64,000 nucleotides of DNA from Minisyncoccota bacterium (GTDB lineage: Bacteria > Patescibacteriota > Minisyncoccia > Phycocordibacterales > Zambryskibacteraceae). A program made the translations under genes and the position numbers. Of the stretch, positions 1 to 64,000 are shown piece by piece. Positions within the stretch are counted from its first letter, which is position 1. Every line of letters starts with the position of its first letter. The DNA is taken from positions 27,821 to 91,820 of the forward strand of contig JAGVCW010000021.1 in NCBI GenBank assembly GCA_020059045.1. Direction: 5' to 3'. The notes under the pieces are model-generated. The model did not search any database. It saw nothing but the letters and a program-made list of their open reading frames with translations, and was not told where the DNA came from.

Positions 1-1
1 C

Positions 2-2101
2 ATTGATGCTGGTAAGACCACCACATCTGAGCGGGTTTTGTATTACACAGGTTCTCAGCACAAGATTGGAGAAGTGCACGAAGGAGACACTACTACAGAC
101 TGGATGGAACAAGAGCGTGAAAGAGGGATCACCATCACCGCAGCCGCTATTACATGCTTTTGGGCACCCACATATCTTTCTGCCGATGAACGCAAAAAGA
201 CAGAAAACAAATATCGTTTCAATGTCATAGACACACCCGGTCACATCGACTTCACAGTAGAGGTCAAGCGTTCGCTTCGAGTTCTCGATGGTGCGGTTGT
301 AGTGTTTGACGGAGTTGCAGGTGTAGAGCCTCAGTCAGAGACCAACTGGCGTTATGCAGAAGAAGCTCAAGTTCCTAGAATTTGCTTTATAAACAAGTTA
401 GACAGAACTGGTGCAAGTTTTGAGCGTTCATACAAATCGATTCTCGATAGACTTTCGAAGAAAGCAGTGCGAATGCAGATCCCACTTGGTGAAGAAGACG
501 CACACGAAGGTGTGATCGATCTTCTCAAGATGAAGATGTACAAGTTTGAAGGTGAGCTTGGCCGTGATGTAGTTGAACACGATATCCCAGCTGAACTCAA
601 GGCTGATGCGGATAAGTATCGTCATGAGCTTGTAGAGAGAATCGTAGAAAACGATGACGGCCTAATGAGCGCGTATCTAGAAGGTCGTGAAGTAGCACTC
701 GAAGATTTAAAGAAGACATTGCGTAAAGCTGTTATCGAAAACAAAATTTTTCCTGTTTTTACAGGCTCTGCTCTCAAGAACAAAGGTGTACAACTAGTGC
801 TTGACTCAGTTGTAGACTATCTTCCATCTCCACTCGATATCCCACCAATCAAAGGAGTGGATCCTCGCAATGGTGAAGAAGTAATACGCCATGCATCAGA
901 CACGGATCCCTTCGCGGCCCTTGCTTTCAAACTTCAAGCAGATCCATTTGTCGGTCAACTCACATTTTTCCGAGTATACTCGGGAACAATCGAGGCTGGA
1001 ACATATTTATATAATTCAACCACAGGTGAGAAGGAGCGCCTTGGCCGCATAGTGCGTCTCCAGGCAAATGATCGTGAAGAGGTGAAGAAAGTTTACGCTG
1101 GAGAGATTGCAGCCGCAGTAGGACTCAAAAATGCTAAAACATCTCACACTTTTTGCGATGAAGACCATCCTATAATCCTCGATCAGATTACATTTCCAGA
1201 ACCCGTTATCTCACTGCGTATTGAACCTAAGACCAAAGCTGATCAGGAGAAGATGGGACTTGCGCTCAAACGTCTTTCAGACGAGGACCCAACATTTAGA
1301 ATCAAGTCAGACCAAGAGACTGGTGAAACAGTGATCATGGGAATGGGAGAGCTACATCTTGAGATCATTGTTGACCGAATGAAGCGGGAGTTCAGCGTTG
1401 AAGCAAATGTTGGTAAGCCACAAGTGGCCTACAAGGAAACAATCATGGGTGAGGCAGAGGTTGAGAACAAGTACATCAAGCAGTCAGGAGGTAAGGGTCA
1501 GTATGGTCACGTTAGAATAACTATCAAGCCTCTTGAGAAAAGAGATCCAGAAGCGAAAGTTCCTAAGAATGTCAAAATTTCTGAAGGCTTTGAGTTTATA
1601 GACTCGATTAAAGGAGGTGTTATCCCACAAGAGTTCATCCCAGCTGTTGAGAAGGGAGTTAAGGAAGCGATGGAGCGTGGGGTTACTGCTGGATACAAAA
1701 TGACAGATATTTCATGTGAGCTAACGTTTGGAAGTTATCACGATGTTGACTCCTCAGAAATCGCTTACAAGATAGCAGCATCACAAGCTTTCCAGGAAGC
1801 TGCAAGAAAAGCAAAGCCAGTTATTCTTGAACCAATTATGAAAGTAGAAGTGGTGGTACCAGACAAGTTCATGGGTGACATCACAGGAAACCTATCGTCA
1901 CGTCGTGGCCAAGTGGAAGGTATGGAAGAGCGTGGAGAGCTAAAAGTCATTCGTGCCAAGGTTCCTCTGGCAGAAATGTTTGGCTATGTAACAAGTCTCC
2001 GATCAATGACCGAAGGTCGTGGATCTTCTACCATGGAATTCGATCACTACGAGGTGGTACCGGCTAACGTGGCGTTATCTATTATTGAATCTAGGAAATA
2101 A
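2..2101 (+). CDS. fusA: Elongation factor G, 5'-truncated by the window edge
   Basis: Frame opens at nt 2 with the G1 motif [22 protein letters not shown] and DTPGHIDF motifs are present and the C-terminal domains are full length. Stop at 2101. Confidence 0.95.
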
Positions 2102-2171
2102 AATAAGTTACTACTCGTAGTATTACCACTTCTCGCCCCGTACGAAATCCGCCGCTTATCTGTGGTAGTTA

Positions 2172-2200
2172 TTGACTTATGGAGTATTAGTCTGTATAAT
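2172..2200 (+). promoter_or_regulatory. Sigma70-like promoter, TTGACT-17-TATAAT
   Basis: TTGACT at 2172-2177, a 17 nt spacer, and TATAAT at 2195-2200, immediately downstream of fusA. Confidence 0.5.
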
Positions 2201-2234
2201 TTACAAAGATTTAGAACCTCTAATGGGAGGCAAC

Positions 2235-2549
2235 ATGTTTTATTGGTGGGAGCGAACTTGGGAAGAAACAGATATAAGAATTTTCTTAGGAATGTTTGTC
2301 TTTCTCGGCTGGGTTTATTCCTTCTTCGCTTTTATTCACCGGGGGAGTGATATTCATAATGATTTTTATGGTTTGGTGCTTGTTTTTGGTTTTGCATTAT
2401 TCTGGGGCCTACTTTCTTTTTCAGCTTCTTGGAGTGTCTATCCGCGCAAGATGGCTCCGTTCCTCCTAGCTGCTCCATTTGTTGGGCTCATCATGGGTCT
2501 TGTTCCTTACCTGCTTACATACATAATTATACAAATTGCAGGGACGTAG
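2235..2549 (+). CDS. Small hydrophobic membrane protein (hypothetical)
   Basis: The ORF-track start at 2172 falls inside the promoter. The ATG at 2235 is preceded by GGGAGG. About 105 aa with 3-4 predicted TM helices. Confidence 0.45.
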   Translation: MFYWWERTWEETDIRIFLGMFVFLGWVYSFFAFIHRGSDIHNDFYGLVLVFGFALFWGLLSFSASWSVYPRKMAPFLLAAPFVGLIMGLVPYLLTYIIIQIAGT

Positions 2550-2579
2550 AAAATTTGCAGCAGTAACTTCAAGTACACT

Positions 2580-2602
2580 CCACGATGATATCGTGGTTTT
2601 TT
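2580..2602 (+). terminator. Rho-independent terminator
   Basis: Hairpin CCACGAT-gat-ATCGTGG followed by TTTTTT. Confidence 0.6.
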
Positions 2603-2669
2603 CATATAAAAAATTACTAAATAAAAATCTCCCGCTTCTCGAGTAGAGAATGGGAGATGCGGATTGAGG

Positions 2670-3170
2670 TTAATCTTTGATAGGAACTTCATCAGTGCTA
2701 CTCGCTCCGAAGATTCGTACGGGGTCTGCATTTTCCTGTCTTGAAAGATTTATCTCGTACTGATACAACAATGTGGGCAAAAGATATTTTTGAAGAAACT
2801 TTGCAAGGAGAGCAAGTTTCTCCTCTGGCGATTTGCCGAATGAATATATTGGCCCCCACAAATCTTCTTCGAAGAAAAGAGTTGCTTCGAAATATTCACT
2901 AGACACTATTGTCTCATGTGCCTTGCCACCTTTCTCATGACCTTCGTGTGTTTTACCATTGAGTTTAAGATGGTTTAGGATAATACCAGTAAGTGCAAAA
3001 AGATAGTCACTCCACTTAAGCTCGCTATGTTCAGTTCCAATCAAAAGCATTTCTCTACTTGCTTTTTCGAGCAGATGCTGCCTCTGCATTTCGCGTCTTT
3101 GCCATGCTGGCATTGTATTCGGCATTCGCCTCTCCTTTGGATGTAGGTACTTCTTGATCGAGCCTATCAC
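2670..3170 (-). CDS. Hypothetical protein
   Basis: 166 aa ORF with its own hairpin plus T-run terminator downstream (2627-2658, minus strand). No family recognised. Confidence 0.5.
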   Translation of the reverse strand: MIGSIKKYLHPKERRMPNTMPAWQRREMQRQHLLEKASREMLLIGTEHSELKWSDYLFALTGIILNHLKLNGKTHEGHEKGGKAHETIVSSEYFEATLFFEEDLWGPIYSFGKSPEEKLALLAKFLQKYLLPTLLYQYEINLSRQENADPVRIFGASSTDEVPIKD

Positions 3171-3254
3171 TCAAGTTTAAAAAAATCAATAAAAAGTTGA
3201 CAAGTATAGAACTTTATTTTACTCTTTCTCATAGAATGAATCCTTGGAGGAAGA

Positions 3255-3722
3255 GTGAAAGGAACGAGGGCAAGCCAGATAGAAGCCAAAGCAAGAAGCT
3301 TGGCAGGTTCAATACACCACCTTCTTGAGCGTGGCGAAGGACTAGTTGTAAATGTCCATATATCGAAACGTGTTAGTTCTCGAATTCAAGTAAGGGACGG
3401 CAGAATGAAATCTACTCGCCGTACGGAAGGACAGTTAGCCAATAGTGAGTGGAAACGTTTATTGAAACTTAGCCACAAGTTGTCTACTCAACTCTGGAAA
3501 GAGAAGGGAATAAATCCTATGTGTGACCTTGTAGCTATGCTTGCCAGAAACGGAAATAAACCTGTTCTGATTGGGAATATATGGACGAATTGGCCCGCTA
3601 GTCTTGGGTTTTGGTCTTTTCGAGATAGATTGAACGCTCTAATTCGTGACGAAGGAATGATGGTTCGTTTGCAGTACCTCAATCGTGACGACAGGCGAGT
3701 TAAATTTTTTAGGGTCAAGTAA
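3255..3722 (+). CDS. Hypothetical basic protein (GTG start)
   Basis: Candidate promoter TTGACA(3198)-17-TACTCT upstream. GGAGG lies 4 nt before the GTG start. Confidence 0.45.
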   Translation: MKGTRASQIEAKARSLAGSIHHLLERGEGLVVNVHISKRVSSRIQVRDGRMKSTRRTEGQLANSEWKRLLKLSHKLSTQLWKEKGINPMCDLVAMLARNGNKPVLIGNIWTNWPASLGFWSFRDRLNALIRDEGMMVRLQYLNRDDRRVKFFRVK

Positions 3723-3831
3723 CTGCACGGTATTTTATATGATGGCCGTGTTTTTTATACCTAGACTTTTCTTGATTTACCTGTAATCTCAAAAAAAGAA
3801 GCTCACTTACAATCTGCCACCAAGGTTCTTC

Positions 3832-4422
3832 ATGACTTATATTTCGGAGGGAGATCGTCGGTTCTGGCAAAGGAAGTACCCAGAGTTGACTGACCCGAAG
3901 AGATGGGATGATAAAGTCTGGAAAAGTGTAAAAATTGGAATGCACGCATCTCCAAATGCTTTGATAGCAGAAGTACGAGAAAAAGGTTTTGAAGTGGGAG
4001 AAGAAACTGTGCACATCTTACATAGTGTTACTTCAGAACCACGAACAGTTGAGCTCGTTCGTATGGAGAAGTGGAATATCACTCGCTGCATCACGCCAGG
4101 CATTGATGAGGATTGGTTGGCGAGACATCTCCCGATCTTTGGTCTAGAACCTGCAAACCCAGAAATTGCACTTGCACTACGCATGGACTACAGCGATCAG
4201 CCAGAAGGTGAAGAATTGGGAGTAGTTGTGGAAGATGCAAGAATTTGGCAGTTCGATCCTTCAGAGCTAGTCCATACAGGTGAGGCTCGTCCAGGTATAA
4301 TTTCACTAAAAAATCTGAAGGGAAGTAAGCAAGTGAGAATCTGGACGGGGGATTACACTTCTGCTCCATGGAATTTTGCCCCAGTGTATGATTGGGTCTT
4401 TGCTCGAGTAACTCCAAGATGA
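3832..4422 (+). CDS. Hypothetical protein
   Basis: 196 aa ORF. No recognisable motif. Confidence 0.45.
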   Translation: MTYISEGDRRFWQRKYPELTDPKRWDDKVWKSVKIGMHASPNALIAEVREKGFEVGEETVHILHSVTSEPRTVELVRMEKWNITRCITPGIDEDWLARHLPIFGLEPANPEIALALRMDYSDQPEGEELGVVVEDARIWQFDPSELVHTGEARPGIISLKNLKGSKQVRIWTGDYTSAPWNFAPVYDWVFARVTPR

Positions 4423-4506
4423 CCATATATTGTCTTGGTTTTTTGTTTTCGTAGTGATCTTTTCCTCAACATAGAGTATTCTGGAGCGAGAGGCTTTCAT
4501 CCCAAA

Positions 4507-4923
4507 ATGGAGGCAGATATGTCAAAGAAACTTCGTAAGCAAGTATTGGGCGAGGCTACAACAGTTGTGCGTCGCGTAACATCCGTGCCACAGCGTGAGC
4601 TAGCAGAGTCAATAGGGATTGATATAAGCAATTGCACAATTGAAAATGCAAAACCAGTTATTGCTAATCGGCTTAGAGACGAGGCTTGGGAACTTGTAGA
4701 AAGGAACAGAATAGTTCCAGGATTAAAGTGTCTTTGTGATGGCGTACCATGCATTGTACAAAAGATTGGTAGTACAGCCCGCGGGTGGGGTAACCCTGGT
4801 GCGATAGTTGTAGTTCGTAAGCTTACTGAGCGTCCATGGACCGGCCATGTACGTCCATCGAGACTTACTGAATTCGATTACTCTCACCCAGTTTCCGTCG
4901 AGCCTAGAACCGCTGCCCCATAA
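4507..4923 (+). CDS. Hypothetical protein with a possible helix-turn-helix
   Basis: Probable start is MEADMSKK at 4507 (the ORF track opens at 4435). The segment PQRELAESIGIDISNCTI resembles an HTH. Confidence 0.4.
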   Translation: MEADMSKKLRKQVLGEATTVVRRVTSVPQRELAESIGIDISNCTIENAKPVIANRLRDEAWELVERNRIVPGLKCLCDGVPCIVQKIGSTARGWGNPGAIVVVRKLTERPWTGHVRPSRLTEFDYSHPVSVEPRTAAP

Positions 4924-5045
4924 TTTAGGAGCAGCTTTTTTCTTACCTGTTTTTGATTGAACAACTGCAATTCTCCAAGGATCTTTGGATAATTTTCGTT
5001 ATCCCGTTTTCATCCCCAGGATATTCACGATTTTTTAACCTTAAG

Positions 5046-5073
5046 TTTGACTATTCTACGCTCTCTGTTATGA
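5046..5073 (+). promoter_or_regulatory. Sigma70-like promoter upstream of tuf
   Basis: TTGACT at 5046-5051, a 16 nt spacer, and TATGAT at 5068-5073. Confidence 0.45.
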
Positions 5074-5305
5074 TGTTTCTCACGCTTTTCTCGATAGTAG
5101 TTTTTGGCTTTCCACGCTAGTTGCGGGACGAAACTTGGCCAAAATTTGCAATCAGTTGAGGCGATACTGTCCTTGCTTTGACAGGGAATTTTTTGTTTAT
5201 AAAAAGCATTATTAAAAGAAATTATTATTAGTAGCTCATTTGTATTAGTTGCTTCGGTCCGCTCGTTCTCGCGCAGCGAACCAAAGTAGTTATTACCACA
5301 TTATT

Positions 5306-6514
5306 ATGGCAGATTCACAAGCGTTTGATCGTTCCAAGCCTCACGTAAACGTGGGAACAATTGGTCATGTCGACCACGGCAAGACGACTCTCACAGCAAG
5401 TATTCTTCACATCCTTGATATGAACAAGGATAAGGGATATGGAGCTCGTGTAGAAGCTATAGACAAGATTGATAGTGCCCCAGAAGAGAAGGCCCGCGGT
5501 ATTACTATCGCTCTTCACCACTCAGAGTACTGGACCCCAAATCGTCACTACGCGCACATTGATGCTCCAGGTCACGCCGACTATATAAAGAACATGATTA
5601 CAGGTGCTGCCCAGATGGACGGCGCAGTACTCGTGGTTGCCGCAACTGACGGTGTTATGCCTCAGACTCGTGAGCACGTTCTACTTGCTCGCCAGGTTGG
5701 AGTGCCCAAGATCATAGTGTTTCTTAACAAGTGCGACATGGTTCCTGATAAAGAGCTTATAGATCTCGTGGAAGAAGAGGTTCGTGAACTTCTCACAAAG
5801 CAAGGTTTTGATGGTGCTAATACTCCGATTATCCGTGGTTCAGGTCTCAAGGCACTTGAAGCTAAAGCAGCGGATGACGAGTGGGCAATGAAAGTAATGG
5901 AACTTGTAAACACGCTCGATACTTTCATTCCAATGCCAGTTCGAGAAATCGACAAAGCATTCCTTATGCCAGTTGAAGACATCTTCTCTATTGAAGGTCG
6001 AGGCACGGTGGTAACAGGAAGAATTGAGAGAGGTCAAGTGAAGGTGAACGAAGAGATTGAGGTTATCGGTCTCAAGGACACTGCAAAGACTGTAGTCACA
6101 GGTATCGAAATGTTCAATAAGCAGCTCGATTCAGGTATGGCTGGAGACAATGCTGGTATTCTTCTCCGAGGATTGAAAAAGGAGGACATTACACGTGGTC
6201 AGGTTCTTGCAAAGCCAGGTTCAGTTACACCTCATACGGAGTTTGAATCAGAGGTCTACATCTTGAAGAAGGAAGAAGGCGGACGCCACACGCCATTCTT
6301 TACTGGTTACAAACCACAATTCTATGTTAGAACTACAGACGTTACAGGTGAAGTAACTTTGCCTGAGAAAGTAGAAATGGTTATGCCAGGAGACACAGTT
6401 ACATTCAAGGTCAAACTTGTAGCTCCAGTTGCGCTTGAAGCTCAACAGAGATTTGCTATCCGAGAGGGTGGTAAGACTGTTGGAGCAGGGGTGGTTACGA
6501 AGATAACGGCTTAA
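5306..6514 (+). CDS. tuf: Elongation factor Tu
   Basis: [15 protein letters not shown] and NKCD motifs. Start chosen at [22 protein letters not shown], which aligns with the canonical EF-Tu N-terminus. The ORF track extends 19 codons further upstream. Confidence 0.95.
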
Positions 6515-6639
6515 CAAGTTGAGAAGTTTAATAAGTTGTATAAATTTAATAAGTTTGAATTCAAAACTTATTAAACTTATAAGCACTAGCCAAGTCAGGC
6601 AGATGCGGAACTTATGTAACTTAATAACTAGTTCATTAC

Positions 6640-7026
6640 ATGCCCAAAGCAAAAATAAAAAAAGAAGCTCCTAAGAAAAAGAAAAGTGACTCCAAGGTGA
6701 GTAAGGCTAAAGAAGAGACTGTCTCAAAGCTACGTATTCGAGTCCGAGCCTATGAGTACAAAATTCTTGATGTATCTGTAAAGCAGATCATAGACACAGC
6801 ACTAAGGTTTGACGCCCAAGTGCTTGGTCCTATACCGCTTCCAACAGAAATCAAGAAATATACTGTCAATCGTTCCTCATTTGTGTACAAAAATGCGCGA
6901 GAGCAGTTTGAAATGAGGATTCATAAGCGATTGATAGATATAGTAAACCCTACTCCGAAGTTGATTGAGTCACTTACCAACTTGTCCCTTCCATCAGGAG
7001 TGAACATAGATGTGAAATTGATGTGA
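6640..7026 (+). CDS. rpsJ: Ribosomal protein S10 with a Lys-rich N-terminal extension
   Basis: [13 protein letters not shown]...[22 protein letters not shown] matches the S10 core. Confidence 0.9.
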
Positions 7027-7208
7027 TAGAGAAATAACGAACGAAGTGAGTATATTTCTCATCATCCCTCCCCACTTTCACTGTTGATATTAAAAGAATT
7101 ACTTAACACTGAATGGCCGATTTTAGCTAAAGTTATTTATTAATGTCGTTAGTGAAAGTGGGGAGGGATCACGATTGTTTCTAACTCGCTTCGCTCATAA
7201 GAAAAAAC
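7027..7208 (+). repeat. Intergenic palindromic element, family B, copy 1
   Basis: Starts AACGAACGAAGTGAGTA after the rpsJ stop. Contains an internal 20 bp perfect inverted repeat (CATCCCTCCCCACTTTCACT / AGTGAAAGTGGGGAGGGATC). Ends CTAACTCGCTTCGCTCATAAGAAAAAAC directly before the rplC GTG. Confidence 0.7.
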
Positions 7209-7817
7209 GTGAAATTTATCCTCGCAAAAAAGAATAGAATGTCAGAAGTCTTTACTGAGAGTGGTTTGGTAATTCCTGTTACTATTCTTTCTGCTACTCC
7301 TATGGTGGTAACTCAGATGAAAGATGAGTCGACCGACGGGTACAAAGCTGTACAAGTAGGATTTGGTACACGCAGAGAAAAGAGAATAAACAAGGCGGTA
7401 AAAGGGCATACCAAGGAGCTTGGCAATTTTCTAAAGCTAAAAGAATTTCGCCTCAAGGATGATACATTTGTCCGCGGTGACAAGATAGATGTTTCTGTCT
7501 TTACTGCAGGAGATGTGGTTGAAGTCTCAGCCATTTCTAAGGGTAAAGGTTTCCAAGGTGTCGTGAAGCGCCACGGATTTGCCGGTGGTCCACGAAGTCA
7601 TGGGCAGAAACACTCAGAGCGTGAGCCAGGATCTATCGGCGGAGGATTGCGTACACATGTTCCGAAAGGTATGCGCATGGCAGGGCGAATGGGTGGCGAT
7701 CGTATAACCGTAAGGAATCTTAAAGTTGTCGAGGTTAATCCTACAGAGAATATTATTTTAGTTTCTGGCGCGGTGCCGGGGAGAAGAGGAACGATTGTCG
7801 AAATCAGAGGTAAATAA
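7209..7817 (+). CDS. rplC: Ribosomal protein L3 (GTG start)
   Basis: MKFILAKKNRMSEVF follows the MKGLIGKKVGMTQIF pattern. GKGFQGVVKRHGF and GGDRITVRNLKVV motifs present. Confidence 0.9.
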   Translation: MKFILAKKNRMSEVFTESGLVIPVTILSATPMVVTQMKDESTDGYKAVQVGFGTRREKRINKAVKGHTKELGNFLKLKEFRLKDDTFVRGDKIDVSVFTAGDVVEVSAISKGKGFQGVVKRHGFAGGPRSHGQKHSEREPGSIGGGLRTHVPKGMRMAGRMGGDRITVRNLKVVEVNPTENIILVSGAVPGRRGTIVEIRGK

Positions 7818-7888
7818 GTTGTAGATGTTCTAAATGTTATATATGTCTGACAATTACAACAACTAGAACAATTACAACAATTAGAACC
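7818..7888 (+). repeat. Intergenic hairpin element, family A, copy 1
   Basis: GTTGTAGATGTTCTAAATGTT...TGTCTGACAAT...ACAACAACTAGAACAATTACAACA. The arms around a TGTCWGACA core are reverse complements. Confidence 0.65.
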
Positions 7889-8659
7889 ATGGACACAACA
7901 GTTTATAACCAAAAAGGTGATTCAGTAGGGAAGATTAAGATTCCTGAATCAGTTTTCGGCGTGAAGTGGAATTCTGACATGGTTCACCAAGTTGTGACGT
8001 CCATGACATCTAGTGCGCGCAGAAACACGGCTCATACAAAGACTCGTGGGGAAGTACGGGGAGGAGGCAAGAAGCCTTGGAAGCAGAAGGGTACAGGACA
8101 GGCTCGTCACGGCTCGACTCGTTCACCAATATGGGTAGGAGGAGGTGTGGCACACGGTCCAAGAAACGATAAGAATTATGATCGCAAGGTGAATCGCAAA
8201 ATGAAGACCAAGGCTCTGTTTGCTATACTTTCTAGAAAGCTAAGTGATGGAGAAATAATTTTTATAGATGCGATTACAATGGGAGAAGCGAAGACAAAGA
8301 ATGCAATCAATATTATTTCAAATTTGAGAAAAATTGAGGGTTTCGATAAGATCTTTAATAAAAAGAAAAACAGTGCTCTCATTACTCTTGGCGAGAAAGA
8401 CGATTCTATAACAAGAAGTTTTAAAAACATAGGGAACGTGAGTGTCGATGAAATTCGTAATATAAACCCAGTTACACTTTTAAATTACAAAGCTCTCATC
8501 ATTTTAAATCCAGAAGCGTCTCTTCGATTACTTGAATCAAGGCTTAAGCAGAAAGCTACAGGTGATGCAGAAGGAGTGATAAAGAAAAAGTTTACAGCTA
8601 AAAAGAAAGGAGCTACAACAAAGAAAAAAGTAGTAGCTGCAAAGCCAAAGTCTTTATAA
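7889..8659 (+). CDS. rplD: Ribosomal protein L4 with a Lys-rich C-terminal tail
   Basis: RGGGKKPWKQKGTGQARHGSTRSPIWVGGGVAHGP motif. Confidence 0.9.
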   Translation: MDTTVYNQKGDSVGKIKIPESVFGVKWNSDMVHQVVTSMTSSARRNTAHTKTRGEVRGGGKKPWKQKGTGQARHGSTRSPIWVGGGVAHGPRNDKNYDRKVNRKMKTKALFAILSRKLSDGEIIFIDAITMGEAKTKNAINIISNLRKIEGFDKIFNKKKNSALITLGEKDDSITRSFKNIGNVSVDEIRNINPVTLLNYKALIILNPEASLRLLESRLKQKATGDAEGVIKKKFTAKKKGATTKKKVVAAKPKSL

Positions 8660-8669
8660 CAACTCATTT

Positions 8670-9050
8670 ATGGCCCTATTTTCAAAAAAACCCAAAGAAA
8701 AAGTTAAGAAAGACTCTCCAAAGAGTGTTTCACCAGAAGGACCTGTCGCATCAATCGAAACGATGGGTGGTACATCTTTTGCCCATATTCTCTTGCAGCC
8801 ACGTATTACGGAGAAAGCATCTCTCAAGGCAGAGAGCAATAATGTTTATGTCTTTGAAGTAAGCCCTCGTGCGTCAAAAAGTGACATAAGGCAGGCAGTG
8901 AAAGAAATTTATAAAGTGTCTCCAGAAAAAGTTTCTGTCGCACGAATCCCAAGTAAAAGTATTGTGGTTCGTGGTAAGCAAGGTGTGCGATCAGGTGGCA
9001 AGAAAGCCTATGTGTACCTGAAGAAGGGAGAGAAGATAGAGGTAATTTAG
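8670..9050 (+). CDS. rplW: Ribosomal protein L23
   Basis: ILLQPRITEKAS...YVFEVSPRASKSDIRQAVKEIYKV. Confidence 0.85.
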   Translation: MALFSKKPKEKVKKDSPKSVSPEGPVASIETMGGTSFAHILLQPRITEKASLKAESNNVYVFEVSPRASKSDIRQAVKEIYKVSPEKVSVARIPSKSIVVRGKQGVRSGGKKAYVYLKKGEKIEVI

Positions 9051-9225
9051 AAATTCAACGAACGAAGTGAGTATGAATTACTTAACCCCAACAAATTTTA
9101 TAGATACACAATTACCCAATTATTCTTGTGTATTTAATAACCACGAGTTATTATCCTTGGGCAATTTCTCAACGATAAAATTTGAGGGGGTCATGATTTT
9201 CTAATCGCTCTGCTCAAGAAAATCT
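9051..9225 (+). repeat. Intergenic palindromic element, family B, copy 2
   Basis: Starts AACGAACGAAGTGAGTATG. Internal inverted repeat CCCCAACAAATTTT / AAAATTTGAGGGGG. Ends CTAATCGCTCTGCTCAAGAAAATCT directly before the rplB ATG. Confidence 0.65.
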
Positions 9226-10065
9226 ATGAAACATTACAAACCAACAACCAAATCGCGAAGACAGATGACCGGTATAGACTACGGGAAAGTTTTGACCGCG
9301 AAAGATCCTTTGAAAAGTCTTACTCATGGAACTAAGCGTGATGTAGGCCGCAACCACCATGGTCGTGTTACAACACGTCACAAGGGAGGTGGGCACAAGC
9401 GTCTTTTCAGAGACATTGATTTTACATACAACAAATTTGATATTCCATTCAAAGTTTTAACAGTAGAATACGATCCAAACAGAACTGGTTTCATTGGCAT
9501 TGTAGTCTACAAGGATGGAGAAAAGAGATATGTCTTACTCCACAAAGGAGCGCGTGTTGGTGATACCTATATAGTTTCAGCTAAGGCTCCAGAGACAGTG
9601 GGCAACCGCCTGCCACTTGGCAAAATCACAGTGGGTACTTTCGTGTACAACGTAGAAGTTAAACCTCGTGGAGGTGCAAGGCTTGCAAGAAGCGCAGGTA
9701 ACTACATAGAAGTTGTTGCAAAGGATGCAGGCTACGTGGATCTTAAAATGCCATCTACAGAAGTAAGAAAAGTTTTAGAGACTTGCTGGGCGACAATCGG
9801 TGAAGTATCAAACGATGAGAACAGACTAGTAAATATCGGAAAAGCTGGAAGAAGTCGCTGGCTTGGTATAAGGCCTACTGTTCGTGGTTCTGCTATGAAC
9901 CCAGTAGATCATCCACACGGTGGAGGAGAGGGTCGTTCAGGACGCGGACGACGTCGAGCAGTGAGTGCATTTGGCAAACCAACAGGCAAGGGGCAGAAGT
10001 CTCGTACTCCAAAGAAATATTCAAACAAATTTATTGTTCGTCGCAGAAAAGTAGGAAAGAAGTAG
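9226..10065 (+). CDS. rplB: Ribosomal protein L2
   Basis: GRNHHGRVTTRHKGGGHKR...MNPVDHPHGGGEGR. Confidence 0.95.
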   Translation: MKHYKPTTKSRRQMTGIDYGKVLTAKDPLKSLTHGTKRDVGRNHHGRVTTRHKGGGHKRLFRDIDFTYNKFDIPFKVLTVEYDPNRTGFIGIVVYKDGEKRYVLLHKGARVGDTYIVSAKAPETVGNRLPLGKITVGTFVYNVEVKPRGGARLARSAGNYIEVVAKDAGYVDLKMPSTEVRKVLETCWATIGEVSNDENRLVNIGKAGRSRWLGIRPTVRGSAMNPVDHPHGGGEGRSGRGRRRAVSAFGKPTGKGQKSRTPKKYSNKFIVRRRKVGKK

Positions 10066-10095
10066 GATGATAAAGAGTAACCTACGACCGACAAC

Positions 10096-10114
10096 ACTAC
10101 TGAGTGGAAGCCGA
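10096..10114. repeat. GTGGAAGCCGAGCTTCCA(C) hairpin, copy 1 (second copy at 19098)
   Basis: 18-nt exact palindromic hairpin. It sits after the rplB stop and again after the rplE stop, in both cases at an operon interruption point. Confidence 0.55.
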
Positions 10115-10146
10115 GCTTCCAAAAATGTCTGTATTTCTTGCATAGC

Positions 10147-10175
10147 AGTGTAAATAAAAAAGCCCCGCATGTTTA
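10147..10175 (-). terminator. Rho-independent terminator for the minus-strand MYG1-like gene
   Basis: AGCCCCATAAACATGCGGGGCT followed by TTTTTT when read on the minus strand. Confidence 0.55.
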
Positions 10176-10186
10176 TGGGGCTACGG

Positions 10187-11155
10187 TTATACTGTATCAA
10201 GCACAGCTTGTATCTCTGCGGCCAGTGCATTGGCTTCAGCCGCGTCTCTACTCTCATTTTCCTCAAGTTGAGCAGAGTCAACTGGTACTTCTCCAGGCAG
10301 AAGTGCAAGTTCAGCAAGTCGCAAAGCACCCTCTCTACTCTCGGCTACGATTAGGTATCGGTTTTGGTGGCAAAACACGGCATCTCCTACCCCGGTGATT
10401 TCCTGAAGTTCAAGACCTCTCATACCTGCCCACTCTCTTGGTAACAAGCGAGGCGAAGTTGTATCAGTAGCTCTGTGCCAGCGTTTCACTGTCTGTACGA
10501 GCCAGCCGACCCTTTTGGGGTACACGACGAGGACTATTTCTGGGAAGTTTCTACTTACGTAGTGATCCCAACGGCATGAGTCATCAAGGAGTAAAACCTG
10601 TGGGCTTAAGTGCTTCTCTACAGCTCTCTTGACCACCTCTTCTCCTCGAATCTCTTCTTTTGCGCGGAAGATTGCACCACTTATGTTTGCTCGTGCAAAC
10701 GCAAGAGCAATATCCCAGTCACTTGGCTTAAATGTAGCTACTGCACTTGAAATGCTGTATGGCCGGATTTCACCAGCTTTGTATCTTACCAGAGTATACC
10801 TGTTGTCTGCCGCATCTATGGGTATAACCATGTGCCTCTCAATTTCTTCAGCTATCCGAGTGTCTTGAGCAATTCGCAGTCCGAAATGTTTCCATACAAG
10901 ACCGAAGGCAGCGTATGGAACACCATTTGCTCGTCTACCAGCACCTCCTTGCATATGGTGATCGAAGTCTAGAGTTTCTGGGTTGTACACTCCTCCTACA
11001 TCAATACGTACATTGCTTTCAGCTATTACTCTTGGATCGCGGCTACGCACCACAAGAGCTTCCATGTATTCCGGAAGCAATTGTAAGGCCGCGATCGCGT
11101 ACACCTCGTCTGCATGGATGGGTCCGTCGTGGGTCACAATTTGCACAGACAACAC
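10187..11155 (-). CDS. MYG1/UPF0160-family metal-dependent hydrolase-like protein
   Basis: N-terminal VTHDGPIHADEV matches the GTHxGxFHxDE signature. IDVGGVYNPETLDFDHHMQ matches the DVGG...FDHHQ signature. Length 322 aa. Intermediate GC, antisense to the ribosomal operon. Confidence 0.7.
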   Translation of the reverse strand: MLSVQIVTHDGPIHADEVYAIAALQLLPEYMEALVVRSRDPRVIAESNVRIDVGGVYNPETLDFDHHMQGGAGRRANGVPYAAFGLVWKHFGLRIAQDTRIAEEIERHMVIPIDAADNRYTLVRYKAGEIRPYSISSAVATFKPSDWDIALAFARANISGAIFRAKEEIRGEEVVKRAVEKHLSPQVLLLDDSCRWDHYVSRNFPEIVLVVYPKRVGWLVQTVKRWHRATDTTSPRLLPREWAGMRGLELQEITGVGDAVFCHQNRYLIVAESREGALRLAELALLPGEVPVDSAQLEENESRDAAEANALAAEIQAVLDTV

Positions 11156-11368
11156 CTCAAAATGGGAGTGAAATGCTTCTATAACAAAGGGCAGTACAAA
11201 ATACAGAGTACATATTTTTAGAAAATAGTCAAGATTTGCTAGATTTGCAATAAGTCTATGAGTTTATGGGTATTAGTTATTTTCTCACAATATAAGTGCT
11301 TATTTACTCCCAAAATATGGCCTAAGATAGCCCTTTTTGGGGATTTATGTAATTTAAATCAAAAAGTT

Positions 11369-11397
11369 CTTGACAAATAAATTGTATATGTTATACT
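11369..11397 (+). promoter_or_regulatory. Sigma70-like promoter, TTGACA-16-TATACT
   Basis: CTTGACAAATAAATTGTATATGTTATACTA upstream of the high-GC ORF. Confidence 0.45.
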
Positions 11398-11479
11398 ATA
11401 GGTAGTAGTAAGTAGTACATTTCAGTTGCAGTTCCCCGTTCAAGGTAGTCCACTCAGCACACCTTATGGAGGTATTACC

Positions 11480-12199
11480 ATGGCTAGCAAGAAGAAGCAG
11501 CAGGTAGCAACGAGCCCGGTTCCCAGCATGCAGGCCGCGGTTGCCACGATGGCGGAAGAGGCTCCCGCCGAGAGCAGGCAGTTCTCTTCGAGCCAGCCGA
11601 AGTGGTCCCCGACTCAGTTCATTGAGACCCTGGGGAAGATCAAGGAAGAACTCCCGGCCGCCGTGTCGAACTTCAAGATCGTGAAGAAGATCGTGGGTCT
11701 CGAGATGGACGGCAAGGATGAGATGGCCTTTCGGCAGATGATTCAGCTCGCCGGGGCCGTTGCTACCAAAGCATCCCAGAAGGCGGACGCGGAAGACCCA
11801 TCAAAGGTGTATCTGGATGCCAGGAAGGTCCAGGCTGCGCTCACCGCATGTGAGCGTGCCAATTCCAATCTGGCACGCACCTTCGACAGGTACATCGGGA
11901 ACTGGCGGAAGCGGGCTGACACCATGATGTCGAACGCAAGGCGCAAGGACCCGGACGTGATCGAGCGCGAGAGTGACACAATCGCGGACAACATGGAGGC
12001 ACTGGATGAGGCACTTGAAGGAAAGAAGCCTCGTCAAGAGGTCCTCGAGATCTACAACAGGACCTTCACCCATCTTCGCGAGCTCTCAAAGGAAGCAACG
12101 GCGCTTGCTACTGAAGCTTCGAGGAGAGAGCAGATCGAAACGATCGGCTCACTCGGGGACGACATCCTCGACTCTCTCGCGGAACTCGACAGCATCTAA
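11480..12199 (+). CDS. High-GC hypothetical alpha-helical protein
   Basis: Probable start MASKKKQQ at 11480. About 60% GC with strong GC3 bias, very different from the flanking r-protein genes. No recognised domain. Confidence 0.55.
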   Translation: MASKKKQQVATSPVPSMQAAVATMAEEAPAESRQFSSSQPKWSPTQFIETLGKIKEELPAAVSNFKIVKKIVGLEMDGKDEMAFRQMIQLAGAVATKASQKADAEDPSKVYLDARKVQAALTACERANSNLARTFDRYIGNWRKRADTMMSNARRKDPDVIERESDTIADNMEALDEALEGKKPRQEVLEIYNRTFTHLRELSKEATALATEASRREQIETIGSLGDDILDSLAELDSI

Positions 12200-12217
12200 G
12201 TGCTGCGAGCAGTAGTA

Positions 12218-12258
12218 CCCCACGAAAAACCCCCAAGGTATCGTGGGGTTTTTCTTTT
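12218..12258 (+). terminator. Rho-independent terminator
   Basis: CCCCACGA-loop-TCGTGGGG followed by TTTTTCTTTT. Confidence 0.6.
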
Positions 12259-12472
12259 ATTGCAATTGCGGAGAATACCATGACAGCTAGGCTGCATGGG
12301 ATGAATCCGCAAATACATACTATATGTCGGCGGAGCCGACTCCTCTTGCAACAAAGTTTGCCCTGATGCCTCGTCCTGCTACTCGCCGAGGCTTTGCGAG
12401 GGAATAGCTTACTGCGATTATAGGACGAGGCCAATTTTATTAAGATAATAATCTTTCCTGTATAATTTATAT

Positions 12473-13441
12473 ATGGAATACAAAACTATTATTTTGCCTA
12501 CTAGGCCTCAGGTGGATACTGTTATTTCTATATTCGTATTAAAGCACTTTGGTGAAAGTTTCTTCCCTGGTATTAAGACTGCTAGCTATGAGTTCATGTC
12601 CAACTTACCAGCTGGTGCGAGCGAAGAGAGCTTGGCAGAGGAAGGAAGGCTCCCAATAGATATTGGTGGTGGACGATTTGATCATCACAACAAAGAGGAG
12701 AAAACCACTGTTCTAAATCTTTTGACTAGCTTTCTTGCTCAAGGGAATAATCCTGCTTTAATAAAACTCAAGAAGTTTGTAGAAAGAGATGATTTTTATG
12801 GTAAAGGAATAATATCCTCTGACCCCCTTGATCGTGCTTTCGGTTTGCCCGGGCTTATTGCTTGTCTTAATAAAAAGTATTCAAGTAACCCAGCGAAAGT
12901 GCTGGATATAATTCTTCCAGTTGTTGATGCGTACTACGAAGAAGAAGAGAAGAGGGCAATAGGAATGCCTCTTGAACTTAAGGAGAAAATAGCAAATGGT
13001 AAAGCTAGAGTATTTAATACAGAGCAGAGAGGCAGAAAACTTAAATGCATTTTCATAGAAAGCGATAACATAAGTCTACCGGGTTTTCTTCGATCTAAGA
13101 TTGGAGGGGAGCACGATGTGATTGCAATAAGGCTATCGTCTGGACACACAAATATTCTTACGAGTCTCAAAAATACAGTTGATTTGCGTTCACTCGCAGT
13201 GCTTATTCGCTTACAAGAAGCCGAGGCGCGAGGTGTGAAGCTAGATGGAGTGCCGGAAGATTTAGCAGTACCGGGTAAAATCGATGAAGTACTTAATTGG
13301 TACTACGATACAGCTACTAACTCTTTACTAAATGGTGGTCCTAATCCAAGTGAGACCGACCCAACGGGAATAGCATCTTTCGAATTTGAAAAAATAATGG
13401 AAATAGGGCTCTCTGAGAAACTCTGGTCTCCATCACGATAA
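12473..13441 (+). CDS. Degenerate MYG1-like paralog, or DHH-motif protein
   Basis: 322 aa, the same length as the minus-strand MYG1-like protein. Retains IDIGGGRFDHHNKEE, comparable to IDVGGVY..FDHH. The N-terminal His/Asp signature is replaced by TRPQVDTVIS. Low GC. Confidence 0.5.
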   Translation: MEYKTIILPTRPQVDTVISIFVLKHFGESFFPGIKTASYEFMSNLPAGASEESLAEEGRLPIDIGGGRFDHHNKEEKTTVLNLLTSFLAQGNNPALIKLKKFVERDDFYGKGIISSDPLDRAFGLPGLIACLNKKYSSNPAKVLDIILPVVDAYYEEEEKRAIGMPLELKEKIANGKARVFNTEQRGRKLKCIFIESDNISLPGFLRSKIGGEHDVIAIRLSSGHTNILTSLKNTVDLRSLAVLIRLQEAEARGVKLDGVPEDLAVPGKIDEVLNWYYDTATNSLLNGGPNPSETDPTGIASFEFEKIMEIGLSEKLWSPSR

Positions 13442-13469
13442 GCCAAATACCCTTTATATTAGCCACGTA

Positions 13470-13520
13470 ATGGTCTATAAAAATCCTTGACTTTTATAGA
13501 CCATTATGCTATTATTATAC
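13470..13520 (+). promoter_or_regulatory. Promoter with an embedded perfect palindrome (operator-like)
   Basis: TGGTCTATAAAAATCCTTGACTTTTATAGACCA, then TTGACT-17-TATTAT. The palindrome arms flank the -35 box. Confidence 0.4.
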
Positions 13521-13564
13521 AAGAACAGCAGTTTCACACACCGACCCTTTCACAAGGAGTTTGC

Positions 13565-14155
13565 ATGGTAAAAAGCAAGGAAGTCGTCGACCCCGCATTT
13601 GTCGGAGAAGTGGAAGCGGCGCTCGTGTACCTCACGGTGCCCGGCAATCTGAAGTATCTTATACCCGGGTGGGTAAAAGAGGCGGACTTCTCGAATACTC
13701 CAAAGTCCGAGCGCCAGATGGCCCCACGATCCGATAAGTTGTTCCAAGTTGCACAAGCGAGGATGGATGGGGTGCTCGGGGATCTTGCCGGCGCTGGTTT
13801 CCTCCCCTCTGAAGTGTTTTATCTGAATCGGGATGGTGGCGCGCGGCGGGTTCGTATCACATGCAAGCGCTTTGGCGCACCGCTGACACTCGATCAGGTG
13901 CAGTCTCTCATTCCCCTCACTACCGAGCGGATATGGGATGTGATGGCTCATCGGACGGCTGCTACCAGGAACATTCCATGGGAGCACATTTCGATCAATG
14001 CCGGACGCCCCGATCATGCTCCAGAAGGGGGATTCGAAGCGGTTCGCGTGGTCGAAGGTCGAGTCTCGGTAGTTTCCCTTCTCAACACGGACGAGCTGCG
14101 GAAGGCGTCTGAGTCCATCATCGGCCTCCTCGAATCGCTGCAGATAACACGCTAA
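13565..14155 (+). CDS. High-GC hypothetical protein
   Basis: Start MVKSKEV. GC3-rich. The plus frame is more protein-like than the overlapping minus-frame ORF. Confidence 0.5.
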   Translation: MVKSKEVVDPAFVGEVEAALVYLTVPGNLKYLIPGWVKEADFSNTPKSERQMAPRSDKLFQVAQARMDGVLGDLAGAGFLPSEVFYLNRDGGARRVRITCKRFGAPLTLDQVQSLIPLTTERIWDVMAHRTAATRNIPWEHISINAGRPDHAPEGGFEAVRVVEGRVSVVSLLNTDELRKASESIIGLLESLQITR

Positions 14156-14184
14156 TCCTCCTTGCGATAACAGGGGGGTCAACG

Positions 14185-14215
14185 AGCCAGACAGAAATGT
14201 CTGGCTCTTTTCTAT
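14185..14215 (+). terminator. Rho-independent terminator
   Basis: GCCAGACA-gaaa-TGTCTGGC followed by TCTTTTCT. Confidence 0.6.
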
Positions 14216-14219
14216 TTAA

Positions 14220-14246
14220 TTGACAACAAGTGTCTATTTCTATAAT
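14220..14246 (+). promoter_or_regulatory. Sigma70-like promoter that restarts the operon before rpsS
   Basis: TTGACA at 14220-14225, a 15 nt spacer, and TATAAT at 14241-14246. Confidence 0.45.
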
Positions 14247-14349
14247 ATCTTGAGAAGCTCATCCGAGCTTTTTGTATTCTAATTTTAGTTTTAGTAGCTG
14301 GGCAGGAGTAACCCTTCGACGAGCTCAGGGTAAAAATCTAAAGATTTTT

Positions 14350-14709
14350 GTGACACGATCATCAAAAAAAGGCCCCTATGTATATGAGCGCCTTCTGAAG
14401 AAAATTGAAGGCAAAAAGCCCGAGCAAGCTGGGGTTATTAAGACATGGGCAAGGGACAGCCAGATCGCTCCCGAGATGGTTGGCTACACATTTGGAGTAC
14501 ATAATGGTAAGGATCATATTGAAGTTTTTGTAACTGAAGACATGGTGGGTCATAGACTCGGCGAATTCTCACCTACACGTAAGTTCGTTAAACATGGCGG
14601 TAAGATGCAGAAAGAACTTGAGCAGAAGAAGAAAGAATCAGAAATAGCATCTGCTCAAGCGGCCAAAGCCTCTGTAAGTGCAGGAGCAAATACAGTACCG
14701 GCGAAGTAG
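14350..14709 (+). CDS. rpsS: Ribosomal protein S19 (probable GTG start)
   Basis: [13 protein letters not shown]...[31 protein letters not shown]. The ORF track opens at 14272, but the S19 N-terminus aligns from the GTG at 14350. Confidence 0.85.
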
Positions 14710-14813
14710 CTTAAATGTTCTAAGTGTTGTATGTGTTATACATGTCATACAACTTCAACAATTCAAACAAATAAAACAACTAGAACATCTATAACAATTA
14801 AAACCGCGAATTT
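14710..14813 (+). repeat. Intergenic hairpin element, family A, copy 2
   Basis: AAATGTTCTAAGTGTTGTATG...CATACAACTTCAACAATT...AACAACTAGAACATCTATAACA. Confidence 0.6.
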
Positions 14814-15212
14814 ATGAGCGAAATAACTGCACAACTAAATGATTACAGACAGGCACCTCGTAAGGTGCGAGTTGTTGCAGGTCTTGTAAGAGGCAAGTCG
14901 GTCAAAGATGCTTTGGTGTCACTTGAATTTTTGCCTAAGCGTGCAGCAGATCCAATCTCAAAGCTTATAAGATCAGCGGTTGCAAACGCTCGATCTCAGA
15001 ACATTGAAACCGAGAATCTTATTCTAAAGGAACTACGTGTAGACGGAGGAAAAATATTATATCGAAGACGCAGCGCATCCCGCGGCCGAGCACCAGCTAT
15101 ACGAAAGAGGACAAGCCACATTCTCGTTGTCTTATCGGAAGACACCAAGAAGAAGTTGAAAAAGCAAAATGCAAAAAGTAAAAGTAATTCAGACGTAAGC
15201 GCTAAAAAATAA
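14814..15212 (+). CDS. rplV: Ribosomal protein L22
   Basis: RQAPRKVRVVAGLVRGKSVKDALVSLEFLPKRAA. Confidence 0.9.
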   Translation: MSEITAQLNDYRQAPRKVRVVAGLVRGKSVKDALVSLEFLPKRAADPISKLIRSAVANARSQNIETENLILKELRVDGGKILYRRRSASRGRAPAIRKRTSHILVVLSEDTKKKLKKQNAKSKSNSDVSAKK

Positions 15213-15248
15213 TTTTAAATTTTGATTTTTAAATTTTAATTTATATTC

Positions 15249-15929
15249 ATGAGTCATACAGTTCACCCATTTTCACACAGACTAGGTATCATAAGAGATT
15301 GGAGATCTCGATGGTTTGGTACAAAGAAGAATTACAAAGAATTTCTTCGCGGTGATCTTTTGATACGAGCATTTCTAGAAGGAAAGCTTCGTGGTATGTA
15401 CGTAAGTACTATTGAAATCGAGCGTAATGAAAAAGTTCTGCGCATTATAGTTGAGACTTCTCGACCCGGTATGATCATTGGTCGTAGTGGCGATGGAGCA
15501 GTCCGGCTCAAAGACCAGATCGTAGCCATGCTTCGCCGAGAGAAGGTGGGTCGTGCTAACGAAGAGGTTCGTCTCGATATTAAGGAGGTTAGATCTCCAG
15601 AATCAAATGCTCACATTGTTTCTCAGATGATAGGAGAGGGACTTGAGAAAAGACTTCCATACAGAAGAGTTGTGAAGCAAATGGTAGAAAAGGTTATGGC
15701 CAATCGTGATGTGAAAGGGGTAAAGGTAACTGTTGCAGGAAGACTCGGGGGCGCAAGTATTGCACGATCAGAGACAAGAAAGCTTGGTAGAATTCCTCTT
15801 CAGACATTTCGTGCTGATGTAGAGTTCGCACGGCACGAAGCTCGTCTCCCATATGGCAATCTGGGTATAAAAGTTTGGATTTACAAAGGTGACATTTTCT
15901 CCACCAAGGTTGGTGGAGAAAAGTCATAA
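15249..15929 (+). CDS. rpsC: Ribosomal protein S3
   Basis: HPFSHRLGIIRDWRSRWF...IIGRSGDG (KH domain). Confidence 0.9.
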   Translation: MSHTVHPFSHRLGIIRDWRSRWFGTKKNYKEFLRGDLLIRAFLEGKLRGMYVSTIEIERNEKVLRIIVETSRPGMIIGRSGDGAVRLKDQIVAMLRREKVGRANEEVRLDIKEVRSPESNAHIVSQMIGEGLEKRLPYRRVVKQMVEKVMANRDVKGVKVTVAGRLGGASIARSETRKLGRIPLQTFRADVEFARHEARLPYGNLGIKVWIYKGDIFSTKVGGEKS

Positions 15930-15947
15930 TTGTTCTACTTGTTATAG

Positions 15948-16325
15948 TTGTTCTATATGTCAGAGAGATTTCAAGGATATAGGTTTGAAAAATTGGAAGT
16001 TTGGCAGGTGGGAATGCGTATAGTAAGTAAGGTATATTCAATTACGAAAAGGTTTCCTAAAGACGAGACCTACGCCCTGTCTGACCAGTTAAAAAGAGCA
16101 GCCACTTCGATAGTTTTAAACTTGGCAGAAGGCTCAGGACAGCCAACAAAAAAGTTATTCTCTCTTTATATTGAACGTGCCAAGTCCTCAACACTTGAAT
16201 GTGTGGCTTGTACAAAAATTGCTGTTCAGGAAAAACTTGTAGAACCTGATGAGGTTAAATCTTTGGAAGAGCTACTTGCGGAAGAGTATTTTAAACTTAT
16301 TGCGCTAGCAAAATCTATGAGGTAA
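15948..16325 (+). CDS. Four-helix-bundle protein (23S rRNA intervening-sequence protein / Avd-like family)
   Basis: FPKDETYALSDQLKRAATSIVLNLAEGSG is the hallmark of this family. About 120 aa. Inserted between rpsC and rplP. Confidence 0.7.
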   Translation: MFYMSERFQGYRFEKLEVWQVGMRIVSKVYSITKRFPKDETYALSDQLKRAATSIVLNLAEGSGQPTKKLFSLYIERAKSSTLECVACTKIAVQEKLVEPDEVKSLEELLAEEYFKLIALAKSMR

Positions 16326-16396
16326 GATCTTCCTACTCTAGCTTGTAACCTATCTAACACCTATAACAACTAGAACATATATAACACTTACAACCA
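16326..16396 (+). repeat. Intergenic hairpin element, family A, copy 3
   Basis: ...ACCTATAACAACTAGAACATATATAACACTTACAACC before the rplP ATG. Confidence 0.55.
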
Positions 16397-16813
16397 ATGC
16401 TTTTCCCAAAAAAAGTAAAATATCGAAAATGGCACACTATGCGCAAGAACCCCAAGAAGGTGGGTTCTGCTACTCGTGGTATAGAAGTTAACTTCGGATC
16501 CTATGGTCTGAAAGCTCTTGAGTATGGCCGTATTAAGTCGAACCAGATTGAGTCAGCAAGAAAGGTTATGTCTCGCTCACTCGGAAAGACTGGCAAGATT
16601 TGGATCAGGATTTTCCCAGACATGCCATACACAGCGAAACCTGCCGAAGTTAAGCTCGGTAAAGGAAAAGGTGATCTCCAAGGTTACGTCGCTCCAGTTC
16701 ACGCAGGCAGAGTACTTTTTGAAGTAGATGGAGTAACGGAGGCTGTGGCAAGAGAGTCGCTCCGTAAAGCAGGAACAAAGCTACCAGTGAAAACAAGGAT
16801 AGTGGCTAGGTAA
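16397..16813 (+). CDS. rplP: Ribosomal protein L16
   Basis: KKVKYRKWHTMRKNPKKVGSATRG...RIFPDMPYTAKPAEVKLGKGKG. Confidence 0.9.
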   Translation: MLFPKKVKYRKWHTMRKNPKKVGSATRGIEVNFGSYGLKALEYGRIKSNQIESARKVMSRSLGKTGKIWIRIFPDMPYTAKPAEVKLGKGKGDLQGYVAPVHAGRVLFEVDGVTEAVARESLRKAGTKLPVKTRIVAR

Positions 16814-16903
16814 ATAGCGCTTGTTGTAAATGATGTATATGTTCTAAGTGTCTGACAAATACAACATCTACAACATTTAAAAACATTTACAACAAAATAT
16901 AGT
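16814..16903 (+). repeat. Intergenic hairpin element, family A, copy 4
   Basis: TTGTTGTAAATGATGTATATGTTCTAAGTGTCTGACAAATACAACATCTACAACATTTAAAAACA. Confidence 0.6.
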
Positions 16904-17095
16904 ATGTCTAAGGAACTCAAAGAAAAAAACGAAAAGGAATTAAGTAAAATGCTTGCGGATAATCAAGAGAATTTACGCTCTTTTCGATTTGGTATCGCAG
17001 GTTCGAAGAATCGCAATGTGAAAGAGGGACGGGCAATTCGCAAAGACATTGCAAGGATCCAAACTGAGATGAGTGCTCGCAAGAAGGCTAAATAG
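16904..17095 (+). CDS. rpmC: Ribosomal protein L29
   Basis: 63 aa. KELKEKNEKELSKMLADNQENLRSFRF. Confidence 0.85.
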   Translation: MSKELKEKNEKELSKMLADNQENLRSFRFGIAGSKNRNVKEGRAIRKDIARIQTEMSARKKAK

Positions 17096-17142
17096 ACAAG
17101 AGTCTGAAAATATGTAGTATAAACACACTAACTTATAGAGAG

Positions 17143-17382
17143 ATGAGTGCAATATCCACAAAAAATAAAGAATTTACAGGTACAGTAGTGTCAGACAAAA
17201 TGAAAGACACGATTGTTGTTAGTGTGGAGAGGTTTACGAAGCACCCTCGTTACGGCAAGTACATCCGAAGCCGTCGTAAGTTCAAGGTTCACGATGTAGG
17301 AAATACGAAAAAGATTGGAGAAAAAGTAGTATTCATTGCTTGTCGCCCAATTTCAAAAGATAAGAGATTCAGAGTTATTTAA
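17143..17382 (+). CDS. rpsQ: Ribosomal protein S17
   Basis: FTGTVVSDKMKDTIVVSVERFTKHPRYGKYIRSRRKFKVHD. Confidence 0.9.
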   Translation: MSAISTKNKEFTGTVVSDKMKDTIVVSVERFTKHPRYGKYIRSRRKFKVHDVGNTKKIGEKVVFIACRPISKDKRFRVI

Positions 17383-17558
17383 GGAGCTTGGCGACTATAA
17401 ATAACCTGACCCCCCATCATTTTTAACAATGAAACCTGAAACATTAAAAAAAGATATTGAAAAACATTTCTATTATAGTATCCGATGAAACATATTTTAA
17501 AAATGATGAGGGATGGTGATTTTCAAAAACTCACTATCGCTCGTTAAGAAAATCAACC
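17383..17558 (+). repeat. Intergenic palindromic element, family B, copy 3
   Basis: Internal inverted repeat CCCCCCATCATTTTTAA / TTAAAAATGATGAGGGATGG. Ends CTCACTATCGCTCGTTAAGAAAATCAACC directly before the rplN ATG. Confidence 0.65.
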
Positions 17559-17930
17559 ATGATCCAACCCCGCTCAATAGTAAAAATAGCAGACAACTCA
17601 GGCGCCAAAATCGGTAGAGTTTTCAAGGTGCTTGGTGGGTCTAAGAAGAGATACGCACGTATTGGTGATGTGGTGGTATTGTCGGTTCAGGTAGCACAAC
17701 CTAGAAAGTCAGTGAAAAAGAAAGACATTTTGTACGCGGTGGTAGCACGTCAGAGAACACCATTTCGCAGACAAGATGGTTCCTACATTCGTTTCGATGA
17801 GAATGCAGTGATAATTGTTGATAAAGCAAAGCACGAGCCTATCGCAGGACGTGTTTTCGGACCGATCCCAAGAGAGCTTGGCGAGATGGGATTCCAGCAG
17901 GTAATATCATTAGCACAAGAGGTAGTTTAG
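17559..17930 (+). CDS. rplN: Ribosomal protein L14
   Basis: MIQPRSIVKIADNSGAKIGRVFKVLGGSKKRYARIGDVVV. Confidence 0.95.
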   Translation: MIQPRSIVKIADNSGAKIGRVFKVLGGSKKRYARIGDVVVLSVQVAQPRKSVKKKDILYAVVARQRTPFRRQDGSYIRFDENAVIIVDKAKHEPIAGRVFGPIPRELGEMGFQQVISLAQEVV

Positions 17931-18149
17931 AAAATCAAGGAGTGAAACGACTATGATTTACTTAACCCCACCTAAATTTTGCATCGAAGACAGAAGCGCA
18001 GTGCGCGGCCGAGTAGGCCAAGCGGTCATGGGCGAAGCGCTGCGCCTCGAAAGGTTTGTGACTATTCGTCACTCGCACTTCTTGTGGTAATGTAAAAGCA
18101 AAATTTAGGCGGGGTCATGATTTTCCAATCGCTCCGCTCAAAAAAATCA
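17931..18149 (+). repeat. Intergenic palindromic element, family B, copy 4
   Basis: Near-perfect 29 bp inverted repeat (ATGATTTACTTAACCCCACCTAAATTTTGC / GCAAAATTTAGGCGGGGTCATGATTTTCC) around a GC-rich hairpin. Ends CAATCGCTCCGCTCAAAAAAATCA directly before the rplX ATG. Confidence 0.7.
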
Positions 18150-18455
18150 ATGAAAATAAAAAGGGATGACAACGTAATAGTGATAGGAGGCAAGGACAGA
18201 GGCAAAACTGGTAAAGTTTTGCGTGCTTTTCCTCGTGAATCGAAAGTTGTCATCTCGGGCGTAAACTTGAAAAAACTTCATAAGCGTCCCACAAAATCCG
18301 GGCAGAAGGGACAAGTCGTTGAGCAAGCTGCACCCATACATGTATCAAATGTTATGATTGTGGATCCAAAATCTGGGAAGAGAACAAGAGTTCTACGCAA
18401 GATGGAAGGAGACAAGAAAGTCAGAGTAGCAAAAAGTAGCGGCACCACGCTGTAA
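18150..18455 (+). CDS. rplX: Ribosomal protein L24
   Basis: MKIKRDDNVIVIGGKDRGKTGKV (KOW motif). Start set at the conserved leader/ATG junction. The ORF track begins at 18117. Confidence 0.85.
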   Translation: MKIKRDDNVIVIGGKDRGKTGKVLRAFPRESKVVISGVNLKKLHKRPTKSGQKGQVVEQAAPIHVSNVMIVDPKSGKRTRVLRKMEGDKKVRVAKSSGTTL

Positions 18456-18532
18456 AGTTATAAATGTTGTAATTGTTGTAGTGTCAGACATTTATAACAT
18501 CTACAACATTTAGAACAATTTCAACATACAAA
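18456..18532 (+). repeat. Intergenic hairpin element, family A, copy 5
   Basis: ATAAATGTTGTAATTGTTGTAGTGTCAGACATTTATAACATCTACAACATTTAGAACA. Confidence 0.6.
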
Positions 18533-19081
18533 ATGCAAAGCATAAAAGAAAAAACTCAAAAAACGTTTTCATCACTTAAGGCCACTCGTGGTTATAAAAA
18601 TCCCATGCAATCTCCACGTATTGTCAAAGTTGTTGTGAGTGTAGGAACGGGCTCATTTAAGGATGCGAAGAAAAAGGAACTTGCCCTGGATCGTCTTACG
18701 AAGATTACCGGCCAGCGCCCATCAGTACGCGGTGCAAAGCAGTCAATTGCCGCATTTAAAGTCCGACAGGGAGACCCGGTAGGACTTGCAGTCACACTTC
18801 GTGGCAAGAGAATGTACGATTTTCTAGATAAGTTAATCCATGTGGCCCTACCTCGTACCAAGGACTTCAGAGGAGTATCTTCTAAAGCTATTGATAAGAT
18901 GGGCAATTACACTCTAGGTATTAAGGAGCACACTATTTTCCCAGAGACAGCAGACGAGGAACTTAAAGACGTTTTTGGGCTAGCAATAACAATAGTTACG
19001 ACCGCAAGAACGAAGGAGGAGACCAAAGAATTTCTAGATTATCTAAGTTTCCCTTTCAAAAAAACAGAAGAGAAGAAGTAA
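18533..19081 (+). CDS. rplE: Ribosomal protein L5
   Basis: NPMQSPRIVKVVVSVGTG...AFKVRQGDPVGLAVTLRGKRMYDFLDKLI. Confidence 0.9.
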   Translation: MQSIKEKTQKTFSSLKATRGYKNPMQSPRIVKVVVSVGTGSFKDAKKKELALDRLTKITGQRPSVRGAKQSIAAFKVRQGDPVGLAVTLRGKRMYDFLDKLIHVALPRTKDFRGVSSKAIDKMGNYTLGIKEHTIFPETADEELKDVFGLAITIVTTARTKEETKEFLDYLSFPFKKTEEKK

Positions 19082-19094
19082 ATCCGTGGAAGCG

Positions 19095-19116
19095 AAGCGT
19101 GGAAGCCGAGCTTCCA
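19095..19116. repeat. GTGGAAGCCGAGCTTCCAC hairpin, copy 2
   Basis: CGTGGAAGCCGAGCTTCCACGG directly after the rplE stop. Same 18-mer as at 10096. Confidence 0.55.
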
Positions 19117-19184
19117 CGGAACATACTGTGTTCAGAATCTTTAAATGCTTGTAAACTTCATATAAATTTGTTTCTATAATAGAT

Positions 19185-19391
19185 ATGACAGAAGAATCAC
19201 TAAACTTAAACGAGACAAAGGAGAAGAGCGCGTTTTCCATGGGCGATCATTCAGATTTTATTGCAAGAGAGCTTGACCAAGTGAATAGGGAGTTACTCGA
19301 TGTAAGTTTAGACATACCAGATGGGGAGGTATCAGGTTTGGAAGAAGTGTATGATGCGATGATAAGGGATCTAAAAATCGAAAATAAATAA
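19185..19391 (+). CDS. Small acidic hypothetical protein
   Basis: 68 aa ORF with TATAAT located 10 nt upstream. Lies inside the rplE-rpsN insertion. Confidence 0.35.
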   Translation: MTEESLNLNETKEKSAFSMGDHSDFIARELDQVNRELLDVSLDIPDGEVSGLEEVYDAMIRDLKIENK

Positions 19392-19410
19392 TTCAAGTTC
19401 TCACTTTCGT

Positions 19411-19752
19411 ATGAACAAATTTTTATCTTTAGTAACGCGTATTCTGGGTGAGCTAGAATTTTCGCAAGAAAACAAAGAAAAAGTTGCATATGATCTCAAT
19501 CGCCTAATTATGACAAAGGTTGTCATAGCACTTCTTGATGAGGCCCCAGAGAATGTTCAAACTGAAGTTGAAAAACTTTTAAGTGCTGGTGAAACACTTG
19601 AAGTTGCAAATATCCTCAAGTCTACATTTACGACTGAAAGATTCGAAGAAGTAAGCCTTCATATTACTCGAGATGTGGTTCACAAATACTTAAGCGAATT
19701 GTTTGCAAAAACTCACAAGGAAAACAAAGAGAAACTTGTCGCTTCACTCTAA
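19411..19752 (+). CDS. Hypothetical protein
   Basis: 113 aa helical ORF in the same insertion. Confidence 0.4.
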   Translation: MNKFLSLVTRILGELEFSQENKEKVAYDLNRLIMTKVVIALLDEAPENVQTEVEKLLSAGETLEVANILKSTFTTERFEEVSLHITRDVVHKYLSELFAKTHKENKEKLVASL

Positions 19753-19759
19753 TATTTGT

Positions 19760-20340
19760 GCTGGGCTCTAATAGCACAGTACTTTTGTATAAAAACAAAC
19801 CCGCTCCTTGGTGAGGGCGGGCGATAGTGGGAAGAAAACTTCCAATGGTTTGGAAACTGCATGAAACCGGGTACTTCCTCCCTTTGTCTAGTCAATGGCG
19901 ATTGGGCGCCTATGACATCCTCTTGGCTGTAAACCTCGTAACTCACCATGAGTTACGGCAGGCTAACGCCAACTAAGCTGAGGACTTCGACTGGGCTGTC
20001 TCTGCACGTGGTCCCGAATGAGACGCCTAGTGAGCGAATGACCCGAACGCAGACTACCCGGTTTCACACTTTGTAATGAACTTATATCTTGCACTCTCTT
20101 TCGAGAGATGATTTCGTACCCTGGGGCGGCGAGCGGGCCGAAGCGCCGTCACGACCCCAGGGACTTCCTCGATATTTAACCTCTGATGCCGAGTACCGCA
20201 TCGGAGGCGATCCCCGTTAGGACGTAAGCGAATGCACCGGTTTAGGGCACATCACTGTATCCGAGCCCGCATGGGGGAGCTTGTGAGCTTATGTATATTA
20301 TAGCATGTACACGTTATTTGTCAAGGAGTTTCTCATTATC
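19760..20340 (+). ncRNA. Large GC-rich structured non-coding RNA. The core (about 19800-20070) is a possible reduced RNase P RNA.
   Basis: No ORF, and GC is well above the surroundings. A 10-11 bp long-range pairing joins GAAACCGGGUA (about 19862) to UACCCGGUUUC (about 20053), like the RNase P P4 helix. The segments GGCAGGCUAACGCC and GAAUGACCCGAACGCAGACUACCCGGUUU resemble the bacterial RNase P regions GGCAGG..UAACGCC and GAAUGAC..ACAGAAxCCGGCUUA. Additional strong hairpins are present, including CCCTGGGGCGGCG...CGCCGTCACGACCCCAGGG. Confidence 0.4.
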
Positions 20341-20592
20341 TTTTCTGTGACACATGAAATATGGCTAAAACTAAGGCTTATTTGAATATCACTTTAAAGT
20401 AGAGGGAAATTTGTTGGCAAGTTCTTGAAATTATCCGCTTAACCCTTATTTTATTGACTTTATACGGCTCAATTGCTAAGCTGTTGCAAAGCTTTTGGAA
20501 GCTTTTTTCTTTACTTAATCGCTTCATTCGTCAATATTCTTCCTTTTGAGGGCTTTCGCTCATGCGAGGTCGCTAGAGGATAAACAATATTT

Positions 20593-20778
20593 GTGGCCAA
20601 GAAATCAGTTATAGCAAGATCAGTTAAAAAGCCTAAATTCTCGACTCGCATCGTGAGGCGTTGTTTCCGTTGTGGTCGAAAGCGTGGCTATATGCAAGAT
20701 TTTGATCTATGTAGAATATGTTTTCGCGAATTTGCAAATGAAGGCAAAATCCCGGGCGTTAAGAAATCAAGTTGGTAA
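20593..20778 (+). CDS. rpsN: Ribosomal protein S14, type Z zinc-ribbon (GTG start)
   Basis: 61 aa. [25 protein letters not shown] with two C-x2-C pairs. Confidence 0.9.
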
Positions 20779-20881
20779 TAAAAGATTGTTCTAGATGTTG
20801 TAATTGATATACATGTTATAAATGTCTGACAAATACAACAACTAAAACATTTTGAAACAAATATAACATCTCAAACATTAC
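20779..20881 (+). repeat. Intergenic hairpin element, family A, copy 6
   Basis: TGTTCTAGATGTTGTAATTGATATACATGTTATAAATGTCTGACAAATACAACAACTAAAACA. Confidence 0.6.
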
Positions 20882-21265
20882 ATGGATCCCATCGCTGACA
20901 TGATAATAAGAATCAAGAATGCAGGAGAATCCCGCAAGGATACAGTGGCTTTTCCATATTCAAATTTGAAAGCAAGCATCTGCAAAACTCTTCTAGATAG
21001 TGGATACATAAAATCTCTTGTTATAAAAGGGAAGATTGCCAAATCAATAGAAGTCGGACTTATTTACAACGGCAAGTTCCCAAAGATCCAAGGTGTGAAG
21101 AGACTTTCGAAGCCTTCTCGTCGTCTATACAAGGCCTCAAGTGATCTACGGCCGGTTAAGAGAGGGTATGGATCTCTCATCATGTCTACTCCGAAGGGAA
21201 TAATGGTAGGAGAGCATGCCCGTAAGTCTAAAGTCGGTGGTGAGGCATTATTTGAAATATGGTAA
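20882..21265 (+). CDS. rpsH: Ribosomal protein S8
   Basis: MDPIADMIIRIKNAG...GEALFEIW. Confidence 0.9.
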   Translation: MDPIADMIIRIKNAGESRKDTVAFPYSNLKASICKTLLDSGYIKSLVIKGKIAKSIEVGLIYNGKFPKIQGVKRLSKPSRRLYKASSDLRPVKRGYGSLIMSTPKGIMVGEHARKSKVGGEALFEIW

Positions 21266-21353
21266 TGGCTTTGTCTAAATTTTACGAACGAAGTGAAATA
21301 AAATTTAGTAACAAAACATTAACTCACTATCGTTCGTTAAGAAAATCAACCAC
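21266..21353 (+). repeat. Intergenic palindromic element, family B, copy 5
   Basis: 88 bp, about 97% identical to copy 6. TTACGAACGAAGTGAAATAAAATTTAGT...CTCACTATCGTTCGTTAAGAAAATCAACCAC-ATG. Confidence 0.75.
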
Positions 21354-21887
21354 ATGAGCAGAATCGGAAAAGGAAAAATAGATATCCCAGAGAAAACTGA
21401 AGTTATTCTTCTTGCAGACACTGTCGTGGTAAAGGGGCCATTAGGTGAATTGTCTCACAAAGTTCACTCAGATATAGGTATTGAGATTGCTTCCGGAAGC
21501 GTAACATTTGTTCCCAAAGTTAATACTCTTGAAGCAAATGCTCTCTGGGGCACGACGTCTTCTCACTTGTCCAATATGATAGATGGAGTGAACAAACCTT
21601 TTGAAAAGAAATTAGTTTTAGAAGGCATTGGATATAAGGTAGAGGTAAAGGGAGATAAGATTCATCTTGCACTAGGCTTTTCTCATCCTGTAGAAGTTTT
21701 AATACCAAAAGGCTTGAATGTAAAAGTTGAGAAAAATGCCGTAACGATATCTGGCATTAGCAAGGACGATGTCGGGAGTTTCACAGCACGTCTGCGTGAC
21801 TTGAAGAAGCCGGAACCTTACAAAGGCAAAGGATTCAAATATTTTGGCGAAGTGATCAAGATTAAGCAGGGTAAAAAGTCAGTATAA
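21354..21887 (+). CDS. rplF: Ribosomal protein L6
   Basis: MSRIGKGKIDIPEKTEV...KPEPYKGKGFKY. Confidence 0.9.
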   Translation: MSRIGKGKIDIPEKTEVILLADTVVVKGPLGELSHKVHSDIGIEIASGSVTFVPKVNTLEANALWGTTSSHLSNMIDGVNKPFEKKLVLEGIGYKVEVKGDKIHLALGFSHPVEVLIPKGLNVKVEKNAVTISGISKDDVGSFTARLRDLKKPEPYKGKGFKYFGEVIKIKQGKKSV

Positions 21888-21975
21888 TGGCTTTGTCTAA
21901 ATTTTATGAACGAAGTGAAATAAAATTTAGTAACAAAACATTAACTCACTATCGCTCGTTAAGAAAATCAACCAC
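21888..21975 (+). repeat. Intergenic palindromic element, family B, copy 6
   Basis: Near-identical to the copy at 21266-21353. Ends CTCACTATCGCTCGTTAAGAAAATCAACCAC-ATG (rplR). Confidence 0.75.
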
Positions 21976-22329
21976 ATGAAGACAACTAATCATAAAAGCT
22001 CAAAAAGAAATCGTAGACATACAAAAATCAGGACGAAAGTTTCTGGTACTTCTAGCCGCCCACGTCTTTCTGTATTTCGCTCCAATATGTATCTCTATGC
22101 TCAAGTCATAGATGATGAGAGTGGTAAAACACTTTTCTCCATTTCATCTAAAGGTATGAAGAAGGGAGGTGTCGGGTTTGAATCAGCTCGTGAACTGGGT
22201 AAGACGCTTGCCAAGTCTGTTATCGCAGGCAACATCAAGAAGGTTGTGTTTGATCGGGGTGGATATATGTATACTGGTAAGGTTCGTGCTCTTGCAGACG
22301 GAGCTCGCGAAGGAGGTCTAGAATTCTAA
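21976..22329 (+). CDS. rplR: Ribosomal protein L18
   Basis: RPRLSVFRSNMYLYAQVIDD...VVFDRGGYMYTGKVRALADGAREGGLEF. Confidence 0.9.
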   Translation: MKTTNHKSSKRNRRHTKIRTKVSGTSSRPRLSVFRSNMYLYAQVIDDESGKTLFSISSKGMKKGGVGFESARELGKTLAKSVIAGNIKKVVFDRGGYMYTGKVRALADGAREGGLEF

Positions 22330-22351
22330 TCAAATATTAATAATCAAATCA

Positions 22352-23005
22352 ATGCCGAACGAAGAAGAAAAAATTTCAACAACTGAACCAACGACACCAG
22401 CAGATGTAAATGTAGATGTTCCTATTGCTGCATCTGTCGCCACATCTCCCGACCCTCAAGCTGATGGTAAGAGAGGTTTTGTAAGGAGAGACCATGGTGA
22501 GAGGAAGAAAAATCCTCGCAAGGCACCAAGACGAGAGGCTAGAGTTAAACCAGAATTCGACAATAAAATGGTTTCAATTAGACGTGTAACTCGTGTGGTA
22601 GCTGGAGGACGCAGGTTTAGCTTCTCTGTGACTCTTGTTGCAGGTAATCGCAAAGGGACTGTTGGAGTGGGTCAAGGTAAAGCATCAGACACTCCTATTG
22701 CGATCGATAAGGCCATGAGAGATGCGAAGAAAAACATGATCCAAATTCACACCACGAAGGACATGTCGATACCTCACGAGGTTGCAGCTAAATATGGAAG
22801 TTCAAGAGTGCTCATCATGCCAGCTCCTGGCCGCGGGATGCTCGCAGGTAGCTCAATAAGAACAGTTCTGGAGCTTGCAGGTCTTACTGGAATAAATGCC
22901 AAGCTTCTTTCCGGGAGTAAAAACAGAGCAAACAATGCAAAAGCTGCTGTAGAAGCGCTTCGCAAACTAGCAAGAACACAAGTAAGAACAGCAGTGAAGA
23001 AATAA
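22352..23005 (+). CDS. rpsE: Ribosomal protein S5 with an N-terminal extension
   Basis: RVTRVVAGGRRFSFSVTLVAGNRKGTVGVGQGKA. Confidence 0.9.
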   Translation: MPNEEEKISTTEPTTPADVNVDVPIAASVATSPDPQADGKRGFVRRDHGERKKNPRKAPRREARVKPEFDNKMVSIRRVTRVVAGGRRFSFSVTLVAGNRKGTVGVGQGKASDTPIAIDKAMRDAKKNMIQIHTTKDMSIPHEVAAKYGSSRVLIMPAPGRGMLAGSSIRTVLELAGLTGINAKLLSGSKNRANNAKAAVEALRKLARTQVRTAVKK

Positions 23006-23032
23006 TTTACATCATCCAAACCATTTCCGCCC

Positions 23033-23476
23033 ATGCAAATGAATACCATAAAAAGAAGAATAAAGAACAAGAAATCACGTCAAGTGGCGCGTGGTGGCAC
23101 ACGTGGTAAAACTGCAGGGCGCGGAACCAAAGGGCAGAATGCCCGCTCAGGAAGAAAGAAACGTCCAGAAATAAGAGACATGATCAAGCGTATACCGAAG
23201 CTTCGTGGGCGTGGTGTTTCTTCACTTAAAAGTATTCAAAGAGATGCGATCGCAGTTAACCTTACAGTGCTTAACAAGTCTTTCAATTCAGGCGACACTG
23301 TGTCTAAAGAGACTCTTCTTGAGAAGGGAATTGTGAAGAAAGTATCAGGTAAATATCCAAATGTGAAGATCCTTTCAGGTGGAACTCTCGATAAGAAATT
23401 GGATTTTGTTTCTTGCCAGGTGTCAGCGGGGGCAAGGGCGAAGATTGAATCTTTGGGTGGAAGTATAAAAGTGTAA
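23033..23476 (+). CDS. rplO: Ribosomal protein L15 (no L30 gene upstream)
   Basis: RGGTRGKTAGRGTKGQNARSGRKKRPEIRDMI. Confidence 0.9.
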   Translation: MQMNTIKRRIKNKKSRQVARGGTRGKTAGRGTKGQNARSGRKKRPEIRDMIKRIPKLRGRGVSSLKSIQRDAIAVNLTVLNKSFNSGDTVSKETLLEKGIVKKVSGKYPNVKILSGGTLDKKLDFVSCQVSAGARAKIESLGGSIKV

Positions 23477-23496
23477 TAGAATATAAGAACTTGTCC

Positions 23497-23613
23497 CGTT
23501 AGGTGTGATCGGGATATAAGATAATGATAAATTTGTATATGTCAGATAATCGAAATAATGTTTTATTTACTAACCTAACCAAGACAGGAGTCTAAGGACT
23601 CCTTACATCTAAC
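23497..23613 (+). promoter_or_regulatory. secY leader structure
   Basis: CCCGTTAGG (23497) pairs with CCTAACGGG (23605). This encloses about 100 nt containing a family-A-like TATATGTCAGATAAT motif and an AGGAGTCTAAGGACTCCT hairpin. Confidence 0.35.
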
Positions 23614-23616
23614 GGG

Positions 23617-24888
23617 ATGAACTCATTTTTTGATAAGGCACGTCTTGTTTTCACCGACAAAGTACTGCGCAAGCGTATATTCTTTGTGCTTGGCGCACTT
23701 ATTGTTTTTCGATTTCTTTCTACTATACCTGTCCCGGGTGTAGACGCAGATAAACTTGCAAGTTTCTTTTCTTCAAGTGAACTCCTTGGCCTCATAAACC
23801 TTTTTTCTGGAGGAGGATTTTCTAATCTTTCTATAATAATGCTTGGTGTTGGTCCTTACATTACGGCCTCGATCATAATGCAGCTTTTGACTATCATATT
23901 CCCAAAGTTAAAAGCAATGTATCAAGAAGAAGGTGATCTTGGAAGAAAGAAGTTTTCTCAGTACAGTCGTATGCTTTCTGTTCCTCTCGCTGTTATACAA
24001 GGTTTTGCCTTTCTGACACTTCTATCAAGGCAGGGCATCATGGCGCCTCTTAGCGGCTTTGAAATGGCTGTAAACATAGTTGTAATCACAGCAGGTTCAG
24101 TGCTTCTAATGTGGCTAGGTGAGCTTATGACAGAATTCGGAATCGGTAATGGTACGTCACTTATCATCTTTGCCGGTATAGTAAGCCAGCTTCCTCAGAT
24201 ACTTGGCCAGCTTGTGTTTACATTTGATGCGTCTCAGATTCCTCTATATTTATCATTTGTTGTAGCGGCCGTTATTATTATTTTTGCTGTTGTTATTATT
24301 ACAGAGGCAGAGCGTCCGATCCCAATAACATATGCGAAGCGTGTGAGAGGCGCGAGAGTTTATGGGGGGCTTTCTACGTACCTTCCAATCAGAGTTAACC
24401 AGGCTGGTGTTATACCTATAATATTTGCGTTATCTATCCTCCTATTTCCTCAACTAATATTTAGCTTCCTTGCAAATGTAGATAACAACATTATTAAAAC
24501 GGTTTCCACTTTCCTTCTTGGCCTTGTTGGCAACCCATGGTTCTATGCCGTTGCCTACTTTTTCCTAGTTTTTATTTTCACATATTTTTACACAGCTGTT
24601 ACGTTCGATCCTCATATGATTTCGACCAATCTACAGAAAAATGGAGCGTTTATCCCAGGAGTTAGACCAGGGGAGTCTACTGCAGACTATATTGCAAAGA
24701 TTTTGACACGTCTTACTCTTGTTGGCGCAATATTCCTCGGTCTCATTGCAGTCTTGCCTCTTATTATGAGAGGTGTTACGGGAATCCAATCTCTAGCTAT
24801 CGGTGGTACAGCACTTCTAATTGTGGTTTCTGTGGTTATTGATCTTATTAAAAAGATTGAGGCTCAGGTTTCGGTTAGGGAATATTAA
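23617..24888 (+). CDS. secY: Preprotein translocase SecY
   Basis: 423 aa, 10 TM helices. FSGGGFSNLSIIMLGVGPYITASIIMQLL motif. Confidence 0.95.
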   Translation: MNSFFDKARLVFTDKVLRKRIFFVLGALIVFRFLSTIPVPGVDADKLASFFSSSELLGLINLFSGGGFSNLSIIMLGVGPYITASIIMQLLTIIFPKLKAMYQEEGDLGRKKFSQYSRMLSVPLAVIQGFAFLTLLSRQGIMAPLSGFEMAVNIVVITAGSVLLMWLGELMTEFGIGNGTSLIIFAGIVSQLPQILGQLVFTFDASQIPLYLSFVVAAVIIIFAVVIITEAERPIPITYAKRVRGARVYGGLSTYLPIRVNQAGVIPIIFALSILLFPQLIFSFLANVDNNIIKTVSTFLLGLVGNPWFYAVAYFFLVFIFTYFYTAVTFDPHMISTNLQKNGAFIPGVRPGESTADYIAKILTRLTLVGAIFLGLIAVLPLIMRGVTGIQSLAIGGTALLIVVSVVIDLIKKIEAQVSVREY

Positions 24889-25009
24889 AATTAGTAAAGA
24901 GTAATTGGTAGGCAGAAAATTATTGGTTATTGTTTTTTATCTACTGTCTACTTATTACTGATTACCAATAACTATTAAAAAACCATCCTTTAGGGATGGT
25001 GGTTTGTTG

Positions 25010-25486
25010 CTAGAGACCAGCAGCTACCCGCTCAGCTGGAACAAGGCAAATTGTACTATCGTTTTTGTTCTCACTAATTTCGTGGTATGACACAAACCAC
25101 TTTCTCCCATTCCAGTCTATCGTTTGGAATGGTCGGCACTGTTCTGCAATTTCTTCAGGAAGCTCGATATCAACGTCTGTTGCCCAAATGGGGGGAAGGT
25201 TTTTCCCCCGCCACCAAAAAGTTAATTGTGGAATAGAATATTTCTTAAAAACATCATTATCCATAATGCCATTTTCAAATACTTCCCCCGCACACATTTC
25301 TCTGTCTTCTCGTCGAAGTAAAGATAGTGGAACAGGTCCGTGCACCTCGTTTTCTGATTGAAGTCGGGAAAATGCTTGGAAAAACAATTTGCCGAGAGTA
25401 CTCTGAGGGTCAAGAGTAAGTGCGGCCGTCATTAGGGCCGGGTTTTCTTTTCCCATTTCACAAACTGCCGGCCAATTCATGTACAT
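25010..25486 (-). CDS. Hypothetical protein
   Basis: 158 aa ORF convergent with secY. A hairpin at 24981-25000 lies between them. Confidence 0.45.
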   Translation of the reverse strand: MYMNWPAVCEMGKENPALMTAALTLDPQSTLGKLFFQAFSRLQSENEVHGPVPLSLLRREDREMCAGEVFENGIMDNDVFKKYSIPQLTFWWRGKNLPPIWATDVDIELPEEIAEQCRPFQTIDWNGRKWFVSYHEISENKNDSTICLVPAERVAAGL

Positions 25487-25660
25487 GAGTACTCCTTGTG
25501 GGTAAGGGAGGTATATTCCTCATATGTATTACCATTTAGGTGGCGCTTTAGTCAAACTGAATTTTTCTAAGTAAACCCATGGTATAGCATCACAAAACTA
25601 GCAATTTGTGTTATTATAATCAGACACTGCACCGTATTTCTAATGTCTTGTCGCCTGGTT

Positions 25661-25709
25661 TCATTCCTCATTCCTCATTCCTCATTCCTCATTCCTCATT
25701 CCTCATTAC
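25661..25709 (+). repeat. Heptanucleotide tandem repeat (TCATTCC) x6, plus one TCATTAC
   Basis: Perfect 7-nt tandem copies occupy 25661-25702, 28 nt upstream of the adk start. Slipped-strand phase variation is possible. Confidence 0.8.
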
Positions 25710-25729
25710 TTATTCATAATTCTTCCTTC

Positions 25730-26320
25730 ATGTTCTCCTTTATTTTCATAGGTCGCTCTGGTTGTGGTAAAGGTACTCAAGCCGATTTGCTACAAGCCTA
25801 TATTAAATCCAAGGATGAAAGTCCAATTCTCTACATTGAGACTGGCGCTAATTTCAGAGAATTCATTAAAGGTGCAAATTATACAAACACTCTTTCAAAG
25901 CAAGTTTACGAAAGTGACCATGTCCAGCCCGCCTTTCTCGCAGCTTATATGTGGAGTTTCGAAATGGTAGCAAAGTATACGGGTAAGGAGCACCTGATTT
26001 TTGACGGGACTCCGCGGTCTCTTGAGGAAGCTCAGATTTTAGCTGGTGCACTAGACTTTTATTCAATTGCAAGTACTGTGGTGATTCATCTCGAAGTTTC
26101 ACGTGCTTGGTCGGAGCGTCATCTCTTGAGTCGCGGAAGGTCAGATGATGCTAATATCTCACGCATAGATAAGAGGCTTGATTGGTTTGATGCCAATGTG
26201 ATTCCAGCTATAAATTATTTTAAAAGTAACAGCAAGTATCACTTTGTAGAAGTAAATGGCGAGCAAACTATAGCTGAGGTCCAAAATGAAATTATTGAGA
26301 AACTTAAACCCGTTTTATAA
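25730..26320 (+). CDS. adk: Adenylate kinase-like P-loop kinase (divergent)
   Basis: FIFIGRSGCGKGTQA is a P-loop in the adk position after secY. It has the LID-like segment RGRSDDANI and the overall length of adenylate kinase. Start MFSFIFIG at 25730; the ORF track opens upstream, inside the repeat. Confidence 0.65.
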   Translation: MFSFIFIGRSGCGKGTQADLLQAYIKSKDESPILYIETGANFREFIKGANYTNTLSKQVYESDHVQPAFLAAYMWSFEMVAKYTGKEHLIFDGTPRSLEEAQILAGALDFYSIASTVVIHLEVSRAWSERHLLSRGRSDDANISRIDKRLDWFDANVIPAINYFKSNSKYHFVEVNGEQTIAEVQNEIIEKLKPVL

Positions 26321-26341
26321 CATCATATTTTATTTACGGTA

Positions 26342-27109
26342 ATGATTACGTACAAAAGTGCTAAAGAAATACAAATTTTAATCGAAGGTGGTAAGAGGCA
26401 CAGTGCAATTCTAAGAAAGCTTCGAGAAATGATTGTTCCCACCCTTTCCGCAAGAGTTCTAAATGATTTTGCTTTGAGTGAAATAAATAAGTATGGAGAT
26501 ACACCTGCATTTCTCGGTTACACTCCAGATGGTGCCAAGCGCCCATATCCTGCAGCACTCTGTGTATCACTAAACGATGAGATTGTGCACGGTATTCCAA
26601 ATGAGAAAGAAAAAATCTTGAAAGAAGGCGACATTGTAAGTATAGACTTAGGTCTTGTACACCAAGGACTAATTACCGACGGAGCTTTCACTTGTGGAGT
26701 GGGTAAAATATCAAAAGAGGATCAAAATCTTATTAAGATGACAGAAAAAGCTCTGTGGTTTGGGATCGAAGAGGCCAAAGCTGGTAATACAACTGGTGAT
26801 ATCGGTTTTGCAATCGAATCGGTTGCGCGAAGTGCGGGGCTAAATATTACTGAAGGTCTTGCGGGTCATGGAGTAGGTTACCATGTCCACGAGGATCCAT
26901 ACGTTCCAAATTATGGAGAAAAAGGAATGGGAGACATACTGAAGACAGGAATGGTAATAGCCATAGAGCCCATGCTTACAAGCGGCAGTGGAGCTATTAT
27001 ACTTGCGAAAGACGGTTATACATACAAAACAAAAGATGGCAGGAATTGCGCACATTTTGAACACACGGTGGTTATTACAGAAGGCGACCCGATTGTTGTA
27101 ACTGCATAA
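26342..27109 (+). CDS. map: Methionine aminopeptidase, type I
   Basis: Metal-ligand context DLGLVHQGLITDGAFT, HGVGYHVHEDP, IAIEPML, FEHTVVIT. Confidence 0.9.
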   Translation: MITYKSAKEIQILIEGGKRHSAILRKLREMIVPTLSARVLNDFALSEINKYGDTPAFLGYTPDGAKRPYPAALCVSLNDEIVHGIPNEKEKILKEGDIVSIDLGLVHQGLITDGAFTCGVGKISKEDQNLIKMTEKALWFGIEEAKAGNTTGDIGFAIESVARSAGLNITEGLAGHGVGYHVHEDPYVPNYGEKGMGDILKTGMVIAIEPMLTSGSGAIILAKDGYTYKTKDGRNCAHFEHTVVITEGDPIVVTA

Positions 27110-27526
27110 TTGTGTAATATTAACTTTATGACAGAAGGATTATCACTAGAACACTTTGAAGAATCTCGACGACAAATAGACCCGCGTCCAACTATAGTTA
27201 ATGCCGAATTTGGAGACGAGTCTTCAGAGCCTGATTTCGAATCTCCATATGTTCCAGTGACTCTCCCAGAGGAAGATCTAAAGGTGGATGCAGCAACAAA
27301 GGAAAAGGAAGAGACGAGTTTCGAGCGAGAAATTCGTGAGAGACAAATTTCACAGCATGCAAATTATGAAATAGAAAGAAGTGGTTTCCAGGCAAGACTC
27401 GATGTACTTAGAGAAAGAGCAGATAATTACAAGAAAGCTGGGATGAGCCCCCACGAACTCGAAGAATCGAATCGAGAATTGAAAGACACAGAACATTTTG
27501 CAAAGTATATTACGCAAATGATCTAA
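27110..27526 (+). CDS. Acidic hypothetical protein
   Basis: 138 aa, Glu/Asp-rich and helical. Occupies the position where infA/rpmJ normally sit. Confidence 0.4.
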   Translation: MCNINFMTEGLSLEHFEESRRQIDPRPTIVNAEFGDESSEPDFESPYVPVTLPEEDLKVDAATKEKEETSFEREIRERQISQHANYEIERSGFQARLDVLRERADNYKKAGMSPHELEESNRELKDTEHFAKYITQMI

Positions 27527-27845
27527 AGGAGTATGTAAGAAAGGTAGGAAAATTTTCTTATGATATTTATTCCTCAAAATCATTTGAAGATTTGGTGGTT
27601 ACAATAGAGCTGTGGGGCGGTTTGCCTACAAGTGAGGCTAAGGGTGGCTTCATGCCGCAAGAAGTTTTTAAACAAAACCTGGAAAAAATAATTTTCCCAA
27701 ATCCAGAGGATAGGGAAAATCTTTTGAATTCAATTTTTGAGGATGGAGAAATTAAACGAAAGATAAGGGTACTTCTTAATAAACCTAAATAGTTTTGCAT
27801 TTGTCTCACATATTCTGTATTATCTGTGTCTAATATTTTTTTGTC

Positions 27846-28457
27846 ATGAATACACCTCAAAAAGAAAGAACATTTGTTTTTGTTAAGCATGATGGAATAC
27901 AGCGCTCTCTTGTGGGAGAAATAATAAAGAGAATAGAGAGAACTGGGCTCAAAATTGTTGCTATGAAGATGTTTGTGCCAGATCGCAAACGTGCGGAGAT
28001 TCATTATGGCAAAAACGACACTTGGTGCGCGGAGAAAGGTCAAATCCAGGTAGAAAATCTAAAAAAGATGGGGATTGAGCCGACTAAGCCTGCAATAGAA
28101 TACGGACGTGACAAAGTAGAAGCAATAATAAATTACATAACAGTTGGACCTGTGATAGCCATGGTGATAGAAGGGAATCAGGCTGTAGGAATAGTGAAAA
28201 AGATTGTTGGGGGAACGGAACCCCTTACATCTGATGTTGGGACCATTCGAGGCGACCTTACACTAGACTCTTATGCTGCAGCAGATAGTGGTGGGGCGGT
28301 TACTAGGGCAGTTAGAAACCTAATGCATTGCACAGGCAAACCAGAGGAAGCAGAAGGGGAGATTAACCTGTGGTTTAAAGAAGATGAGATAATCAATTAT
28401 CGTCTTGTTCAGGAAGCGATTCTTTACGACGTAAATCTAGACGGCATCCTCGAATAA
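27846..28457 (+). CDS. ndk: Nucleoside diphosphate kinase with an internal insertion
   Basis: ERTFVFVKHDGIQRSLVGEIIKRIERTGLKIVAMK matches the [25 protein letters not shown] consensus. C-terminal NLMHCTGKPEEAEGEINLWF matches N.IHGSDS.E.A..EI.LWF. Confidence 0.75.
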   Translation: MNTPQKERTFVFVKHDGIQRSLVGEIIKRIERTGLKIVAMKMFVPDRKRAEIHYGKNDTWCAEKGQIQVENLKKMGIEPTKPAIEYGRDKVEAIINYITVGPVIAMVIEGNQAVGIVKKIVGGTEPLTSDVGTIRGDLTLDSYAAADSGGAVTRAVRNLMHCTGKPEEAEGEINLWFKEDEIINYRLVQEAILYDVNLDGILE

Positions 28458-28480
28458 ATGTTAAACACTCGGTGTTGTAC
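28458..28480. repeat. Left palindromic inverted repeat of a single-gene cassette
   Basis: ATGTTAAACACTCGGTGTTGTAC. Its reverse-complement partner is TGTTAAACACCGAGTGTTTAACA at 29189-29212. Confidence 0.6.
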
Positions 28481-28496
28481 ATTAACCAACGGTCTA

Positions 28497-28524
28497 CAAA
28501 AAAGCCTTATTTCAAGGCTTTTTT
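28497..28524 (+). terminator. Rho-independent terminator after ndk
   Basis: AAAAAAGCCTTATTTCAAGGCTTTTTT. Confidence 0.65.
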
Positions 28525-28540
28525 GGTAAGTAAAAACTTC

Positions 28541-28569
28541 TTGACTTTTCTACTCAGTCTATGGTATAA
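28541..28569 (+). promoter_or_regulatory. Sigma70-like promoter, TTGACT-18-TATAAT
   Basis: CTTGACTTTTCTACTCAGTCTATGGTATAAT. GGAGG lies 8 nt before the 28667 ATG. Confidence 0.5.
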
Positions 28570-28666
28570 TATTGGTATATCTAGCTCCATTTAGGGTCTG
28601 GGTATGTATTAAAGGAATTGGCACTTAGGCCTCTTCCTCAACCGTTCTTTCCAGTTTGGAGGTCGT

Positions 28667-29110
28667 ATGGAACCCTATTCCAGGCTCCAGTATGTCGTAC
28701 TCGTTCTCTGCAGTGTTATTACTCTCGGGACGATCCTCTTCATGCTCAATCGGCAGTACAAGATAAGAAAGGCGGGTGCATTTCAGGAGATCTTTGGTTT
28801 CAATCCCATGCAAACGTGGGTCGAGACTCCTATGACAAGGCACGAGCGTCAAGATAAAGTCAATCTTGCTCTAGAGCACCTGGCTATGATGCTCTCAGTG
28901 CAGACCCATCTCGCAGGACGTGAGTTTGGGCATCCTCCGACCGCAAAAGGCGTAAAGAAAATGTTCTGGCAGGCGCACAAGATTGCCCGCTCATGGGGAT
29001 ACCAAGTGAGAGGCAGTTGGACTGAGTATCTTGATGTGAATCCTCTGCAATGGTTAGTTCTCGGTCAATCGATCCATGCAGCGACAGTGGCAGCAGCAAA
29101 GAAACCATAA
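28667..29110 (+). CDS. Hypothetical membrane-anchored protein (cassette cargo)
   Basis: 147 aa with an N-terminal TM helix. Higher GC. Has its own promoter, SD and terminator, all bracketed by inverted repeats. Confidence 0.5.
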   Translation: MEPYSRLQYVVLVLCSVITLGTILFMLNRQYKIRKAGAFQEIFGFNPMQTWVETPMTRHERQDKVNLALEHLAMMLSVQTHLAGREFGHPPTAKGVKKMFWQAHKIARSWGYQVRGSWTEYLDVNPLQWLVLGQSIHAATVAAAKKP

Positions 29111-29124
29111 CCCCATCAGGAGGA

Positions 29125-29152
29125 GTAAACCCCACCTGTTGGGGTTTTTTTA
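29125..29152 (+). terminator. Rho-independent terminator
   Basis: AAACCCCACCTGTTGGGGTTTTTTTATTTT. Confidence 0.65.
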
Positions 29153-29188
29153 TTTTAGAGACGTACAACTTAAGCGATAAGACCATTA

Positions 29189-29212
29189 AATGTTAAACAC
29201 CGAGTGTTTAAC
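29189..29212. repeat. Right palindromic inverted repeat of the cassette
   Basis: TGTTAAACACCGAGTGTTTAACA is itself a perfect hairpin and the reverse complement of the core of the left repeat. Confidence 0.6.
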
Positions 29213-29379
29213 ATACTACATAAGCTGCATGGTCGGTAAAGCTTTTCATAATGAGGTTTTTGTTTCCTACTGTGCTCTTCACACTTTCCTTATATTGTGT
29301 GAGTAATATAATGTATGAGGGTTATTTGGCATATTATCTAGATTAAAGTAATTTTAAAGGGAGTCCTATATTTCCTCAC

Positions 29380-29496
29380 TTTAATGAAGCCTTCGGGCAT
29401 CTGACAAGTGAGGTTGCGGACACCCACCTGGCAAATAGCTAGGGCAATATGTCCAAGTAACCCACACAAAGAACCCCGTATACGGGATTTTTTGTT
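29380..29496 (+). ncRNA. Candidate small structured RNA
   Basis: CCTCACTT...AAGTGAGG stem enclosing a GCC-UUCG-GGC tetraloop hairpin. Followed by AACCCCGTATACGGGATTTTTTG, which looks like an intrinsic terminator. Confidence 0.3.
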
Positions 29497-29542
29497 TACA
29501 TGACTAAATTTTAAAACAAACAGGTTATAATATTCGTAATAA

Positions 29543-29932
29543 ATGAAGCGACCACTTGTAACTACTGTAGTCATACTAGTTCTTGTTCTAGTTTTTCATC
29601 TTAGTGCACTTTCCAACTTTTGGTACTGGAAATATTGGTGGTTTGATATTTTAATGCATATTGCTGGTGGCTATGTCATTTTGCTTCTAATAATTATAGG
29701 TTGGGAAAGGTATCTGCGTGCCCACAGTGGTAGTTTAAAAAGAGCAATCATTACAGCCCTGTTTGGTGTACTTCTCGTTGCTGTAGGTTGGGAAGTTTTT
29801 GAGTACAAAGCTGGTGTAACATTTTTGGATGACAATTATTACGTGGACACAGCCCTCGATATTTTTATGGGAGTTCTAGGAGCAATTCTTGGAGCAAGGC
29901 AGATGTTTACTTACTTTAAAAAAAATGAATAA
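29543..29932 (+). CDS. Hydrophobic membrane protein (hypothetical)
   Basis: 129 aa with 4 predicted TM helices. Overlaps the next gene by 8 nt. Confidence 0.5.
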   Translation: MKRPLVTTVVILVLVLVFHLSALSNFWYWKYWWFDILMHIAGGYVILLLIIIGWERYLRAHSGSLKRAIITALFGVLLVAVGWEVFEYKAGVTFLDDNYYVDTALDIFMGVLGAILGARQMFTYFKKNE

Positions 29933-31307
29933 AGATTTTTCTGTTACATTTTATGGAGGAGTAGGTACAGTCACTGGGTCCAACTTTCTTTTCGCGGGTC
30001 CAGAGTTTAGAGCACTTGTGGATTGTGGAATGTTTCAAGGTGATGCCGGTGTGGGTGGAAGGAATAGTGATCCGTTTCCATATGATCCTGCGTCAATTGA
30101 TTTTCTTTTTGTTACCCATGCACACATTGATCATATAGGGAGAATTCCTCATTTAGTCAAAGCAGGATTCAATGGCAAAATTTATTCCACACCTGAAACG
30201 AAAAGTATCGCGGAGCTTATGCTTCTTGACGCACTTCACATTGAGGAGATGTCTTCAAGAGAGAAAGGTATTCTTGCATTGTATGACGAAGTGGATGTCA
30301 GAAAAAGTTTTACACTTTGGCAGACACTTCCATATCGTATGGATCATGAAATCACAAATATTCTATCTGTAAATTTAAAAGATGCGGGGCATATACTCGG
30401 ATCTGCGATGTACCTTTTCACATATACGCAAGAAACTGGGGGCAAGCAGACAATTCTTTTTACCGGAGACTTGGGCAACTCGCCATCTGTGCTTCTTCCC
30501 GACACTGAGTATGTAGATGAGGCGGATTATGTTGTTATGGATAGTGTGTATGGCGATAGGAATCACGAAGATAGGTATACAAGTCTAAACAAATTTAAAA
30601 CTGCACTTCTCGAGGCTATATCAAGACAGGGCGCAGTTCTAATACCTGCTTTTTCACTTGAGCGTACACAAACAATTCTATATGAATTGAATAACCTAAT
30701 TGAAAACAAGGAGATTCCATCAATCCCAGTATTTTTAGACTCGCCGCTTGCCATCAAGCTTACGACAATATATGAAAGAATTTCTTCTTTATACAACAGT
30801 GATGTGCAAAAGGACATAAAAGGGGGAGACAAGATTTTCGAGTTTCCTCGACTGAAAGAAACGGCAAGGGTAGAGGAGTCAAAGAGAATCACAAATACTC
30901 CAAACCCGAAAGTTATTATTGCAGGCTCAGGTATGTCTACGGCAGGTAGGATTCTCCATCATGAAGAGCACTACCTTCCAGATCCGAAGACAACACTCAT
31001 TCTTATGGGATATCAAGCTCCAGGTACAATAGGGCGCAATCTAGAGGAGGGCATTAAAAAGATCAATTTTAAAGAGAAAGAAGTCATAGTTAGAGCCAAA
31101 GTTGTTAAAATTGATGGTTTTTCTGGCCATAAAGACTCAGACAATTTAGTAGATTTTGTTGCTCATTTTGACACACAGAAACTTAAAAAAGTCTTTATTT
31201 TACTGGGTGAACCGAAATCATCACTTTTTCTTGCACAGAGGCTTCACGACTATTTGGGGGTTAAAACTGTAATTCCAGAGGGGGGAAAGACCTATTCATT
31301 AGACTAA
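29925..31307 (+). CDS. MBL-fold beta-CASP hydrolase (RNase J / CPSF-like nuclease family)
   Basis: FVTHAHIDHIGRIP (HxHxDH), DAGHILGSA, TGDLGNS, GFSGHKDSD. About 460 aa. Confidence 0.75.
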   Translation: MNKDFSVTFYGGVGTVTGSNFLFAGPEFRALVDCGMFQGDAGVGGRNSDPFPYDPASIDFLFVTHAHIDHIGRIPHLVKAGFNGKIYSTPETKSIAELMLLDALHIEEMSSREKGILALYDEVDVRKSFTLWQTLPYRMDHEITNILSVNLKDAGHILGSAMYLFTYTQETGGKQTILFTGDLGNSPSVLLPDTEYVDEADYVVMDSVYGDRNHEDRYTSLNKFKTALLEAISRQGAVLIPAFSLERTQTILYELNNLIENKEIPSIPVFLDSPLAIKLTTIYERISSLYNSDVQKDIKGGDKIFEFPRLKETARVEESKRITNTPNPKVIIAGSGMSTAGRILHHEEHYLPDPKTTLILMGYQAPGTIGRNLEEGIKKINFKEKEVIVRAKVVKIDGFSGHKDSDNLVDFVAHFDTQKLKKVFILLGEPKSSLFLAQRLHDYLGVKTVIPEGGKTYSLD

Positions 31308-31360
31308 TGACAAATTTTTTGGTGTATACTTATAGCAATTAATTATAAAGTGAAATTCAT

Positions 31361-34300
31361 ATGAAAAAGATTGTCATAGCAGTTATTTTGCTCGCAGTGT
31401 TGCTGTTGTCTGGTCCGATTTCGGCTCAAACCCTAGAAGCACAAACCATAAACGACATGTATGCGGTAGTGTTGTCGCTTCAAAACTTGATTCGTCAGTT
31501 AGTTGCGCTTGTTTCTCAGGGAGGAAATCTTGCGCAAGTTACGAACATAGTCACAGTAACTGGGTCAGTCTCTCCTGTACCAGTAACTCTTGGTGACCAG
31601 GCCAATCTTACATGGGACTCAACTAATACAACATCCTGTCTGCTTGATATAGGTACAGCAAACATAACAGGCCAGGCAGTGTCTGGCACATACACTGTGA
31701 CACCAACAAAGTCGATGGATTATATAGTCAAATGTACTGGATCGACTGGCTCAAAATTCGTAAAAGTCCCAGTAGTCGTGGTGGCAGCCTCAACTCCTTC
31801 CACCCCGTCCACTCCAGCAACTCCTTCCACCCCGTCCACACCATCTACTCCATCTACTCCATCTACACCATCTACACCATCTACACCATCAACACCAGCA
31901 ATTCCAAGTGGTCCAATAGTTTTACCAGATTTACCACAAACCTTTTCCGTGTCGGTTCCAGCTCAAACTGGAACAGTCATCTCAGTTCCGGCCGGGAACG
32001 CTGCAGCTTTTCAAGCGGCACTCAACAGTGCAGTCCTGGGTGATGTGATCGAGCTCCAAGCAGGCTCCACCTACACCGGAACATTTACGTTTCCCAATAA
32101 AACTTCTGGCAGCGGCTGGATTACAGTACGCTCCAGTGCCCACAACAGTCTCCCTCAAGGAATTCGAGTAGACCCCGGGGATGTTTCTAAAATGGCTAAA
32201 ATTATCACTAATGCCGTTGGATCAGGGGGGGCAGCATCAGGTTCTGCTATAATTTTTGCTAATAGTGCTCATCATTATTATCTACTAGGCTTAGAAGTGA
32301 CTGCGGCCACTGCAGCCAAGATTGCCACAGGTCCTACTATCCAGATGGACTTTACTACTCCTCTTTCTAATCAGCCCACGAACATTACACTCGATCGCAT
32401 GTATGTTCACGGTCATTCTAATTTAGACATGACCAGATGTATTCTAGCCAACGGTGCCTACATCGCTGTTATCAATAGTTATGTTTCTGAATGTCACTCT
32501 GGAGCGGATGCTCAAGCCATCGAAGTATGGACTGGATCTGGACCATTTAAATTTGTAAATAACCACCTGGAAGCGTCCGGCGAAAATATCATGTTCGGGG
32601 GTGCAGATCCCAAAGTGCAAGGACTCATTCCGTCGGACGCCGAAATTCGTGGAAATTATATTTATACTCCCATTGCCTGGGGGCCCTCGACTCCGTGGAC
32701 TAGAAAAAACTTATTTGAGACTAAAAATGCGCAAAGAGTACTTCTCGAAGGTAATATTCTAGATGGATCTTGGGCAGATGGGCAAGTGGGGTATGCTATT
32801 GTGCTCAAATCTTCAGATCAAGGAGGTGTTGGCACCGGGTGTACTTGGTGTGCATCAAAAGATATTACCGTAAGGTACAACATTATTCGCAATGCAGCCG
32901 GTACAGTGGATATAAGTGGAAAGCAAAACGCTATCGGTACTGCTCCGGCCCTTACCGAACGAATCCTAATTGAACACAACATTTTTGAAAATATTAATGT
33001 TGCCCCATACACCGGGGCTGCCCGACTGCTTAGTTTTAGCCTCGATGTGCGTGATCTTATATATAGGAATAACACTGTTAATACCACGGGCTATCTTCAG
33101 GGTATGATATTAGTGGGTGGAACTCCATCGAACTCTCTGAGTTTCCCGGGTGTCACAAACTTTGAATACAAGGACAATATCACTCCTTTTGGAGAATTCG
33201 GTATATTTGCCACTAACCTAATCGGGGAAGCCCTTTTTGCTGGCTCGCCAAACATTGCTGGTATCTCTAATTATTCGGGTAACGTGACTTACAACAATAC
33301 GTCAGCAAATAAGTACAATGCAACTACTCATCCCACGACTAAACTTTATTCAAGTTACAGCGCAGCAGTGGCCAGTGGTAAAGGCGCAAATACAGCGGCT
33401 GTGCTTGCGGCTACTAAGAATGCGCAAAACGGCGGAGGCGCTGGGACCCAGCCACCTCCTCCACCTCCTCCACCCCCGCCTAACACAACTGTTCCTACCC
33501 CTCCTTCTCCCGTTGCCATTACAACCTATGTTACACCTCCGGCAAACGGAGAGTCGACGCCTCCTTCTGCGGTAAAAAATTTACGTACTTGGGGAGTGTG
33601 CGACAACATGATCGGAGTTACTTGGGATCACGCTACAGATAATTACGGAGTGGCGGGTTATATTATTTCTCGAGACGGACAACCCTATACTATGACGGTG
33701 AGAAGTAGACCTCTCGGCACAACCGGAGGTGTTCCCAACAATACTGCCACCACCATAAGAAATTGGGTCACTGACTCCGGCCGGCAACCCAACACCTCGC
33801 ATTCTTACTCCGTGCAAGCGTTCGATACCTCCAACAACAAAGGCCCCGTGGCTACTTTCTCTGCCAAGACATCAACGGGCGGTTGTTTTGACCCGACCCC
33901 CCCAGTGCCGATGAATCTTAGACTTACAGGTTCGACATTAAATAGCGCGGGGTTAACTTGGGATCCCGTTACAGATTCCCGTTATAACGTAGTTCAATAT
34001 AGAATATATCTGGATTTTCCGCTCTTTACGCCTTTTCCTTTTCCCGCAGCACCTACATTTATGAATCCTGCTACTCCTCCTTTTGTCTATGGGAATCTTC
34101 CCTCAGCTCCTAGTCACAATTTCTTTGTTTCCTCTCGTAGCAACCTTGGTAAAGAGGGTGACTGGACTATGCCTCTTATTATGACTCCCGGTCAAACCAC
34201 GCCTGCTCCTACCGTGATGCTATCCGCTTCACCAAGCTCTGTGATTCCAGGTGGACAAACAATTCTCACCTGGTCTTCTACTAATGCAACAAGCTGTACC

Positions 34301-35746
34301 GCAAGCGGCGGGTGGTCTGGTTCGCAAGCTTTAGTCGGGACTCTTACAATCACACCCATAACAAGTTCACCATACACACTTTCATGTAGTGGAGCAGGTG
34401 GATCATCAATTAAATCAGTAACGGTTACTGTTGGTGGAATCATACCTCCACCACCAAACCCATTGTTTAGTATAGGAGATAGAGCAGAAACCACAGCTAA
34501 CCTAAATGTTCGATCTGGCCCAAGTGTCGATGCAACAGTTTTTGGTATCCAATCTCTTGGATCACTTGGCACCATTATTGAAGGACCAAGTATAGGTTCA
34601 ATTTACACTTGGTGGAATATTAACTTCGATGCGGGTGTAGATGGATGGAGTGCAGAAAGTTTCCTAAAGAAATCTACCATCTCGACACCACCTCCAGCTA
34701 GTCAACCCGTTGTTACTCTTTCTGTTTCACCTTCCACAATCACTTCTGGTTCGCCAGCAACTCTCACCTGGTCTTCTACTAATGCAACAAGCTGTACTGC
34801 AAGCAGTGGGTGGTCTGGTTCTAAGTCCACGTCTGGTGTGCATGGTATTGCTCCTGCTACAAACACTACGTATACACTCTCATGTAGTGGGGGAGGTGGA
34901 TCGTCAAGTAAATCTGTAACAGTCACAGTAATATCTACTACTCCAACTCCAACACCTAGTGATCCTACGCCTACTGACCCAACCCCGACTCCAACTCCAA
35001 CTCCTACACCTAATCCCGTTCCTACCCCAGGAGATGGCCAGGTATGTGCTCAAGTTGCAACATGGGCTAAAAGTCCATCAGGACAAATTAGGCAGTTCCC
35101 AAGTGCATGTATTCCAAGTGGTTGGGTCGTAATAGCATCTCCACTTATAGAAATTCCTAAAATTCCTACGACTCCAATTCCACCTGTTGGAGAGGTTCCT
35201 ACTATCCCAACAACTGAATCTCCAAGAACAGTTATTACTAAACAGCTTTACTTTGGAGTATCTGATCCCCAAGTTACAGCTCTTCAGATTTTCTTGAGGT
35301 CAAAAGGACTGTATTCAGATGACATTACTGGATTCTTCGGTACAAAAACTCTTCAATCTGTGCGTCTATACCAGACATCAAAGGGGATAGATGCGACAGG
35401 TGCTGTGGGCCCACAAACAAGAGCATCAATATCGGCTGAGACGACAGGTATCACTACGCCATCTACACCAACGACGCAAGCCCCAAGCGCACCTACGACC
35501 GGTTCGCTACCAAGAACACTGTATCGAGGTATATCAGGTAGTGATGTTTCATCTCTACAGACCATACTTATGAACCTGGGATATTACAATGACGAGATTA
35601 CAGGATACTTCGGTGTGAAAACGGAAGCGGCAGTTCAGGCATTCCAGAGAGCAAATGGAATAGTATCTTCAGGTAGTCCTGGTACTACTGGGTATGGGCT
35701 CGCAGGGCAACTAACAAGAGCAAAACTTATTGAACTAAGCCAATAA
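31361..35746 (+). CDS. Giant secreted multidomain surface protein. Contains a signal peptide, a PT-repeat linker and a parallel beta-helix. A poly-Pro tract is followed by an FN3-like module. Two Ig-like Cys-pair repeats, one SH3b module and two C-terminal PG_binding_1 domains complete it.
   Basis: Signal peptide MKKIVIAVILLAVLLLSGPISAQT. (STP)n linker. Beta-helix repeats (NNHLEASGENIMFGG, GNYIYTP, LEGNILDG). QPPPPPPPPPPN tract. Duplicated LTWSSTNATSCTASGGWSG...YTLSCSG modules. SH3b-like segment NVRSGPS...WWNINFDAGVDGWSAESFL. Two LYxGxSGxDVxxLQ...GYFG..T..AV..FQ modules. Confidence 0.85.
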   Translation: MKKIVIAVILLAVLLLSGPISAQTLEAQTINDMYAVVLSLQNLIRQLVALVSQGGNLAQVTNIVTVTGSVSPVPVTLGDQANLTWDSTNTTSCLLDIGTANITGQAVSGTYTVTPTKSMDYIVKCTGSTGSKFVKVPVVVVAASTPSTPSTPATPSTPSTPSTPSTPSTPSTPSTPSTPAIPSGPIVLPDLPQTFSVSVPAQTGTVISVPAGNAAAFQAALNSAVLGDVIELQAGSTYTGTFTFPNKTSGSGWITVRSSAHNSLPQGIRVDPGDVSKMAKIITNAVGSGGAASGSAIIFANSAHHYYLLGLEVTAATAAKIATGPTIQMDFTTPLSNQPTNITLDRMYVHGHSNLDMTRCILANGAYIAVINSYVSECHSGADAQAIEVWTGSGPFKFVNNHLEASGENIMFGGADPKVQGLIPSDAEIRGNYIYTPIAWGPSTPWTRKNLFETKNAQRVLLEGNILDGSWADGQVGYAIVLKSSDQGGVGTGCTWCASKDITVRYNIIRNAAGTVDISGKQNAIGTAPALTERILIEHNIFENINVAPYTGAARLLSFSLDVRDLIYRNNTVNTTGYLQGMILVGGTPSNSLSFPGVTNFEYKDNITPFGEFGIFATNLIGEALFAGSPNIAGISNYSGNVTYNNTSANKYNATTHPTTKLYSSYSAAVASGKGANTAAVLAATKNAQNGGGAGTQPPPPPPPPPPNTTVPTPPSPVAITTYVTPPANGESTPPSAVKNLRTWGVCDNMIGVTWDHATDNYGVAGYIISRDGQPYTMTVRSRPLGTTGGVPNNTATTIRNWVTDSGRQPNTSHSYSVQAFDTSNNKGPVATFSAKTSTGGCFDPTPPVPMNLRLTGSTLNSAGLTWDPVTDSRYNVVQYRIYLDFPLFTPFPFPAAPTFMNPATPPFVYGNLPSAPSHNFFVSSRSNLGKEGDWTMPLIMTPGQTTPAPTVMLSASPSSVIPGGQTILTWSSTNATSCTASGGWSGSQALVGTLTITPITSSPYTLSCSGAGGSSIKSVTVTVGGIIPPPPNPLFSIGDRAETTANLNVRSGPSVDATVFGIQSLGSLGTIIEGPSIGSIYTWWNINFDAGVDGWSAESFLKKSTISTPPPASQPVVTLSVSPSTITSGSPATLTWSSTNATSCTASSGWSGSKSTSGVHGIAPATNTTYTLSCSGGGGSSSKSVTVTVISTTPTPTPSDPTPTDPTPTPTPTPTPNPVPTPGDGQVCAQVATWAKSPSGQIRQFPSACIPSGWVVIASPLIEIPKIPTTPIPPVGEVPTIPTTESPRTVITKQLYFGVSDPQVTALQIFLRSKGLYSDDITGFFGTKTLQSVRLYQTSKGIDATGAVGPQTRASISAETTGITTPSTPTTQAPSAPTTGSLPRTLYRGISGSDVSSLQTILMNLGYYNDEITGYFGVKTEAAVQAFQRANGIVSSGSPGTTGYGLAGQLTRAKLIELSQ
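31795..31910 (+). repeat. Tandem 9-nt (Ser/Thr-Pro) coding repeat
   Basis: TCCACCCCGTCCACTCCA... encodes (STP)n x about 12. Confidence 0.8.
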
Positions 35747-35760
35747 GAAAAGATAACAAA

Positions 35761-35789
35761 AAATCTTGTCTACTTAGACAAGATTTTTT
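35761..35789. terminator. Bidirectional intrinsic terminator
   Basis: AAATCTTGTCTA-ctt-AGACAAGATTTT with T-runs on both sides, between the giant gene (+) and rplT (-). Confidence 0.65.
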
Positions 35790-35809
35790 GTTATAAAGAT
35801 TTTAGAGAC

Positions 35810-36154
35810 TTATTTCACCTGTTCAAATATTCTTTTGAAAGTTTCTGGGTTACTTCCTGCTAATGTCGAAAGTATTTTTCTATCTATCAAAATATTTTTC
35901 TTCTTCATATTACCCATAAATTTACTGTAAGTACCTCCAAGTTCGCGAAGTGCGGCATTAATACGTACATTCCATAGGCGACGGAAATCACCCTTTTTGT
36001 CTCTTCGGTGAGCAAAGGCATAGCTTCCAGCATGAACAATCGCCTCGTTTGCCGCTCTCTCCTTCTTACTACGAGAAAAGCGATAGCCCTTTACTTGTTT
36101 AAGGATATTACGGCGTGTCTTTAATGCATTTACTCCCTTCTTTACTCTTGTCAT
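35810..36154 (-). CDS. rplT: Ribosomal protein L20
   Basis: MTRVKKGVNALKTRRNILKQVKGYRFSRSKKERAANEA. Confidence 0.9.
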   Translation of the reverse strand: MTRVKKGVNALKTRRNILKQVKGYRFSRSKKERAANEAIVHAGSYAFAHRRDKKGDFRRLWNVRINAALRELGGTYSKFMGNMKKKNILIDRKILSTLAGSNPETFKRIFEQVK

Positions 36155-36193
36155 TTGATTGATTTCTACTCGCTACTTATTACTTTCTACTAT

Positions 36194-36385
36194 TTATATA
36201 TTAACTAAATACCTGCTTCTTTCTTTGTTTGCCATTACGATTGAACCCTGGCGTTTCTTGCCAAGCTGACTGCGGCGACTTTCCTTGGCGTTGAAGTGAT
36301 TCTGGCCAGCCTTACGTGCTAAAACTTTGCCGCCCTTTGTGAGCTTCAATCTTTTCGAGTACGACTTATTGGTTTTCATTGCCAT
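36194..36385 (-). CDS. rpmI: Ribosomal protein L35
   Basis: MKTNKSYSKRLKLTKGGKVLARKAG. Confidence 0.85.
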   Translation of the reverse strand: MAMKTNKSYSKRLKLTKGGKVLARKAGQNHFNAKESRRSQLGKKRQGSIVMANKERSRYLVNI

Positions 36386-36429
36386 AGGAAGCTAATCTTA
36401 ACTATTTTTGGAATATTGTCCAGCACGTA

Positions 36430-36472
36430 CCCCACACTTACTTGGCAGTGAAACTGCCAAGTAAGTGTGGGG
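36430..36472 (-). promoter_or_regulatory. 19-bp perfect hairpin between infC and rpmI (candidate attenuator or L20-binding structure)
   Basis: CCCCACACTTACTTGGCAG-tgaaa-CTGCCAAGTAAGTGTGGGG. Confidence 0.45.
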
Positions 36473-36644
36473 TAACTTAACATAATAATTATTTATATAA
36501 ATCTTTGGCCCTTTTGCAGATTTAAATATTTAGTACAGTTCCTGGTCTTATTAGTACGAATGTGCGAATAGCATTGAATTACCTATACTGATAAATCTTC
36601 ATCTAAAATTCAAAAAATAAAGACCACTTGGTTGTTTGCAGGTG

Positions 36645-37184
36645 CTAATTGCTTGTATTCTGCTTTCCTCCTTCGTTTGATTTCTCAACGAGGAGGGTAA
36701 GACCTTTAGGACTTTTCTGGGGAGGTTCAGCAATTTTATACTCTTCAGAAATGAGCTTAAGGATTCGCTCAAGTCGAGTGTTTAGAAAATTTCTATCTAG
36801 GTACTTCGCACGCCCGGGTAGGAATAGATCTATCTTAACTCTGTGACCTTCTCGGAGCCACTCTGATATCTTCTTAGCTTTGAGAGCAAGGTCATGTTCT
36901 CCAGTACCGAGCTTCACTTGGGCGCTCTTCACTTCCACACTATGACTCTTTGCTTTGCTTGCTTTAGCTTTTTTGTTTTCTAGATATTGGAATTTTCCAA
37001 AATCCATTATCTTTGCTACTGGAGGGGTAGCATTGGGAGAGATTTCTATTAGATCAAGTCCGTACTCCTTGGCTTTTACAAGGGCAGATGATAGTTCCAA
37101 TACACCTATATTTTCACCTTCTGGGCCTATTACTCGTACTTCTTTCGCTTTTATTTGATGATTAATTCGTGTTTGTGTACTCAA
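36645..37184 (-). CDS. infC: Translation initiation factor IF-3
   Basis: INHQIKAKEVRVIGPEGENIGVL...LDLIEISPNATPPVAKIMDFGKFQY. Confidence 0.9.
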   Translation of the reverse strand: MSTQTRINHQIKAKEVRVIGPEGENIGVLELSSALVKAKEYGLDLIEISPNATPPVAKIMDFGKFQYLENKKAKASKAKSHSVEVKSAQVKLGTGEHDLALKAKKISEWLREGHRVKIDLFLPGRAKYLDRNFLNTRLERILKLISEEYKIAEPPQKSPKGLTLLVEKSNEGGKQNTSN

Positions 37185-37243
37185 CAGGGTGTATGTTTAA
37201 TGTCGGTTAATACTAAATGATTATTCAATGCAGCTATAATATA

Positions 37244-37828
37244 CTAATTATTCTTTAATTCAAATGATCTCATAATGATGTCGAAATCGCGAACAATTTG
37301 ATCATTTGGGCCGAGGTAAGTGACACTCGACATAATAATATTCCCCTTGTGTGAGAAGACAATGGAGTTTCCCTCATATAGCCCAGACCACCTGTAGGCA
37401 TAACCGTCACGACTGCCAACTTTTGCTGTGAGTAGTATCCCGTCAGGTGATAATTTAAAGTTTGAGTTGCCATTGCCGCGTATCCAGCTCTCTCCAGTTT
37501 CGTTCTCTAAGTTTTGGAACACGTCGATAGTGATAGCGGTGGGCCCCTCACGTGCAGTTGTACTAGCCGTGCCTTCTCGTAGAGTCCGATTTTCTTCCGA
37601 ATCTTCTGTTAATACTAGTACAGTGTGCATTCGTTCAGAATTTCCTAAGTCCTTCTCTTCCAGAAAATAATTTTCGGGGTAATCAAATGAAAATCCAAAC
37701 AAAGATGAGTTGTACGTTTTAGTATTTACGTCTCCCGTGTTAGTCCCAAGGTTCTTTATTTGAAGTGTCCAAACAATAAGTCCAAGCACGACAATTATTA
37801 TCCCAGTTATTATAATTTTTTTAGTCAT
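37244..37828 (-). CDS. Membrane-anchored hypothetical protein
   Basis: N-terminal TM helix MTKKIIITGIIIVVLGLIVW followed by a soluble domain. Confidence 0.5.
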   Translation of the reverse strand: MTKKIIITGIIIVVLGLIVWTLQIKNLGTNTGDVNTKTYNSSLFGFSFDYPENYFLEEKDLGNSERMHTVLVLTEDSEENRTLREGTASTTAREGPTAITIDVFQNLENETGESWIRGNGNSNFKLSPDGILLTAKVGSRDGYAYRWSGLYEGNSIVFSHKGNIIMSSVTYLGPNDQIVRDFDIIMRSFELKNN

Positions 37829-37940
37829 ATAGGTATTATAGCAAAGAGGTGTTTTCTATGAGAAATATGCCTTATTTTTCAAAAAAAAAGACAAGAAACG
37901 TTAACCCACAGAAGAGAATCGGTTGTAATATAATTTATAT

Positions 37941-38204
37941 ATGGACGAATCATTCAAAAAGTTGCCGCCTGAAGATTGGGTTTCAGAAAAAACTCTTGCT
38001 CGAGAACTAAGACTTACCCCGGAAGTCATCAATCATGAGATAGGGTGGCAGATAGAGAAGATTTTAGAGGAAAGTAATGGAGAGGGGATAGAGTGGATAA
38101 ATAACCAGGAACGCTATTGGTCACCTGAAGCTGCCGAAAAAGTGAAAGCAGGTATTATTGTCCGCGTGCAGGCAATAAGTGCAACAGTAAACAAAAAACA
38201 CTAA
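37941..38204 (+). CDS. Hypothetical small protein
   Basis: 87 aa ORF. Confidence 0.35.
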   Translation: MDESFKKLPPEDWVSEKTLARELRLTPEVINHEIGWQIEKILEESNGEGIEWINNQERYWSPEAAEKVKAGIIVRVQAISATVNKKH

Positions 38205-38239
38205 GTAAAACTAGTAGGGTATAAGTTTTCTAGCTAAAT

Positions 38240-38653
38240 TTAAAGCATAGAAACTATTATAATCCCAGAGATCATGAGAGTAACGATAGAGTAGAGTGCG
38301 TTTATCATAAAGAGTTTCATTGATTTCATGTCCCAGAGAACTGAACCGATGTGTATTGGTACCTGGAAGCCAAGCCATGCCCATAATGCAAGACTTAGTG
38401 CTCCCGCAATAGATGTCACTTCTTGGATAGCGATAAAGTGAGCAAGTATATAAGTAGAAATAAGTGCGAATATAAACATAAAGATGTAAGACTTCGCTAC
38501 ACCTTTAGTCTTCGCACCCGCCATCATCTCGTCTGTAATGCCAGATTCTCTTTGCCAAATTTTGCCAAACAGCGGTCCATACCAGAGGCCACCCACAATC
38601 ATGGAAGCTATTCCTCCCATAAGTACTGCCCAATAATTTATTGCAATTTCCAT
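38240..38653 (-). CDS. DUF1761-like small membrane protein
   Basis: MEIAINYWAVLMGGIASMIVGGLWYGPLFGK pattern. 4 TM helices. Confidence 0.5.
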   Translation of the reverse strand: MEIAINYWAVLMGGIASMIVGGLWYGPLFGKIWQRESGITDEMMAGAKTKGVAKSYIFMFIFALISTYILAHFIAIQEVTSIAGALSLALWAWLGFQVPIHIGSVLWDMKSMKLFMINALYSIVTLMISGIIIVSML

Positions 38654-38764
38654 AATAAATATTATTACTTTTTAATGTGTGTATTCTACCACTCTAAATG
38701 TTTTGGGGTATAACAAAAAACCGACCACGACTGATAGAAGTGGGAGGCTTTTTGTAAGGAGTAA

Positions 38765-39019
38765 TTATTCTTCTTCTGTAAACGATCCATCAAGTAGATC
38801 CTGGACATTCTTCAAAGCATCTGCACATGTATCCCTTCCTGCTTCAGTTGTCATATCACTACATGCTGGCCCCACTTTGGCTCGAAGGTCTGCAAGCTCA
38901 GTATTGAAGTCAGATACACTATCTGGCTTATTCAACTCCATAATGTAGAGAGCACCTACAATCACTAGCGCAATTGCTAGAACGTAGATCCATATGGTTT
39001 TTGTATCTTGTTGTGCCAT
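38765..39019 (-). CDS. Small membrane-anchored protein
   Basis: 84 aa. TM helix followed by an acidic tail. Confidence 0.4.
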   Translation of the reverse strand: MAQQDTKTIWIYVLAIALVIVGALYIMELNKPDSVSDFNTELADLRAKVGPACSDMTTEAGRDTCADALKNVQDLLDGSFTEEE

Positions 39020-39239
39020 ATTTGTTAGTTAATGTTATTACGACCTCATGGTTATTACTACACTATGGTGGTGAAGGCTTCATGAAGAGAGTACTACAAA
39101 AATAACAATTCTTCTCATATACAAAACTGCGAGTTTTGTCCGTTAGATTGATAAAGGTGGCAATAAAAACAAGTTTGTTATAGACTCGCTATGCAAGGCC
39201 TCGATCTTGCATAGAGCTCTTTAACCACAGGAATGGGCC

Positions 39240-39992
39240 ATGACCTCGGACAAGGCCGGAAGTTCGCGAACACGCAATCAGCTGGACTACGCTTTGGGCA
39301 AGAAGAGAATAAGCCTTAGAGGGCTTAAACCGAAAGAATTTGATGATTTTCTGGAAGCGGAACTATCGAAGATCAATCTTCGGGAGCTTCAAGGGTTTGA
39401 GCCTCTTGAGGAGTTGATTTCTCGAAGGCCGGGTAGTGTAATTTATGGTTCTCATGTTAGGCAGGATCCTTCAGAGACAGTAAGTGTAGCACCGGCAACT
39501 AAGTTCGAAGTAGCTAGTTCCGTTCCTCCACCGTTCAACTTGAAAACCCATGTAGTATGGGTTTCACAAGGAGTACTTAGTCAACTGGTTACCTGGCGCA
39601 GGTTTGAATCTCAGGAGGAGACTACTGATTGGAAGGTGGCTGACAACTGGAAAGGAGGTAGATATATTCAGAAAATGGAAGAGGAGATCCTTGTGCTTCG
39701 TTGTCCTGCAGATCACAGTGGGGCAGATGAAAACATTTTTATTGTCTGGTACGTTGCGGAGAAAGTTCCGCATGAGGATGAGATGGTTGTTAAAGTAGTA
39801 AGAGTGAAACTAGTGCCAATATCAAAGTTCCGAAAACAGTTCGGGAAAAAGTACCCATCTGTTGCTATAGAACTCATCTCAAGGATTGCGATGTTGTCTA
39901 GTATTACACTTGATGCACTTAAGAACAACGTTACTGTTTTTCAAAGGAGTGTGGTTGATATTCAAAGACTTTCTGATGCGCTCCTTCCGTAA
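39240..39992 (+). CDS. Hypothetical protein
   Basis: 250 aa ORF. Start uncertain. Confidence 0.4.
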   Translation: MTSDKAGSSRTRNQLDYALGKKRISLRGLKPKEFDDFLEAELSKINLRELQGFEPLEELISRRPGSVIYGSHVRQDPSETVSVAPATKFEVASSVPPPFNLKTHVVWVSQGVLSQLVTWRRFESQEETTDWKVADNWKGGRYIQKMEEEILVLRCPADHSGADENIFIVWYVAEKVPHEDEMVVKVVRVKLVPISKFRKQFGKKYPSVAIELISRIAMLSSITLDALKNNVTVFQRSVVDIQRLSDALLP

Positions 39993-40180
39993 AGCATGAG
40001 CATCGCTTACCTTTAAAAGGTGAGCTTTTTATTTGTCATATCTAATTTACTCTATTATTTTATTAACAATCATAATTCCTGCCAATCGGAGGCAATTATA
40101 ATGAGATAAATTTTCGTATCAAGGAAAATTTTGATCTTGTGTAAATGAAAAATCACACCAAGTTTTGTGTGATTATATGA

Positions 40181-40435
40181 TCAGTGTGGTCGGAAGTGGG
40201 AAATGTATAGAACACTACGATCCTTGAGTGCTTGGAGCTCTTTTTTCGTAAGTTTTCTTACAGTACCAGCACCAATTGCTGGGGTATGGCGTTGACCCTT
40301 TGACCTTTCTTCGCAATAAATGCCACTCACATTTCTATGTCGACGCAGTTTTCCATCTGCTCGTAATAGAATCATCCGCCAGCATTTTCGACATTCTCCG
40401 GCGTATGTAGACTGTGGTTTCTTTTTCTTCCCCAC
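40181..40435 (-). CDS. Small basic Cys-containing protein
   Basis: 84 aa. CRKC...C motif. Confidence 0.35.
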   Translation of the reverse strand: MGKKKKPQSTYAGECRKCWRMILLRADGKLRRHRNVSGIYCEERSKGQRHTPAIGAGTVRKLTKKELQALKDRSVLYISHFRPH

Positions 40436-40696
40436 GTGGGTCTCCTTGTACAGTAAATTTCTGTACGAAGCTTAGTACATAGAATAAAAAAACACAACTT
40501 CAGTAAGTAAAACATAAAAAACAAAAGCGCCCGAAGGCGGTTAGATTTATTTGTGGCGCCACAGAGTACTGCGGCATCCTACAAAAATATAGTCACTATG
40601 TTTCTTTTTTTGTGGACTTAGTAAGCCGAAATTGGAACCAGCTCCACATGTATGGGCTTTCGAGGCGTCTGAGGCGATTTTAGGGAAGCAATGGCC

Positions 40697-41155
40697 TTAT
40701 AACCGTATCTGATACATTAGCATATTGTCTTCATCTGTATATACATATGAAAAACCAGCTTTTTCTAGAAGTTTTTTAGATATTTCGTTTTCCTTTTCAA
40801 TTCCGGCTTCCACAACTTTTACTTGTTTTACTTCGGGAAGTTTTAGGCCTTCTGTTAAGAGCTCATAACCGAAACCCTTACCTCTCAATTCTGGTGCGAT
40901 AAAGAACGCGACGTATCCTATTTCAGGAGTGTCTATTTCAAAGTCTAGAAAACCAATTGGGTTCTCATCGTTTGAGACTATGAATAAATATCTCTTTTTA
41001 AAATCTATAAGATGTTTATAATCGTCCGTAGATCTATAGGTGGGTAAAAATCTCATCCCAATAGAATCATTTTCAAACCACTTCTTGATGAGTTCTCGGT
41101 CTTTTTCCTTAAATTTTCTGAAATTGATCATGTCTCTATCATAGAGCAAAAGCAC
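40697..41155 (-). CDS. GNAT family N-acetyltransferase
   Basis: IGYVAFFIAPELRGKGFGYELL (acetyl-CoA binding motif A). Confidence 0.7.
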   Translation of the reverse strand: MLLLYDRDMINFRKFKEKDRELIKKWFENDSIGMRFLPTYRSTDDYKHLIDFKKRYLFIVSNDENPIGFLDFEIDTPEIGYVAFFIAPELRGKGFGYELLTEGLKLPEVKQVKVVEAGIEKENEISKKLLEKAGFSYVYTDEDNMLMYQIRL

Positions 41156-41243
41156 CCTGAGGGTGTTTTTGCTATTTCGCTCCCAGGTGGTTTACCACGA
41201 GCGAGCCTTCGACCTGGCTCAGGCCAGGGCGAAGCGAGTCGAG

Positions 41244-41678
41244 TGGAGATGGGCGGAATCGAACCGCCGTGCAATAGAAGAGATGAAAGATTTCTACAAG
41301 AGGTAGTTTGTTTCAATCTGCCTGTTGGCAGATATTTAGACTCTGTAAGTATGGAACAAACAAAATCTTACAAAGTCGAGCTTCTACATTTCGGAAACAA
41401 GCAAAGCAATTTGTTTCCAGAGTCTCAAGTTATTACGCGAGCAACTTGTTATGAGACATCACAAGTGCTAACGTCGCTTAGGCCGACCCAGACACCGAAG
41501 TGTCGGGTTAAGAGGCGTAAACGAAAGCGAAATCCTTAGCTCCAAAATATGGAGAAACTAGAGACCCAGCTTTTGCGACAATGCTGTTTGCAATTATCGG
41601 TTGTGGCGGATTTAAGAGTCACCACAGCTCTCCCTTGCATCTATCAAATGAATTCTACTGTCTAGGCCGATCATCCCC
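41244..41678 (-). ncRNA. ssrA: tmRNA (transfer-messenger RNA)
   Basis: Minus strand. The 3' end reads GGCGGUUCGAUUCCGCC-CAUCUCC-A (T-arm plus acceptor strand). The 5' end GGGGAUG pairs with it and includes a G3:U wobble, the AlaRS identity element. An internal frame AUAAUU-GCA-AAC... resembles the E. coli resume-codon context and encodes ANSIVAKAGSLVSPYFGAKDFAFVYAS*. The smpB gene lies 350 bp upstream on the same strand. Confidence 0.65.
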
Positions 41679-41746
41679 TAAATCATCTTGACTACAAGAT
41701 GATCGGGCGAACAATTTGCGGAGCAAAATTGTTTTAGCCCCACAAA

Positions 41747-42019
41747 CTAATTGTTACGCCCTATTTTGTCTAAATATTTCTTTAGTATTTTCTTTTTTTC
41801 TCTTGCTGACCACAATGTCTTAAGAAAACGCTCCCTTTGGAATGCATCTGACTTGTCTAAGTATTTTTCTTGGTGAATAACAACAAGAGGTCTGCGCGAT
41901 CTAGTAGAAAGTACTTTTCCACTATTGTGCGCTTGAATTCTTTTTTGTATATTCTTCGTGCATCCAACATAGAGCCCACTGTCTTTGGTACTAAGCAATA
42001 TGTATACAAAATAGTGCAT
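41747..42019 (-). CDS. GIY-YIG domain protein (UPF0213-like)
   Basis: HYFVYILLSTKDSGLYVGCTKNIQKRIQAHNSG. Confidence 0.75.
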   Translation of the reverse strand: MHYFVYILLSTKDSGLYVGCTKNIQKRIQAHNSGKVLSTRSRRPLVVIHQEKYLDKSDAFQRERFLKTLWSAREKKKILKKYLDKIGRNN

Positions 42020-42023
42020 AAGC

Positions 42024-42467
42024 CTATTTATATTTCAAAGTTCTTCTCATCTCTCTCTCGGTCTCTCTTTTCTTTATACTCTGACGTTTGTCCCGTGTTT
42101 TCTTACCACGGGCTATGCCGATTGCTACCTTGATTTTTCTTCCTTTATTATACACCGAAAGTGGTACTACTGTCAAACCTCTTTGCCTCTCAGAATCCAT
42201 AATAGTTTTAATCTCAGCTTTGGTTAGCAGGAGCTTGCGGTTTCTTCTCGAATCATAACCTTTTGGGGTGTTCGCAGCCTGATAGGGAGGAATATCTGAG
42301 CCCACGAGGAATGCTTCATTACCTCGTGCGATTACGTGCGATCCGTCGAGTGACCCACGTTTCATGCGCAAAGCTTTAACTTCAAATCCAAGCAGCTCTA
42401 TACCCGCCTCGATTTTCTCGAGTATTTCGTAGTTAAACCCTACCTTTTTGTTCTCAACTAGTGACAT
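42024..42467 (-). CDS. smpB: SsrA-binding protein SmpB
   Basis: RKLLLTKAEI...GLTVVPLSVYNKGRKIKVAIGIARGKKTRDKRQSIKKRETEREM. Confidence 0.85.
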   Translation of the reverse strand: MSLVENKKVGFNYEILEKIEAGIELLGFEVKALRMKRGSLDGSHVIARGNEAFLVGSDIPPYQAANTPKGYDSRRNRKLLLTKAEIKTIMDSERQRGLTVVPLSVYNKGRKIKVAIGIARGKKTRDKRQSIKKRETEREMRRTLKYK

Positions 42468-42546
42468 ATGTGAATAATATCAGATTTATTCTACTCTATT
42501 GGTCTAACACTCTAAGCTCCACACTTTGCGCTCTGTGTCATTTTAA

Positions 42547-42873
42547 TTGACACTTCATCATAAATACAATATTGTTTGGGTAGAACTCACAACAGGAGAC
42601 GAGTATAAGATGTTACGTCGTCAGTGTCATGCCGCACCAAAGAGAAGTATGGTGCCGCTCTGTCGGAAGGAAACAGTTGAGCAGACACAGATCCAAATTG
42701 GTGAGTTATGGGCAGAACCTCATGAAAAAGATTTGGTTGATTGTCCCGAGTGTGTAGCACTTATCGATAAGTATCTTCTGGGGCAAAAGGAGATACGTAT
42801 GAGAAAAGAAGTTAATACAAAGAATGATCGCAGGTCCAAGTACTTGCTCAACGATCTTTCAAACGTAGCGTGA
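42547..42873 (+). CDS. Hypothetical small protein
   Basis: 108 aa ORF. Confidence 0.35.
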   Translation: MTLHHKYNIVWVELTTGDEYKMLRRQCHAAPKRSMVPLCRKETVEQTQIQIGELWAEPHEKDLVDCPECVALIDKYLLGQKEIRMRKEVNTKNDRRSKYLLNDLSNVA

Positions 42874-42939
42874 TCCCGGGGAATCGGGGTCATTTTTTAT
42901 TTATAATTTTCATAGCAAAATAAGTATATTTGTGTATAA

Positions 42940-44892
42940 TTGCTCTCTAATATTAGCCATATGGCAACACAGAATCCTAAAAACAAAAAGCAGTTCAAGG
43001 TGGTAATGAAGAAGGACTGGAAGAGCCCGGGAAGCAGTTCTATGTGGAAGAACTTTCTGTCAGTCGTTCTCATTTTTTTAATTATTTCTACAATTTATTC
43101 AGCGTTAACTGAAGGCAGTCAAGAGGCACTTCAGATTCCCATTTCAGAATTAGCTCGCGATGTGAACCAAGAGCTTGTTCTAAAAGTAGTGGTTGAAGGT
43201 GATGAGGTGAAAGCAGAATACAAGTCAGGAGAGATAAAGGATACTAAGAAGGAAGAGGGTATCGCACTCACTGAGACACTCGTAAGATATGGTGTAACGC
43301 CAGAGAAGCTTCTGGGTCTCAATATTGAAATAGTAAAGGAGAGTGGTTTCATGTTTTGGCTTTTGAATCTTTTGCCGATAATTCTGCCAATTCTCTTCAT
43401 TGTTTTTTTCATTTGGTATTTATCTCGCCAGGTCAAGGGTGCTGGGATGCAAGCATTTACATTCGGCCAATCCAAGGCTCGTCTCATACCGCCAAACGAC
43501 AAGAAACAGAAAGTAACTTTCAAGGATGTTGCCGGGGTCAAGGAAGCAAAGCAAGAGCTCACCGAGATCGTAGATTTTCTTCGAAATCCTAAAAAGTTTT
43601 TAGACATTGGAGCACAGATTCCAAAAGGAGTACTGCTCATGGGTGCCCCAGGAACAGGTAAAACTTTGCTTGCTCGAGCTGTAGCGGGAGAAGCAAACGT
43701 GGCTTTCTTTTCTATATCTGGTTCTGAGTTCGTAGAAATGTTTGTAGGAGTTGGAGCTTCGCGTGTACGTGACCTTTTTCAGCTTGCCAAGCGTGCAGCA
43801 CCCGCGATTATTTTCGTTGATGAGATAGATGCTGTAGGACGAGTGCGAGGAGTGGGTGCGGGTGGTGGTAATGATGAAAGGGAACAGACTTTGAACCAGA
43901 TTCTAGTTGAGATGGACGGTTTCGAGCCAAATGAGAAAGTTATTGTGATGGCAGCGACCAATAGACCGGACGTTCTAGACCCTGCACTCCTGCGTCCTGG
44001 CCGATTCGACAGGCGCGTTGTTATAGATCTGCCAGACCGAGCAGAAAGAGAAGAGATTCTCCATATTCACTCACGGCAAAAACCTTTTGGTGAAGACGTA
44101 AAATTGAATGTAATAGCTGAGAGAACACCAGGATTTTCTGGTGCAGACCTCTATTCACTTATGAATGAGGGTGCGATACTTGCTGCACGTGAAGATAGAA
44201 CGAAGATTTCTCAGTTTGATCTGATTCGCTCTATTGAGAAGGTGATCCTTGGCCCGGAGCGAAAGAGCCATATCTTGTCTCTCAAAGAGAAAGAGATCAC
44301 CGCGTATCACGAAGCCGGTCATGCACTTGTCTCATCAGTTCTTGATTATGCCGACCCAGTGCACAAAATTTCAATAATTTCTCGTGGCAGAGCTGCTGGC
44401 TACACTCTCAACTTGCCAATAGAAGATCGCAAGCTTCAGTCTAAGAAAGAGTTTCTAGATGATATAGCTATGGCTCTCGGTGGCTATGTTGCTGAGCGTA
44501 CTGTCTTTGGTGATCTTACTACTGGTCCATCCAATGATCTCCAGGTTTCCACGGGCCTTGCACGTGATATGGTGACCAAGTATGGAATGTCTGAAAAGAT
44601 TGGCCCCATAGCTCTAGAGGAGCCAACAGGCAGGGTGCTCTTTGGTAAAGGTCTTGAAGATAGGGAATACTCCGAGAAGGTAGGTGCAGAGATTGACGGA
44701 GAAGTCTCAAAAATTATGAAGGAAGCCCTAGAGCGCGCAGAGAAGGTGATTGGTGAGTACAGAAAAGCACTCGATGCTATTGCCAAGCGACTGATAGAAG
44801 TAGAAACTATAGAGAGGGACGAGTTCGAGCTTATTTTAATCGCTCATGGCATTACTCCCAAGAAGAAAAAAGATATAGAACATCAAGTTTAA
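42940..44892 (+). CDS. ftsH: ATP-dependent zinc metalloprotease FtsH
   Basis: Two N-terminal TM helices. [18 protein letters not shown] Walker A. SRH motif. HEAGHAL zinc-binding site. Confidence 0.95.
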
Positions 44893-44898
44893 ATTTTT

Positions 44899-45756
44899 AT
44901 GAGATCATTTGAAGCGGAAAGCTTACATAATGCAGATATAGATAGGTTTTACCAGAAAGCTACAGAAAGGTTAGCAGCGGGAGGTTTTAAAGAAGAAGAA
45001 TTTATCGATCCGTATGGGGAGCAAACAGTGGGGGCAGACTTAATTGAAGTTAAGAAAAGAGAAGCGGTACATAATCGCACAAGAGACGAACAGACAGAAG
45101 AGCAGAAAAAAGTCGCAGATATATTTGAAGCAATTGTACTTGAGGTTGGAGAACTCAACGAATGGTGGGGCAGCAATGCCTTCATTTTGCAAACCTCTAA
45201 GTATGATGATTATGTTAATGGAGTTGATGCGGTAATTGAATTTAGAGTTGAAGATCCTAAATCTGCCTCGTACTTAGGTCTTGCAACTGACGTCACGTTT
45301 TCTGGAGATACAGGAGACAAATTTTTAAGAATTTTCAGCCAGATTGACAGTGGAAATCTTACAAAAGTTAAATATTTCCACTCTAAGCATATGGGCATAC
45401 ACGGGCCGCTAAGTGACTTGCCCAAGGTGATAATTGGTGCGCATAGAGAAACTGTTCTTGAGGTTGCAGAAAAATGGATTGCAGGGAAATACAATGCTCT
45501 AGCAAGACACAAACTCCAAATAATGATTCTTCTGCAAACAGTTGAGCAGCTAAGAGTATTTCGAAATTATGCAAAAAAAATAGGCAAAGAAGATCTTGTA
45601 CGGATTTATTCAGAACGAATTACTGTAGTGGAGAGAATTCTGGAAGAAAAGAAAGATATTTATAATCAAGTAAAAAGTGATTTAAATGATGATAATGTTC
45701 ATTACTCAATTATGGATTTCCTGAAAAGGAAACAAAGGGAGATAGACCAAATGTAA
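44899..45756 (+). CDS. Hypothetical protein
   Basis: 285 aa ORF directly after ftsH. Confidence 0.45.
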   Translation: MRSFEAESLHNADIDRFYQKATERLAAGGFKEEEFIDPYGEQTVGADLIEVKKREAVHNRTRDEQTEEQKKVADIFEAIVLEVGELNEWWGSNAFILQTSKYDDYVNGVDAVIEFRVEDPKSASYLGLATDVTFSGDTGDKFLRIFSQIDSGNLTKVKYFHSKHMGIHGPLSDLPKVIIGAHRETVLEVAEKWIAGKYNALARHKLQIMILLQTVEQLRVFRNYAKKIGKEDLVRIYSERITVVERILEEKKDIYNQVKSDLNDDNVHYSIMDFLKRKQREIDQM

Positions 45757-46174
45757 TAATTTTGGCAGCTTGGGCTAGGTGCTTGTCATTCGCATCAATG
45801 TTGCTATTCTGTACTTAGAATCGAGCCCTCGAGGTGCAAATGGACGTAACTCTCTTGCTCGAGTATTGGAAGCTTATGGAAAGAGAGAAAGAGCTTGCCG
45901 ATATGGGGCAAGCAGAGTCAAAAATAAATGTTCGTAAAGAGCAAATACAAAAAGCTCTTGTGTCTACTCATGAAGAGATTGTAGAGAAAATTGAAGAACT
46001 GCATGTATCCTAGCTACGTACTCGCACAACCCAAGGTGTGAGTTTTTGTTTCAATTTTTATACATCTTAACCCACCCCGCATAATTTATTACCCTATTCG
46101 TACGAATAAGACCAGTAGATTTTGTTTTATATATAGAAGGAATTAGCAAGGAATCATTGCTTTAATTTTCCGTT

Positions 46175-46693
46175 TTAGTGTTCACTACTTTCAAGTAATG
46201 AAGACTCTCTATCTTGAATTCTTATAAACGGAGTGAATATGACACCTGCTAGGAGTATACCGAGAGAGTTGCTTATAAGATCAAGCCAAGTGTCGTTTAT
46301 TGTTGTCGCCATTACGAGATTAGTATAGTTTTGAAGGAAAAATTCGAAAATCTCGTTTCCTACTCCGAGTGCAGTTACGACAAGTGCAGTAAATACTAAA
46401 AATTGGAATCTACTTACTTTTGCTCCTGAATCTTTTACAGCAAGAAAGCAAATGAGAAATGCGGCGAATCCTCCTGCAAAGCCATGCTGAATCCTGTTGG
46501 CTATTTCGCGATCCGGAGTTAGATACACGATTGCGAAAGCTACAACACAGAACAAAACTATAATTCCAAGTGATCGAGAAGTGTTGCCATCTCTCATGTT
46601 CATTTCGTTATCGTTTGCAAAAAACTTAGAGAAGAGATATCTAAGAGGGAAGTAGGCAATACAGTATGTAATTGTAGTTAAAATTGAAAACAT
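46175..46693 (-). CDS. VanZ-like membrane protein
   Basis: Start MFSILTT at 46693. GNEIFEFFL motif. 4-5 TM helices. Confidence 0.5.
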   Translation of the reverse strand: MFSILTTITYCIAYFPLRYLFSKFFANDNEMNMRDGNTSRSLGIIVLFCVVAFAIVYLTPDREIANRIQHGFAGGFAAFLICFLAVKDSGAKVSRFQFLVFTALVVTALGVGNEIFEFFLQNYTNLVMATTINDTWLDLISNSLGILLAGVIFTPFIRIQDRESSLLESSEH

Positions 46694-46694
46694 A

Positions 46695-48476
46695 TTATTC
46701 TTCTCGTACCGCACTCTGCTGTCTCCACAAGGCCGAGTAGAGACCGTTTTTTGAAAGCAGCTCCACGTGACTACCAGCTTCGGACAAGCTGCCCTTTTCG
46801 AGAACATATATTGTATCAGCGTGTGCGATTGTTGACAGCCTATGAGCAACCATCACTATTACAAGATCAGGTTTGGTCTTTGCAATGTCTTGTATTGTTT
46901 TTGTAATCTCTTTTTCTGTAATCGAGTCTAGACTAGATGTCGCCTCGTCAAATATTATTAAGTCAGGATTTCGTAGTAGCGCTCGTGCAATGGCAAGTCT
47001 TTGGCGTTCCCCACCAGAGACCTTTATGCCACCTTCACCAATCTTTGTATCAAGTCCCTCTGTACTCCGCTCAATAATAGAAAGCACTGCCGCACCACGT
47101 AGAGCCTCCAAGCACTCTTCATCACGAGCTTTCGGATTTACGAAGAGCAAGTTTTCGCGAATGGTGCCTGCGAAGAGCTGAGTTTCTTGTGATACGTATC
47201 CTATGCGACGACGGAGAAGGTCGTAATCAATATTTTCTCCAGAAATATTATTAACTAACACTGTGCCTTCTGTGGGTTTATACAAGCCTACAAGTAGTTT
47301 AATCGTTGTAGATTTTCCAGATCCTGATGGTCCGACGAAAGCAGCTACTTCTCCCTTCTTAATTTTGAAAGTTAAATCTTTAACCGCAGGGCTATTGCCT
47401 GTTGCATGAGTGAACCCAACCCGCTCGAACCGAATACTATCGAGTGCCCCAAGCGTTGTTGGATTTTCTGGTTTTACCTCTGGCTTTTGTTTCAGTATGT
47501 CATCGAGCTTCTCCATACTTGCACGAGCTTCCTGGAAAATGTTTGCAACGGTTCCAAGCTCGCCAAGCGGTCCAAATACGAAGAAAAGATATATGTATAG
47601 ACTGAAGAATTCTCCAAACGTAATGAGCTTCTCATAAATGAGGTACATCATTATAAGAAGTAAGACTGACCGGATAGCGTTTATGAGTGTGCCCTGTACG
47701 AAGCTAAGAAGACGAATGACTTTGATCTTTCGTAGCTCAAGAGATAATATTTTTTTATTTACTATATTGAGTCGATCTGTTTCTTGGTTTTCAAGCCCTA
47801 GAGATTTTACAAGTTCTACATTGCGCAATGTTTCTGTTGTCGATCCTGAGAGAGCGGCCGTTTCTGTCACGATCTCTTTCTGCATTGCCTTTATGCGTCG
47901 CGTAAGGAAAAAGGTTACAGTTCCAACAGTAGGAATGATAAGAATATACATGAGCCCCACAAGCCAGTGAACATAGAAACCGTATCCTACTACGAAGATA
48001 ATAGAAACAAGTGGTAGAAAAATAATTCCGACAGCGGCACCTATGAGCTGTTCAGAATCCTTACGAGCCTTCTGAAGCTTTTGTAATAGCTCACCAGATC
48101 TTTCATCTTCGAATGCGGCATAGGGGAGAGAGAATGAATGCGCAACACTTTTTTCATACATTGTTGCACCCACTCGCTGAGTTACCGTGCTTAAGTAGTA
48201 GTCTTGAAAGTTTTTCGCGACTCTTGAGACAAAAGCTACACCGACGGATGCAAGAAGCAGGAGTATTATTCCCTGGAAGAATTCTTCCCGGGGTATCTCA
48301 AAGGCTCGAGACGCATAGTTGTCTACAATAAGTCTGAAAATCTGAGGGTCAAGAAGTGAGAAGACTTGGTTAATGGTTGCAAGAACAAGCGCGAAAGTAA
48401 GCATCACTTTCTGCTCCTTTAGGTATACAAGAAGTTGTCGCATGGCACCCATAATACAGCAATACCAAGTACCCAC
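46695..48476 (-). CDS. ABC exporter, fused permease/ATPase (MsbA-like)
   Basis: 6 TM helices. GPSGSGKST, VSGGERQRLAIARAL, LIIFDEATSSLD. Confidence 0.9.
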   Translation of the reverse strand: MGTWYCCIMGAMRQLLVYLKEQKVMLTFALVLATINQVFSLLDPQIFRLIVDNYASRAFEIPREEFFQGIILLLLASVGVAFVSRVAKNFQDYYLSTVTQRVGATMYEKSVAHSFSLPYAAFEDERSGELLQKLQKARKDSEQLIGAAVGIIFLPLVSIIFVVGYGFYVHWLVGLMYILIIPTVGTVTFFLTRRIKAMQKEIVTETAALSGSTTETLRNVELVKSLGLENQETDRLNIVNKKILSLELRKIKVIRLLSFVQGTLINAIRSVLLLIMMYLIYEKLITFGEFFSLYIYLFFVFGPLGELGTVANIFQEARASMEKLDDILKQKPEVKPENPTTLGALDSIRFERVGFTHATGNSPAVKDLTFKIKKGEVAAFVGPSGSGKSTTIKLLVGLYKPTEGTVLVNNISGENIDYDLLRRRIGYVSQETQLFAGTIRENLLFVNPKARDEECLEALRGAAVLSIIERSTEGLDTKIGEGGIKVSGGERQRLAIARALLRNPDLIIFDEATSSLDSITEKEITKTIQDIAKTKPDLVIVMVAHRLSTIAHADTIYVLEKGSLSEAGSHVELLSKNGLYSALWRQQSAVREE

Positions 48477-48497
48477 AAAATATTTATGATAACAAAA

Positions 48498-48528
48498 CTA
48501 CTCCGTCACGCCGTGACGGAGTAGTTTT
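48498..48528 (-). terminator. Intrinsic terminator (perfect palindrome)
   Basis: CTACTCCGTCACG|CCGTGACGGAGTAG with flanking T/A runs. Confidence 0.55.
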
Positions 48529-48538
48529 GTTATAGAGC

Positions 48539-48739
48539 CTACATTGATGGCCGAGAATCGCAATCTCTGCAATTCTTTTTGTGTGTGAAGATTTCGTAAA
48601 TAGCGGCAAGACCTACAAGGACGTATATGATTTTTACAATCATAGCCGGGATTCCCCAAGATCCTAGTCCATAGCTAAATGCTTCGAGAAGCCAGTTTAA
48701 GCCCCCAATAATAAGTAAAACGAAAGCAACTTTATGCAT
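48539..48739 (-). CDS. DUF378-like small membrane protein
   Basis: VAFVLLIIGGLNWLL pattern. 66 aa. Confidence 0.55.
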   Translation of the reverse strand: MHKVAFVLLIIGGLNWLLEAFSYGLGSWGIPAMIVKIIYVLVGLAAIYEIFTHKKNCRDCDSRPSM

Positions 48740-48792
48740 AATTTCTTTCTAATTAATAATTTGAAACTACGTTTAGTATATCAAGTTATGCA

Positions 48793-48866
48793 AGAATATT
48801 TGTCCACCCTCCACGATTTGAACGTGGGACCCTCGAGGTATAAGCTCGATGCTCTAACCAACTGAG
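48793..48866 (-). tRNA. tRNA-Ile with anticodon UAU (reads AUA)
   Basis: Minus strand: CCACCCU-UA-GCUC-AGUUGGUUA-GAGC-A-UCGAG-CUUAUAC-CUCGA-GGGUC-CCACG-UUCAAAU-CGUGG-AGGGUGG-A. Perfect cloverleaf. The anticodon-loop middle triplet is UAU. The D-arm is typical of Ile/Met. Confidence 0.7.
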
Positions 48867-49017
48867 CTAAGGGTGGTATAGCGCTCAAATACTATATCAA
48901 ATATGGAAATCCTTCAATTATTACAGTCGTGCGGTTAAGTGTCCCAGCTATCCACAACGTGAGTATTCACATTGTTATAACCTAAGGGTATACTTCTAAT
49001 CAAGTTGCGGTCCTGTC

Positions 49018-52000
49018 TTGAAACCTTATTTATTCTTAACTTCTCTTAATAATATGTTCTCTAAAAAATTGCCATTAGTAATTGGTTTTGTTTTTGCTTT
49101 TCTTTTTATTGGACTATCTGTAGATGCACAAACTACTTCTCTAAGTTTGACGAGAAACCTAAGTTTTGGTTCTAGCGGCACAGACGTCAGCTCTCTCCAA
49201 CAATTTTTAATATCACAAGGACATTTGTCTTCTGGGAACGCCACAGGTTACTTTGGCCCCTTGACTCAAGCTGCCGTGCAAAGCTTTCAGCGAGCGCAAG
49301 GGATCGTTACTACAGGAACTGTTCAGACAACTGGGTACGGTTTAGTGGGCATACGAACACGTGCAGCCTTGGCTACATTTACGGGAGCTCAAGGCACCTT
49401 TACGCAGAATGCTACTATTGGTACTACTTTTAATACCGCAGTTTCTACGACTCTACCCCCGACCGTGGATCTAAAAGTTAATGGTTCGGATGGGCCTGTC
49501 TTGTTGCCTCCGTCTATTTCGATACAAGCCCACCAACAAGCAAACTTATCCTGGTCCTCGACTAACGCTACCAGTTGTACTGCATCGGGGGGTTGGAGTG
49601 GTACCCAAAAAACTTCAGGCAGTCAGTCATTTAAACCAACAGTAAATACTCTATATATAATTACATGTACAGGATCGGGTGGAAGTGCTAGCGATGAAGT
49701 AACTGTAAATAAAATTGGGGCCCCAAGCTCAAGCATGTTTAATCTCGGGGAAGACGTTGAAACTATTTATAGTAGCGGAAATATTTTTAATTATCCCGCT
49801 CCTGACCCCAGGGGAGGTCAAAGTATGTTTGGCGGTGTAAAAGGTAGAGTTGTTGGGGGTCCAGCGGCAGGCACATGTTGTGGCCATATTTTTTGGCATG
49901 TGGATTATGTAAACGGAATGAAGGGGTGGACCGAAAAAGATAATCTTAAAAAAGCTATCATTAATTCTACCTATACTCTTTCAAATATGGGAGATGTGAT
50001 TGTAACGAAAACCAACTTCACCCAGGCTAAGATAGTTACTTTTACAATGACTGCGATTTCTGGTAAACCCGTAGTATCAGCCGTAATAAGCTCTTCCCTG
50101 CCATCTGGCGTAACAGTCAGTCCTGATCATTATAACTCTGGTAGTCATAACGCTTGTGGCGCAGACCCAAGTGCCGCAGACCCAACTTGTTCGCATAAAC
50201 CTGTTTTTTCCATAGCTAGTAACGCGGCTACCGGAGTCTTCCCAGTTACTCTGACTACTTATGGTCCCAGCGCTCCTACAGAAACCAGCACATTTAATCT
50301 GCATATTCTTCCCGCTGGAACGGCTGTTCCCACCGTATCTCTAAAAGCTAACAACACACCTGGCACACTTTCTATCACTAACGGTACCCAGATCTCTCTC
50401 ACTTGGGACTCAACCAATGTTACGAGTTGTGACCTTAGTGGAGACGGCTGGAGTGGCACAAAATATGCGGCCAAAATGCCAAGTCCAGGATTCTCTGCTA
50501 TACCGCTATCCAATAAAACCACCACATACATTATTATTTGTTCTGATGTTGCCGGCCAAAAGAGCGCGCCGAGCACGGTGGTGGTCACGACCACGGCCGG
50601 TTCTCAAACTAACAAATTTAACCAAAATGATAAGGTTGAAACCAATGCTGATGCTGTAAACGTTCGATCTACGCCGAATGGTAATCCTCCTATAGATTCT
50701 AAAAGCAAAGGAGCTAAGGGCGTGATTATGTGGGATGCTACGACAAGCGCAGGGGGTCATAATTGGTGGGAGATCAACTACGATACAGGAAAAGACGGCT
50801 GGACTGCGGAGCAGTATCTTAATCTTATATTGTCTACAGCTACTCCGCCTCCGCCACCAGGTACCCCAACAGTCGAACTTAAAGCTAATAACACTCTTGG
50901 CTCACTTTCTGTCACTAACGGTACCCAGATTTCTCTCACTTGGGTCTCCACGGATGCTACCGGTTGCGCCCTTAGTGCCAACAGCTGGAGCAGTACGAAC
51001 TTTTCGGCCCAGATGGGAAGTCCAGGATTCACTACTACTCCGTTGTCTAATACCACTACCACTTATACTATCACTTGCTATGATGCAAATGGCGTGAAAA
51101 GTGCACCAAGTACTGTAGTGGTGACAACAACTGGCTCAAGTAATACATTTAAAGACGGAGATACGGTGGAGGTGACAAACACGACCACTTCAGTCAATGT
51201 CCGCTCTTCTGCAAACGGAACAGTAATTGGCACTCAGCCACTTGGGGCTCTAGGATTAATTAAAGGTACAAGTATTAACTCTGGAGGATACGACTGGTGG
51301 AATGTGGATTACGTTCACGCCCCTGACGGCTGGACCGCAGAGCAGTTTCTTCAAAAGAATGCCGGAGGAATCCCAAGTTCCAGCAGAGTGAGTCTTCAAG
51401 CCACTCCAAATTCAGTGGCAGTCAATACCCCTGTTCTCCTTATCTGGGCACTTAGCAACTGGCCCACCAGCAGTCCCACTACTACATGTAATGCGACCGG
51501 TGGCACGGCGGGATGGCCCGGTACAAAATACGGTTTTATGACCGGCGGACAAGCTGTAGTTACTCCTACAACTGCTGGTACTCACACTTTCAACATTGAC
51601 TGTAGCGGTTATAAAGACTCGGTGACTGTGACGGTGACTACTGCGGGTTCAACCAACAAACCTCCAGTCGCGAATGCTGGCCAAGACAAAACAATCACTC
51701 TACCCACGAGCTCCGTTTCTGTGGTGAGCCCTCCAGTCGACGCAACCGATCCTGATGGTTCAAGCGACATAAATACCCATACCTGGTCTTTCGTCTCTGG
51801 TCCTGCTGGTGTTACTCCAGGCATCGCCGCTCCCGGCAACAAGAACAGTACTTTTTCTGGTCTTACTGTTGCAGGTACCTACACTTTCCGCTTCACCGTG
51901 GAAGATAAAGGGGGACTCAGGGCAACCGATGACATGAATGTAGTTGTTTTAACAAGTGGCACGCAGTCATCGGGTCCAGTTGTCGATCTAAAAGCAAATG

Positions 52001-53538
52001 GTTCAAACGGACCAGTAACTCTTTCAAAGGGTGATTCGGTTCAGTTTTCTTGGACGGGATCCAACTTAGTAAATTCTTGTTCCATTAAGGACGAAAATAA
52101 TAGCACTATATCTGGGGGGACAGGACTCAATCCTTTGGGGGGTACTCTCACTCTAGTAAATCTTACTTCTACACACACCTATACAATTACTTGTTTTACA
52201 AGTAACAACAGTACTGCAACTGATAGCGTGACGGTAATTATTTCTGGAGTATTCACAACCCCAGTTGTAGATCTCAAAGCAAATGGCTCAGACAATCCTA
52301 TAACGCTTACTGCGAACCAAGATCTTACTTTGAGTTGGACAATACAAGGAGTGTTACCAACTTGCTCATTGCGTGGTTGGGGAGTGTCCGGCTCTAATTC
52401 ATCTGGCTATGTTGAACTCTCTTCTAAAGTATTAATCGGTTCAGCATTCACTATTACCCCAACTACTGCAGGCTATCCGACTGCTGCTGGCAATATGTAC
52501 GAGATCAACTGTACAGTTTCTGGAGCAGTCACAAAGTACGATCGAGTAATAGTGACGGCAGCAGCGGTAACACCTCCAGGAGGAGGGACTACTGCATCTC
52601 CAGTAGTAACTTTATCTGCTAGTTCTGGCTCTGTAGCCGATGGTCAATCTGTTGCTCTGACTCTCACTTCTCAAAACGCTACTTACTGCACAGGAAATGT
52701 TTTTTCTGACAACAGAACTTCTGGCACGGCATATGTTGTTCCTCCCTTTGGCGGAAATACTAGCGTGGGCTACTCTGTAATATGTTACAACGGTCTTGGC
52801 GGCCCATCTAAAACTGCCTCCGTAAACGTCACCAAGTCAACGTCTGGAGGCTCACCCTCTAGCGGGGCACCGACACTTGATTTCAAAGCTGATAACTCTA
52901 AGGGGCCACTTTCTGTAGGAACTTCCGGGTCTGTATATCTCAGCTGGTCAACAACAAATGTATCTAGCTGTACGTTGAGTAATGCTGGAATATCGTACGT
53001 TTCACTTCCTAGTGGTTTCTGGAATGCAACTCCAAGTAGCTACACTTCGAAAGTCATATACACTATGAGCTGTACTGGGACAAACGGCGCTTCTATATCA
53101 GAATCAATCACCGTATATCCTGTCTACACTACAGTAAGCGTCAACAGTAGCTATCCTCTACCAAAAACTACTTATACGCTACACAATTCCCAAGACCTTA
53201 ACTTGGCTTGGAGTGCCCCAAATCTTCCAGCAGATGCACACTGTGATCTCACTTCACCTGTTAGTCTTACAAACCCCGCAGGTCAGAAGACCGGATCATG
53301 GAAGTTTACATCTACATCAACAAACTATCCTCCAAACAATGTGAGCAGCTGGTATTCACCTGGAATTGTCTACACTGTTACATGTAGTAATTCTGGCGGC
53401 ATCGTAGGCATGGCCACGGCCAATATTCTTCTTGACCCAAATACTACGAGTCTCAATAGCTCTAGTTCAAACCAACTAGCTGCTATATTTTCAGCCATAC
53501 AAAACATTTTGGCTGAGCTTAGTCTATCTGCTCGGTAG
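49018..53538 (+). CDS. Giant secreted multidomain surface protein. After a signal peptide comes an N-terminal PG_binding_1 domain. The rest is many Ig-like Cys-pair repeats, three SH3b-like modules and a PKD-like domain.
   Basis: Probable start MFSKKLPLVIGFVF at 49054. PG-binding module LTRNLSFGSSGTDVSSLQQFL...GYFGPLTQAAVQSFQ. LSWSSTNATSCTASGGWSG repeats. SH3b-like modules with the WWEINYDTGKDGWTAEQYL pattern, three times. PKD-like VANAGQDKTITL...GTYTFRFTVEDKGGL. Confidence 0.85.
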   Translation: MKPYLFLTSLNNMFSKKLPLVIGFVFAFLFIGLSVDAQTTSLSLTRNLSFGSSGTDVSSLQQFLISQGHLSSGNATGYFGPLTQAAVQSFQRAQGIVTTGTVQTTGYGLVGIRTRAALATFTGAQGTFTQNATIGTTFNTAVSTTLPPTVDLKVNGSDGPVLLPPSISIQAHQQANLSWSSTNATSCTASGGWSGTQKTSGSQSFKPTVNTLYIITCTGSGGSASDEVTVNKIGAPSSSMFNLGEDVETIYSSGNIFNYPAPDPRGGQSMFGGVKGRVVGGPAAGTCCGHIFWHVDYVNGMKGWTEKDNLKKAIINSTYTLSNMGDVIVTKTNFTQAKIVTFTMTAISGKPVVSAVISSSLPSGVTVSPDHYNSGSHNACGADPSAADPTCSHKPVFSIASNAATGVFPVTLTTYGPSAPTETSTFNLHILPAGTAVPTVSLKANNTPGTLSITNGTQISLTWDSTNVTSCDLSGDGWSGTKYAAKMPSPGFSAIPLSNKTTTYIIICSDVAGQKSAPSTVVVTTTAGSQTNKFNQNDKVETNADAVNVRSTPNGNPPIDSKSKGAKGVIMWDATTSAGGHNWWEINYDTGKDGWTAEQYLNLILSTATPPPPPGTPTVELKANNTLGSLSVTNGTQISLTWVSTDATGCALSANSWSSTNFSAQMGSPGFTTTPLSNTTTTYTITCYDANGVKSAPSTVVVTTTGSSNTFKDGDTVEVTNTTTSVNVRSSANGTVIGTQPLGALGLIKGTSINSGGYDWWNVDYVHAPDGWTAEQFLQKNAGGIPSSSRVSLQATPNSVAVNTPVLLIWALSNWPTSSPTTTCNATGGTAGWPGTKYGFMTGGQAVVTPTTAGTHTFNIDCSGYKDSVTVTVTTAGSTNKPPVANAGQDKTITLPTSSVSVVSPPVDATDPDGSSDINTHTWSFVSGPAGVTPGIAAPGNKNSTFSGLTVAGTYTFRFTVEDKGGLRATDDMNVVVLTSGTQSSGPVVDLKANGSNGPVTLSKGDSVQFSWTGSNLVNSCSIKDENNSTISGGTGLNPLGGTLTLVNLTSTHTYTITCFTSNNSTATDSVTVIISGVFTTPVVDLKANGSDNPITLTANQDLTLSWTIQGVLPTCSLRGWGVSGSNSSGYVELSSKVLIGSAFTITPTTAGYPTAAGNMYEINCTVSGAVTKYDRVIVTAAAVTPPGGGTTASPVVTLSASSGSVADGQSVALTLTSQNATYCTGNVFSDNRTSGTAYVVPPFGGNTSVGYSVICYNGLGGPSKTASVNVTKSTSGGSPSSGAPTLDFKADNSKGPLSVGTSGSVYLSWSTTNVSSCTLSNAGISYVSLPSGFWNATPSSYTSKVIYTMSCTGTNGASISESITVYPVYTTVSVNSSYPLPKTTYTLHNSQDLNLAWSAPNLPADAHCDLTSPVSLTNPAGQKTGSWKFTSTSTNYPPNNVSSWYSPGIVYTVTCSNSGGIVGMATANILLDPNTTSLNSSSSNQLAAIFSAIQNILAELSLSAR

Positions 53539-53568
53539 GCAAAGGTGTTTCCTGTTTTTTTAAAATAA

Positions 53569-53602
53569 AAACCATTCCCGAATTAAATAGGGAATGGTTT
53601 TC
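53569..53602. terminator. Bidirectional terminator
   Basis: AAAACCATTCCC-loop-GGGAATGGTTTT between the giant gene (+) and recG (-). Confidence 0.6.
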
Positions 53603-53622
53603 ATTTCGCTTAATATAATTAA

Positions 53623-55782
53623 CTATTCAAAATGGAATTGTTTGCGCTTCTCATCTATTTGATTTTTCAAAATGGGATATTTTTTAAGCTCTGGGTCTTC
53701 TTCAATAAGTTTTCCTGCTTCAAGTCGAGCAGCTTCAACCATCTTCAGATTTTTTATTGCTTCCATTCCTATATCAGAGAGCCCCCACTGCTTGCGACCG
53801 TAGAGCTCGCCTGCACCTCTCTGCACAAGGTCGAACTCGGCAAGCTCAAAGCCACTTTTTGCAGTGCGAAGTGCTTTGAGACGATCCATACTCTTACCAC
53901 TCTTTGTCTCAGAAAATATATAGCAGTAAGGTTGGTGTGAGCTTCGCATTACTCGCCCGCGAAGCTGGTGAAGCTGAGCAAGACCAAATCTTTCTGCCCC
54001 TTCAATTATGATTATTGTGGCATTTGGAACATTTACTCCAACTTCAACAACAGAAGTTGAAACCAAAATATTTATTTTTCCATCCTTAAAGTCGTTCATG
54101 ACTTCATCCTTCTCCCCAGGTTTCATTTTGCCGTGCATGACCCCAACTTGAAATTCGGTAAAAACATCTTTTTTAAGACGCTTTGCTTCTTCTGTAACAG
54201 ATTTTGCAATCAAAGCCATTTCCCGAGTAGGGTCTGGTTCATCAATACGAGGGCAAATCACGTATGCTTGGCGACCAGACCTTAGCTCTTTACGTATTTT
54301 TTCGTACACTTGGCCTCGAGTATTTGGCAATACAATTTCTGTAATAGGCCATTTACGACCAGGAGGTAGCTCATCAAGTAGTGAAAGATCGAGGTCCCCA
54401 TAGACAGTTAGGGCCAGTGTGCGGGGTATGGGGGTCGCAGTCATGCTCAAAAGGTGGGGGATGACTCCACCTCTCTCTCTAAATTTCTGCCTCTGTGTGG
54501 TTCCAAATTTGTGTTGTTCGTCGATAATTGAAAAAGCAAGATGTTTAAATTTAACGCTTTTCTGGATAAGAGTGTGAGTGCCAATAAGTATTGGTATCTC
54601 GCCACTTGCGACCCACTTGAGGAGCTGGGAACGAGAGATGTTTGTCGCACCAAGCGGATTTATTTTGGACGGAAACTTCCTTGCACCACTTCCGGTGATG
54701 AGGCCCACCTGAACTCCAGTATATGCAAAGTATTTAACAAATGACTCAAAGTGTTGCTCAGCCAAGATTTCTGTTGGAACCATGTATGCAACCTGAAGGT
54801 TCCCAAAGTCCTGATTCTTCGGCTTTGTGGAGATTACAGCGAATGATGCGGTGGCGGCGACAGCAGTTTTCCCACTTCCCACATCTCCTTCGAGAAGCCG
54901 AGCCATAGGCACACCCTTCTTGAAGTCATCTAGAATATGGTTTACAGATTTTTTTTGGGCTTCTGTAAGAGGGAAGGGAAATCTGCTGATAAAGTCCGTT
55001 AGTTCACTAAATTTTTTAGAGATCTCAAATGAATCATGTTGTTGCCAAAGTTTGCGACTCTTGTGTTTCTCAAGTTGAATGAAGAATACTTCTTCAAATG
55101 CAAACCGTTTACGTGCTGAGAGTGCATCGTCTTTGTTCTTCGGAGTGTGGATCCATATGAGAGCAGTTTTAAGTGTAGGAAGATTGTATTTTTTTAAAAT
55201 ACTTTCAGGTATGGGGTCCACCAGCTCATCAAGCAATCCTGATTTGAAAACTTTTTGGATTGCATGGAATATCCAGTTGGATGTTACACCACGGGTTTCA
55301 GGGTAGACAGGGTATAGGTAGTGGTCCTCGTTACCTTCACCAAATAGTGAAGTTGCCCCAGTGTGAAGTGGAAGCTTCGCAATATTTTCTATCTTCGGGT
55401 TAGAAAGATAGAGCTCTCCTTTTCTCTCCGAAACTTTTCCTTCGGCACGGACAAAGCTGCCATCCTGAAGCATTTTTGCCAAGTATGGCTGATTGAACCA
55501 AACAACCTTTATACTTCCAGTCTCATCTTCAAGCATACCTTCAGCCATAGGGATTTTCTTCTTCCATGCTTTCTTCATTTTGAGCCCAGAAATTTTCCCA
55601 AATATTACTGCCGCTTCTCCTCGAGCCAAGCTTTCTATAGATTTAATTTCTGAGGTGTCTCCATACCGGCTGGGGAAGTAGTGGAGAATGTCCTCGACAG
55701 TTAGTATGTCAATCTTCTTAAGAGCCTTTTGTTGAGGAGGAAGAATGCGTAGGTGATCCGTAAGTATAGAATCATTTTTCAT
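53623..55782 (-). CDS. recG: ATP-dependent DNA helicase RecG
   Basis: N-terminal wedge/OB region. LLEGDVGSGKT Walker A. DEQH box. VSTSVVEVGVNVPNATIIII and QLRGRVMR (helicase motif VI). Confidence 0.9.
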   Translation of the reverse strand: MKNDSILTDHLRILPPQQKALKKIDILTVEDILHYFPSRYGDTSEIKSIESLARGEAAVIFGKISGLKMKKAWKKKIPMAEGMLEDETGSIKVVWFNQPYLAKMLQDGSFVRAEGKVSERKGELYLSNPKIENIAKLPLHTGATSLFGEGNEDHYLYPVYPETRGVTSNWIFHAIQKVFKSGLLDELVDPIPESILKKYNLPTLKTALIWIHTPKNKDDALSARKRFAFEEVFFIQLEKHKSRKLWQQHDSFEISKKFSELTDFISRFPFPLTEAQKKSVNHILDDFKKGVPMARLLEGDVGSGKTAVAATASFAVISTKPKNQDFGNLQVAYMVPTEILAEQHFESFVKYFAYTGVQVGLITGSGARKFPSKINPLGATNISRSQLLKWVASGEIPILIGTHTLIQKSVKFKHLAFSIIDEQHKFGTTQRQKFRERGGVIPHLLSMTATPIPRTLALTVYGDLDLSLLDELPPGRKWPITEIVLPNTRGQVYEKIRKELRSGRQAYVICPRIDEPDPTREMALIAKSVTEEAKRLKKDVFTEFQVGVMHGKMKPGEKDEVMNDFKDGKINILVSTSVVEVGVNVPNATIIIIEGAERFGLAQLHQLRGRVMRSSHQPYCYIFSETKSGKSMDRLKALRTAKSGFELAEFDLVQRGAGELYGRKQWGLSDIGMEAIKNLKMVEAARLEAGKLIEEDPELKKYPILKNQIDEKRKQFHFE

Positions 55783-55835
55783 ATAGTCTCCAAATCATAG
55801 CCGATTTGGTCTTTATGACAAATGTTAGTTCCTGT

Positions 55836-55884
55836 GCTCACACTAACTAAAGCACCAAGTCGTACGACTTGGTGCTTTAGTTAG
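55836..55884. repeat. 49-bp perfect palindrome
   Basis: CACACTAACTAAAGCACCAAGTCGTAC|GACTTGGTGCTTTAGTTAGTGT between recG and the SWIB gene. Confidence 0.8.
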
Positions 55885-55909
55885 TGTTTAATACCCCTAC
55901 AGCTTACTA

Positions 55910-56164
55910 CTATGTAAGATGCTTTGAAACAAGCTTTGTCATCTCAAACATGTTCACAGTTTCCTTGCCTCCGAAGACTTTCTTCAAGTTTTCGTCTGCG
56001 TTGATGTTGCGCTTGTTAGTAGGGTCCTGGAGATTCTTCCCTTTAATGTAAACCCAGAGCTTCTTAACAACTTCTGATCTAGGCATAGGTCCATTGCCCA
56101 CAACAGCCGCTAGTTCATCACTAACGTTCAAAGGCTTCATAAATGCTGAATTTGCTTTTGGCAT
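55910..56164 (-). CDS. SWIB/MDM2 domain protein
   Basis: LAAVVGNGPMPRSEVVKKLWVYIKGKNLQDPTNKRNINADENLKKVFG. Confidence 0.7.
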   Translation of the reverse strand: MPKANSAFMKPLNVSDELAAVVGNGPMPRSEVVKKLWVYIKGKNLQDPTNKRNINADENLKKVFGGKETVNMFEMTKLVSKHLT

Positions 56165-56284
56165 GTATTTTTTATTTATATTTAACCCTACTATCCTACC
56201 ATATTTGCTGTTTTAGGGAAGGGGATGATTGGGGGTTGAAAAAACCTCCACAAAAGATGCGGAGGCTAAAGGGTTCAAATAGAG

Positions 56285-57073
56285 TCAAAAACTTAAGAAC
56301 TCAGGTTTCTGTCTAAATGCAGCTGACAAACCGACGGATTTACCGCGGTAGTCGTCGCTATAGCTGGTGATAGCGAGACCTCGATGATCAAAGTCGCCAA
56401 CAGCGACACGGGCACCGAATGAGTCGACATTGATGCAACGAACGTAGATCCCTTCAAACAAGCGCTCATCGGTGGCAAGAAAGTGACCGATTATGGTGTA
56501 AACCATGATCTGAGCAGTCGGGAGTTCCTCGTTTTTTGAAAGGAGTGCCAACTGGCCTTCCAAGGTTTCCCAGACTGAGTTGGGAATTGGTTCCTTGCGG
56601 ACCAACTGCCATGTGGGTATACCTTTGTCTGCCGCGAACGGCAGCTTTTTATACCAGTTCATGCTGTAAAGCAGGGTTTGGTCGGGCAGGTTCTTATCAA
56701 CGCCATGGATGTCGAGAATAGACAGTGGGAAAACTGCAACGAGAATGTGCGTATCCTTACAGGATTCGAGCACACTCTTTTTGAACGGAATTTCGCCGAG
56801 ATCGGAAAGCTGTTGCTTCGTGGCTTTAACCCCGAAGTACTTGATCGCCTCCTCGATACCGAAGAAGTTCCTTCCCATGATCACTCGTGCAAGTATCTGT
56901 GATTCGGAAGGTTCATAACCACCGCTGATCATGAATCGTGCAACTTTTCCCACGAATTCAGGGTCCGTATTGAGGCGGTCGGCGACTTCGTCAGCGTTGT
57001 TCCTGAAAGCCCTCCATAAGCGTTGATTGGCGGCATTGATGTCACCATGGGGGACTTGAGTCCATACTTTCAT
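56285..57073 (-). CDS. Hypothetical protein
   Basis: Start MKVWTQVPHGD at 57073. The longer ORF-track version would run through a 12-bp-stem hairpin at 57150-57212. Confidence 0.45.
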   Translation of the reverse strand: MKVWTQVPHGDINAANQRLWRAFRNNADEVADRLNTDPEFVGKVARFMISGGYEPSESQILARVIMGRNFFGIEEAIKYFGVKATKQQLSDLGEIPFKKSVLESCKDTHILVAVFPLSILDIHGVDKNLPDQTLLYSMNWYKKLPFAADKGIPTWQLVRKEPIPNSVWETLEGQLALLSKNEELPTAQIMVYTIIGHFLATDERLFEGIYVRCINVDSFGARVAVGDFDHRGLAITSYSDDYRGKSVGLSAAFRQKPEFLSF

Positions 57074-57335
57074 GTTTTTCACCTTTTCTGTTAGCCTTTT
57101 TGAAGTTATCTTGAAGGCGACTAGAAAGTGGGAATACGATCCCGGTTTACGTCTTGCCTCGGATGAGACAAGCTTTTTAAGTCCTAATATTTTAAGGCCC
57201 AGAAAGCTTGTCTCACTTGAGTTTTGTATGAAGAGCAGTTGTTTATGTTCTTTTTGTATTATACTATATATGAGCTTAAAAAGCAAGGGCTATTTCCGGC
57301 CTATAAATATGCCGTTTTTTGGTTGTAATATGTCT

Positions 57336-57370
57336 TGACATGTATGTTATAATATGCTATGTTGCAAGTG
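57336..57370 (+). promoter_or_regulatory. Sigma70-like promoter plus an AAGGAG Shine-Dalgarno
   Basis: TTGACA-tgtatgttataatatgc-TATGTT. AAGGAG at 57424-57429, 10 nt before the ATG at 57440. Confidence 0.5.
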
Positions 57371-57439
57371 GATTCAGCGGTATGTCCTTGGGCAATTTCG
57401 CTTCAGGGGTGAGTCGCTGACCAAAACAAGGAGCTAGGC

Positions 57440-58015
57440 ATGTCATTTGGAAAAGATTACCGTCTCGTTGGTGAAGCTACAGTGACCGGAGAGAAGTTTG
57501 GTGCTGGAACAACCTTCTGGTCATCTCTTGTACATACCGACATTATCGGTCGGATCAGGCTGATGGTTGAACACTACGCCATTGTTGGGAAGTACATTGG
57601 TCAGCCACTGGTCTATGATCGGGAAGAGCTCATTGCATGGCTCACTGATCGATCTAGCAACTGTCTCAAGTGTTACCCGTATTACGTGGATGATGAGAAA
57701 ATGTTAATAACGGACCAACCCCGTTTCATTTCCGAGTTTTTTTCCAAAATGAAGGAAATCGGGCTCGGGTGGATGGAGTTCCGGCTGTATTACGGTAGGC
57801 TAATCGACAAGTATTTTCAAAGAAATACCAAGTCCCTCGAATCCGATTGGGATGAGAAGGAAATCTTTCGCTCAGAACCGCGTCCTGGGGCACTCTTCGA
57901 TGATTGCATAACTCCCCAACGCTTCGTTGATGTTCTGGATGAGATCGTAGCGAACCGGCGACGGATACACGAGCTTCCTGTTGCACGGGCTGTGCCCACG
58001 TATAGCTATAAGTAA
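57440..58015 (+). CDS. Hypothetical protein
   Basis: 191 aa ORF with a consensus SD. Confidence 0.55.
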   Translation: MSFGKDYRLVGEATVTGEKFGAGTTFWSSLVHTDIIGRIRLMVEHYAIVGKYIGQPLVYDREELIAWLTDRSSNCLKCYPYYVDDEKMLITDQPRFISEFFSKMKEIGLGWMEFRLYYGRLIDKYFQRNTKSLESDWDEKEIFRSEPRPGALFDDCITPQRFVDVLDEIVANRRRIHELPVARAVPTYSYK

Positions 58016-58094
58016 AATCGTACTCGGCGAAATCGAGTAGAGAAATCATATCGGTCGGTAGGCCAAAAACCTACCGACTTTTTCATGTAAATTT

Positions 58095-58125
58095 ATTTTG
58101 AGAGAGAGTGGGAATTTCTCCCTCG
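58095..58125. repeat. Degenerate copy of the tRNA-Ser 3' end
   Basis: GAGAGAGAGTGGGAATTTCTCCCTC, compared with the tRNA gene GGCGGAGAGAGTGGGATTCGAACCCAC. Confidence 0.4.
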
Positions 58126-58157
58126 ACTCAAAATTGTTTCATTTTACTTAAAATAGA

Positions 58158-58560
58158 TTGAAAAGGGATTCGGTCACAGATAATTTTCTGTTGAAAAAGT
58201 TCACCCCACAAGTTTTTGCATACTTGCAAAACTTGCAGGCCCACCTCAGCTCGACAGCTTCCGGTCTTGCGAAAGCTTCAACTATTCGCTTTCTCACCCC
58301 GCCTCGCGCCGTCGCGCTCCGGCTTTCGAATCCCACCTCTCACGCGCCGACGTCCGACTCGAACAGCACATTTGGCTGTTCTTTCCGGTCGTTGCGGAGA
58401 CGATGCCCGGAACTTTGAACCAAAAATACGGCTCAAATTCGAGGATCTTGATAAAAGTATACAGAAACTAAGAGCTATCTACAAAGTCCACCCTGAATGG
58501 TTTGAAGTACCAAAACCCAAATCAACCAAAGGTAAGAACGAGGTAGACTATTCGATTTAG
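58158..58560 (+). repeat. About 400-bp repeat, copy A (partner at 62683-63060), carrying a small ORF
   Basis: Begins GATTCGGTCAC...TTTCTGTTGAAAAAGTTC. The 3' 170 bp is about 85% identical to copy B. ORF 58216-58560 (114 aa) has a C-terminal half ARNFEPKIRLKFEDLDKSIQKLRAIYKVHPEWFEVPKPKS. Confidence 0.7.
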
Positions 58561-58570
58561 CACTGGTTAT

Positions 58571-59497
58571 TTAGTAACTTTGTGCAAGAGTATTATCAAA
58601 TACATGCTCGTATCTTTCGGGCGAACCAAATCCATGCTCATCAAAATCATCAAGTAAATCTTTTAGCGGAAATGACCTGGCGCCATCTTTTCTCCTGACT
58701 ATGCAGCGACCACCTTGTTTAGTACCAAAAGGATGCCTTTGAGGACTGACCACATCTTCTTGGATATAAGGCTTAGAAAAGACCTCTTTATTAAAGTAAG
58801 CAATGACTTTCTTGTGAACCGTATCTAAATAATTCTTTCCTGAATCATCCCCGTTGAAATATTCCCCATGCACCAATCGATTTCTTAACCCATTTTCATC
58901 TGCAAATATTTCTGTTGCTAAATCCTCACCTAAAATCTTTGTATATAAATTTATTGACTTTTTGAATACAGATTTATTCCTTTTCCGAGCCATTGCTTCC
59001 ATTGCAGAAAACATCAAAAGAAGTTTTGCAGAATAACCTGAAGCGTTTACAGCGTCATTCCAGTAATGATAGAAGGGTTCTGGAATTTCCTCATGTTTTA
59101 GGAGTTCTACTAGACCGTCTCGTTCTTTCTCCATAAACATCAACCCTCCTGATTTCACATCTTGACTGTACTCAAAAAACGCAATGTCTCTACTGAGATC
59201 ATGAACTATAAAAGGTTCTCTTGTGAATTCTATGTACGACTGACAAATTAATGATATGCGTGGAATGAGTTTGTTCAACCTTGCTCTAAAAACATTTATT
59301 GCGTCTATAAAGTTTTCAGCTTCAATTTCACAGGTTGCAATCCAAGCATCTGAATCTTTCCAGCCATCTCTAAAATTAAAGTCACAATGGGAAAATTCCA
59401 AACCTTCAATTTCAAACGAAGCAGGTTTTTCTTTCACCTCCATTACTGCGCAATGAGCAAGTGTGAGAATTTTATGTTCTATTCTGTATTTTTTCAT
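58571..59497 (-). CDS. Hypothetical protein with a HEPN-like Rx4H motif (possible abortive-infection / RNase-type defence protein)
   Basis: C-terminal region ...LATEIFADENGLRNRLVHGEY contains R-x4-H. 308 aa. No housekeeping homolog recognised. Confidence 0.4.
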   Translation of the reverse strand: MKKYRIEHKILTLAHCAVMEVKEKPASFEIEGLEFSHCDFNFRDGWKDSDAWIATCEIEAENFIDAINVFRARLNKLIPRISLICQSYIEFTREPFIVHDLSRDIAFFEYSQDVKSGGLMFMEKERDGLVELLKHEEIPEPFYHYWNDAVNASGYSAKLLLMFSAMEAMARKRNKSVFKKSINLYTKILGEDLATEIFADENGLRNRLVHGEYFNGDDSGKNYLDTVHKKVIAYFNKEVFSKPYIQEDVVSPQRHPFGTKQGGRCIVRRKDGARSFPLKDLLDDFDEHGFGSPERYEHVFDNTLAQSY

Positions 59498-61045
59498 TTA
59501 TTCGTACTCAATTGTAGCTGGAGGCTTTTGAGTAATATCGTAAAGAACGCGATTTACCCCTCGCACCTTGCCGATAATCGCGCTGGATATTTTTTCCAGC
59601 AGCTCATTTGGGATTTTGTGCCAGTCAGCACTCATACCATCTATCGAATCAACTGCGCGAAGCGCGATCACGTATTCATACGTACGACCATCGCCCATAA
59701 CACCTACCACTTTAACTGGCAGTAGTGCGGCAAAGGCCTGCCAGATCTTTTCGTACTCTCCTGCTTTGCGTAGCTCCTCAATAAATACCGAATCAGCTTC
59801 GCGGAGGATTTGAAGCCGCTCTTCGGTGATTTCTCCGACAATACGTACTGCAAGTCCTGGACCTGGGAATGGATGCCTCCAGAGAAGTTCTCTTGGAAGT
59901 CCTAGAGTTAAACCTACGCGACGCACTTCATCTTTGTACAAATCCTTTATGGGCTCAAGTATTTTGAAGCCCATCTTTTCGGGAAGCGTGAGGTTGTGAT
60001 GGCTCTTGATTTTCGCTACCGTTTTAGATGTTGAAGCAGACTCAATACGGTCGGGATAAATAGTACCTTGAGCTAAATATGCGATTGTATGTTTTTTGAG
60101 TTCATTTTTAATTGCTTTCTCAAACACTTCAATAAAGCTGTGGCCGATGATTTTACGTTTCTGCTCTGGGTCGGAAATGCCCTTTAAGCGTTTTAAGAAG
60201 AGAGGGCTTGCATCTATGACATGTAGTTGTCTGAAGCCATTTTTGCGTAGGTATGAAGCTACTTGTTCAACCTCCCCCTTACGAAGAAGCCCTGTATCGA
60301 CAAAGACTGCATGTAGGCGATTGCCAATGGTCCTATGGATAAGTGTAGCTGCTACCAGTGAATCGACGCCGCCTGAAATACCCACAACTACGTGCCTGTC
60401 TCCAACCTCATTTTTAACCTCCGCGACGATATTTTCTGTCACTGAGTTAATCCTCCAGTTCTTTTTGGCTTTACATATTGAGAATAGGAAGTTCTTAAGT
60501 AATTTTTCTCCATGCTGAGTATGGGTGACCTCTGGATGGAACTGGATGCCGTAGAAGTTGTTTTGTAAATCAGCAAAAGCAGCATATTTGCAGCCAATAG
60601 TAGATGCTGTCTGTTTAAACCCCTTAGGCAAAGCTGATACTTGGTCACCATGCGAGAACCACACAACTTCTTTTGAGGAGAGCGTCTGGAAAATTCCGCT
60701 CTTGTTTTTGATTGCAAGATTTTCTTTGCCGAACTCTCGATGTTTCCCTTTGGCAACCTTGCCACCAAGCATTTGCGCCATGACTTGATGCCCGTAGCAG
60801 ATGCCAAGAACTGGAATACCGATTTTGAATATTGGTTTGTCGGGTCTAGGACTACCTTTTTCTAGGACTGATGCAGGGCCACCTGAAAGGATGATACCAA
60901 CAGGATTATGTTTCTGTATTTCAGAAGCAGGAGTATCAAAAGGCAAAATCTCGGCTTTTACACCGAGATCCCGCACGCGTCTTGCAATGAGATGGGCAAA
61001 CTGGCTTCCGAAATTGAGGATTATGACCATAGTAAATAATATCAC
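59498..61045 (-). CDS. guaA: GMP synthase (glutamine-hydrolysing)
   Basis: Class I GATase with catalytic Cys (GICYGHQ). ATP-PPase motif SGGVDSLVAA. C-terminal dimerisation domain. Confidence 0.95.
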   Translation of the reverse strand: MILFTMVIILNFGSQFAHLIARRVRDLGVKAEILPFDTPASEIQKHNPVGIILSGGPASVLEKGSPRPDKPIFKIGIPVLGICYGHQVMAQMLGGKVAKGKHREFGKENLAIKNKSGIFQTLSSKEVVWFSHGDQVSALPKGFKQTASTIGCKYAAFADLQNNFYGIQFHPEVTHTQHGEKLLKNFLFSICKAKKNWRINSVTENIVAEVKNEVGDRHVVVGISGGVDSLVAATLIHRTIGNRLHAVFVDTGLLRKGEVEQVASYLRKNGFRQLHVIDASPLFLKRLKGISDPEQKRKIIGHSFIEVFEKAIKNELKKHTIAYLAQGTIYPDRIESASTSKTVAKIKSHHNLTLPEKMGFKILEPIKDLYKDEVRRVGLTLGLPRELLWRHPFPGPGLAVRIVGEITEERLQILREADSVFIEELRKAGEYEKIWQAFAALLPVKVVGVMGDGRTYEYVIALRAVDSIDGMSADWHKIPNELLEKISSAIIGKVRGVNRVLYDITQKPPATIEYE

Positions 61046-61080
61046 TAATTATTGGCCAAACGAACCTTATTTTACCTTGG

Positions 61081-61106
61081 TTCAAAGTTGCCAATCTGGC
61101 GGAGAG
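61081..61106. repeat. 26-bp direct repeat spanning the tRNA-Ser 3' end plus 16 bp of flank (copy 1)
   Basis: TTCAAAGTTGCCAATCTGGCGGAGAG. Identical copy at 62655-62680. Confidence 0.85.
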
Positions 61107-61186
61107 AGTGGGATTCGAACCCACGGTTCCGGTAAAGGAACGACGGTTTAGTAAACCGTTGATTTAAACCACTCATCCATCTCTCC
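61097..61186 (-). tRNA. tRNA-Ser (type II, long variable arm) with an apparent ACU anticodon
   Basis: GGAGAGA-UG-GAU-GAGUGGUUUAA-AUC-A-ACGGU-UUACUAA-ACCGU-[CGUUCCUUUACCGGAACC]-GUGGG-UUCGAAU-CCCAC-UCUCUCC-G-CCA. Discriminator G73, a 3-bp D-stem and a long V-arm indicate Ser identity. The loop UUACUAA gives anticodon ACU rather than the usual GCU. CCA is encoded. Confidence 0.7.
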
Positions 61187-61189
61187 ATA

Positions 61190-61300
61190 TATTTACTTCG
61201 CTCAAATGGAGGCGCATACGCGCATCGGTGGACTCGTGGTCAGCTTTAAGGCCGGCTTGGATAGAAGCAGTTCTATCCTTCGCCCATCTCATCCGTCTCT
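61190..61300 (-). other. Degenerate tRNA-like sequence adjacent to tRNA-Ser
   Basis: The minus strand begins GGAGAGACGGATGAGATGGG, the same acceptor/D-arm start as tRNA-Ser, but has no canonical anticodon or T-arm. Contains GGATAGAA-CUGC-TTCTATCC and GCGCGTATGCGC hairpins. Confidence 0.35.
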
Positions 61301-61358
61301 CCATTGTTCAGGTAAGAAGTATACCTTGTGAATGAAAAGTGTTAAATATAGTTTATAT

Positions 61359-61634
61359 CTAGTCGGAAAAGAGAATACTTCTTAATTTATTGTATTCCTC
61401 TTCATTAAGTTTGTACTCTTGAACAACAAAGTGGGCAAAGGCATCTCCTGCCCAATTATCTATGCCTGGGCGGATTTCTCCTTTTTGAAAAGCTTCTACA
61501 AACTGAGGGAAGTTCTCAGAAGGTGACGTGGGGTAACTCTCAAGTAACCTGCGAGCAATTTTCTCTCTAATTTCAGCTAAAAATGCTCTGCTCTCTACAT
61601 CGGGACGTTCTTTTTTAGGTTGTTCTGGAGTCAT
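61359..61634 (-). CDS. Hypothetical small protein
   Basis: 91 aa ORF. Confidence 0.4.
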   Translation of the reverse strand: MTPEQPKKERPDVESRAFLAEIREKIARRLLESYPTSPSENFPQFVEAFQKGEIRPGIDNWAGDAFAHFVVQEYKLNEEEYNKLRSILFSD

Positions 61635-61712
61635 GATGAAAATTATATATGAATTGGTCGTAATTTGTAATTAATCTTCAAGACTTTTGAACTTAAATTA
61701 AAGTTTAGAACC

Positions 61713-62261
61713 TTATTCTAAAGTATATTCCCATCCCGGCTTCCAAGATTTTGTTTTTCGCCAATCTTCAGCAAGTGCCTGCTTCCAAGTCTTTCCTTTA
61801 AGCAAAACATCGAGTGAAAGCTGTGGGGCTTTATGGCCAACAATCGCAATATTTTTCCCATCATAATTTTGCTTTAGAAATTCGAGAAAATCAGCAATGC
61901 GAGCTTTTACGTCTTCATAACTTTCACCTTCGGGAAAGGATTTTTCGATACACTCTTCCTCCTGCATTGGCTCAACAATATCTGAAGAAGCGCCGTTCAA
62001 TTTTCCGTAGTTACATTCACGCAATCTCGCGTCGGGGATGATTTGGTATATGTCTTCCCATGCAAGCTTTGCAGAATCATAAGCACGTTTTAGGTCAGAG
62101 CAGAAAACCACATCAAATTTCTGATCTTTGGTTTGGTCTTTGAGTGCGATTGATTGCTGTACGCCAAGTTCTGAAAGTTCAACATCCTTCCAGCCGGAAG
62201 AAATATGCTGCTCGTTGTCAGTTGTGGTGCCGTGTACGAAATAAGTAATTTTGATTGCCAT
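61713..62261 (-). CDS. Histidine-phosphatase (PGAM-like) superfamily protein, divergent
   Basis: ITYFVHGTTTDNEQ at the N-terminus resembles the RHGE motif with R replaced. A later IVGHKAPQLSL segment is present. Start MAIKITYF. Confidence 0.45.
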   Translation of the reverse strand: MAIKITYFVHGTTTDNEQHISSGWKDVELSELGVQQSIALKDQTKDQKFDVVFCSDLKRAYDSAKLAWEDIYQIIPDARLRECNYGKLNGASSDIVEPMQEEECIEKSFPEGESYEDVKARIADFLEFLKQNYDGKNIAIVGHKAPQLSLDVLLKGKTWKQALAEDWRKTKSWKPGWEYTLE

Positions 62262-62265
62262 AAGA

Positions 62266-62622
62266 TTAGGATAATTTACTTCCAAGTATTACCGAGTCGC
62301 TTTTAGGCTCAATGAGTACCCATCCATCACCTGCACTATTTTTAAAACCAAGAGTGAGAACTTCTGACCTAAATGGACCAACTTGCTTGGGTGGAAAATT
62401 AACAACACAACACACAAGCGAATTCAGAAGCTCTTCCTTGGTATGTGCTCCTACTGCCTGAACGCTCGATTGTTTTATTCCAATTTCAGTACCGAAATCG
62501 ATCTTGAGCTTATATGCAGGCTTTCGGGCTTCTGGAAAATCGGAAACCTCGACAATTTTACCAACTCGAATATCGACTTTTTCAAAATCGTCAAATGTTA
62601 TGGTTTTAGGTTTGTTGTCCAT
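62266..62622 (-). CDS. tRNA-binding domain protein (CsaA / Trbp111 / EMAP-like OB fold)
   Basis: FEKVDIRVGKIVEVSDFPEARKPAYKLKIDFG...EELLNSLVCCVVNFPPKQVGPFRSEVLTLG. Confidence 0.7.
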   Translation of the reverse strand: MDNKPKTITFDDFEKVDIRVGKIVEVSDFPEARKPAYKLKIDFGTEIGIKQSSVQAVGAHTKEELLNSLVCCVVNFPPKQVGPFRSEVLTLGFKNSAGDGWVLIEPKSDSVILGSKLS

Positions 62623-62654
62623 AATTTGTTCAAAATGGCCTTACTTTGCTTAAG

Positions 62655-62680
62655 TTCAAAGTTGCCAATCTGGCGGAGAG
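62655..62680. repeat. 26-bp direct repeat (copy 2) of the tRNA-Ser 3' end plus flank
   Basis: Identical to 61081-61106. Similarity extends about 20 bp further upstream at lower identity. Confidence 0.85.
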
Positions 62681-62682
62681 GG

Positions 62683-63060
62683 AAGAATGATTCGGTCACG
62701 AATCTTTTTCTGTTGAAAAAGTTCTCGACCTGGATTTCGAATCTGTTTCGAGTCTTACAGACTCTGTACACCTTTCGTATCGTGCTCGTAAACTGCGCGC
62801 GATGTACTCAAGGTTTTCGAATCTCCCACGTCCCGCTGTGGTGGGACTCCTCTCTCGCAAAATCACATCCCTTAAGAAGGGATAGATTTTGGCGGGGATG
62901 ATGCTCGGAACTTTGAACCTAAAACACGGCTCACGTTCGAGAATCTTGATAAAAGTATACAGAAACTAAGGGCTATCTACAAAGTCCACCCTGAATGGTT
63001 TGAAGTTCCTAAGCCGAAATCAGATAAAGGCAGGAATGAGGTTGATTACACTGAGCTTAA
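62683..63060 (+). repeat. About 400-bp repeat, copy B, with a start-less ORF remnant
   Basis: Begins GATTCGGTCACGAATCTTTTTCTGTTGAAAAAGTTC. The 3' region encodes ARNFEPKTRLTFENLDKSIQKLRAIYKVHPEWFEVPKPKSDKGRNEVDY in the same frame as copy A. An in-frame TAA lies upstream and there is no start codon. Confidence 0.65.
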
Positions 63061-63990
63061 CCAACCTTCATGAGCAGAATCGGCTGCTTTCGTATTGTCG
63101 AAAATAGAGTCAATGCGACGGATTATCGGAGCGTCGAGTGCAGAACCAACGTGCAAGAGAAATTCTTTTGTCGTTTCTAATATTAACTGTGCAATTGGCA
63201 GTATTTGTTGAGGTCTTGGGCGCCCCCATTCAAATTTTGGACTGAATCCTTGATCGCTGTATTCAAGATGATGGTCTAAAATGTCCGTCCAGTTACCATG
63301 AATGCTACGAGAACTACCGCCGTAAAGAGCAAGATACGTAGACTCAAGTCCTACGTCCCTAGTTCTCTCATAGAAGTTTTTATTTCCCCATTCTTTCGGT
63401 TGGTTTGGTAATACATCATCAATTTTTATTCCTGACTTCCTCGCGACTTTTTCAATAGATGAGAGCATTCGGTGCTCAATGTGTAAACTTATTCCTTTTC
63501 TATTTTCAATGTTTTTTGAAATTAAATCTCGTAATTTTCTCTCATTGCGTAATGCGTATTTTACGTATGAGTCGAACAGTTCTGTTGAATCATTTTTAAT
63601 TAAAAACTTTATGTTTACTACGTTTTCAAATAGAAGACGCGAAATAATAAAAACGACTTCTTGCCGTTTTTGACAAATTTGATCTAAATGAGCAGATAAG
63701 AGTTTGGAAAGACGTACAAAGTTGCCACCAATGATAGCTTGATCTCGAGTCCACTTCTTTGAGTCCGGGGGCAATACACCAGCAGCGAGCGCTACTATTG
63801 AAGCTGTTTCTTTCATCAGCTCTACTGACAGATGCATAAAATCGTCTTCGTTCTTTAGAGAATCAAGCTGTTCAGGAGTTATTTCGATGTGATTGATGGT
63901 CTCGAGTATCTCACCAATATCCGCTAATTCAGTTTCTTTACTTTCATTCATGAATGTCGTGCTTACCGTCGTTATAAAGTTTACGACCAT
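63046..63990 (-). CDS. Hypothetical protein
   Basis: 314 aa ORF abutting repeat copy B. No family recognised. Confidence 0.45.
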   Translation of the reverse strand: MVVNFITTVSTTFMNESKETELADIGEILETINHIEITPEQLDSLKNEDDFMHLSVELMKETASIVALAAGVLPPDSKKWTRDQAIIGGNFVRLSKLLSAHLDQICQKRQEVVFIISRLLFENVVNIKFLIKNDSTELFDSYVKYALRNERKLRDLISKNIENRKGISLHIEHRMLSSIEKVARKSGIKIDDVLPNQPKEWGNKNFYERTRDVGLESTYLALYGGSSRSIHGNWTDILDHHLEYSDQGFSPKFEWGRPRPQQILPIAQLILETTKEFLLHVGSALDAPIIRRIDSIFDNTKAADSAHEGWLSSV

Positions 63991-64000
63991 ACATGACTGG

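Follow-up and report, generated by a model that had tools for sequence, protein, structure and literature searches.

The segment at 19787-20290 of the 64-kb window (i.e., the whole stretch of DNA that was analysed) is probably a minus-strand gene in its own right, the product of which would be a structured RNA of about 500 nt, without a match among the Rfam families, that is transcribed independently and acts in trans. At the level of sequence motifs, its own promoter and an intrinsic terminator bracket an ORF-free, structured segment. The initial annotation had described the element as about 550 nt in length; the element is real, but its span is ~19787-20290, i.e., about 500 nt, with the promoter extending to 20324. 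Transcription, the exact ends, the stability of the RNA and any function are what we infer. The features of the locus are as follows:

19185-19391, plus strand: ORF68, which encodes an acidic orphan of 68 aa and comes first in the insertion, with a coding signature (GC1/2/3 = 0.51/0.26/0.39)
19411-19752, plus strand: ORF113, a 113-aa all-helical orphan with a coding signature, convergent on the RNA gene
19756-19779, plus strand: weak terminator-like hairpin 3' of ORF113, convergent with the terminator of the RNA gene, which it faces
19787-20290, minus strand: predicted structured non-coding transcript of about 500 nt, its ends placed from the promoter and terminator
19791-19821, minus strand: intrinsic terminator, formed by the hairpin CCCGCCCUCACCAAGGAGCGGG (19821-19800) followed by UUUGUUUUU (19799-19791), -14.4 kcal/mol
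20297-20324, minus strand: sigma-70 promoter, with the -35 element TTGACA at 20324-20319, a 16-nt spacer and the extended -10 element TGcTATAAT, the hexamer of which is at 20302-20297

Position, composition and coding potential

The gap between rplE and rpsN is 1511 nt here, compared with 10-200 nt in most relatives in which both genes were found, bearing out the claim of the initial annotation that this is the site of an insertion. Two of its other observations also held. First, the GC content is far above that of the flanks (0.50-0.61 over 19800-20300 and 54% at 19787-20290, compared with 0.30-0.43 in the flanks). Second, there is no substantial ORF, none in the region exceeding 66 aa, and each of the six frames contains from 4 to 11 stops. 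These are of mixed types in every frame, which rules out an alternative genetic code. Three-base periodicity was absent (P3 = 0.17; GC1/2/3 = 0.55/0.57/0.51), whereas two GC-rich protein genes of the 64-kb window, used as controls, gave P3 values of 5.2 and 2.2. Codon log-odds were close to zero for the region, compared with +0.4 to +0.7 for genuine GC-rich genes of the window. The other GC-rich cassettes of the window, at 11480-12199 and 13565-14155, are protein-coding.

The two small genes that share the insertion are also orphans. ORF68 had no match in Pfam, PHROG or PADLOC and did not occur in 80 related loci, while ORF113 matched only itself among 5.8 billion proteins. A single-sequence AlphaFold2 model of ORF113 was a confident helical bundle of six helices (pLDDT 81.6), for which there was no fold match in the PDB. 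Among the neighbouring proteins, Pfam, PHROG and PADLOC revealed no reverse transcriptase, transposase, nuclease or Cas partner. Inverted repeats at 19713-19736 and 20327-20350, considered as transposon ends, were of chance quality, and one arm lies inside ORF113. A 10-nt direct repeat, AATATTTGTG (19751 and 20586), considered as a target-site duplication, was also of chance quality.

Predicted transcript and its fold

The promoter scored 12/12, with the TG of the extended motif in addition; over the two strands of the 64 kb, 12/12 was reached at just one other site. It points inward from the edge of the GC island, with a predicted transcription start at ~20290. Its spacer is identical at 12 of 16 positions to that of 11370-11397, the promoter of a GC-rich protein gene, and its core, TGCTATAATATACA, also occurs in the promoter of an antisense cassette at the rplE/rpsN junction of a relative (L024). 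At the other end of the element, the terminator has a U-tract on the minus strand only, and there is a weak Rfam match on that strand to the terminator part of mmgR/suhB.

In every window compared, the minus strand was predicted to fold better than the plus strand. For the whole region the z-score was -5.6 on the minus strand and -3.0 on the plus strand, compared with -5.8 for the tmRNA of the window and -2.4 to -0.1 for GC-rich coding controls. For the 250-nt window at 19790-20039 the values were -4.8 (minus) and -2.9 (plus). The region ranked 15th of 510 among 250-nt windows, and its 5' half alone was weakly structured (z = -2.1). The elements of the minus-strand fold are listed from the 5' end of the RNA:

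20265-20280, minus strand: 5' segment GCUCC...GCGGGC, able to pair with 19803-19822 in the MFE structures of both strands
20262-20220, minus strand: hairpin A, in the 5' part of the RNA (pair probability 0.57-0.90)
20208-20179, minus strand: hairpin B, in the 5' part of the RNA (pair probability 0.97-1.0)
20119-20162, minus strand: hairpin C, a CCCUGGGGU/GCCCCAGGG stem with a c(UUCG)g tetraloop (pair probability 0.97-0.99)
20094-20107, minus strand: hairpin D, CUCUC-GAAA-GAGAG, with a GNRA tetraloop (pair probability 0.95)
19859-20069, minus strand: domain E, in which a 15-bp closing helix (20069-20055/19873-19859) surrounds a three-arm junction
20038-19986, 19985-19917 and 19916-19891, minus strand: arms E1, E2 and E3 of domain E
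19839-19856, minus strand: hairpin F, UUUCCAA-ACCA-UUGGAAG, in the interval between domain E and the terminator (pair probability 0.76)

Most helices of this fold had a pair probability above 0.9, and the several perfect hairpins described at the outset were reproduced by the prediction. The long-range helix contains 12 perfect base pairs, formed by TGAAACCGGGTA at 19862-19873 with TACCCGGTTTCA at 20055-20066, and a helix of this quality was reached in 10 of 1000 dinucleotide shuffles (p ~0.01). Three extra pairs (G-C, U-G and G-U, two of them wobbles) lengthen it to the 15 bp that close domain E, and these form on the minus strand only. Pair probabilities within domain E were 0.92-0.99 for the closing helix and most of the arm helices, with a single 4-bp helix at 0.75, and the same structure was obtained when the domain was folded in isolation (-86.9 kcal/mol). 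A single-stranded stretch, AUAUCGAGGAAGU, precedes hairpin C. The duplex between the 5' segment and 19803-19822 had an energy of -21.7 kcal/mol; such an end-to-end closing stem would be expected to compete with the terminator hairpin. A possible internal duplication, i.e., repeated GAAGU and CAUUCGCU motifs, was at chance level by counting, and the copies occur in differing structural contexts.

The UUCG and GAAA tetraloops are correct only on the minus strand, the corresponding loops on the plus strand being CGAA and UUUC. In a few helices there are wobbles that form only on the plus strand, for example three in the end-to-end stem and a U-G pair in hairpin B, where the minus strand would have a C-A mismatch. 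Because of the promoter, the terminator, the tetraloops and the folding energy, the evidence points to the minus strand, i.e., to a separate transcription unit that would be antisense to the ribosomal operon. The initial annotation had offered, as a fallback, an unannotated large non-coding RNA embedded in the spc operon. The intrinsic evidence supports such an RNA, but on the opposite strand rather than within the operon transcript.

We propose that the consensus sigma-70 extended -10 promoter (20324 to 20297) would start transcription near 20290, and that the GC hairpin and U-tract (19821 to 19791) would end the transcript, opposite the terminator that follows the plus-strand genes upstream. 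The RNA would then form four hairpins towards its 5' end (two with cUUCGg and cGAAAg loops), a three-armed domain behind the 15-bp helix, and a short hairpin, with 5' and 3' ends that could pair together. The resulting stable folded particle may act in trans, either as a scaffold for an RNP or as a ribozyme-like RNA. Action in trans is the most likely mode, and antisense pairing, a cis-acting leader or an mRNA are less likely, because the RNA overlaps no gene and there is no gene downstream on its own strand. The element probably arrived within a lineage-specific 1.5-kb insertion that split the rplE-rpsN junction. The RNA part appears foreign in base composition, and a second GC-rich cassette of this ribosomal gene cluster has the same promoter module.

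Relatives and known RNA classes

The searches for homologues used exact-word or pattern methods. Neither blastn nor nhmmer revealed a homologue in 80 syntenic rplE loci from GTDB species genomes, so that no conservation of the region was seen in related loci. The L5 protein of the closest relative is only 79% identical, and the absence of homologues may therefore reflect sampling. Where the gap was enlarged in relatives, its content was unrelated to the RNA: a string of terminator-like palindromes in one (L029), a protein cassette in another (L024), and ordinary genes in the others. When the concatenated six-frame translation was compared with 5.8 billion proteins, nothing was obtained at E<=10. 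Six degenerate 24-mers, made by back-translation of the pseudo-protein, gave pattern matches in viral and metagenome contigs, none of which was confirmed. A 16-mer from a junction strand gave 104 chance matches in metagenomes, none extending under nhmmer, while viral contigs yielded nothing in five additional motif scans and blastn against phages and plasmids returned chance fragments only. A singleton of this kind cannot be distinguished from recently acquired, possibly functionless sequence.

Rfam scans, both at gathering thresholds and at E<=10, covered the region, the whole window and 17 related loci and yielded nothing relevant. The only matches below E = 10 were weak and partial, i.e., to the terminator-like part of mmgR (16.8-21.4 bits, with a gathering threshold of 41) and to Pab19 (20 bits, with a gathering threshold of 55). 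There was no family match with the covariance models of OLE, ROOL, GOLLD, HEARO, raiA, 6S, SRP, tmRNA, group I and II introns or riboswitches, and scans of the region with ARAGORN and for tandem repeats gave nothing.

GC-rich islands without ORFs were the criterion by which classes such as OLE, ROOL, GOLLD, raiA and HEARO were discovered. The candidate is such an island, and like the members of those classes it would be an RNA that stands alone, with several domains and a length of several hundred nucleotides. However, the known classes have many covarying homologues, whereas the candidate is a single sequence. The tmRNA of the window (41241-41678, minus strand) provides a second comparison. 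It is also a GC-enriched island, it folds to a similar degree (z = -5.8 compared with -5.6 for the candidate), and its 5' and 3' ends pair. Unlike the tmRNA, which scored 101 bits against its family, the candidate has neither a tRNA-like end nor a tag ORF. More tentatively, the RNA could be the first member to be seen of a class of large structured RNAs that is new in Paceibacteria (highly expressed from its consensus promoter, and acting as a ribozyme or RNP core), or an RNase P RNA that lacks the usual landmarks; we regard this as possible rather than probable. On either view, its relatives would have escaped word-based searches through divergence or poor sampling.

Alternative explanations and biological meaning

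An unlikely explanation, although one that deserves to be weighed, is that the segment is functionless foreign DNA, i.e., a GC-rich protein cassette, acquired horizontally, that kept its promoter and terminator while its reading frame decayed. The GC range and the promoter module match those of a protein-coding cassette, the minus strand is tiled by three stop-free stretches of 61-65 codons, and the sequence is an orphan lacking conservation. An equivalent antisense cassette in a Wolfebacteria MAG (L024:2460-2900) has the same position and orientation at the rplE/rpsN junction, with a perfect TTGACA-N17-TGnTATAAT promoter, an identical core, TGCTATAATATACA, and a strong terminator. This cassette encodes a 96-aa protein and has no sequence in common with the RNA, whereas the cassette of the window contains no ORF. 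Against decay, the three stop-free stretches have flat GC1/2/3 values and codon log-odds of -0.28 to +0.06, compared with +0.41 and +0.70 for real cassettes, and the six-frame translation is unmatched among the proteins searched. The segment also folds far better than coding cassettes do, a decayed ORF would not be expected to contain a 15-bp helix or canonical UUCG and GAAA tetraloops, and the promoter is still a perfect consensus.

It is more doubtful still that the element acts in cis through its transcription alone, the fold being incidental. Strong convergent transcription might insulate rplE-ORF68-ORF113, the upstream part of the operon, from rpsN onward, or the transcript might be antisense to read-through. 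The layout is indeed convergent, with only a weak plus-strand terminator 3' of ORF113. The operon is broken at the rplE/rpsN junction by unrelated inserts in many relatives, and the Wolfebacteria cassette, which is antisense at the matching place, is differently coded. However, 500 nt of GC-rich, ordered structure with stable tetraloops would be unnecessary for insulation, and both the RNA and its terminator lie clear of ORF113.

We consider it very improbable that the structure belongs to the plus strand, as an element of the spc-operon mRNA such as an rpsN leader or a processing site. The plus-strand fold does surpass its shuffles (z = -3.0 to -4.1), and the wobbles confined to that strand include the end-to-end stem, with a probability of ~1.0. 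Nevertheless, the plus strand is the worse of the two in all energy comparisons and presents CGAA and UUUC in its loops. It has no usable promoter, there is a terminator-like hairpin just upstream, and between the element and rpsN there are ~270 nt of AT-rich DNA that include a separate promoter-like site. No such element was found at the rplE/rpsN junction in the 80 relatives.

The primary reading of the initial annotation, a reduced RNase P RNA, failed every test that was run. There is now only a slim chance that the element is an RNase P RNA, on either strand, that has diverged beyond the Rfam models and in which the long helix is P4. Diverged forms are frequent in CPR bacteria; in one study, helices were missing or extended and 10 of 35 complete CPR genomes contained no RNase P RNA above the Rfam cutoffs (PMC8172020). 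The size and base composition of the candidate are about right for a stable RNA, and no other rnpB candidate was found in the 64-kb window, even at E<=10. However, the CPR examples of that study (PMC8172020) were still detected by RF00010, whereas the bacterial A and B, archaeal and type T models gave no match here at E<=10 (~13 bits) on either strand, in scans of 0.5-1 kb (508 and 1001 nt) with permissive filters or in scans of the whole window.

The resemblance to conserved regions of RNase P RNA that the initial annotation had noted proved to be at chance level when compared with E. coli rnpB, using a reference whose identity was confirmed as authentic. The best local alignment had a score of 20 on the plus strand, equalled by 185 of 500 shuffles, and of 26 on the minus strand, equalled by 13 of 500. 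On the plus strand, GAAUGAC..CAGA..CCCGGUUU does recall CR-IV/V. The CR-I motif, GAGGAAAGUCC, was absent from the region when one mismatch was allowed. The nearest string, GAGGAAGUCC (minus strand, 20170-20161), is like CR-I minus one A, but it pairs with a probability of 0.99 into the closed local hairpin C and has no distal partner. As for the P4-like helix of 10-11 bp, a long-range helix is indeed present, and has 12 bp, but it is nested rather than part of a pseudoknot, is free of bulges, including the bulged U, and encloses three simple hairpins within 181 nt, with ~200 nt of further structured RNA outside it. On the plus strand only those three hairpins would be enclosed, the P5/P7-P11 cruciform being absent, as were partners for P2 and P1 on inspection of the sequence, and ~220 nt of surplus structure would hang from the 3' end. 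The minus strand would have the CR-I-like string and its partner strand in reversed order. The candidate is therefore like bacterial RNase P RNA (RF00010/RF00011) in being a GC-rich, structured segment, several hundred nucleotides long, within a CPR genome that is AT-rich, with a CCGGG-based long-range helix and short strings reminiscent of CR-I, CR-IV and CR-V. It is unlike it in lacking a covariance-model score, significant sequence similarity, and the specificity-domain and P1/P2 architecture, and in having motifs whose arrangement is incompatible with P4 on either strand.

Finally, an mRNA for tiny peptides is scarcely credible: a repeated 21-nt motif, GAGGAAGU.CC.GG..UC.UG, does place an SD-like GAGG 14 nt before the start codons of a 32-aa ORF (GUG at 20152) and a 37-aa ORF (AUG at 19862), but 14 nt is too great a distance, stable helices enclose both start codons, the second ORF extends across the terminator, neither has a coding signature or homologues, and a repeat of such length and quality is expected by chance in 500 nt.

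The reading that we prefer remains that of an independently transcribed structured RNA, although the function of a singleton is in practice beyond computational reach. The source is an uncultured member of the CPR (Paceibacteria), bacteria whose tiny genomes leave scant space for non-essential sequence. Because there is so little spare room, a folded RNA of 500 nt with a strong promoter would, if real and functional, be a good lead to unfamiliar RNA biology in the CPR, inside a core ribosomal-protein cluster. The 64-kb window contains at least three cassettes of foreign GC content, and an analogous one occurs at the rplE/rpsN junction in Wolfebacteria. The ribosomal-protein cluster of this lineage thus appears to be a landing site for self-contained expression cassettes, which bears on how reduced genomes acquire genes.

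The rplE-rpsN insertion

The host is a Paceibacteria/Parcubacteria (CPR) bacterium whose L5 protein is no more than 76-79% identical to any match among 185,579 species genomes and 5.8 billion proteins, the best matches being from Zambryskibacteria and related MAGs. No contig other than the source one (103,936 bp) carries the proteins looked up. The GC island, i.e., the GC-rich segment studied here, belongs to a ribosomal-protein cluster, in which rplE (18533-19081) precedes it and a zinc-type rpsN (20593-20778) follows it. The gap between these genes is 1511 nt, compared with 10-200 nt in most relatives in which both genes were found, and contains two small ORFs on the plus strand (ORF68 of 68 aa and ORF113 of 113 aa), the GC-rich segment and ~270 nt of AT-rich sequence before rpsN. 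Both ORFs have a composition of coding type and are without family matches; ORF113, predicted to be a six-helix protein, matched only itself among 5.8 billion proteins, and its predicted fold had no match in the PDB. Neighbors in the window are EF-G, EF-Tu, ribosomal proteins, SecY, adenylate kinase, methionine aminopeptidase, IF-3, FtsH, RecG and GMP synthase, with no partner protein (reverse transcriptase, transposase, IscB/TnpB, Cas or similar) among them.

Strand and predicted fold

With moderate confidence, we consider it probable that the minus strand of the island specifies a highly structured ncRNA (~500 nt, of no known family) that is transcribed as an independent unit. The initial annotation had offered a large ncRNA within the operon as its fallback; a structured ncRNA is indeed the best supported reading, but as its own minus-strand transcription unit, because five independent features favor the minus strand over the operon (plus) strand that had been assumed. 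A perfect TTGACA-16-TGcTATAAT promoter (20324->20297, minus) lies exactly on the island edge, directed inward, and is one of only two 12/12 promoter sites in the 64-kb window, both strands counted. Its 16-nt spacer shares 12 of 16 bases with that of the promoter at 11370-11397, which serves a GC-rich protein gene equipped with a proper ribosome-binding site and a terminator, and its core (TGCTATAATATACA) is also present in a relative (locus L024). At the island's other edge is a minus-strand terminator (CCCGCCCUCACCAAGGAGCGGG then UUUGUUUUU; hairpin -14.4 kcal/mol), with no U-tract on the plus strand at this site. A weak plus-strand terminator-like hairpin 3' of ORF113 (19756-19779) faces it, giving a classic convergent layout. 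A functionless decayed cassette appears unlikely, and a role in transcription alone, as insulator or antisense RNA, very unlikely.

Folding energy was better for the minus strand in every comparison made. The long-range helix described in the initial annotation is real, with 12 perfect base pairs (19862-19873 with 20055-20066), but it is nested and does not form the P4-like pseudoknot proposed; a helix of this length arose in only 10 of 1000 dinucleotide shuffles. G-C, U-G and G-U pairs that form on the minus strand alone lengthen it to 15 bp, and on that strand two loops are c(UUCG)g and c(GAAA)g (CGAA and UUUC when read on the plus strand). A few wobble pairs, in hairpin B and the end-to-end stem, form only on the plus strand, so that the minus-strand assignment is strong but not absolute; the chance that the island is a plus-strand operon element is slighter still than that of an insulator.

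Relative to shuffled sequence, the 500-nt segment had z = -5.6 for the minus strand and -3.0 for the plus strand (controls: -5.8 for the window's tmRNA, -2.4 to -0.1 for GC-matched coding sequence). Among all 250-nt windows scanned, whose z values averaged -0.79 (sd 1.64), the 3' half of the RNA had z = -4.8 on the minus strand and ranked 15th of 510, behind windows that include the tmRNA and several with long palindromes; the 5' half reached only -2.1.

Predicted fold of the RNA
20289-20263, minus: 5' leader, which can pair with 19822-19803
20262-20220, minus: hairpin A
20208-20179, minus: hairpin B
Between hairpins B and C, minus: single-stranded stretch UAAAUAUCGAGGAAGU
20162-20119, minus: hairpin C, UUCG loop
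20107-20094, minus: hairpin D, GAAA loop
Between hairpin D and domain E, minus: AU-rich linker, 24 nt
20069-19859, minus: domain E, three arms and the 15-bp closing helix, pair probabilities mostly 0.92-0.99
19856-19839, minus: hairpin F, then the terminator

The pairing of the 5' leader is a candidate end-to-end stem (-21.7 kcal/mol) that would compete with the terminator hairpin.

Comparison with RNase P and other families

The island had originally been proposed as possibly a reduced RNase P RNA. Lui et al. reported that 10 of 35 complete CPR genomes lacked an RNase P RNA scoring above the Rfam cutoffs, and that the genes recovered from CPR were heavily remodelled (PMC8172020), so that the prior for a cryptic RNase P RNA is not negligible. 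However, each test run came out negative. Neither strand of the 1001-nt region, the 508-nt segment or the window matched an RNase P model, whatever its type, at E<=10 (~13 bits or more), CR-I (GAGGAAAGUCC) was absent from the region with one mismatch allowed, and no rnpB was detectable elsewhere in the 64 kb. The E. coli rnpB reference, confirmed as authentic by 100% identity to a sequence annotated rnpB, was aligned to both strands. The best plus-strand likeness (GCCTAGTGAGCGAATG) was equalled or exceeded in 185 of 500 shuffles, and the best on the minus strand (TGAAACCGGGTAGTCTGC versus TGAACCCGGGTAGGCTGC, 16/18) was equalled in 13 of 500; both center on a palindromic CCGGG core.

Neither strand fits the RNase P architecture. 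Unlike P4, the long helix is nested and has no bulged U. Read on the plus strand, it has just three hairpins inside it, with no P5/P7-P11 cruciform, there are no P2 or P1 partners, and ~220 nt of extra structure would trail past what should be the 3' end. For the minus strand, a local hairpin is closed by the CR-I-like GAGGAAGUCC, and the second GAGGAAGU precedes the 3' rather than the 5' strand of the helix. We therefore give a cryptic RNase P RNA very little credence.

GC content is, as first described, far above the flanks (0.50-0.61 over 19800-20300 versus 0.30-0.43 on either side), and the absence of an ORF was borne out: the longest is <=66 aa, and all six frames contain mixed stop types, with 4-11 stops per frame, so that alternative genetic codes rescue no reading frame. 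There was no three-base periodicity (P3 = 0.17, versus 5.2 and 2.2 for two of the window's GC-rich protein genes); GC1/2/3 was flat and codon log-odds were ~0 in the three longest stop-free stretches, compared with log-odds of +0.4 to +0.7 in the real GC-rich genes. A concatenated six-frame translation matched none of 5.8 billion proteins, and a micro-peptide mRNA is the least plausible reading of all.

No other Rfam family matched the island, ARAGORN found nothing, and there were no tandem repeats. No relative of the RNA was found in 80 syntenic loci (blastn and nhmmer) or by five more motif scans of viral contigs, blastn gave no meaningful match in phages and plasmids, and degenerate back-translated patterns gave none confirmed in viral and metagenome contigs. 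A junction-strand 16-mer had 104 matches in metagenomes, all due to chance by an nhmmer filter. Since the host lineage is itself a singleton, these searches are no proof that the RNA is unique.

Cassettes and other elements around the proposed RNA

The host ribosomal cluster is invaded repeatedly, a second, larger break (10187-14215) separating rplB from rpsS.

Genes in the rplB-rpsS interruption
10187-11155, minus: MYG1/UPF0160 gene
11480-12199: GC-rich 239-aa gene (promoter 11370-11397; terminator ~12213-12250)
12473-13441: MYG1-like gene
13565-14155: GC-rich 196-aa gene (promoter ~13487; terminator ~14183-14215)

The 239-aa and 196-aa genes (GC 57-58%) each have their own strong promoter and terminator, and their products had no match in Pfam, PHROG or PADLOC. 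The spacer at 12250-12470, after the first of them, is unusually structured (plus-strand z = -5.3 and -4.5 for 12040-12289 and 12290-12539), has no plus-strand ORF >=70 aa, and may be a further small structured RNA or a complex terminator.

In relatives, the rplE/rpsN junction holds assorted unrelated inserts. One, in the Wolfebacteria MAG NORP124 (L024; NVTD01000039.1), is an antisense cassette in the same orientation as the RNA.

The L024 cassette
2460-2900: whole cassette
2897->2869: promoter, perfect TTGACA-17-TGnTATAAT
2857->2570: ORF of 96 aa, almost leaderless
2505->2466: terminator, 18-bp stem

Its sequence bears no relation to that of the insert in the window, and it carries an ORF, whereas the window's cassette carries a structured RNA. 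In a Kaiserbacteria MAG (L029, 4529-5394) the 866-nt gap is full of terminator-like palindromic hairpins (z = -8.1), unrelated to the RNA. The assorted inserts and the L024 cassette indicate that this junction recurrently receives self-contained cassettes.

Other elements were seen in the window. The rplN-rplX spacer (17931-18116) holds a 186-nt GC-rich element with a strong fold on the operon strand (-71.8 kcal/mol), weakly similar (nhmmer E = 0.16) to an enlarged rplN-rplX gap in a Zambryskibacteria relative (L008). AT-rich repeat families (30-95 nt, 74-98% identity) occupy spacers of ribosomal-protein genes, with a 95-nt copy on both sides of rplF; they may be shared leader/promoter modules or small mobile repeats.

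AT-rich repeats
7818-7887, 16822-16894, 18457-18534, 20796-20868
21263-21357 = 21885-21979
17528-17559 ~ 21321-21352 ~ 21943-21974
9038-9099 ~ 17918-17980; 9177-9231 ~ 18100-18155

A clear tmRNA gene (41241-41678, minus; 101.5 bits) has the window's only other 12/12 promoter (42176->42147, minus) ~470 nt upstream, inside or adjoining two small ORFs. An intergenic segment (29311-29470, plus) gave a sub-threshold 6S RNA match (26.4 bits versus a gathering threshold of 46.4; E = 0.22), and the 250-nt window around it had z = -4.6. Long palindromes (42-107 nt), perfect or nearly so and most seemingly intergenic (55840-55887, 48489-48533, 36428-36474, 35753-35794, 53563-53606, 6539-6581 and 7064-7169), probably serve as bidirectional terminators; of the six 250-nt windows that fold best in the scan, four contain one. 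A 157-nt direct repeat (58394-58550 and 62892-63048; 87% identity) recurs ~4.5 kb apart.

The RNA would have been acquired inside a lineage-specific insertion. Because it overlaps nothing, and precedes nothing on its own strand, it most plausibly has a trans-acting role, in which it would function as a folded particle.

Follow-up and report, generated by a model that had tools for sequence, protein, structure and literature searches.

An Apparently Laterally Acquired Gene Flanked by REP-Type Palindromes Separates ndk from a 6S-like RNA Gene in Patescibacteria

Introduction

Dispersed short palindromes that form hairpins and are linked to a tyrosine transposase are described in the REP/RAYT (TnpA-REP) systems of Enterobacteria, Pseudomonas, and Stenotrophomonas (PMC3479197, PMC6006769, PMC3116915). 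The E. coli REP-associated tyrosine transposase has been solved with a bound REP hairpin (PDB 4ER8). Classical REPs have an imperfect, bulged stem and a 5′ GT[AG]G foot, are species-specific, and occur in hundreds of mostly extragenic copies per genome. In-frame REPs within tnpA-REP and within unrelated genes have also been described, as have non-canonical REPs without GTAG for TnpA-Y1 subclass 2.6 and class 3 (PMC6006769). REPtrons, in which REPs flank a single transposase gene, include some that do not transpose as units, and there are E. coli strains in which a toxin/antitoxin operon has replaced the REPtron locus (PMC6006769).

Short palindromes are also found in other mobile DNA. IS200/IS605 elements and their transposase-less derivatives, the palindrome-associated transposable elements, depend on transposases of the Y1/HUH superfamily and carry distinct left-end and right-end hairpins. 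Rickettsia palindromic elements (RPEs) are ∼100–150 bp long and, when in frame, add a short peptide to housekeeping proteins; no dedicated transposase is known for them. MITE-like or composite cassettes and the pdif modules of Acinetobacter are short gene-bearing segments between inverted ∼25-bp sites that are missing from relatives. XerC/D binds the pdif sites, which follow an 11-6-11 layout and lie outside genes.

Here we analyze a locus in a 64 kb stretch of Patescibacteria (CPR) DNA, hereafter the window. An initial annotation had described a single-gene cassette bracketed by palindromic inverted repeats and resembling a MITE or IS-derived element. Our analysis moves this locus from a possible new mobile cassette to a largely conventional account, in which REP elements surround an apparently laterally acquired ORFan. 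In the literature searched, no paper tied REP/RAYT to Patescibacteria or cited either the palindrome or its peptide.

Results

Two Palindromes Bracket a Single Gene

A repeat search identifies inverted-repeat arms of 26 nt at 28458–28483 and 29189–29214, 92% complementary and 705 nt apart. Each arm is itself a palindrome of 25 bp with an 11-3-11 layout. The pair that had been placed at 28459 and 29189 is real; its coordinates were off by 1–2 nt. The features of the locus are collected in Table 1.

Table 1. Features of the Bracketed Unit and Its Flanks, in Window Coordinates
Feature	Position	Strand	Description
ndk (nucleoside diphosphate kinase)	27846..28457	+	Pfam NDK E 3.9e-33; upstream host gene
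REP copy 1	28458..28482	.	ATGTTAAACAC-TCG-GTGTTgtACAT; two stem mismatches
A-tract/hairpin/T-tract terminator	28497..28525	+	CAAAAAAGCCTT-ATTTC-AAGGCTTTTTTG; perfect 12-nt arms
Cargo promoter, sigma-70-type	28541..28570	+	TTGACT-18-TATAAT; TG extension before the -10; 11/12 matches
Shine-Dalgarno GGAGG	28658..28662	+	4 nt 5′ of the ATG at 28667 (sequence reading)
Cargo ORF	28667..29110	+	147 aa, pI 9.9; ORFan; predicted N-terminal membrane helix (residues ∼8–27)
Cargo intrinsic terminator	29127..29155	+	Stem-loop 29127–29147, then T-run; RNA fold −11.4 kcal/mol
REP copy 2	29190..29214	.	Perfect palindrome ATGTTAAACAC-CGA-GTGTTTAACAT
6S-like structured ncRNA	29318..29495	+	Own -10 box (29307–29312) and terminator; right edge of ancestral DNA

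As single-stranded DNA, copy 2 folds into a hairpin of −8.9 kcal/mol (z = −5.9) and copy 1 into one of −5.4 kcal/mol (z = −2.6). The 3-nt centers of the two copies are reverse complements, and it is solely for this reason that the pair reads as inverted rather than direct. Copy 2 begins 34 nt beyond the cargo-gene terminator, at a start-to-start distance of 732 bp from copy 1. The flanks, ...CGAATAA and ACTACAT..., share no direct repeat, such that no target-site duplication is visible. Neither copy overlaps a promoter, and no promoter of the type seen beside the related transposase genes (a -10 box 17 nt from the TTTAAC of the REP) adjoins either of them.

A 19-mer search of the window at up to three mismatches, for which 0.02 matches are expected by chance, returned only these two copies, and none of 100 shuffled windows held three matches. 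A 25-mer scan at up to six mismatches added one site, at chance level. The only two REPs of the 64 kb thus lie beside the same gene.

The Unit Is Absent from Related ndk Loci

Copy 1 directly abuts the ndk stop codon (TAA, 28455–28457), and the C terminus of Ndk, ...DGILE, is the same in relatives. Inside the bracket, 3′ of copy 1, lies a terminator overlooked by the initial annotation (28497–28525; RNA fold −14.6 kcal/mol, z = −4.1). Its hairpin was missed by a simple terminator scan and emerged from the repeat search and RNA folding. Related loci L002, L003, and L005 have a terminator of like type 3–24 nt past the ndk stop, and this one, judged by its sequence, probably belongs to ndk itself. 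Copy 1 therefore sits between the ndk stop and an ndk-type terminator and is probably an insertion separate from the cargo cassette.

On the right, the unit is followed by a structured RNA with a weak Rfam 6S match (26.4 bits, E 0.005) and compensatory changes in 13 of its 35 predicted pairs. In loci L001–L006 and L145, the 6S-like RNA follows ndk directly with no insert, and the spacer is 55–155 nt, versus about 860 nt in the window. These are the empty sites that a mobile insertion would leave in relatives; because they share at most ∼72% DNA identity with the window, the comparison does not fix the insertion breakpoints. Judged by sequence against all relatives examined, the window carries the ∼750-bp unit as an insertion. 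The palindrome, at up to four mismatches, was found in none of 48 ndk loci. L145, which is 50%–56% identical, retains the same adk-map-ndk-6S-membrane protein-beta-CASP block and has a REPtron ∼2.7 kb downstream of ndk.

The Cargo Gene Has Its Own Signals and a Foreign Composition

The cargo promoter is the top-scoring site in the 2.7 kb scanned, a segment in which the total number of sites is not above chance. The encoded protein reaches a Kyte-Doolittle maximum of 2.53 (19-residue window, residues 9–27), predicting a membrane helix. The GC content of the ORF is 0.50, and its GC3 is 0.534 as against 0.29–0.36 in six neighboring genes; by this compositional measure the gene therefore looks laterally acquired. 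The initial annotation was accurate on all of these features, namely the promoter, the GGAGG, the membrane-anchored 147-aa ORF of raised GC, and the intrinsic terminator, and its view of an inserted unit with one cargo gene agrees with both the empty sites and the foreign composition.

The cargo protein has no match in Pfam, NCBIfam, PHROGs, or PADLOC, and exact-match queries with the cargo, P0001, and Ndk gave no record. In a search of 5.8 billion proteins its sole match is itself (P0001), and among 1.84 billion representatives there is one remote relative, P0002 (E 7.5e-4 library-wide; pairwise, 32% identity over 94 aa, E 3e-12). The neighbors of P0002 are other small hypothetical genes, its contig is without REPs, and the region around it reads as GC-rich by inspection. 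The AlphaFold2 model of the cargo protein, built from a single sequence, is all-helical and poor (pLDDT 49.8).

Compared with 154 loci, the interior of the unit shows no similarity apart from the palindromes, and no further copy of the whole element was found. The viral contigs of IMG/VR contain neither a copy of the palindrome nor a relative of the cargo, and on this ground a phage or plasmid vector was rejected.

The Palindrome Is Dispersed and Often Lies in Frame within Genes

Far from being confined to the window, the exact 25-mer of copy 2 recurs, amid unrelated flanks, in 106 metagenome stretches, none of them the source contig. The center is TCG or CGA in 92 of 115 sites, corresponding to one 25-mer read in either orientation. 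The stem is lengthened by the only bias outside the palindrome, A at positions −2/−1 and T at +1 to +3. Hairpin energies range from −8.9 to −10.3 kcal/mol (z = −5.9 to −7.9). The host contigs span 30%–61% GC and have one or two exact copies each over 50–208 kb; the genes nearby are unrelated, with an even mix of orientation classes.

Of the copies that are not part of a transposase unit, more than half lie within coding sequences of unrelated housekeeping genes. Thirty such copies are within ORFs and invariably use one of the two frames free of stops, reading NVKHSVFNI (n = 23) or MLNTECLT (n = 7). The hairpin is thus carried in frame by essential genes such as tpiA, folD, truB, rnhB, and tsaD. 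Seven hosts were confirmed with Pfam: TIM (two copies), RNase HII, FolD, TruB, TsaD, an RluA-type synthase, and a TrxB-like reductase. In an alignment of TIM homologs, the in-gene copies fall in length-variable loops, and orthologs have decayed versions (HVKHPMFN, IKYSVFD); an exact boundary between filled and empty sites could not be drawn from this alignment.

A Y1/HUH Transposase Family Accompanies the Palindrome

The consistent partner of the palindrome is a ∼221-aa Y1/HUH transposase, encoded at 32 of the 106 loci. Palindromes in these units lie ∼27–50 bp 5′ of the gene, within the ORF, and just 3′ of the stop. The internal copy encodes V-K-H-S/R-V-F-N-I, and its arms covary, with K/F (AAA..TTT) in 67 cases, Q/L (CAA..TTG) in 10, Q/F in 10, and K/L in 2, a pattern that points to constraint on the hairpin. 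The outer half-site TTTAAC is 17 nt from a TATAAT, such that the hairpin overlaps the -35 position. Within the units of L063, L075, L059, and L056 the 3-nt center flips freely, and direct versus inverted orientation was accordingly rejected as a clue. The start-to-start distance of the REP-transposase-REP units is 700–746 bp. The 732 bp of the window copies falls within this range, a coincidence that independent insertions do not account for.

The transposase passes Pfam Y1_Tnp (PF01797; 40–43 bits versus a cut-off of 23) and has an HUH motif (NHFHL) and a Y-x-H-R-N-P motif. Searched against PDB sequences, the family profile matches ISDra2 TnpA (E 0.003) and not 4ER8, and a single-sequence search gave no TnpA-REP match. 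A confident AlphaFold2 model (pLDDT 85.7), in contrast, has 4ER8 as its best Foldseek match (E 8.5e-6, TM 0.68), with the TnpA proteins of IS608 and ISDra2 ranking below. Against NCBIfam REP_Tyr_transpos the protein scores 37.6 bits, under the cut-off of 80. The family comprises 3259 protein clusters, named “transposase” in Parcubacteria, Nomurabacteria, Minisyncoccia, and Curtissbacteria, and members sharing the identical 25-mer are 54%–83% identical to each other.

Palindrome-flanked transposase units keep their place beside a glutaredoxin gene in loci of 77%–82% DNA identity. Within this set, L150, L122, and L104 have a small variable gene without a second REP. In L058, a 72-aa ORF lies between two REPs (442 bp), and the slot is empty in sister loci.

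The window itself has no RAYT-like gene (tblastn; family HMM, best E 0.64). No transposase remnant was found within the unit by tblastn, by the family HMM, or by the palindrome scan at up to six mismatches. The proposed MITE or IS-derived origin holds in part. The palindrome is mobile-element DNA with ancestry in the IS200/IS605 superfamily and flanks a Y1/HUH gene at 32 loci, but it is not a terminal repeat private to this unit. Behavior as a MITE- or IS-like unit is not borne out, given an interior without copies, no target-site duplication, no transposase in the window, and palindromes that stand free elsewhere.

Discussion

The palindrome is most likely a 25–29-bp REP-type hairpin, (AA)ATGTTAAACAC-TCG-GTGTTTAACAT(TT), of a REP/RAYT system that is widespread in Patescibacteria. 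For the window we favor, with a probability of about 0.65, a reading in which the palindromes are REP copies flanking a laterally acquired gene, as opposed to a demonstrated transposable cassette. The hairpin would form in single-stranded DNA, as suggested by the solved E. coli and IS608 enzymes, and by analogy the ∼221-aa Y1/HUH tyrosine transposase would recognize it and cut and rejoin single-stranded DNA there. This activity would seed single REP copies in the DNA between genes and also, in frame, within genes. One copy may thus have inserted between the ndk stop and the ndk terminator, and a second would lie 3′ of the terminator of an acquired, self-expressed ORFan placed between ndk and the 6S-like RNA gene. 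Whereas the identity and spread of the palindrome, its tie to the transposase family, the inserted state of the unit, and the foreign makeup of the cargo are shown, we infer this cleavage and joining, the sequence in which events took place, and a gene acquisition unconnected with the two REP insertions. The layout resembles a REPtron minus its transposase, and the two copies are not clearly the ends of one unit.

The CPR element is a dispersed short hairpin palindrome like the classical REPs. In 32 related loci, though not in the window, it stands on both sides of one Y1/HUH transposase gene; the palindrome-transposase unit keeps a fixed locus, as in REPtrons; and among solved structures the CPR protein matches E. 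coli TnpA-REP best. There are also differences. The stem is perfect, with 11–13 bp and a 3-nt loop, rather than imperfect and bulged; the foot is A-A-ATGT with no GT[AG]G; and there are about 1–2 exact copies per 50–200 kb contig instead of hundreds per genome. Whereas classical REPs are species-specific, the 25-mer is identical across hosts of 30%–61% GC with transposases of 54%–83% identity. In addition, the CPR protein scores below the NCBIfam RAYT cut-off, and the gene flanked in the window is not a transposase.

The other described systems resemble the locus in part. With IS200/IS605 and its transposase-less derivatives it shares the superfamily of the associated transposase (PF01797; ISDra2 TnpA profile match), hairpins at both ends of a ∼0.7-kb unit, and the lack of a target-site duplication. 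In contrast to those elements, the window unit has the same palindrome at both ends, no Y1 transposase between them, and a single-copy interior, and the related CPR transposase units seem to keep their position instead of being present in multiple copies. The in-frame copies recall RPEs in adding a short peptide to housekeeping proteins, but the CPR element, at 25–29 bp, spans only 9 codons and has a Y1 transposase linked to it. A short gene-bearing segment between inverted ∼25-bp sites, missing from relatives, is also the form of a MITE or composite cassette or of a pdif module. Unlike a MITE, however, the unit has neither a target-site duplication nor further whole-unit copies, and its “ends” occur singly elsewhere; unlike pdif sites, the palindromes have an 11-3-11 layout, and CPR copies often lie in frame within housekeeping genes.

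The reading that most directly competes with ours is that REP, cargo, and REP form a non-autonomous unit, either moved by a RAYT acting in trans on the two hairpins as left and right ends, in the manner of IS200/IS605, or derived from circular REP-bearing DNA that integrated at a resident REP through strand exchange, such that a REP remained at either side. We consider this unlikely, but it accounts for several observations: the unit is missing from every relative, the cargo is foreign in composition, the sole two REPs of 64 kb flank it, layout and spacing are those of REP-RAYT-REP units (732 versus 700–746 bp), and L058 offers a second REP-bracketed small gene. The missing target-site duplication is itself a prediction of IS200/IS605 chemistry. 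With ∼65 genes in the window, we estimate that two independent insertions would flank the same gene roughly 3% of the time, which hints at a link between REPs and cassette. Such a unit is nonetheless difficult to reconcile with an interior that has no other copy anywhere searched, with an ndk-type terminator within its left end, with the variable gene that lacks a second REP in L150, L122, and L104, with the positional stability of REP-RAYT-REP units, also reported for REPtrons (PMC6006769), and with a window that has no transposase. A wider proposal, in our view doubtful, is that REP hairpin pairs serve as portable ends in Patescibacteria, with a trans-acting RAYT or REP-by-REP strand exchange capturing and moving arbitrary single-gene cassettes. 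If this is true, the window unit (732 bp) and the L058 unit would be the first cases of REP-bounded cargo mobilization. On a linked reading, the REP would stay constant across hosts of 30%–61% GC and transposases of 54%–83% identity because one copy lies in the transposase reading frame (V-K-H-S-V-F-N-I).

The spacing would also be explained if a REP-RAYT-REP unit had once stood between ndk and the 6S-like RNA gene and the ORFan cassette had replaced its transposase gene, leaving the REPs. Replacement of REPtrons by other genes is reported (PMC6006769), and the REPtron of L145 is just ∼2.7 kb downstream of ndk. Yet the unit has zero residual RAYT similarity, in DNA or in protein in any frame, and no remnant of the internal palindrome at up to six mismatches; neither copy adjoins a RAYT-type promoter, and no relative has a REPtron at the exact site. 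We regard decay of a REPtron as improbable. More improbable still are protein-binding sites, whether operators of a dimeric transcription factor or recombinase core sites (a Xer/dif-like module, an invertible segment, or integron attC), by which expression or exchange of the cassette would be governed. Such sites would fit the perfect 11-3-11 dyad, whose center is asymmetric, on either side of a promoter-bearing segment, as well as the hairpin that overlaps the -35 position in RAYT units. The window copies, however, overlap no promoter; over half of the copies outside transposase units are within unrelated housekeeping coding sequences, and flanks and neighboring genes are unconserved. The steady partner is a Y1/HUH transposase, where a regulator or a recombinase of the tyrosine or serine type would be expected, the 3-nt center is shorter than the 6–8-bp overlap region of tyrosine recombinases, and the integron motifs would be wrongly ordered (GTTAAAC...GTTTAAC). 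Operators, dif/Xer sites, parS, integron attC, and CRISPR repeats were dropped as candidates given the in-gene copies and the association with a Y1 transposase.

Returning to REP copies around an acquired gene, the wider interest lies in the system itself. More than 3000 protein clusters of the transposase family are known from Patescibacteria, yet the literature searched did not link REP/RAYT to these bacteria. With one invariant, perfect hairpin and a small enzyme, the spread of REPs by RAYTs could be studied unusually cleanly here, and the system lets one test, in organisms with tiny genomes, whether REP pairs ferry genes. For annotators of CPR genomes, the 25-mer and the peptides NVKHSVFNI and MLNTECLT are usable markers of the element.

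A palindrome pair brackets a gene of foreign composition

Two inverted-repeat arms of 26 nt (28458-28483 and 29189-29214; 92% complementary) lie 705 nt apart, each laid out as an 11-3-11 palindrome. Folded as single-stranded DNA, copy 2 reaches -8.9 kcal/mol (z = -5.9) and copy 1 -5.4 kcal/mol (z = -2.6). A 19-mer search found no further copy of the palindrome in the 64 kb (chance expectation 0.02), and a 25-mer scan of the window with up to six mismatches added one site, at chance level. The palindromic partners of the initial annotation are thus both present, 1-2 nt away from where it placed them. Its self-contained unit was confirmed, since the promoter, Shine-Dalgarno sequence, 147-aa membrane-anchored open reading frame (ORF), terminator and elevated GC were all found. 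The ORF has a GC content of 0.50 and a GC3 of 0.534, versus a GC3 of 0.29-0.36 in six neighboring genes.

The unit lies among adk, map, ndk and genes for a small membrane protein and a beta-CASP RNase. The nearest Ndk relatives (72-76% amino acid identity) are in Patescibacteria (CPR) genome bins, and the gene order recurs in loci L001-L006 and, more distantly, in L145. In these relatives ndk is followed by a structured RNA without the ∼750-bp unit, at ∼55-155 nt (∼340 nt in L006). The equivalent distance of ∼860 nt in the window marks ∼750 bp as an insertion specific to its lineage, with relatives at or below ∼72% DNA identity, too distant to fix the breakpoints. The palindrome was not found in 48 ndk loci, exactly or with up to four mismatches. 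The structured RNA is kept right after ndk in all seven relatives, shows compensatory changes in 13 of 35 predicted pairs (RNAalifold, six sequences) and weakly matches the Rfam 6S model (26.4 bits versus a gathering score of 46.4); probably this lineage's own 6S RNA scores too low for the Rfam threshold. Upstream, a tandem run of TCATTCC-type units with a 14-nt period (25647-25736) at the 5′ end of the called adenylate kinase gene gives an odd N terminus, ...FLIPHSSFLIPHSS...; the real adk start is probably downstream.

The cargo protein between the palindromes is basic (16.9 kDa), with one predicted membrane helix. It matched only itself among 5.8 billion proteins; among 1.84 billion representatives a single remote relative, P0002, was found (32% identity over 94 aa), sharing the conserved C-terminal motif FW-x-AH-x-(3)-A-(4)-G-(3)-VR-x-S-x-TEYL. 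The P0002 gene lies on a 275-kb CPR-like contig without the palindrome, in a group of small hypothetical genes with corC on one side and a dCTP-deaminase/thyA/folA cluster on the other. The unit's interior DNA has no match in 154 loci or in viral contigs.

Coordinates of the features (L numbers are fetched comparison loci)
Feature	Location	Strand	Remarks
Palindrome copy 1	28458-28482		ATGTTAAACAC-TCG-GTGTTgtACAT; 2 stem mismatches
Terminator, strong	28497-28525		A-tract/hairpin/T-tract; inside bracket; -14.6 kcal/mol
Sigma-70-type promoter	28541-28570		TTGACT-18-TATAAT with TG extension; best in region
GGAGG	28658-28662
Cargo ORF	28667-29110		147 aa; predicted N-terminal membrane helix
Cargo terminator	29127-29147		T-run follows
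Palindrome copy 2	29190-29214		ATGTTAAACAC-CGA-GTGTTTAACAT; perfect
Structured ncRNA, 6S-like	29318-29495	+	own -10 box (29307-29312) and terminator; directly downstream of cassette
tmRNA	41241-41678		438 nt
tRNA-Ile (TAT)	48802-48876	-	ARAGORN
tRNA-Ser (ACT)	61097-61186	-	90 nt; ARAGORN
P0002	L155 6001-6537		178 aa; two N-terminal hydrophobic segments
Transposase palindrome, 5′	∼27-50 bp 5′ of start codon		outer half TTTAAC 17 nt from TATAAT
Transposase palindrome, internal	within ORF		codes V-K-H-S/R-V-F-N-I; low-confidence model loop before HUH motif
Transposase palindrome, 3′	directly 3′ of stop codon
tpiA (triose-phosphate isomerase)	L125 1173, 1713		two copies, one gene; L125 61% GC
rnhB (RNase HII)	L082 292		in frame
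folD (FolD)	L085 850; L107 4202		in frame
truB (TruB)	L060 66; L084 12457; L133 1785		same position, three diverged orthologs
tsaD (TsaD)	L096 1821		in frame
RluA-type pseudouridine synthase	L102 1200		in frame
trxB-like (thioredoxin-reductase-like enzyme)	L064 403		in frame

The palindrome is dispersed and has a Y1 transposase partner

Further copies were found when public metagenome contigs were scanned with the pattern ATGTTAAACAC-NNN-GTGTT[G/T][A/T]ACAT. The 106 stretches recovered lie on contigs of 30 to 61% GC and come largely from groundwater and sediment samples. Their flanks are unrelated apart from an excess of A at -2/-1 and of T at +1 to +3, which extends the stem to ∼13 bp. The center reads TCG at 49 sites and CGA at 43, that is, one 25-mer in either orientation, with TCA/TGA, CAG/CTG and CGG/CCG as minor variants. 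So widespread a palindrome with unrelated flanks can be neither the private terminal repeat of one cassette nor part of a MITE with a conserved interior.

In 32 of the 106 loci the palindrome adjoins an ORF of ∼221 aa that passes the Pfam Y1_Tnp (IS200-like) cut-off (40-43 bits; cut-off 23), with HUH (NHFHL) and Y-I-H-R-N-P motifs. Searched against the PDB, the family profile picks up ISDra2 TnpA (E 0.003). An AlphaFold2 model from 45 homologs (pLDDT 85.7, pTM 0.84) best matches 4ER8, a "REP associated tyrosine transposase bound to a REP hairpin" (E 8.5e-6, TM 0.68), followed by the IS608 and ISDra2 transposases. The family comprises 3259 clusters in the 5.8-billion-protein collection, named "transposase" and assigned to Parcubacteria, Nomurabacteria, Minisyncoccia and Curtissbacteria.

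Copies at transposase loci keep to three fixed positions, the 5′ and 3′ ones 700-746 bp apart. This is the layout of a REPtron, a tnpA-REP gene with its own REPs (short hairpin-forming repeats) on both sides, and one subclass with in-frame internal REPs has been described (PMC6006769). Such an in-frame REP lies inside the transposase gene at L145 6892-7636 and in L063, L104, L122 and others. Across 120 homologs its arms covary as K/F (AAA..TTT; 67), Q/L (CAA..TTG; 10), Q/F (10) and K/L (2), which argues that the hairpin itself is under selection. The 5′ copy overlaps the promoter of this gene at the -35 position, and the findings together suggest that the gene is autoregulated or that the REP sequence is "frozen."

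Outside transposase units, 30 non-redundant copies lie within ORFs and use only the two TAA-free frames (23 NVKHSVFNI, 7 MLNTECLT). Of the host ORFs, seven were confirmed to be genuine housekeeping genes. In triose-phosphate isomerase the palindrome peptides fall in length-variable loops, with decayed versions in orthologs; some in-gene copies appear length-neutral relative to homologs, so these copies may be insertions or patch replacements. Because single copies occur, some within housekeeping genes, the dispersing entity is the 25-29-bp hairpin.

Separate insertions or one mobile unit

We favor, with a probability of roughly 0.65, a model in which the palindromes are REP copies of a CPR REP/RAYT (REP-associated tyrosine transposase) system on either side of an ORFan gene that was acquired laterally and is self-expressed. 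By analogy with 4ER8 and IS608, they would have been seeded by a RAYT-like Y1 enzyme that acts on hairpins in single-stranded DNA. Copy 1 separates the ndk stop codon from a terminator of precisely the kind found behind ndk in L002, L003 and L005, and without it this terminator would lie ∼14 nt past the stop, within the relatives' range. Copy 1 therefore looks like a separate insertion into the ndk 3′ UTR, the cassette proper beginning after that terminator.

Capture or mobilization of the whole REP-cargo-REP segment by the REPs is an unlikely but serious competitor: the only two copies in the window flank the same foreign gene (a ∼3% coincidence under random placement among ∼65 genes, by our estimate), and their 732-bp spacing falls within the transposase-unit range. 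However, the unit interior is unique, no target-site duplication was found at the unit, and tblastn and the family HMM found no Y1 gene in the window; these same results do not support the MITE or IS-derived cassette originally proposed. The intervening ndk-type terminator also speaks against it, as does a glutaredoxin gene that adjoins a REP-transposase-REP unit in eight loci (77-82% DNA identity), where such units appear positionally stable. The slot between the two is empty in L129 and L109 and holds a small variable gene in L104, L150, L122 and L058; an extra far-side REP occurs only in L058, so REP bracketing is not needed for a small gene to be gained or lost there. The L058 gene (4403-4869; 72-73 aa, REP copies 442 bp apart), to which the L150 and L122 slot genes appear related, is nonetheless a second REP-gene-REP example in favor of capture. 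It is considerably less probable that a REPtron decayed here and had its transposase replaced, even though in E. coli other genes are known to have taken the place of a REPtron (PMC6006769), and an operator or recombinase site is the least probable reading of all.

Comparison with known REP/RAYT systems

The system is best filed with the REP/REPtron-RAYT systems and would work like them. In contrast to canonical REPs, the CPR palindrome has a perfect stem without a GT[AG]G foot, is low in copy number, often lies within genes, and is one invariant 25-mer across hosts of very different GC with transposases only 54-83% identical. The transposase also matches the NCBIfam "REP-associated tyrosine transposase" model weakly, below its cut-off (37.6 bits; cut-off 80). 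Each departure has partial precedent (PMC6006769). Full-text searches, in a collection that is incomplete so that an earlier description is possible, found no paper tying RAYT or REPIN to Patescibacteria, or reporting the palindrome or its peptide in such a context. Once accounted for, the cassette itself is unremarkable; what merits further attention is the picture across the family and whether genes can be captured between REPs.

Other repeats and RNAs in the window

Upstream of the adk-map block, at least six gaps between same-strand genes hold arrays with a 9-bp period (7817-7897, 14707-14805, 16344-16395, 16822-16894, 18457-18526 and 20787-20868), in which TGTTnTAnA units are followed by mirror ACAAnTAnA units over ∼70-80 nt, imperfectly palindromic. 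These are a repeat family distinct from the REP. A 95-nt direct repeat (98% identity) occurs at 21263-21357 and 21885-21979, 622 bp apart, with shorter related copies at 17528-17559, 9038-9099 and 17918-17979 carrying ACGAACGAAGTGA / TCACTATCG(C/T)TCGTT motifs. The unusual ACT anticodon of the tRNA-Ser may reflect a mis-call or modified-base decoding.

Follow-up and report, generated by a model that had tools for sequence, protein, structure and literature searches.

Two large modular proteins of a Patescibacteria genome are candidate wall-tethered surface proteins

Within a 64-kb window (the whole stretch of DNA analysed) we studied two genes, g1 and g2, whose products are probably Sec-exported surface proteins tethered to the cell wall, g1 with a probable glycan-active enzyme and g2 as a stalk like that of fibrillar adhesins; we give this reading a probability of roughly 55%. 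The host, an uncultured, ultra-small bacterium of the Patescibacteria (CPR), falls within Paceibacteria and is Zambryskibacteria-like. A first-pass annotation of the window had named the two proteins as candidates for attachment to a host cell or episymbiont. Because the organism is one of the Patescibacteria, it is reasonable, and by now standard, to hypothesise that g1 and g2 act in cell-cell contact, and attachment to a host is plausible; large surface proteins elsewhere in the Patescibacteria have already been suggested to have such a contact role (PMC13059738). The parts of the two genes are as follows.

31361..35746, + strand: g1, whole ORF including stop, a putatively secreted modular protein of 1461 aa (ORF list, translation)
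31361..31426, + strand: g1 signal-peptide-like N-terminus, MKKIVIAVILLAVLLLSGPISA (sequence reading, hydrophobicity scan)
31562..31777, + strand: g1 two-Cys Ig-like module copy 1, aa 68-139 (our module profile, E = 5e-26)
31787..31900, + strand: g1 (STP)n linker (9-bp tandem repeat at 31791-31905, ~11 copies, 82-94% matches)
31901..33427, + strand: g1 right-handed parallel beta-helix, aa 181-689 (AF2 model, Foldseek, homologue family)
33449..33484, + strand: g1 Pro12 linker (translation)
33566..34180, + strand: g1 two fn3-like domains, aa ~736-838 and ~848-940 (weak assignment: Pfam fn3 scores of 16 and 15 bits, below the cut-off of 25)
34220..34429, + strand: g1 two-Cys Ig-like module copy 2, aa 954-1023 (profile E = 8e-28)
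34466..34690, + strand: g1 SH3b-like module, aa 1036-1110 (Pfam SH3_3, 23.5 bits, E = 6e-5)
34718..34927, + strand: g1 two-Cys Ig-like module copy 3, aa 1120-1189 (pairs with copy 2 as a DNA repeat)
35249..35686, + strand: g1 two PG_binding_1 domains, aa ~1297-1353 and ~1386-1442 (Pfam PF01471, 97.2 bits, two stretches)
49018..53538, + strand: g2, longest possible ORF, 1506 aa (ATG 49054 is the likely start, giving 1494 aa)
49054..49131, + strand: g2 signal-peptide-like N-terminus, MFSKKLPLVIGFVFAFLFIGLSVDA (sequence reading, hydrophobicity scan)
49174..49323, + strand: g2 PG_binding_1, aa 53-102 (Pfam, 46.8 bits)
49507..49710, + strand: g2 Ig-like module copy 1, aa 164-231 (our module profile)
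49738..49962, + strand: g2 divergent SH3b-like module, aa ~241-315 (our SH3b profile, domain E = 9e-7; no Pfam match)
50005..50337, + strand: g2 region with four Cys, aa ~330-440 (no family match in a Pfam search)
50356..51372, + strand: g2 duplicated unit of Ig-like plus SH3b-like modules, aa 447-785, in the order module 2, SH3b, module 3, SH3b (module profiles, DNA repeat)
51394..51639, + strand: g2 Ig-like module copy 4, aa 793-874 (our module profile)
51676..51948, + strand: g2 K319L-like PKD domain, aa 887-977 (Pfam PF22352, 50.3 bits against a cut-off of 27)
52000..53427, + strand: g2 Ig-like module copies 5-9 in tandem, aa 995-1470 (our module profile)
53455..53535, + strand: g2 C-terminal tail resembling an amphipathic helix, NQLAAIFSAIQNILAELSLSAR (read from the sequence only)

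The ORF list contains both ORFs, intact and with the coordinates and lengths first reported (1461 and 1506 aa); a public gene call starts g2 at ATG 49054. The genes lie 13 kb apart in a chromosomal setting among housekeeping genes, with IF3, SmpB, tmRNA, FtsH and an ABC transporter between them; they are separately encoded and do not share an operon. They had been described as giant paralogues. At 1.5 kaa, however, the proteins are large for the lineage but short of giant, and they are not collinear gene duplicates: they draw on a shared set of module types that is typical of the lineage but is shuffled and differs in order between them.

Each protein begins with a signal-peptide-like segment that is its sole hydrophobic stretch (aa 1-22 in g1), and neither a further TM segment nor an LPxTG motif was found in the hydrophobicity scan and the sequences. 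Together with the domain content, this segment supports the earlier description of secreted, multi-module, wall-binding proteins. The PG_binding_1 domains, C-terminal in g1 (two copies) and N-terminal in g2 as previously noted, all score above the Pfam cut-off, and that of g2 is 57% identical to the last one of g1 (BLASTP, g1 1379-1456 vs g2 40-118). They would hold each protein non-covalently on peptidoglycan, in the simplest case that of the cell's own wall.

From these anchors an extended stalk would be built of chains of two-Cys Ig-like modules together with fn3-like, PKD and SH3b-like domains and Pro/Ser/Thr linkers. The two-Cys module is a beta-sandwich of ~70 aa, and our profile finds three copies in g1 and nine in g2 (domain E-values 1e-18 to 1e-28), with no match elsewhere among the window's ORFs; both Cys and the core Trp/Tyr are kept in every copy. 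The first-pass annotation was thus right that the two proteins share a module, although it counted only two copies in g1 and at least three in g2. Its coordinates for two Ig-like modules of g1 agree with ours (34220-34429 and 34718-34927), and the former of these is modelled by AF2 as a beta-sandwich (pLDDT 92.8) whose Foldseek matches are tandem Ig proteins. No matching Pfam family was found for the module, which is very common (~14,800 protein clusters) and also turns up in MAGs of Gammaproteobacteria, joined to GH5, DUF4038/GH140-type and GDSL esterase domains. SH3b-like modules (one in g1, three in g2) had likewise been assigned to both proteins and are recovered with our own profile and model, but they fall below the Pfam SH3_3 cut-off of 27 (23.5 bits in g1, 12.7 bits or nothing in g2); that of g1 is predicted to be a small all-beta domain. 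The PKD domain is matched by PDB 6nz0 (E = 4e-9), and Pfam, AF2 and Foldseek uphold the earlier Ig-like, PKD and beta-helix fold assignments, while the (STP)n linker, encoded by the 9-bp repeat, and the Pro12 run are present in g1 as described. With nine Ig-like, three SH3b-like and one PKD domain, g2 would be a fibrillar-adhesin-like stalk without an enzyme; domain searches identified no adhesive tip domain and no catalytic domain in it.

Lytic enzymes, too, use PG_binding_1 and SH3b domains for targeting, so g1 and g2 might bind another cell's wall. They could then be released or host-targeted weapons that dock on the wall of a host or prey, as endolysins and lysostaphin-type enzymes do, a possibility that we consider doubtful. 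The PDB sequence matches of the PG_binding_1 domains are mostly to wall hydrolases, endolysins and L,D-transpeptidases (for g1, to the peptidoglycan-binding domains of wall hydrolases), and cultured members of the organism's group are obligate epibionts (PMC12206443). However, Pfam and other domain searches recognised no peptidoglycan hydrolase domain in either protein, g2 lacks any catalytic domain, and long Ig-like stalks with terminal peptidoglycan-binding domains fit an anchor plus stalk better.

The distal cargo of a wall-tethered g1 would be its beta-helix, a putative binder and cleaver of polysaccharide. AF2 models aa 181-689 confidently as a right-handed beta-helix (pLDDT 89.8, pTM 0.93), in agreement with the pectate-lyase-like fold first suggested. 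Foldseek matches PL6 lyases, GH136, GH28 and phage tailspikes (TM ~0.45-0.5), which at 10-15% identity are superfamily-level matches. A Pfam search with this beta-helix gave no match, and no curated CAZy-type, Pfam or NCBIfam family fits; it belongs to a widespread uncharacterised family, of which at least 556 homologues were retrieved (roughly 36-48% identity). Across the family alignment 21 residues are invariant, and many of these are charged (including D, R, D, E, D, K, E, K, R). The invariant residues cluster in the central coils, and g1 retains all 21. Furthermore, a search with the family profile picks up the N-terminal cap motif found in PL31/PL6 alginate lyases (E = 7.6e-9), and homologues are fused to the carbohydrate-binding domains Ricin-B lectin and Malectin. 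Because of the fold, the cap motif, the invariant charged residues and the lectin-type fusions, the beta-helix is most likely glycan-active, binding and cleaving polysaccharide. Some beta-helix proteins are pure adhesins, and the Foldseek matches also include one, PfbA (4mr0), as well as phi29 gp12. The latter and the tailspike depolymerases would suit a weapon whose beta-helix depolymerises capsule, teichoic acid or another wall glycan, which we also hold to be somewhat unlikely.

At the DNA level, g1 module copies 2 and 3 are about 80% identical across ~270 nt, and an internal repeat of g2 (50341-50594 vs 50878-51131, period 537 nt) is 74% identical. These repeats had been called near-identical, with stretches of 55 identical bp in g1, which overstates them: the longest exact run between the g1 copies is 36 bp (34264-34299 = 34762-34797). 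Nevertheless, in the conserved 20-codon core of the two g1 copies 56/60 nt are identical and 15/17 informative codons are the same, whereas a g2 copy with almost the same peptide shares only 4-5/16 codons and 41/60 nt with g1. Selection at the protein level alone is therefore insufficient for the DNA identity in g1, which is explained by local gene conversion or recent duplication within the gene. The codon comparison thus sustains the core of an earlier claim of ongoing intragenic recombination, though not the word ongoing. Metagenome-assembled genomes may contain repetitive genes that were put together wrongly, and the exact product of g1 was not found in the public protein collection, so the repeats or ORFs could in principle be assembly artefacts, or the genes decaying pseudogenes. 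We regard this as highly improbable: both ORFs are uninterrupted across 4.4-4.5 kb, repeats of 74-80% identity are too diverged for easy collapse or chimerising, a public hypothetical protein (P0241), called on a 104-kb contig, is 100% identical to g2 over 1494 aa, and the module cysteines, core Trp/Tyr and beta-helix invariant residues are all kept.

The closest homologue of g1 that we found is P0246, in a relative MAG (GCA_964603485.1, contig CAZRVE010000003.1) whose SecY is 77% identical to the host's. It has six modules, two SH3b-like modules, the same beta-helix as g1 (47% identical over 660 aa) and one PG_binding_1 at the C-terminus, and a second beta-helix lies in the next gene. As in g1, an Ig-like module directly precedes the beta-helix, and module-SH3b-module arrays (54% identity) and a C-terminal PG_binding_1 are present. 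However, the module/SH3b array is N-terminal of the beta-helix in P0246 and C-terminal in g1, and P0246 has one PG_binding_1 instead of two and lacks the fn3-like pair and the (STP)n linker. Module copies in the relative reach 84-87% DNA identity. The best database match of g2, apart from itself, has 28% identity over 47% of its length, and the trio of module, SH3b-like and PG_binding_1 domains recurs in at least seven further large proteins, in which the anchor is N-terminal or C-terminal. The domain combination is kept in the lineage but shuffled, and the family would far outpace housekeeping genes in its evolution, through tandem duplications, local gene conversion and the shuffling of domains.

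These proteins might instead form a structural envelope or surface coat, covering the cell's own wall as protection or as a spacer, without a specific partner. The PG_binding_1 anchors, the highly repetitive, Ser/Thr/Gly-rich stalks and the spread of the module beyond epibionts would all agree with such a layer, but fast divergence and shuffling between close relatives are more typical of diversifying pressure from partners or phages, and no S-layer-type lattice domain was found in g1 or g2; we judge it improbable. The same holds for a beta-helix that works on polysaccharide of the cell itself or of its environment, to scavenge nutrients or to remodel wall glycans.

Among known systems, PL6 enzymes (alginate lyase/chondroitinase B), GH136 lacto-N-biosidase, GH28 polygalacturonase and tailspikes share the fold of g1 aa 181-689, and PL31/PL6 lyases also the cap motif, which the g1 family combines with charged invariant central-coil residues; the low identity and TM values and the lack of Pfam or NCBIfam membership nonetheless set g1 apart, as does, from tailspike depolymerases, the absence of trimerisation or phage context. 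Both proteins are real, but among fast-evolving bacterial surface proteins they are of a fairly ordinary type. They resemble the fibrillar adhesin-like class defined by Monzon, Lafita and Bateman in 2021, among whose defining anchor domains is PG_binding_1, in being extracellular and long, with a tandem beta-sandwich stalk, a terminal wall anchor and a fast-evolving, variable architecture (PMC8286594). Unlike that class, they show no recognised adhesive domain distally; g1 carries an enzyme-type beta-helix in place of a classical one, and the stalk domain of both proteins lies outside the Pfam stalk families. Absconditicoccaceae proteins of >1,500 aa, which are surface-targeted with a proposed function in host contact (PMC13059738), belong to a different class of Patescibacteria; they nevertheless share with g1 and g2 the superphylum, a size that is large for a reduced genome, a signal peptide, adhesion-type repeats and the same putative host recognition.

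The two large open reading frames (ORFs) analysed here, g1 and g2, both encode multi-module proteins and lie on the same strand:

31361-35746, + strand: g1, an ORF of 1461 aa
49018-53538, + strand: g2, an ORF of 1506 aa, counted from a TTG codon

The reading that the domain content and predicted export signals support best is that both are wall-binding, Sec-exported modular surface proteins. A public gene call for P0241, a hypothetical protein 100% identical to g2, starts at ATG 49054 and yields a product of 1494 aa; with this start, the N-terminus is a typical signal peptide, MFSKKLPLVIGFVFAFLFIGLSVDA. The N-terminus of g1 is MKKIVIAVILLAVLLLSGPISA. According to a hydrophobicity scan, the signal-peptide-like N-terminus is the sole strongly hydrophobic segment in g1, and likewise in g2. 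The LPxTG motif is absent from both proteins. The exact g1 protein is missing from a public collection of 15 billion sequences, in which g2 is present (on a 103,936-bp contig, from NCBI and JGI); this could reflect another gene call, filtering or some difference in sequence.

The first-pass annotation had listed g1 and g2 under one span. They are not adjacent, and the interval between them carries the genes for IF3, a DUF1761 protein and a GNAT acetyltransferase, followed by those for tmRNA and SmpB, FtsH, an ABC transporter and tRNA-Ile. Upstream is a ribosomal-protein/SecY/Adk cluster, and RecG and GuaA follow downstream. The chromosomal context of the two genes is an ordinary one, without phage or mobile-element genes. 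We rejected a phage or tailspike origin of g1 on account of this context, which consists of a ribosomal-protein operon, SecY, IF3, SmpB/tmRNA, FtsH, RecG and GuaA and is free of phage genes. Both genes have raised GC (0.44-0.49, against a background of about 0.41) and negative GC skew (32001-36000 and 50001-54000), which could be taken as a sign of horizontal transfer; we rejected this explanation because the Thr/Ser/Pro/Gly/Ala-rich composition of the proteins accounts for both properties. A metagenome scan for synteny around g1 in relatives, made with the beta-CASP gene upstream of g1 and 10-kb flanks, returned only distant matches (at most 53% identity, on short contigs). Several other features were recorded in the surrounding sequence:

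37244-37828, - strand: PsbP-like protein, a weak match below the cut-off
41241-41678, - strand: tmRNA (Rfam, 101.5 bits, full length), adjoining smpB at 42024-42467 (- strand)
48802-48876, - strand: tRNA-Ile, anticodon UAU
61097-61186, - strand: tRNA-Ser, anticodon ACU, with A at the wobble position (loop TTACTAA, read directly)
63046-63990, - strand: DUF5677 protein (E = 2.9e-24)

The tmRNA was not picked up by ARAGORN on the same window. Both anticodons, ACU of tRNA-Ser and UAU of tRNA-Ile, are unusual for bacteria and could be relevant to how this lineage decodes. The PsbP-like and DUF5677 proteins are flank genes with no evident tie to g1 or g2.

As the first-pass annotation had proposed, PG_binding_1 domains (PF01471) are C-terminal in g1 (two stretches, 97.2 bits) and N-terminal in g2 (one, 46.8 bits), in both cases above the gathering cut-off of 23 bits. 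The last PG_binding_1 of g1 and that of g2 are 57% identical. A PKD domain proposed for g2 was also recovered, as a K319L-like PKD (PF22352) at aa 887-977, with 50.3 bits against a gathering cut-off of 27 and a match to PDB 6nz0 (E = 4e-9). Of four mutually related SH3b-like modules, g1 has a single one (aa 1036-1110) and g2 the other three (aa ~241-315, which is divergent, 534-606 and 711-785). None reaches the 27-bit gathering cut-off of Pfam SH3_3 (PF08239), with 23.5 bits in g1 and 12.7 bits or no match in g2. The AF2 model of the g1 copy is an all-beta domain of about 65 aa (pLDDT above 90). Rather than the wall of the producing cell, the PG-binding and SH3b domains may target that of a host.

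In addition, g1 has a weak, sub-threshold pair of fn3-like domains (aa ~736-940) and both linkers that had been described, an (STP)n linker, for which a 9-bp tandem repeat codes (31791-31905), and a poly-Pro linker, which is a Pro12 run. Some further segments have no assigned family. A two-Cys motif, VCAQVATWAKSPSGQIRQFPSACIPSGW, at 35039-35128 (g1 aa 1227-1256), lies between a TP-rich linker and the PG_binding_1 domains and has no Pfam match. Another segment, about 110 aa long and containing four Cys (g2 aa ~330-440, 50005-50337), separates the first SH3b-like module from module 2 and matches no family. At the end opposite PG_binding_1, each protein has an amphipathic-helix-like segment (g1 31439-31534, aa 27-58; g2 53455-53535, aa 1480-1506). 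The two segments have a motif in common, SLQNLIRQL in g1 and AIQNILAEL in g2, and a regular-expression search of the other ORFs of the window returned only g2, so that the motif is confined to these two proteins within the window. This terminal segment could be an interaction or oligomerisation element.

A unit that recurs in both proteins is a module of about 70 aa with two invariant Cys and an almost invariant Trp and Tyr. Our own iterative profile finds three copies in g1 (aa 68-139, 954-1023 and 1120-1189) and nine in g2 (aa 164-231, 447-522, 626-701, 793-874, 995-1074, 1090-1180, 1199-1272, 1293-1367 and 1381-1470), with domain E-values of 1e-18 to 1e-28, and no copy in the remaining ORFs of the window. 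The module had been called Ig-like, and structure prediction upholds this call at the level of fold: the AF2 model of g1 aa 942-1200 (module-SH3b-module, pLDDT 92.8) has two seven-stranded sandwiches on either side of a small all-beta domain, and the top Foldseek matches of the module model are tandem Ig proteins, e.g. Dscam, titin and ICAM. In sequence databases, the module gives nothing better than E = 0.26 in Pfam and no match in NCBIfam; its multi-copy homologues likewise have no Pfam domain over the module, and an hhalign profile comparison detected no relation to the PKD domain. Among 1.84 billion cluster representatives, the profile matches 14,823 at E <= 1e-3 and 5,123 at E <= 1e-10, with up to 47 copies in a single protein and partner domains that include GH5, DUF4038, GDSL esterases and DUF11. 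Named sources are Patescibacteria and also Gammaproteobacteria. The module is thus neither rare nor specific to the CPR (Patescibacteria), and a domain that occurs in about 14,800 protein clusters yet has no Pfam family is a good target for curation.

The first-pass annotation had further described near-identical DNA repeats, with identical stretches of 55 bp in g1, as a sign of ongoing intragenic recombination. The degree of identity was overstated. Between the g1 module copies (34220-34429 and 34718-34927), DNA identity is about 80% and the longest exact run is 36 bp; for a g2 repeat with a period of 537 nt, which spans a module and an SH3b-like unit, identity is 74%. As the annotation had recognized, repeats of this kind can arise as an assembly artefact; this is unlikely here, since the divergence (74-80% identity) is too large. 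The codons are informative. In a 20-codon core, LTWSSTNATSCTAS.GWSGS, the two g1 copies have 56 of 60 nt and 15 of 17 informative codons in common, whereas the g2 copy, which encodes nearly the same peptide, has only 41 of 60 nt and 4-5 of 16 codons in common with either of them. Between the g1 copies, identical codons are also concentrated in the core as compared with the rest of the module (16 of 17 versus 11 of 27 by hand count; Fisher p = 4e-4). Peptide-level selection alone is therefore insufficient to explain the pattern. Local gene conversion can explain the identity of the g1 core, as can a duplication of comparatively recent date, after which the sequence outside the core diverged. 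Moreover, module copies in the gene for P0246, a hypothetical protein that is the closest g1 homologue found, reach 84-87% identity in DNA over 220 nt, which suggests that intragenic homogenisation is a property of the family. Taken as a whole, the earlier observation was largely real, with several exaggerations.

The remaining large domain of g1 (aa 181-689) had been described as a pectate-lyase-like beta-helix. The superfamily fold is borne out, as AF2 predicts a right-handed parallel beta-helix (pLDDT 89.8, pTM 0.93), and Foldseek matches in the PDB include GH136 lacto-N-biosidases, PL6 alginate lyases and chondroitinase B, GH28, PL9, tailspikes and phi29 gp12 (probability 1.0, TM ~0.45-0.5, 10-15% identity), while those in BFVD are tailspike and pectate-lyase-superfamily proteins. 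Assignment to a specific lyase or hydrolase family is not supported: no Pfam family matches the domain, and when the PDB was searched with a profile of the family, similarity was confined to the N-terminal cap motif of PL31/PL6 lyases (~35-50 aa). The protein collection contains at least 556 homologues at about 36-48% identity, whose named sources are Gemmatimonadaceae, Blastocatellia, Acidobacteriaceae, Phycisphaerae and Doudnabacteria; their fusion partners, which differ from one homologue to another, are Big_2, fn3, PKD, T9SS tails, Ricin-B lectin and Malectin. An alignment of 55 sequences has 21 invariant columns, many of them charged (including, in domain numbering, D165, R166, D203, Q205, E228, D246, K269, N270, E273, K275 and R279), and g1 keeps all 21. 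Because of these invariant charged residues and the lectin fusions of its homologues, the g1 beta-helix is most likely a glycan-active enzyme. With no assigned activity and members in Acidobacteriota, Gemmatimonadota, Planctomycetota and Patescibacteria, this family of about 500 aa is a good target for enzyme discovery.

MAGs that carry the labels Zambryskibacteria, Parcubacteria, Paceibacteria or Patescibacteria encode SecY proteins with 77-81% identity to that of the window. The many titles reading 'uncultured Candidatus Saccharibacteria' among these matches stem from a single bulk submission and are interspersed with Zambryskibacteria and Paceibacterota. The source of the window is thus a Zambryskibacteria-like member of Paceibacteria (CPR/Patescibacteria), in line with the CPR origin that the first-pass annotation had implied. 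To our knowledge, the mechanism by which Paceibacteria/Parcubacteria attach to and exploit partner cells is not known, and none of these groups is well cultured.

For g2, the best match other than itself has 28% identity and covers 47% of its length. P0246 (1446 aa), the closest relative of g1, is from MAG GCA_964603485.1 (also the L001 assembly), whose SecY is 77% identical to that of the window. It contains six modules, two SH3b-like modules, a beta-helix and PG_binding_1. As in g1, a module directly precedes the beta-helix, with 47% identity over 660 aa, and PG_binding_1 is C-terminal; unlike in g1, the module/SH3b array is on the opposite side of the beta-helix. The gene after P0246 (1128 aa) encodes a second beta-helix (34% identity), together with an fn3 domain, four modules and two SH3b-like modules, and modules are also present in the gene before it. 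Positions 1-9700 of L089, on contig CAZRVE010000003.1 of this MAG, carry three consecutive module genes, two of them also with the g1-type beta-helix. The trio of module, SH3b-like domain and PG_binding_1 recurs in at least seven further large proteins, with the anchor at either terminus. The lineage thus keeps the domain combination but quickly changes its order, copy number and sequence.

For other Patescibacteria, it has already been proposed that large surface-targeted proteins act in host contact (PMC13059738), which makes the attachment hypothesis of the first-pass annotation reasonable, though not new; by this analogy, host attachment by g1 and g2 is a reasonable proposal. A more elaborate reading, which we consider unlikely (roughly one chance in five), is that the two proteins together serve an uncultured Paceibacteria epibiont as its contact apparatus. 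The g2 protein would be an adhesive fibril and g1 a wall-anchored depolymerase that opens host capsule or wall glycan, with a beta-helix from a so-far uncharacterised enzyme family. The hyper-abundant module would represent a domain family so far undescribed, whose diversification through intragenic conversion would serve to track hosts or evade phages. Alternatively, the role of g1 and g2 may be purely structural, or one in scavenging. As a biological phenomenon, large repeat-rich surface proteins with shuffled modules are to be expected in such genomes. As candidates for surface contact, g1 and g2 are concrete and testable, and the unannotated abundant Ig-like domain and the uncharacterised beta-helix family are perhaps more useful leads than the two proteins themselves.

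Among known systems, g1 and g2 can be compared with fibrillar-adhesin-like proteins, as defined by published criteria (PMC8286594), of which g2 shows three of the four that are testable in sequence: extracellular location, a repeated stalk and an anchor domain. Both proteins fit the first by their predicted signal-peptide-like N-termini, being otherwise without a hydrophobic segment. The stalk would consist of Ig-like modules, three in g1 and nine in g2, plus fn3-like and PKD domains, and the anchor of the terminal PG_binding_1 of each protein, a domain counted among anchor domains (PMC8286594). At the distal end of g2, Pfam finds no adhesive domain of known type, and this end consists of a divergent module and a short helix. 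The distal beta-helix of g1 could be adhesive or enzymatic. The g1 protein follows the same stalk-and-anchor logic as g2, with a probable glycan-active beta-helix as its distal cargo.
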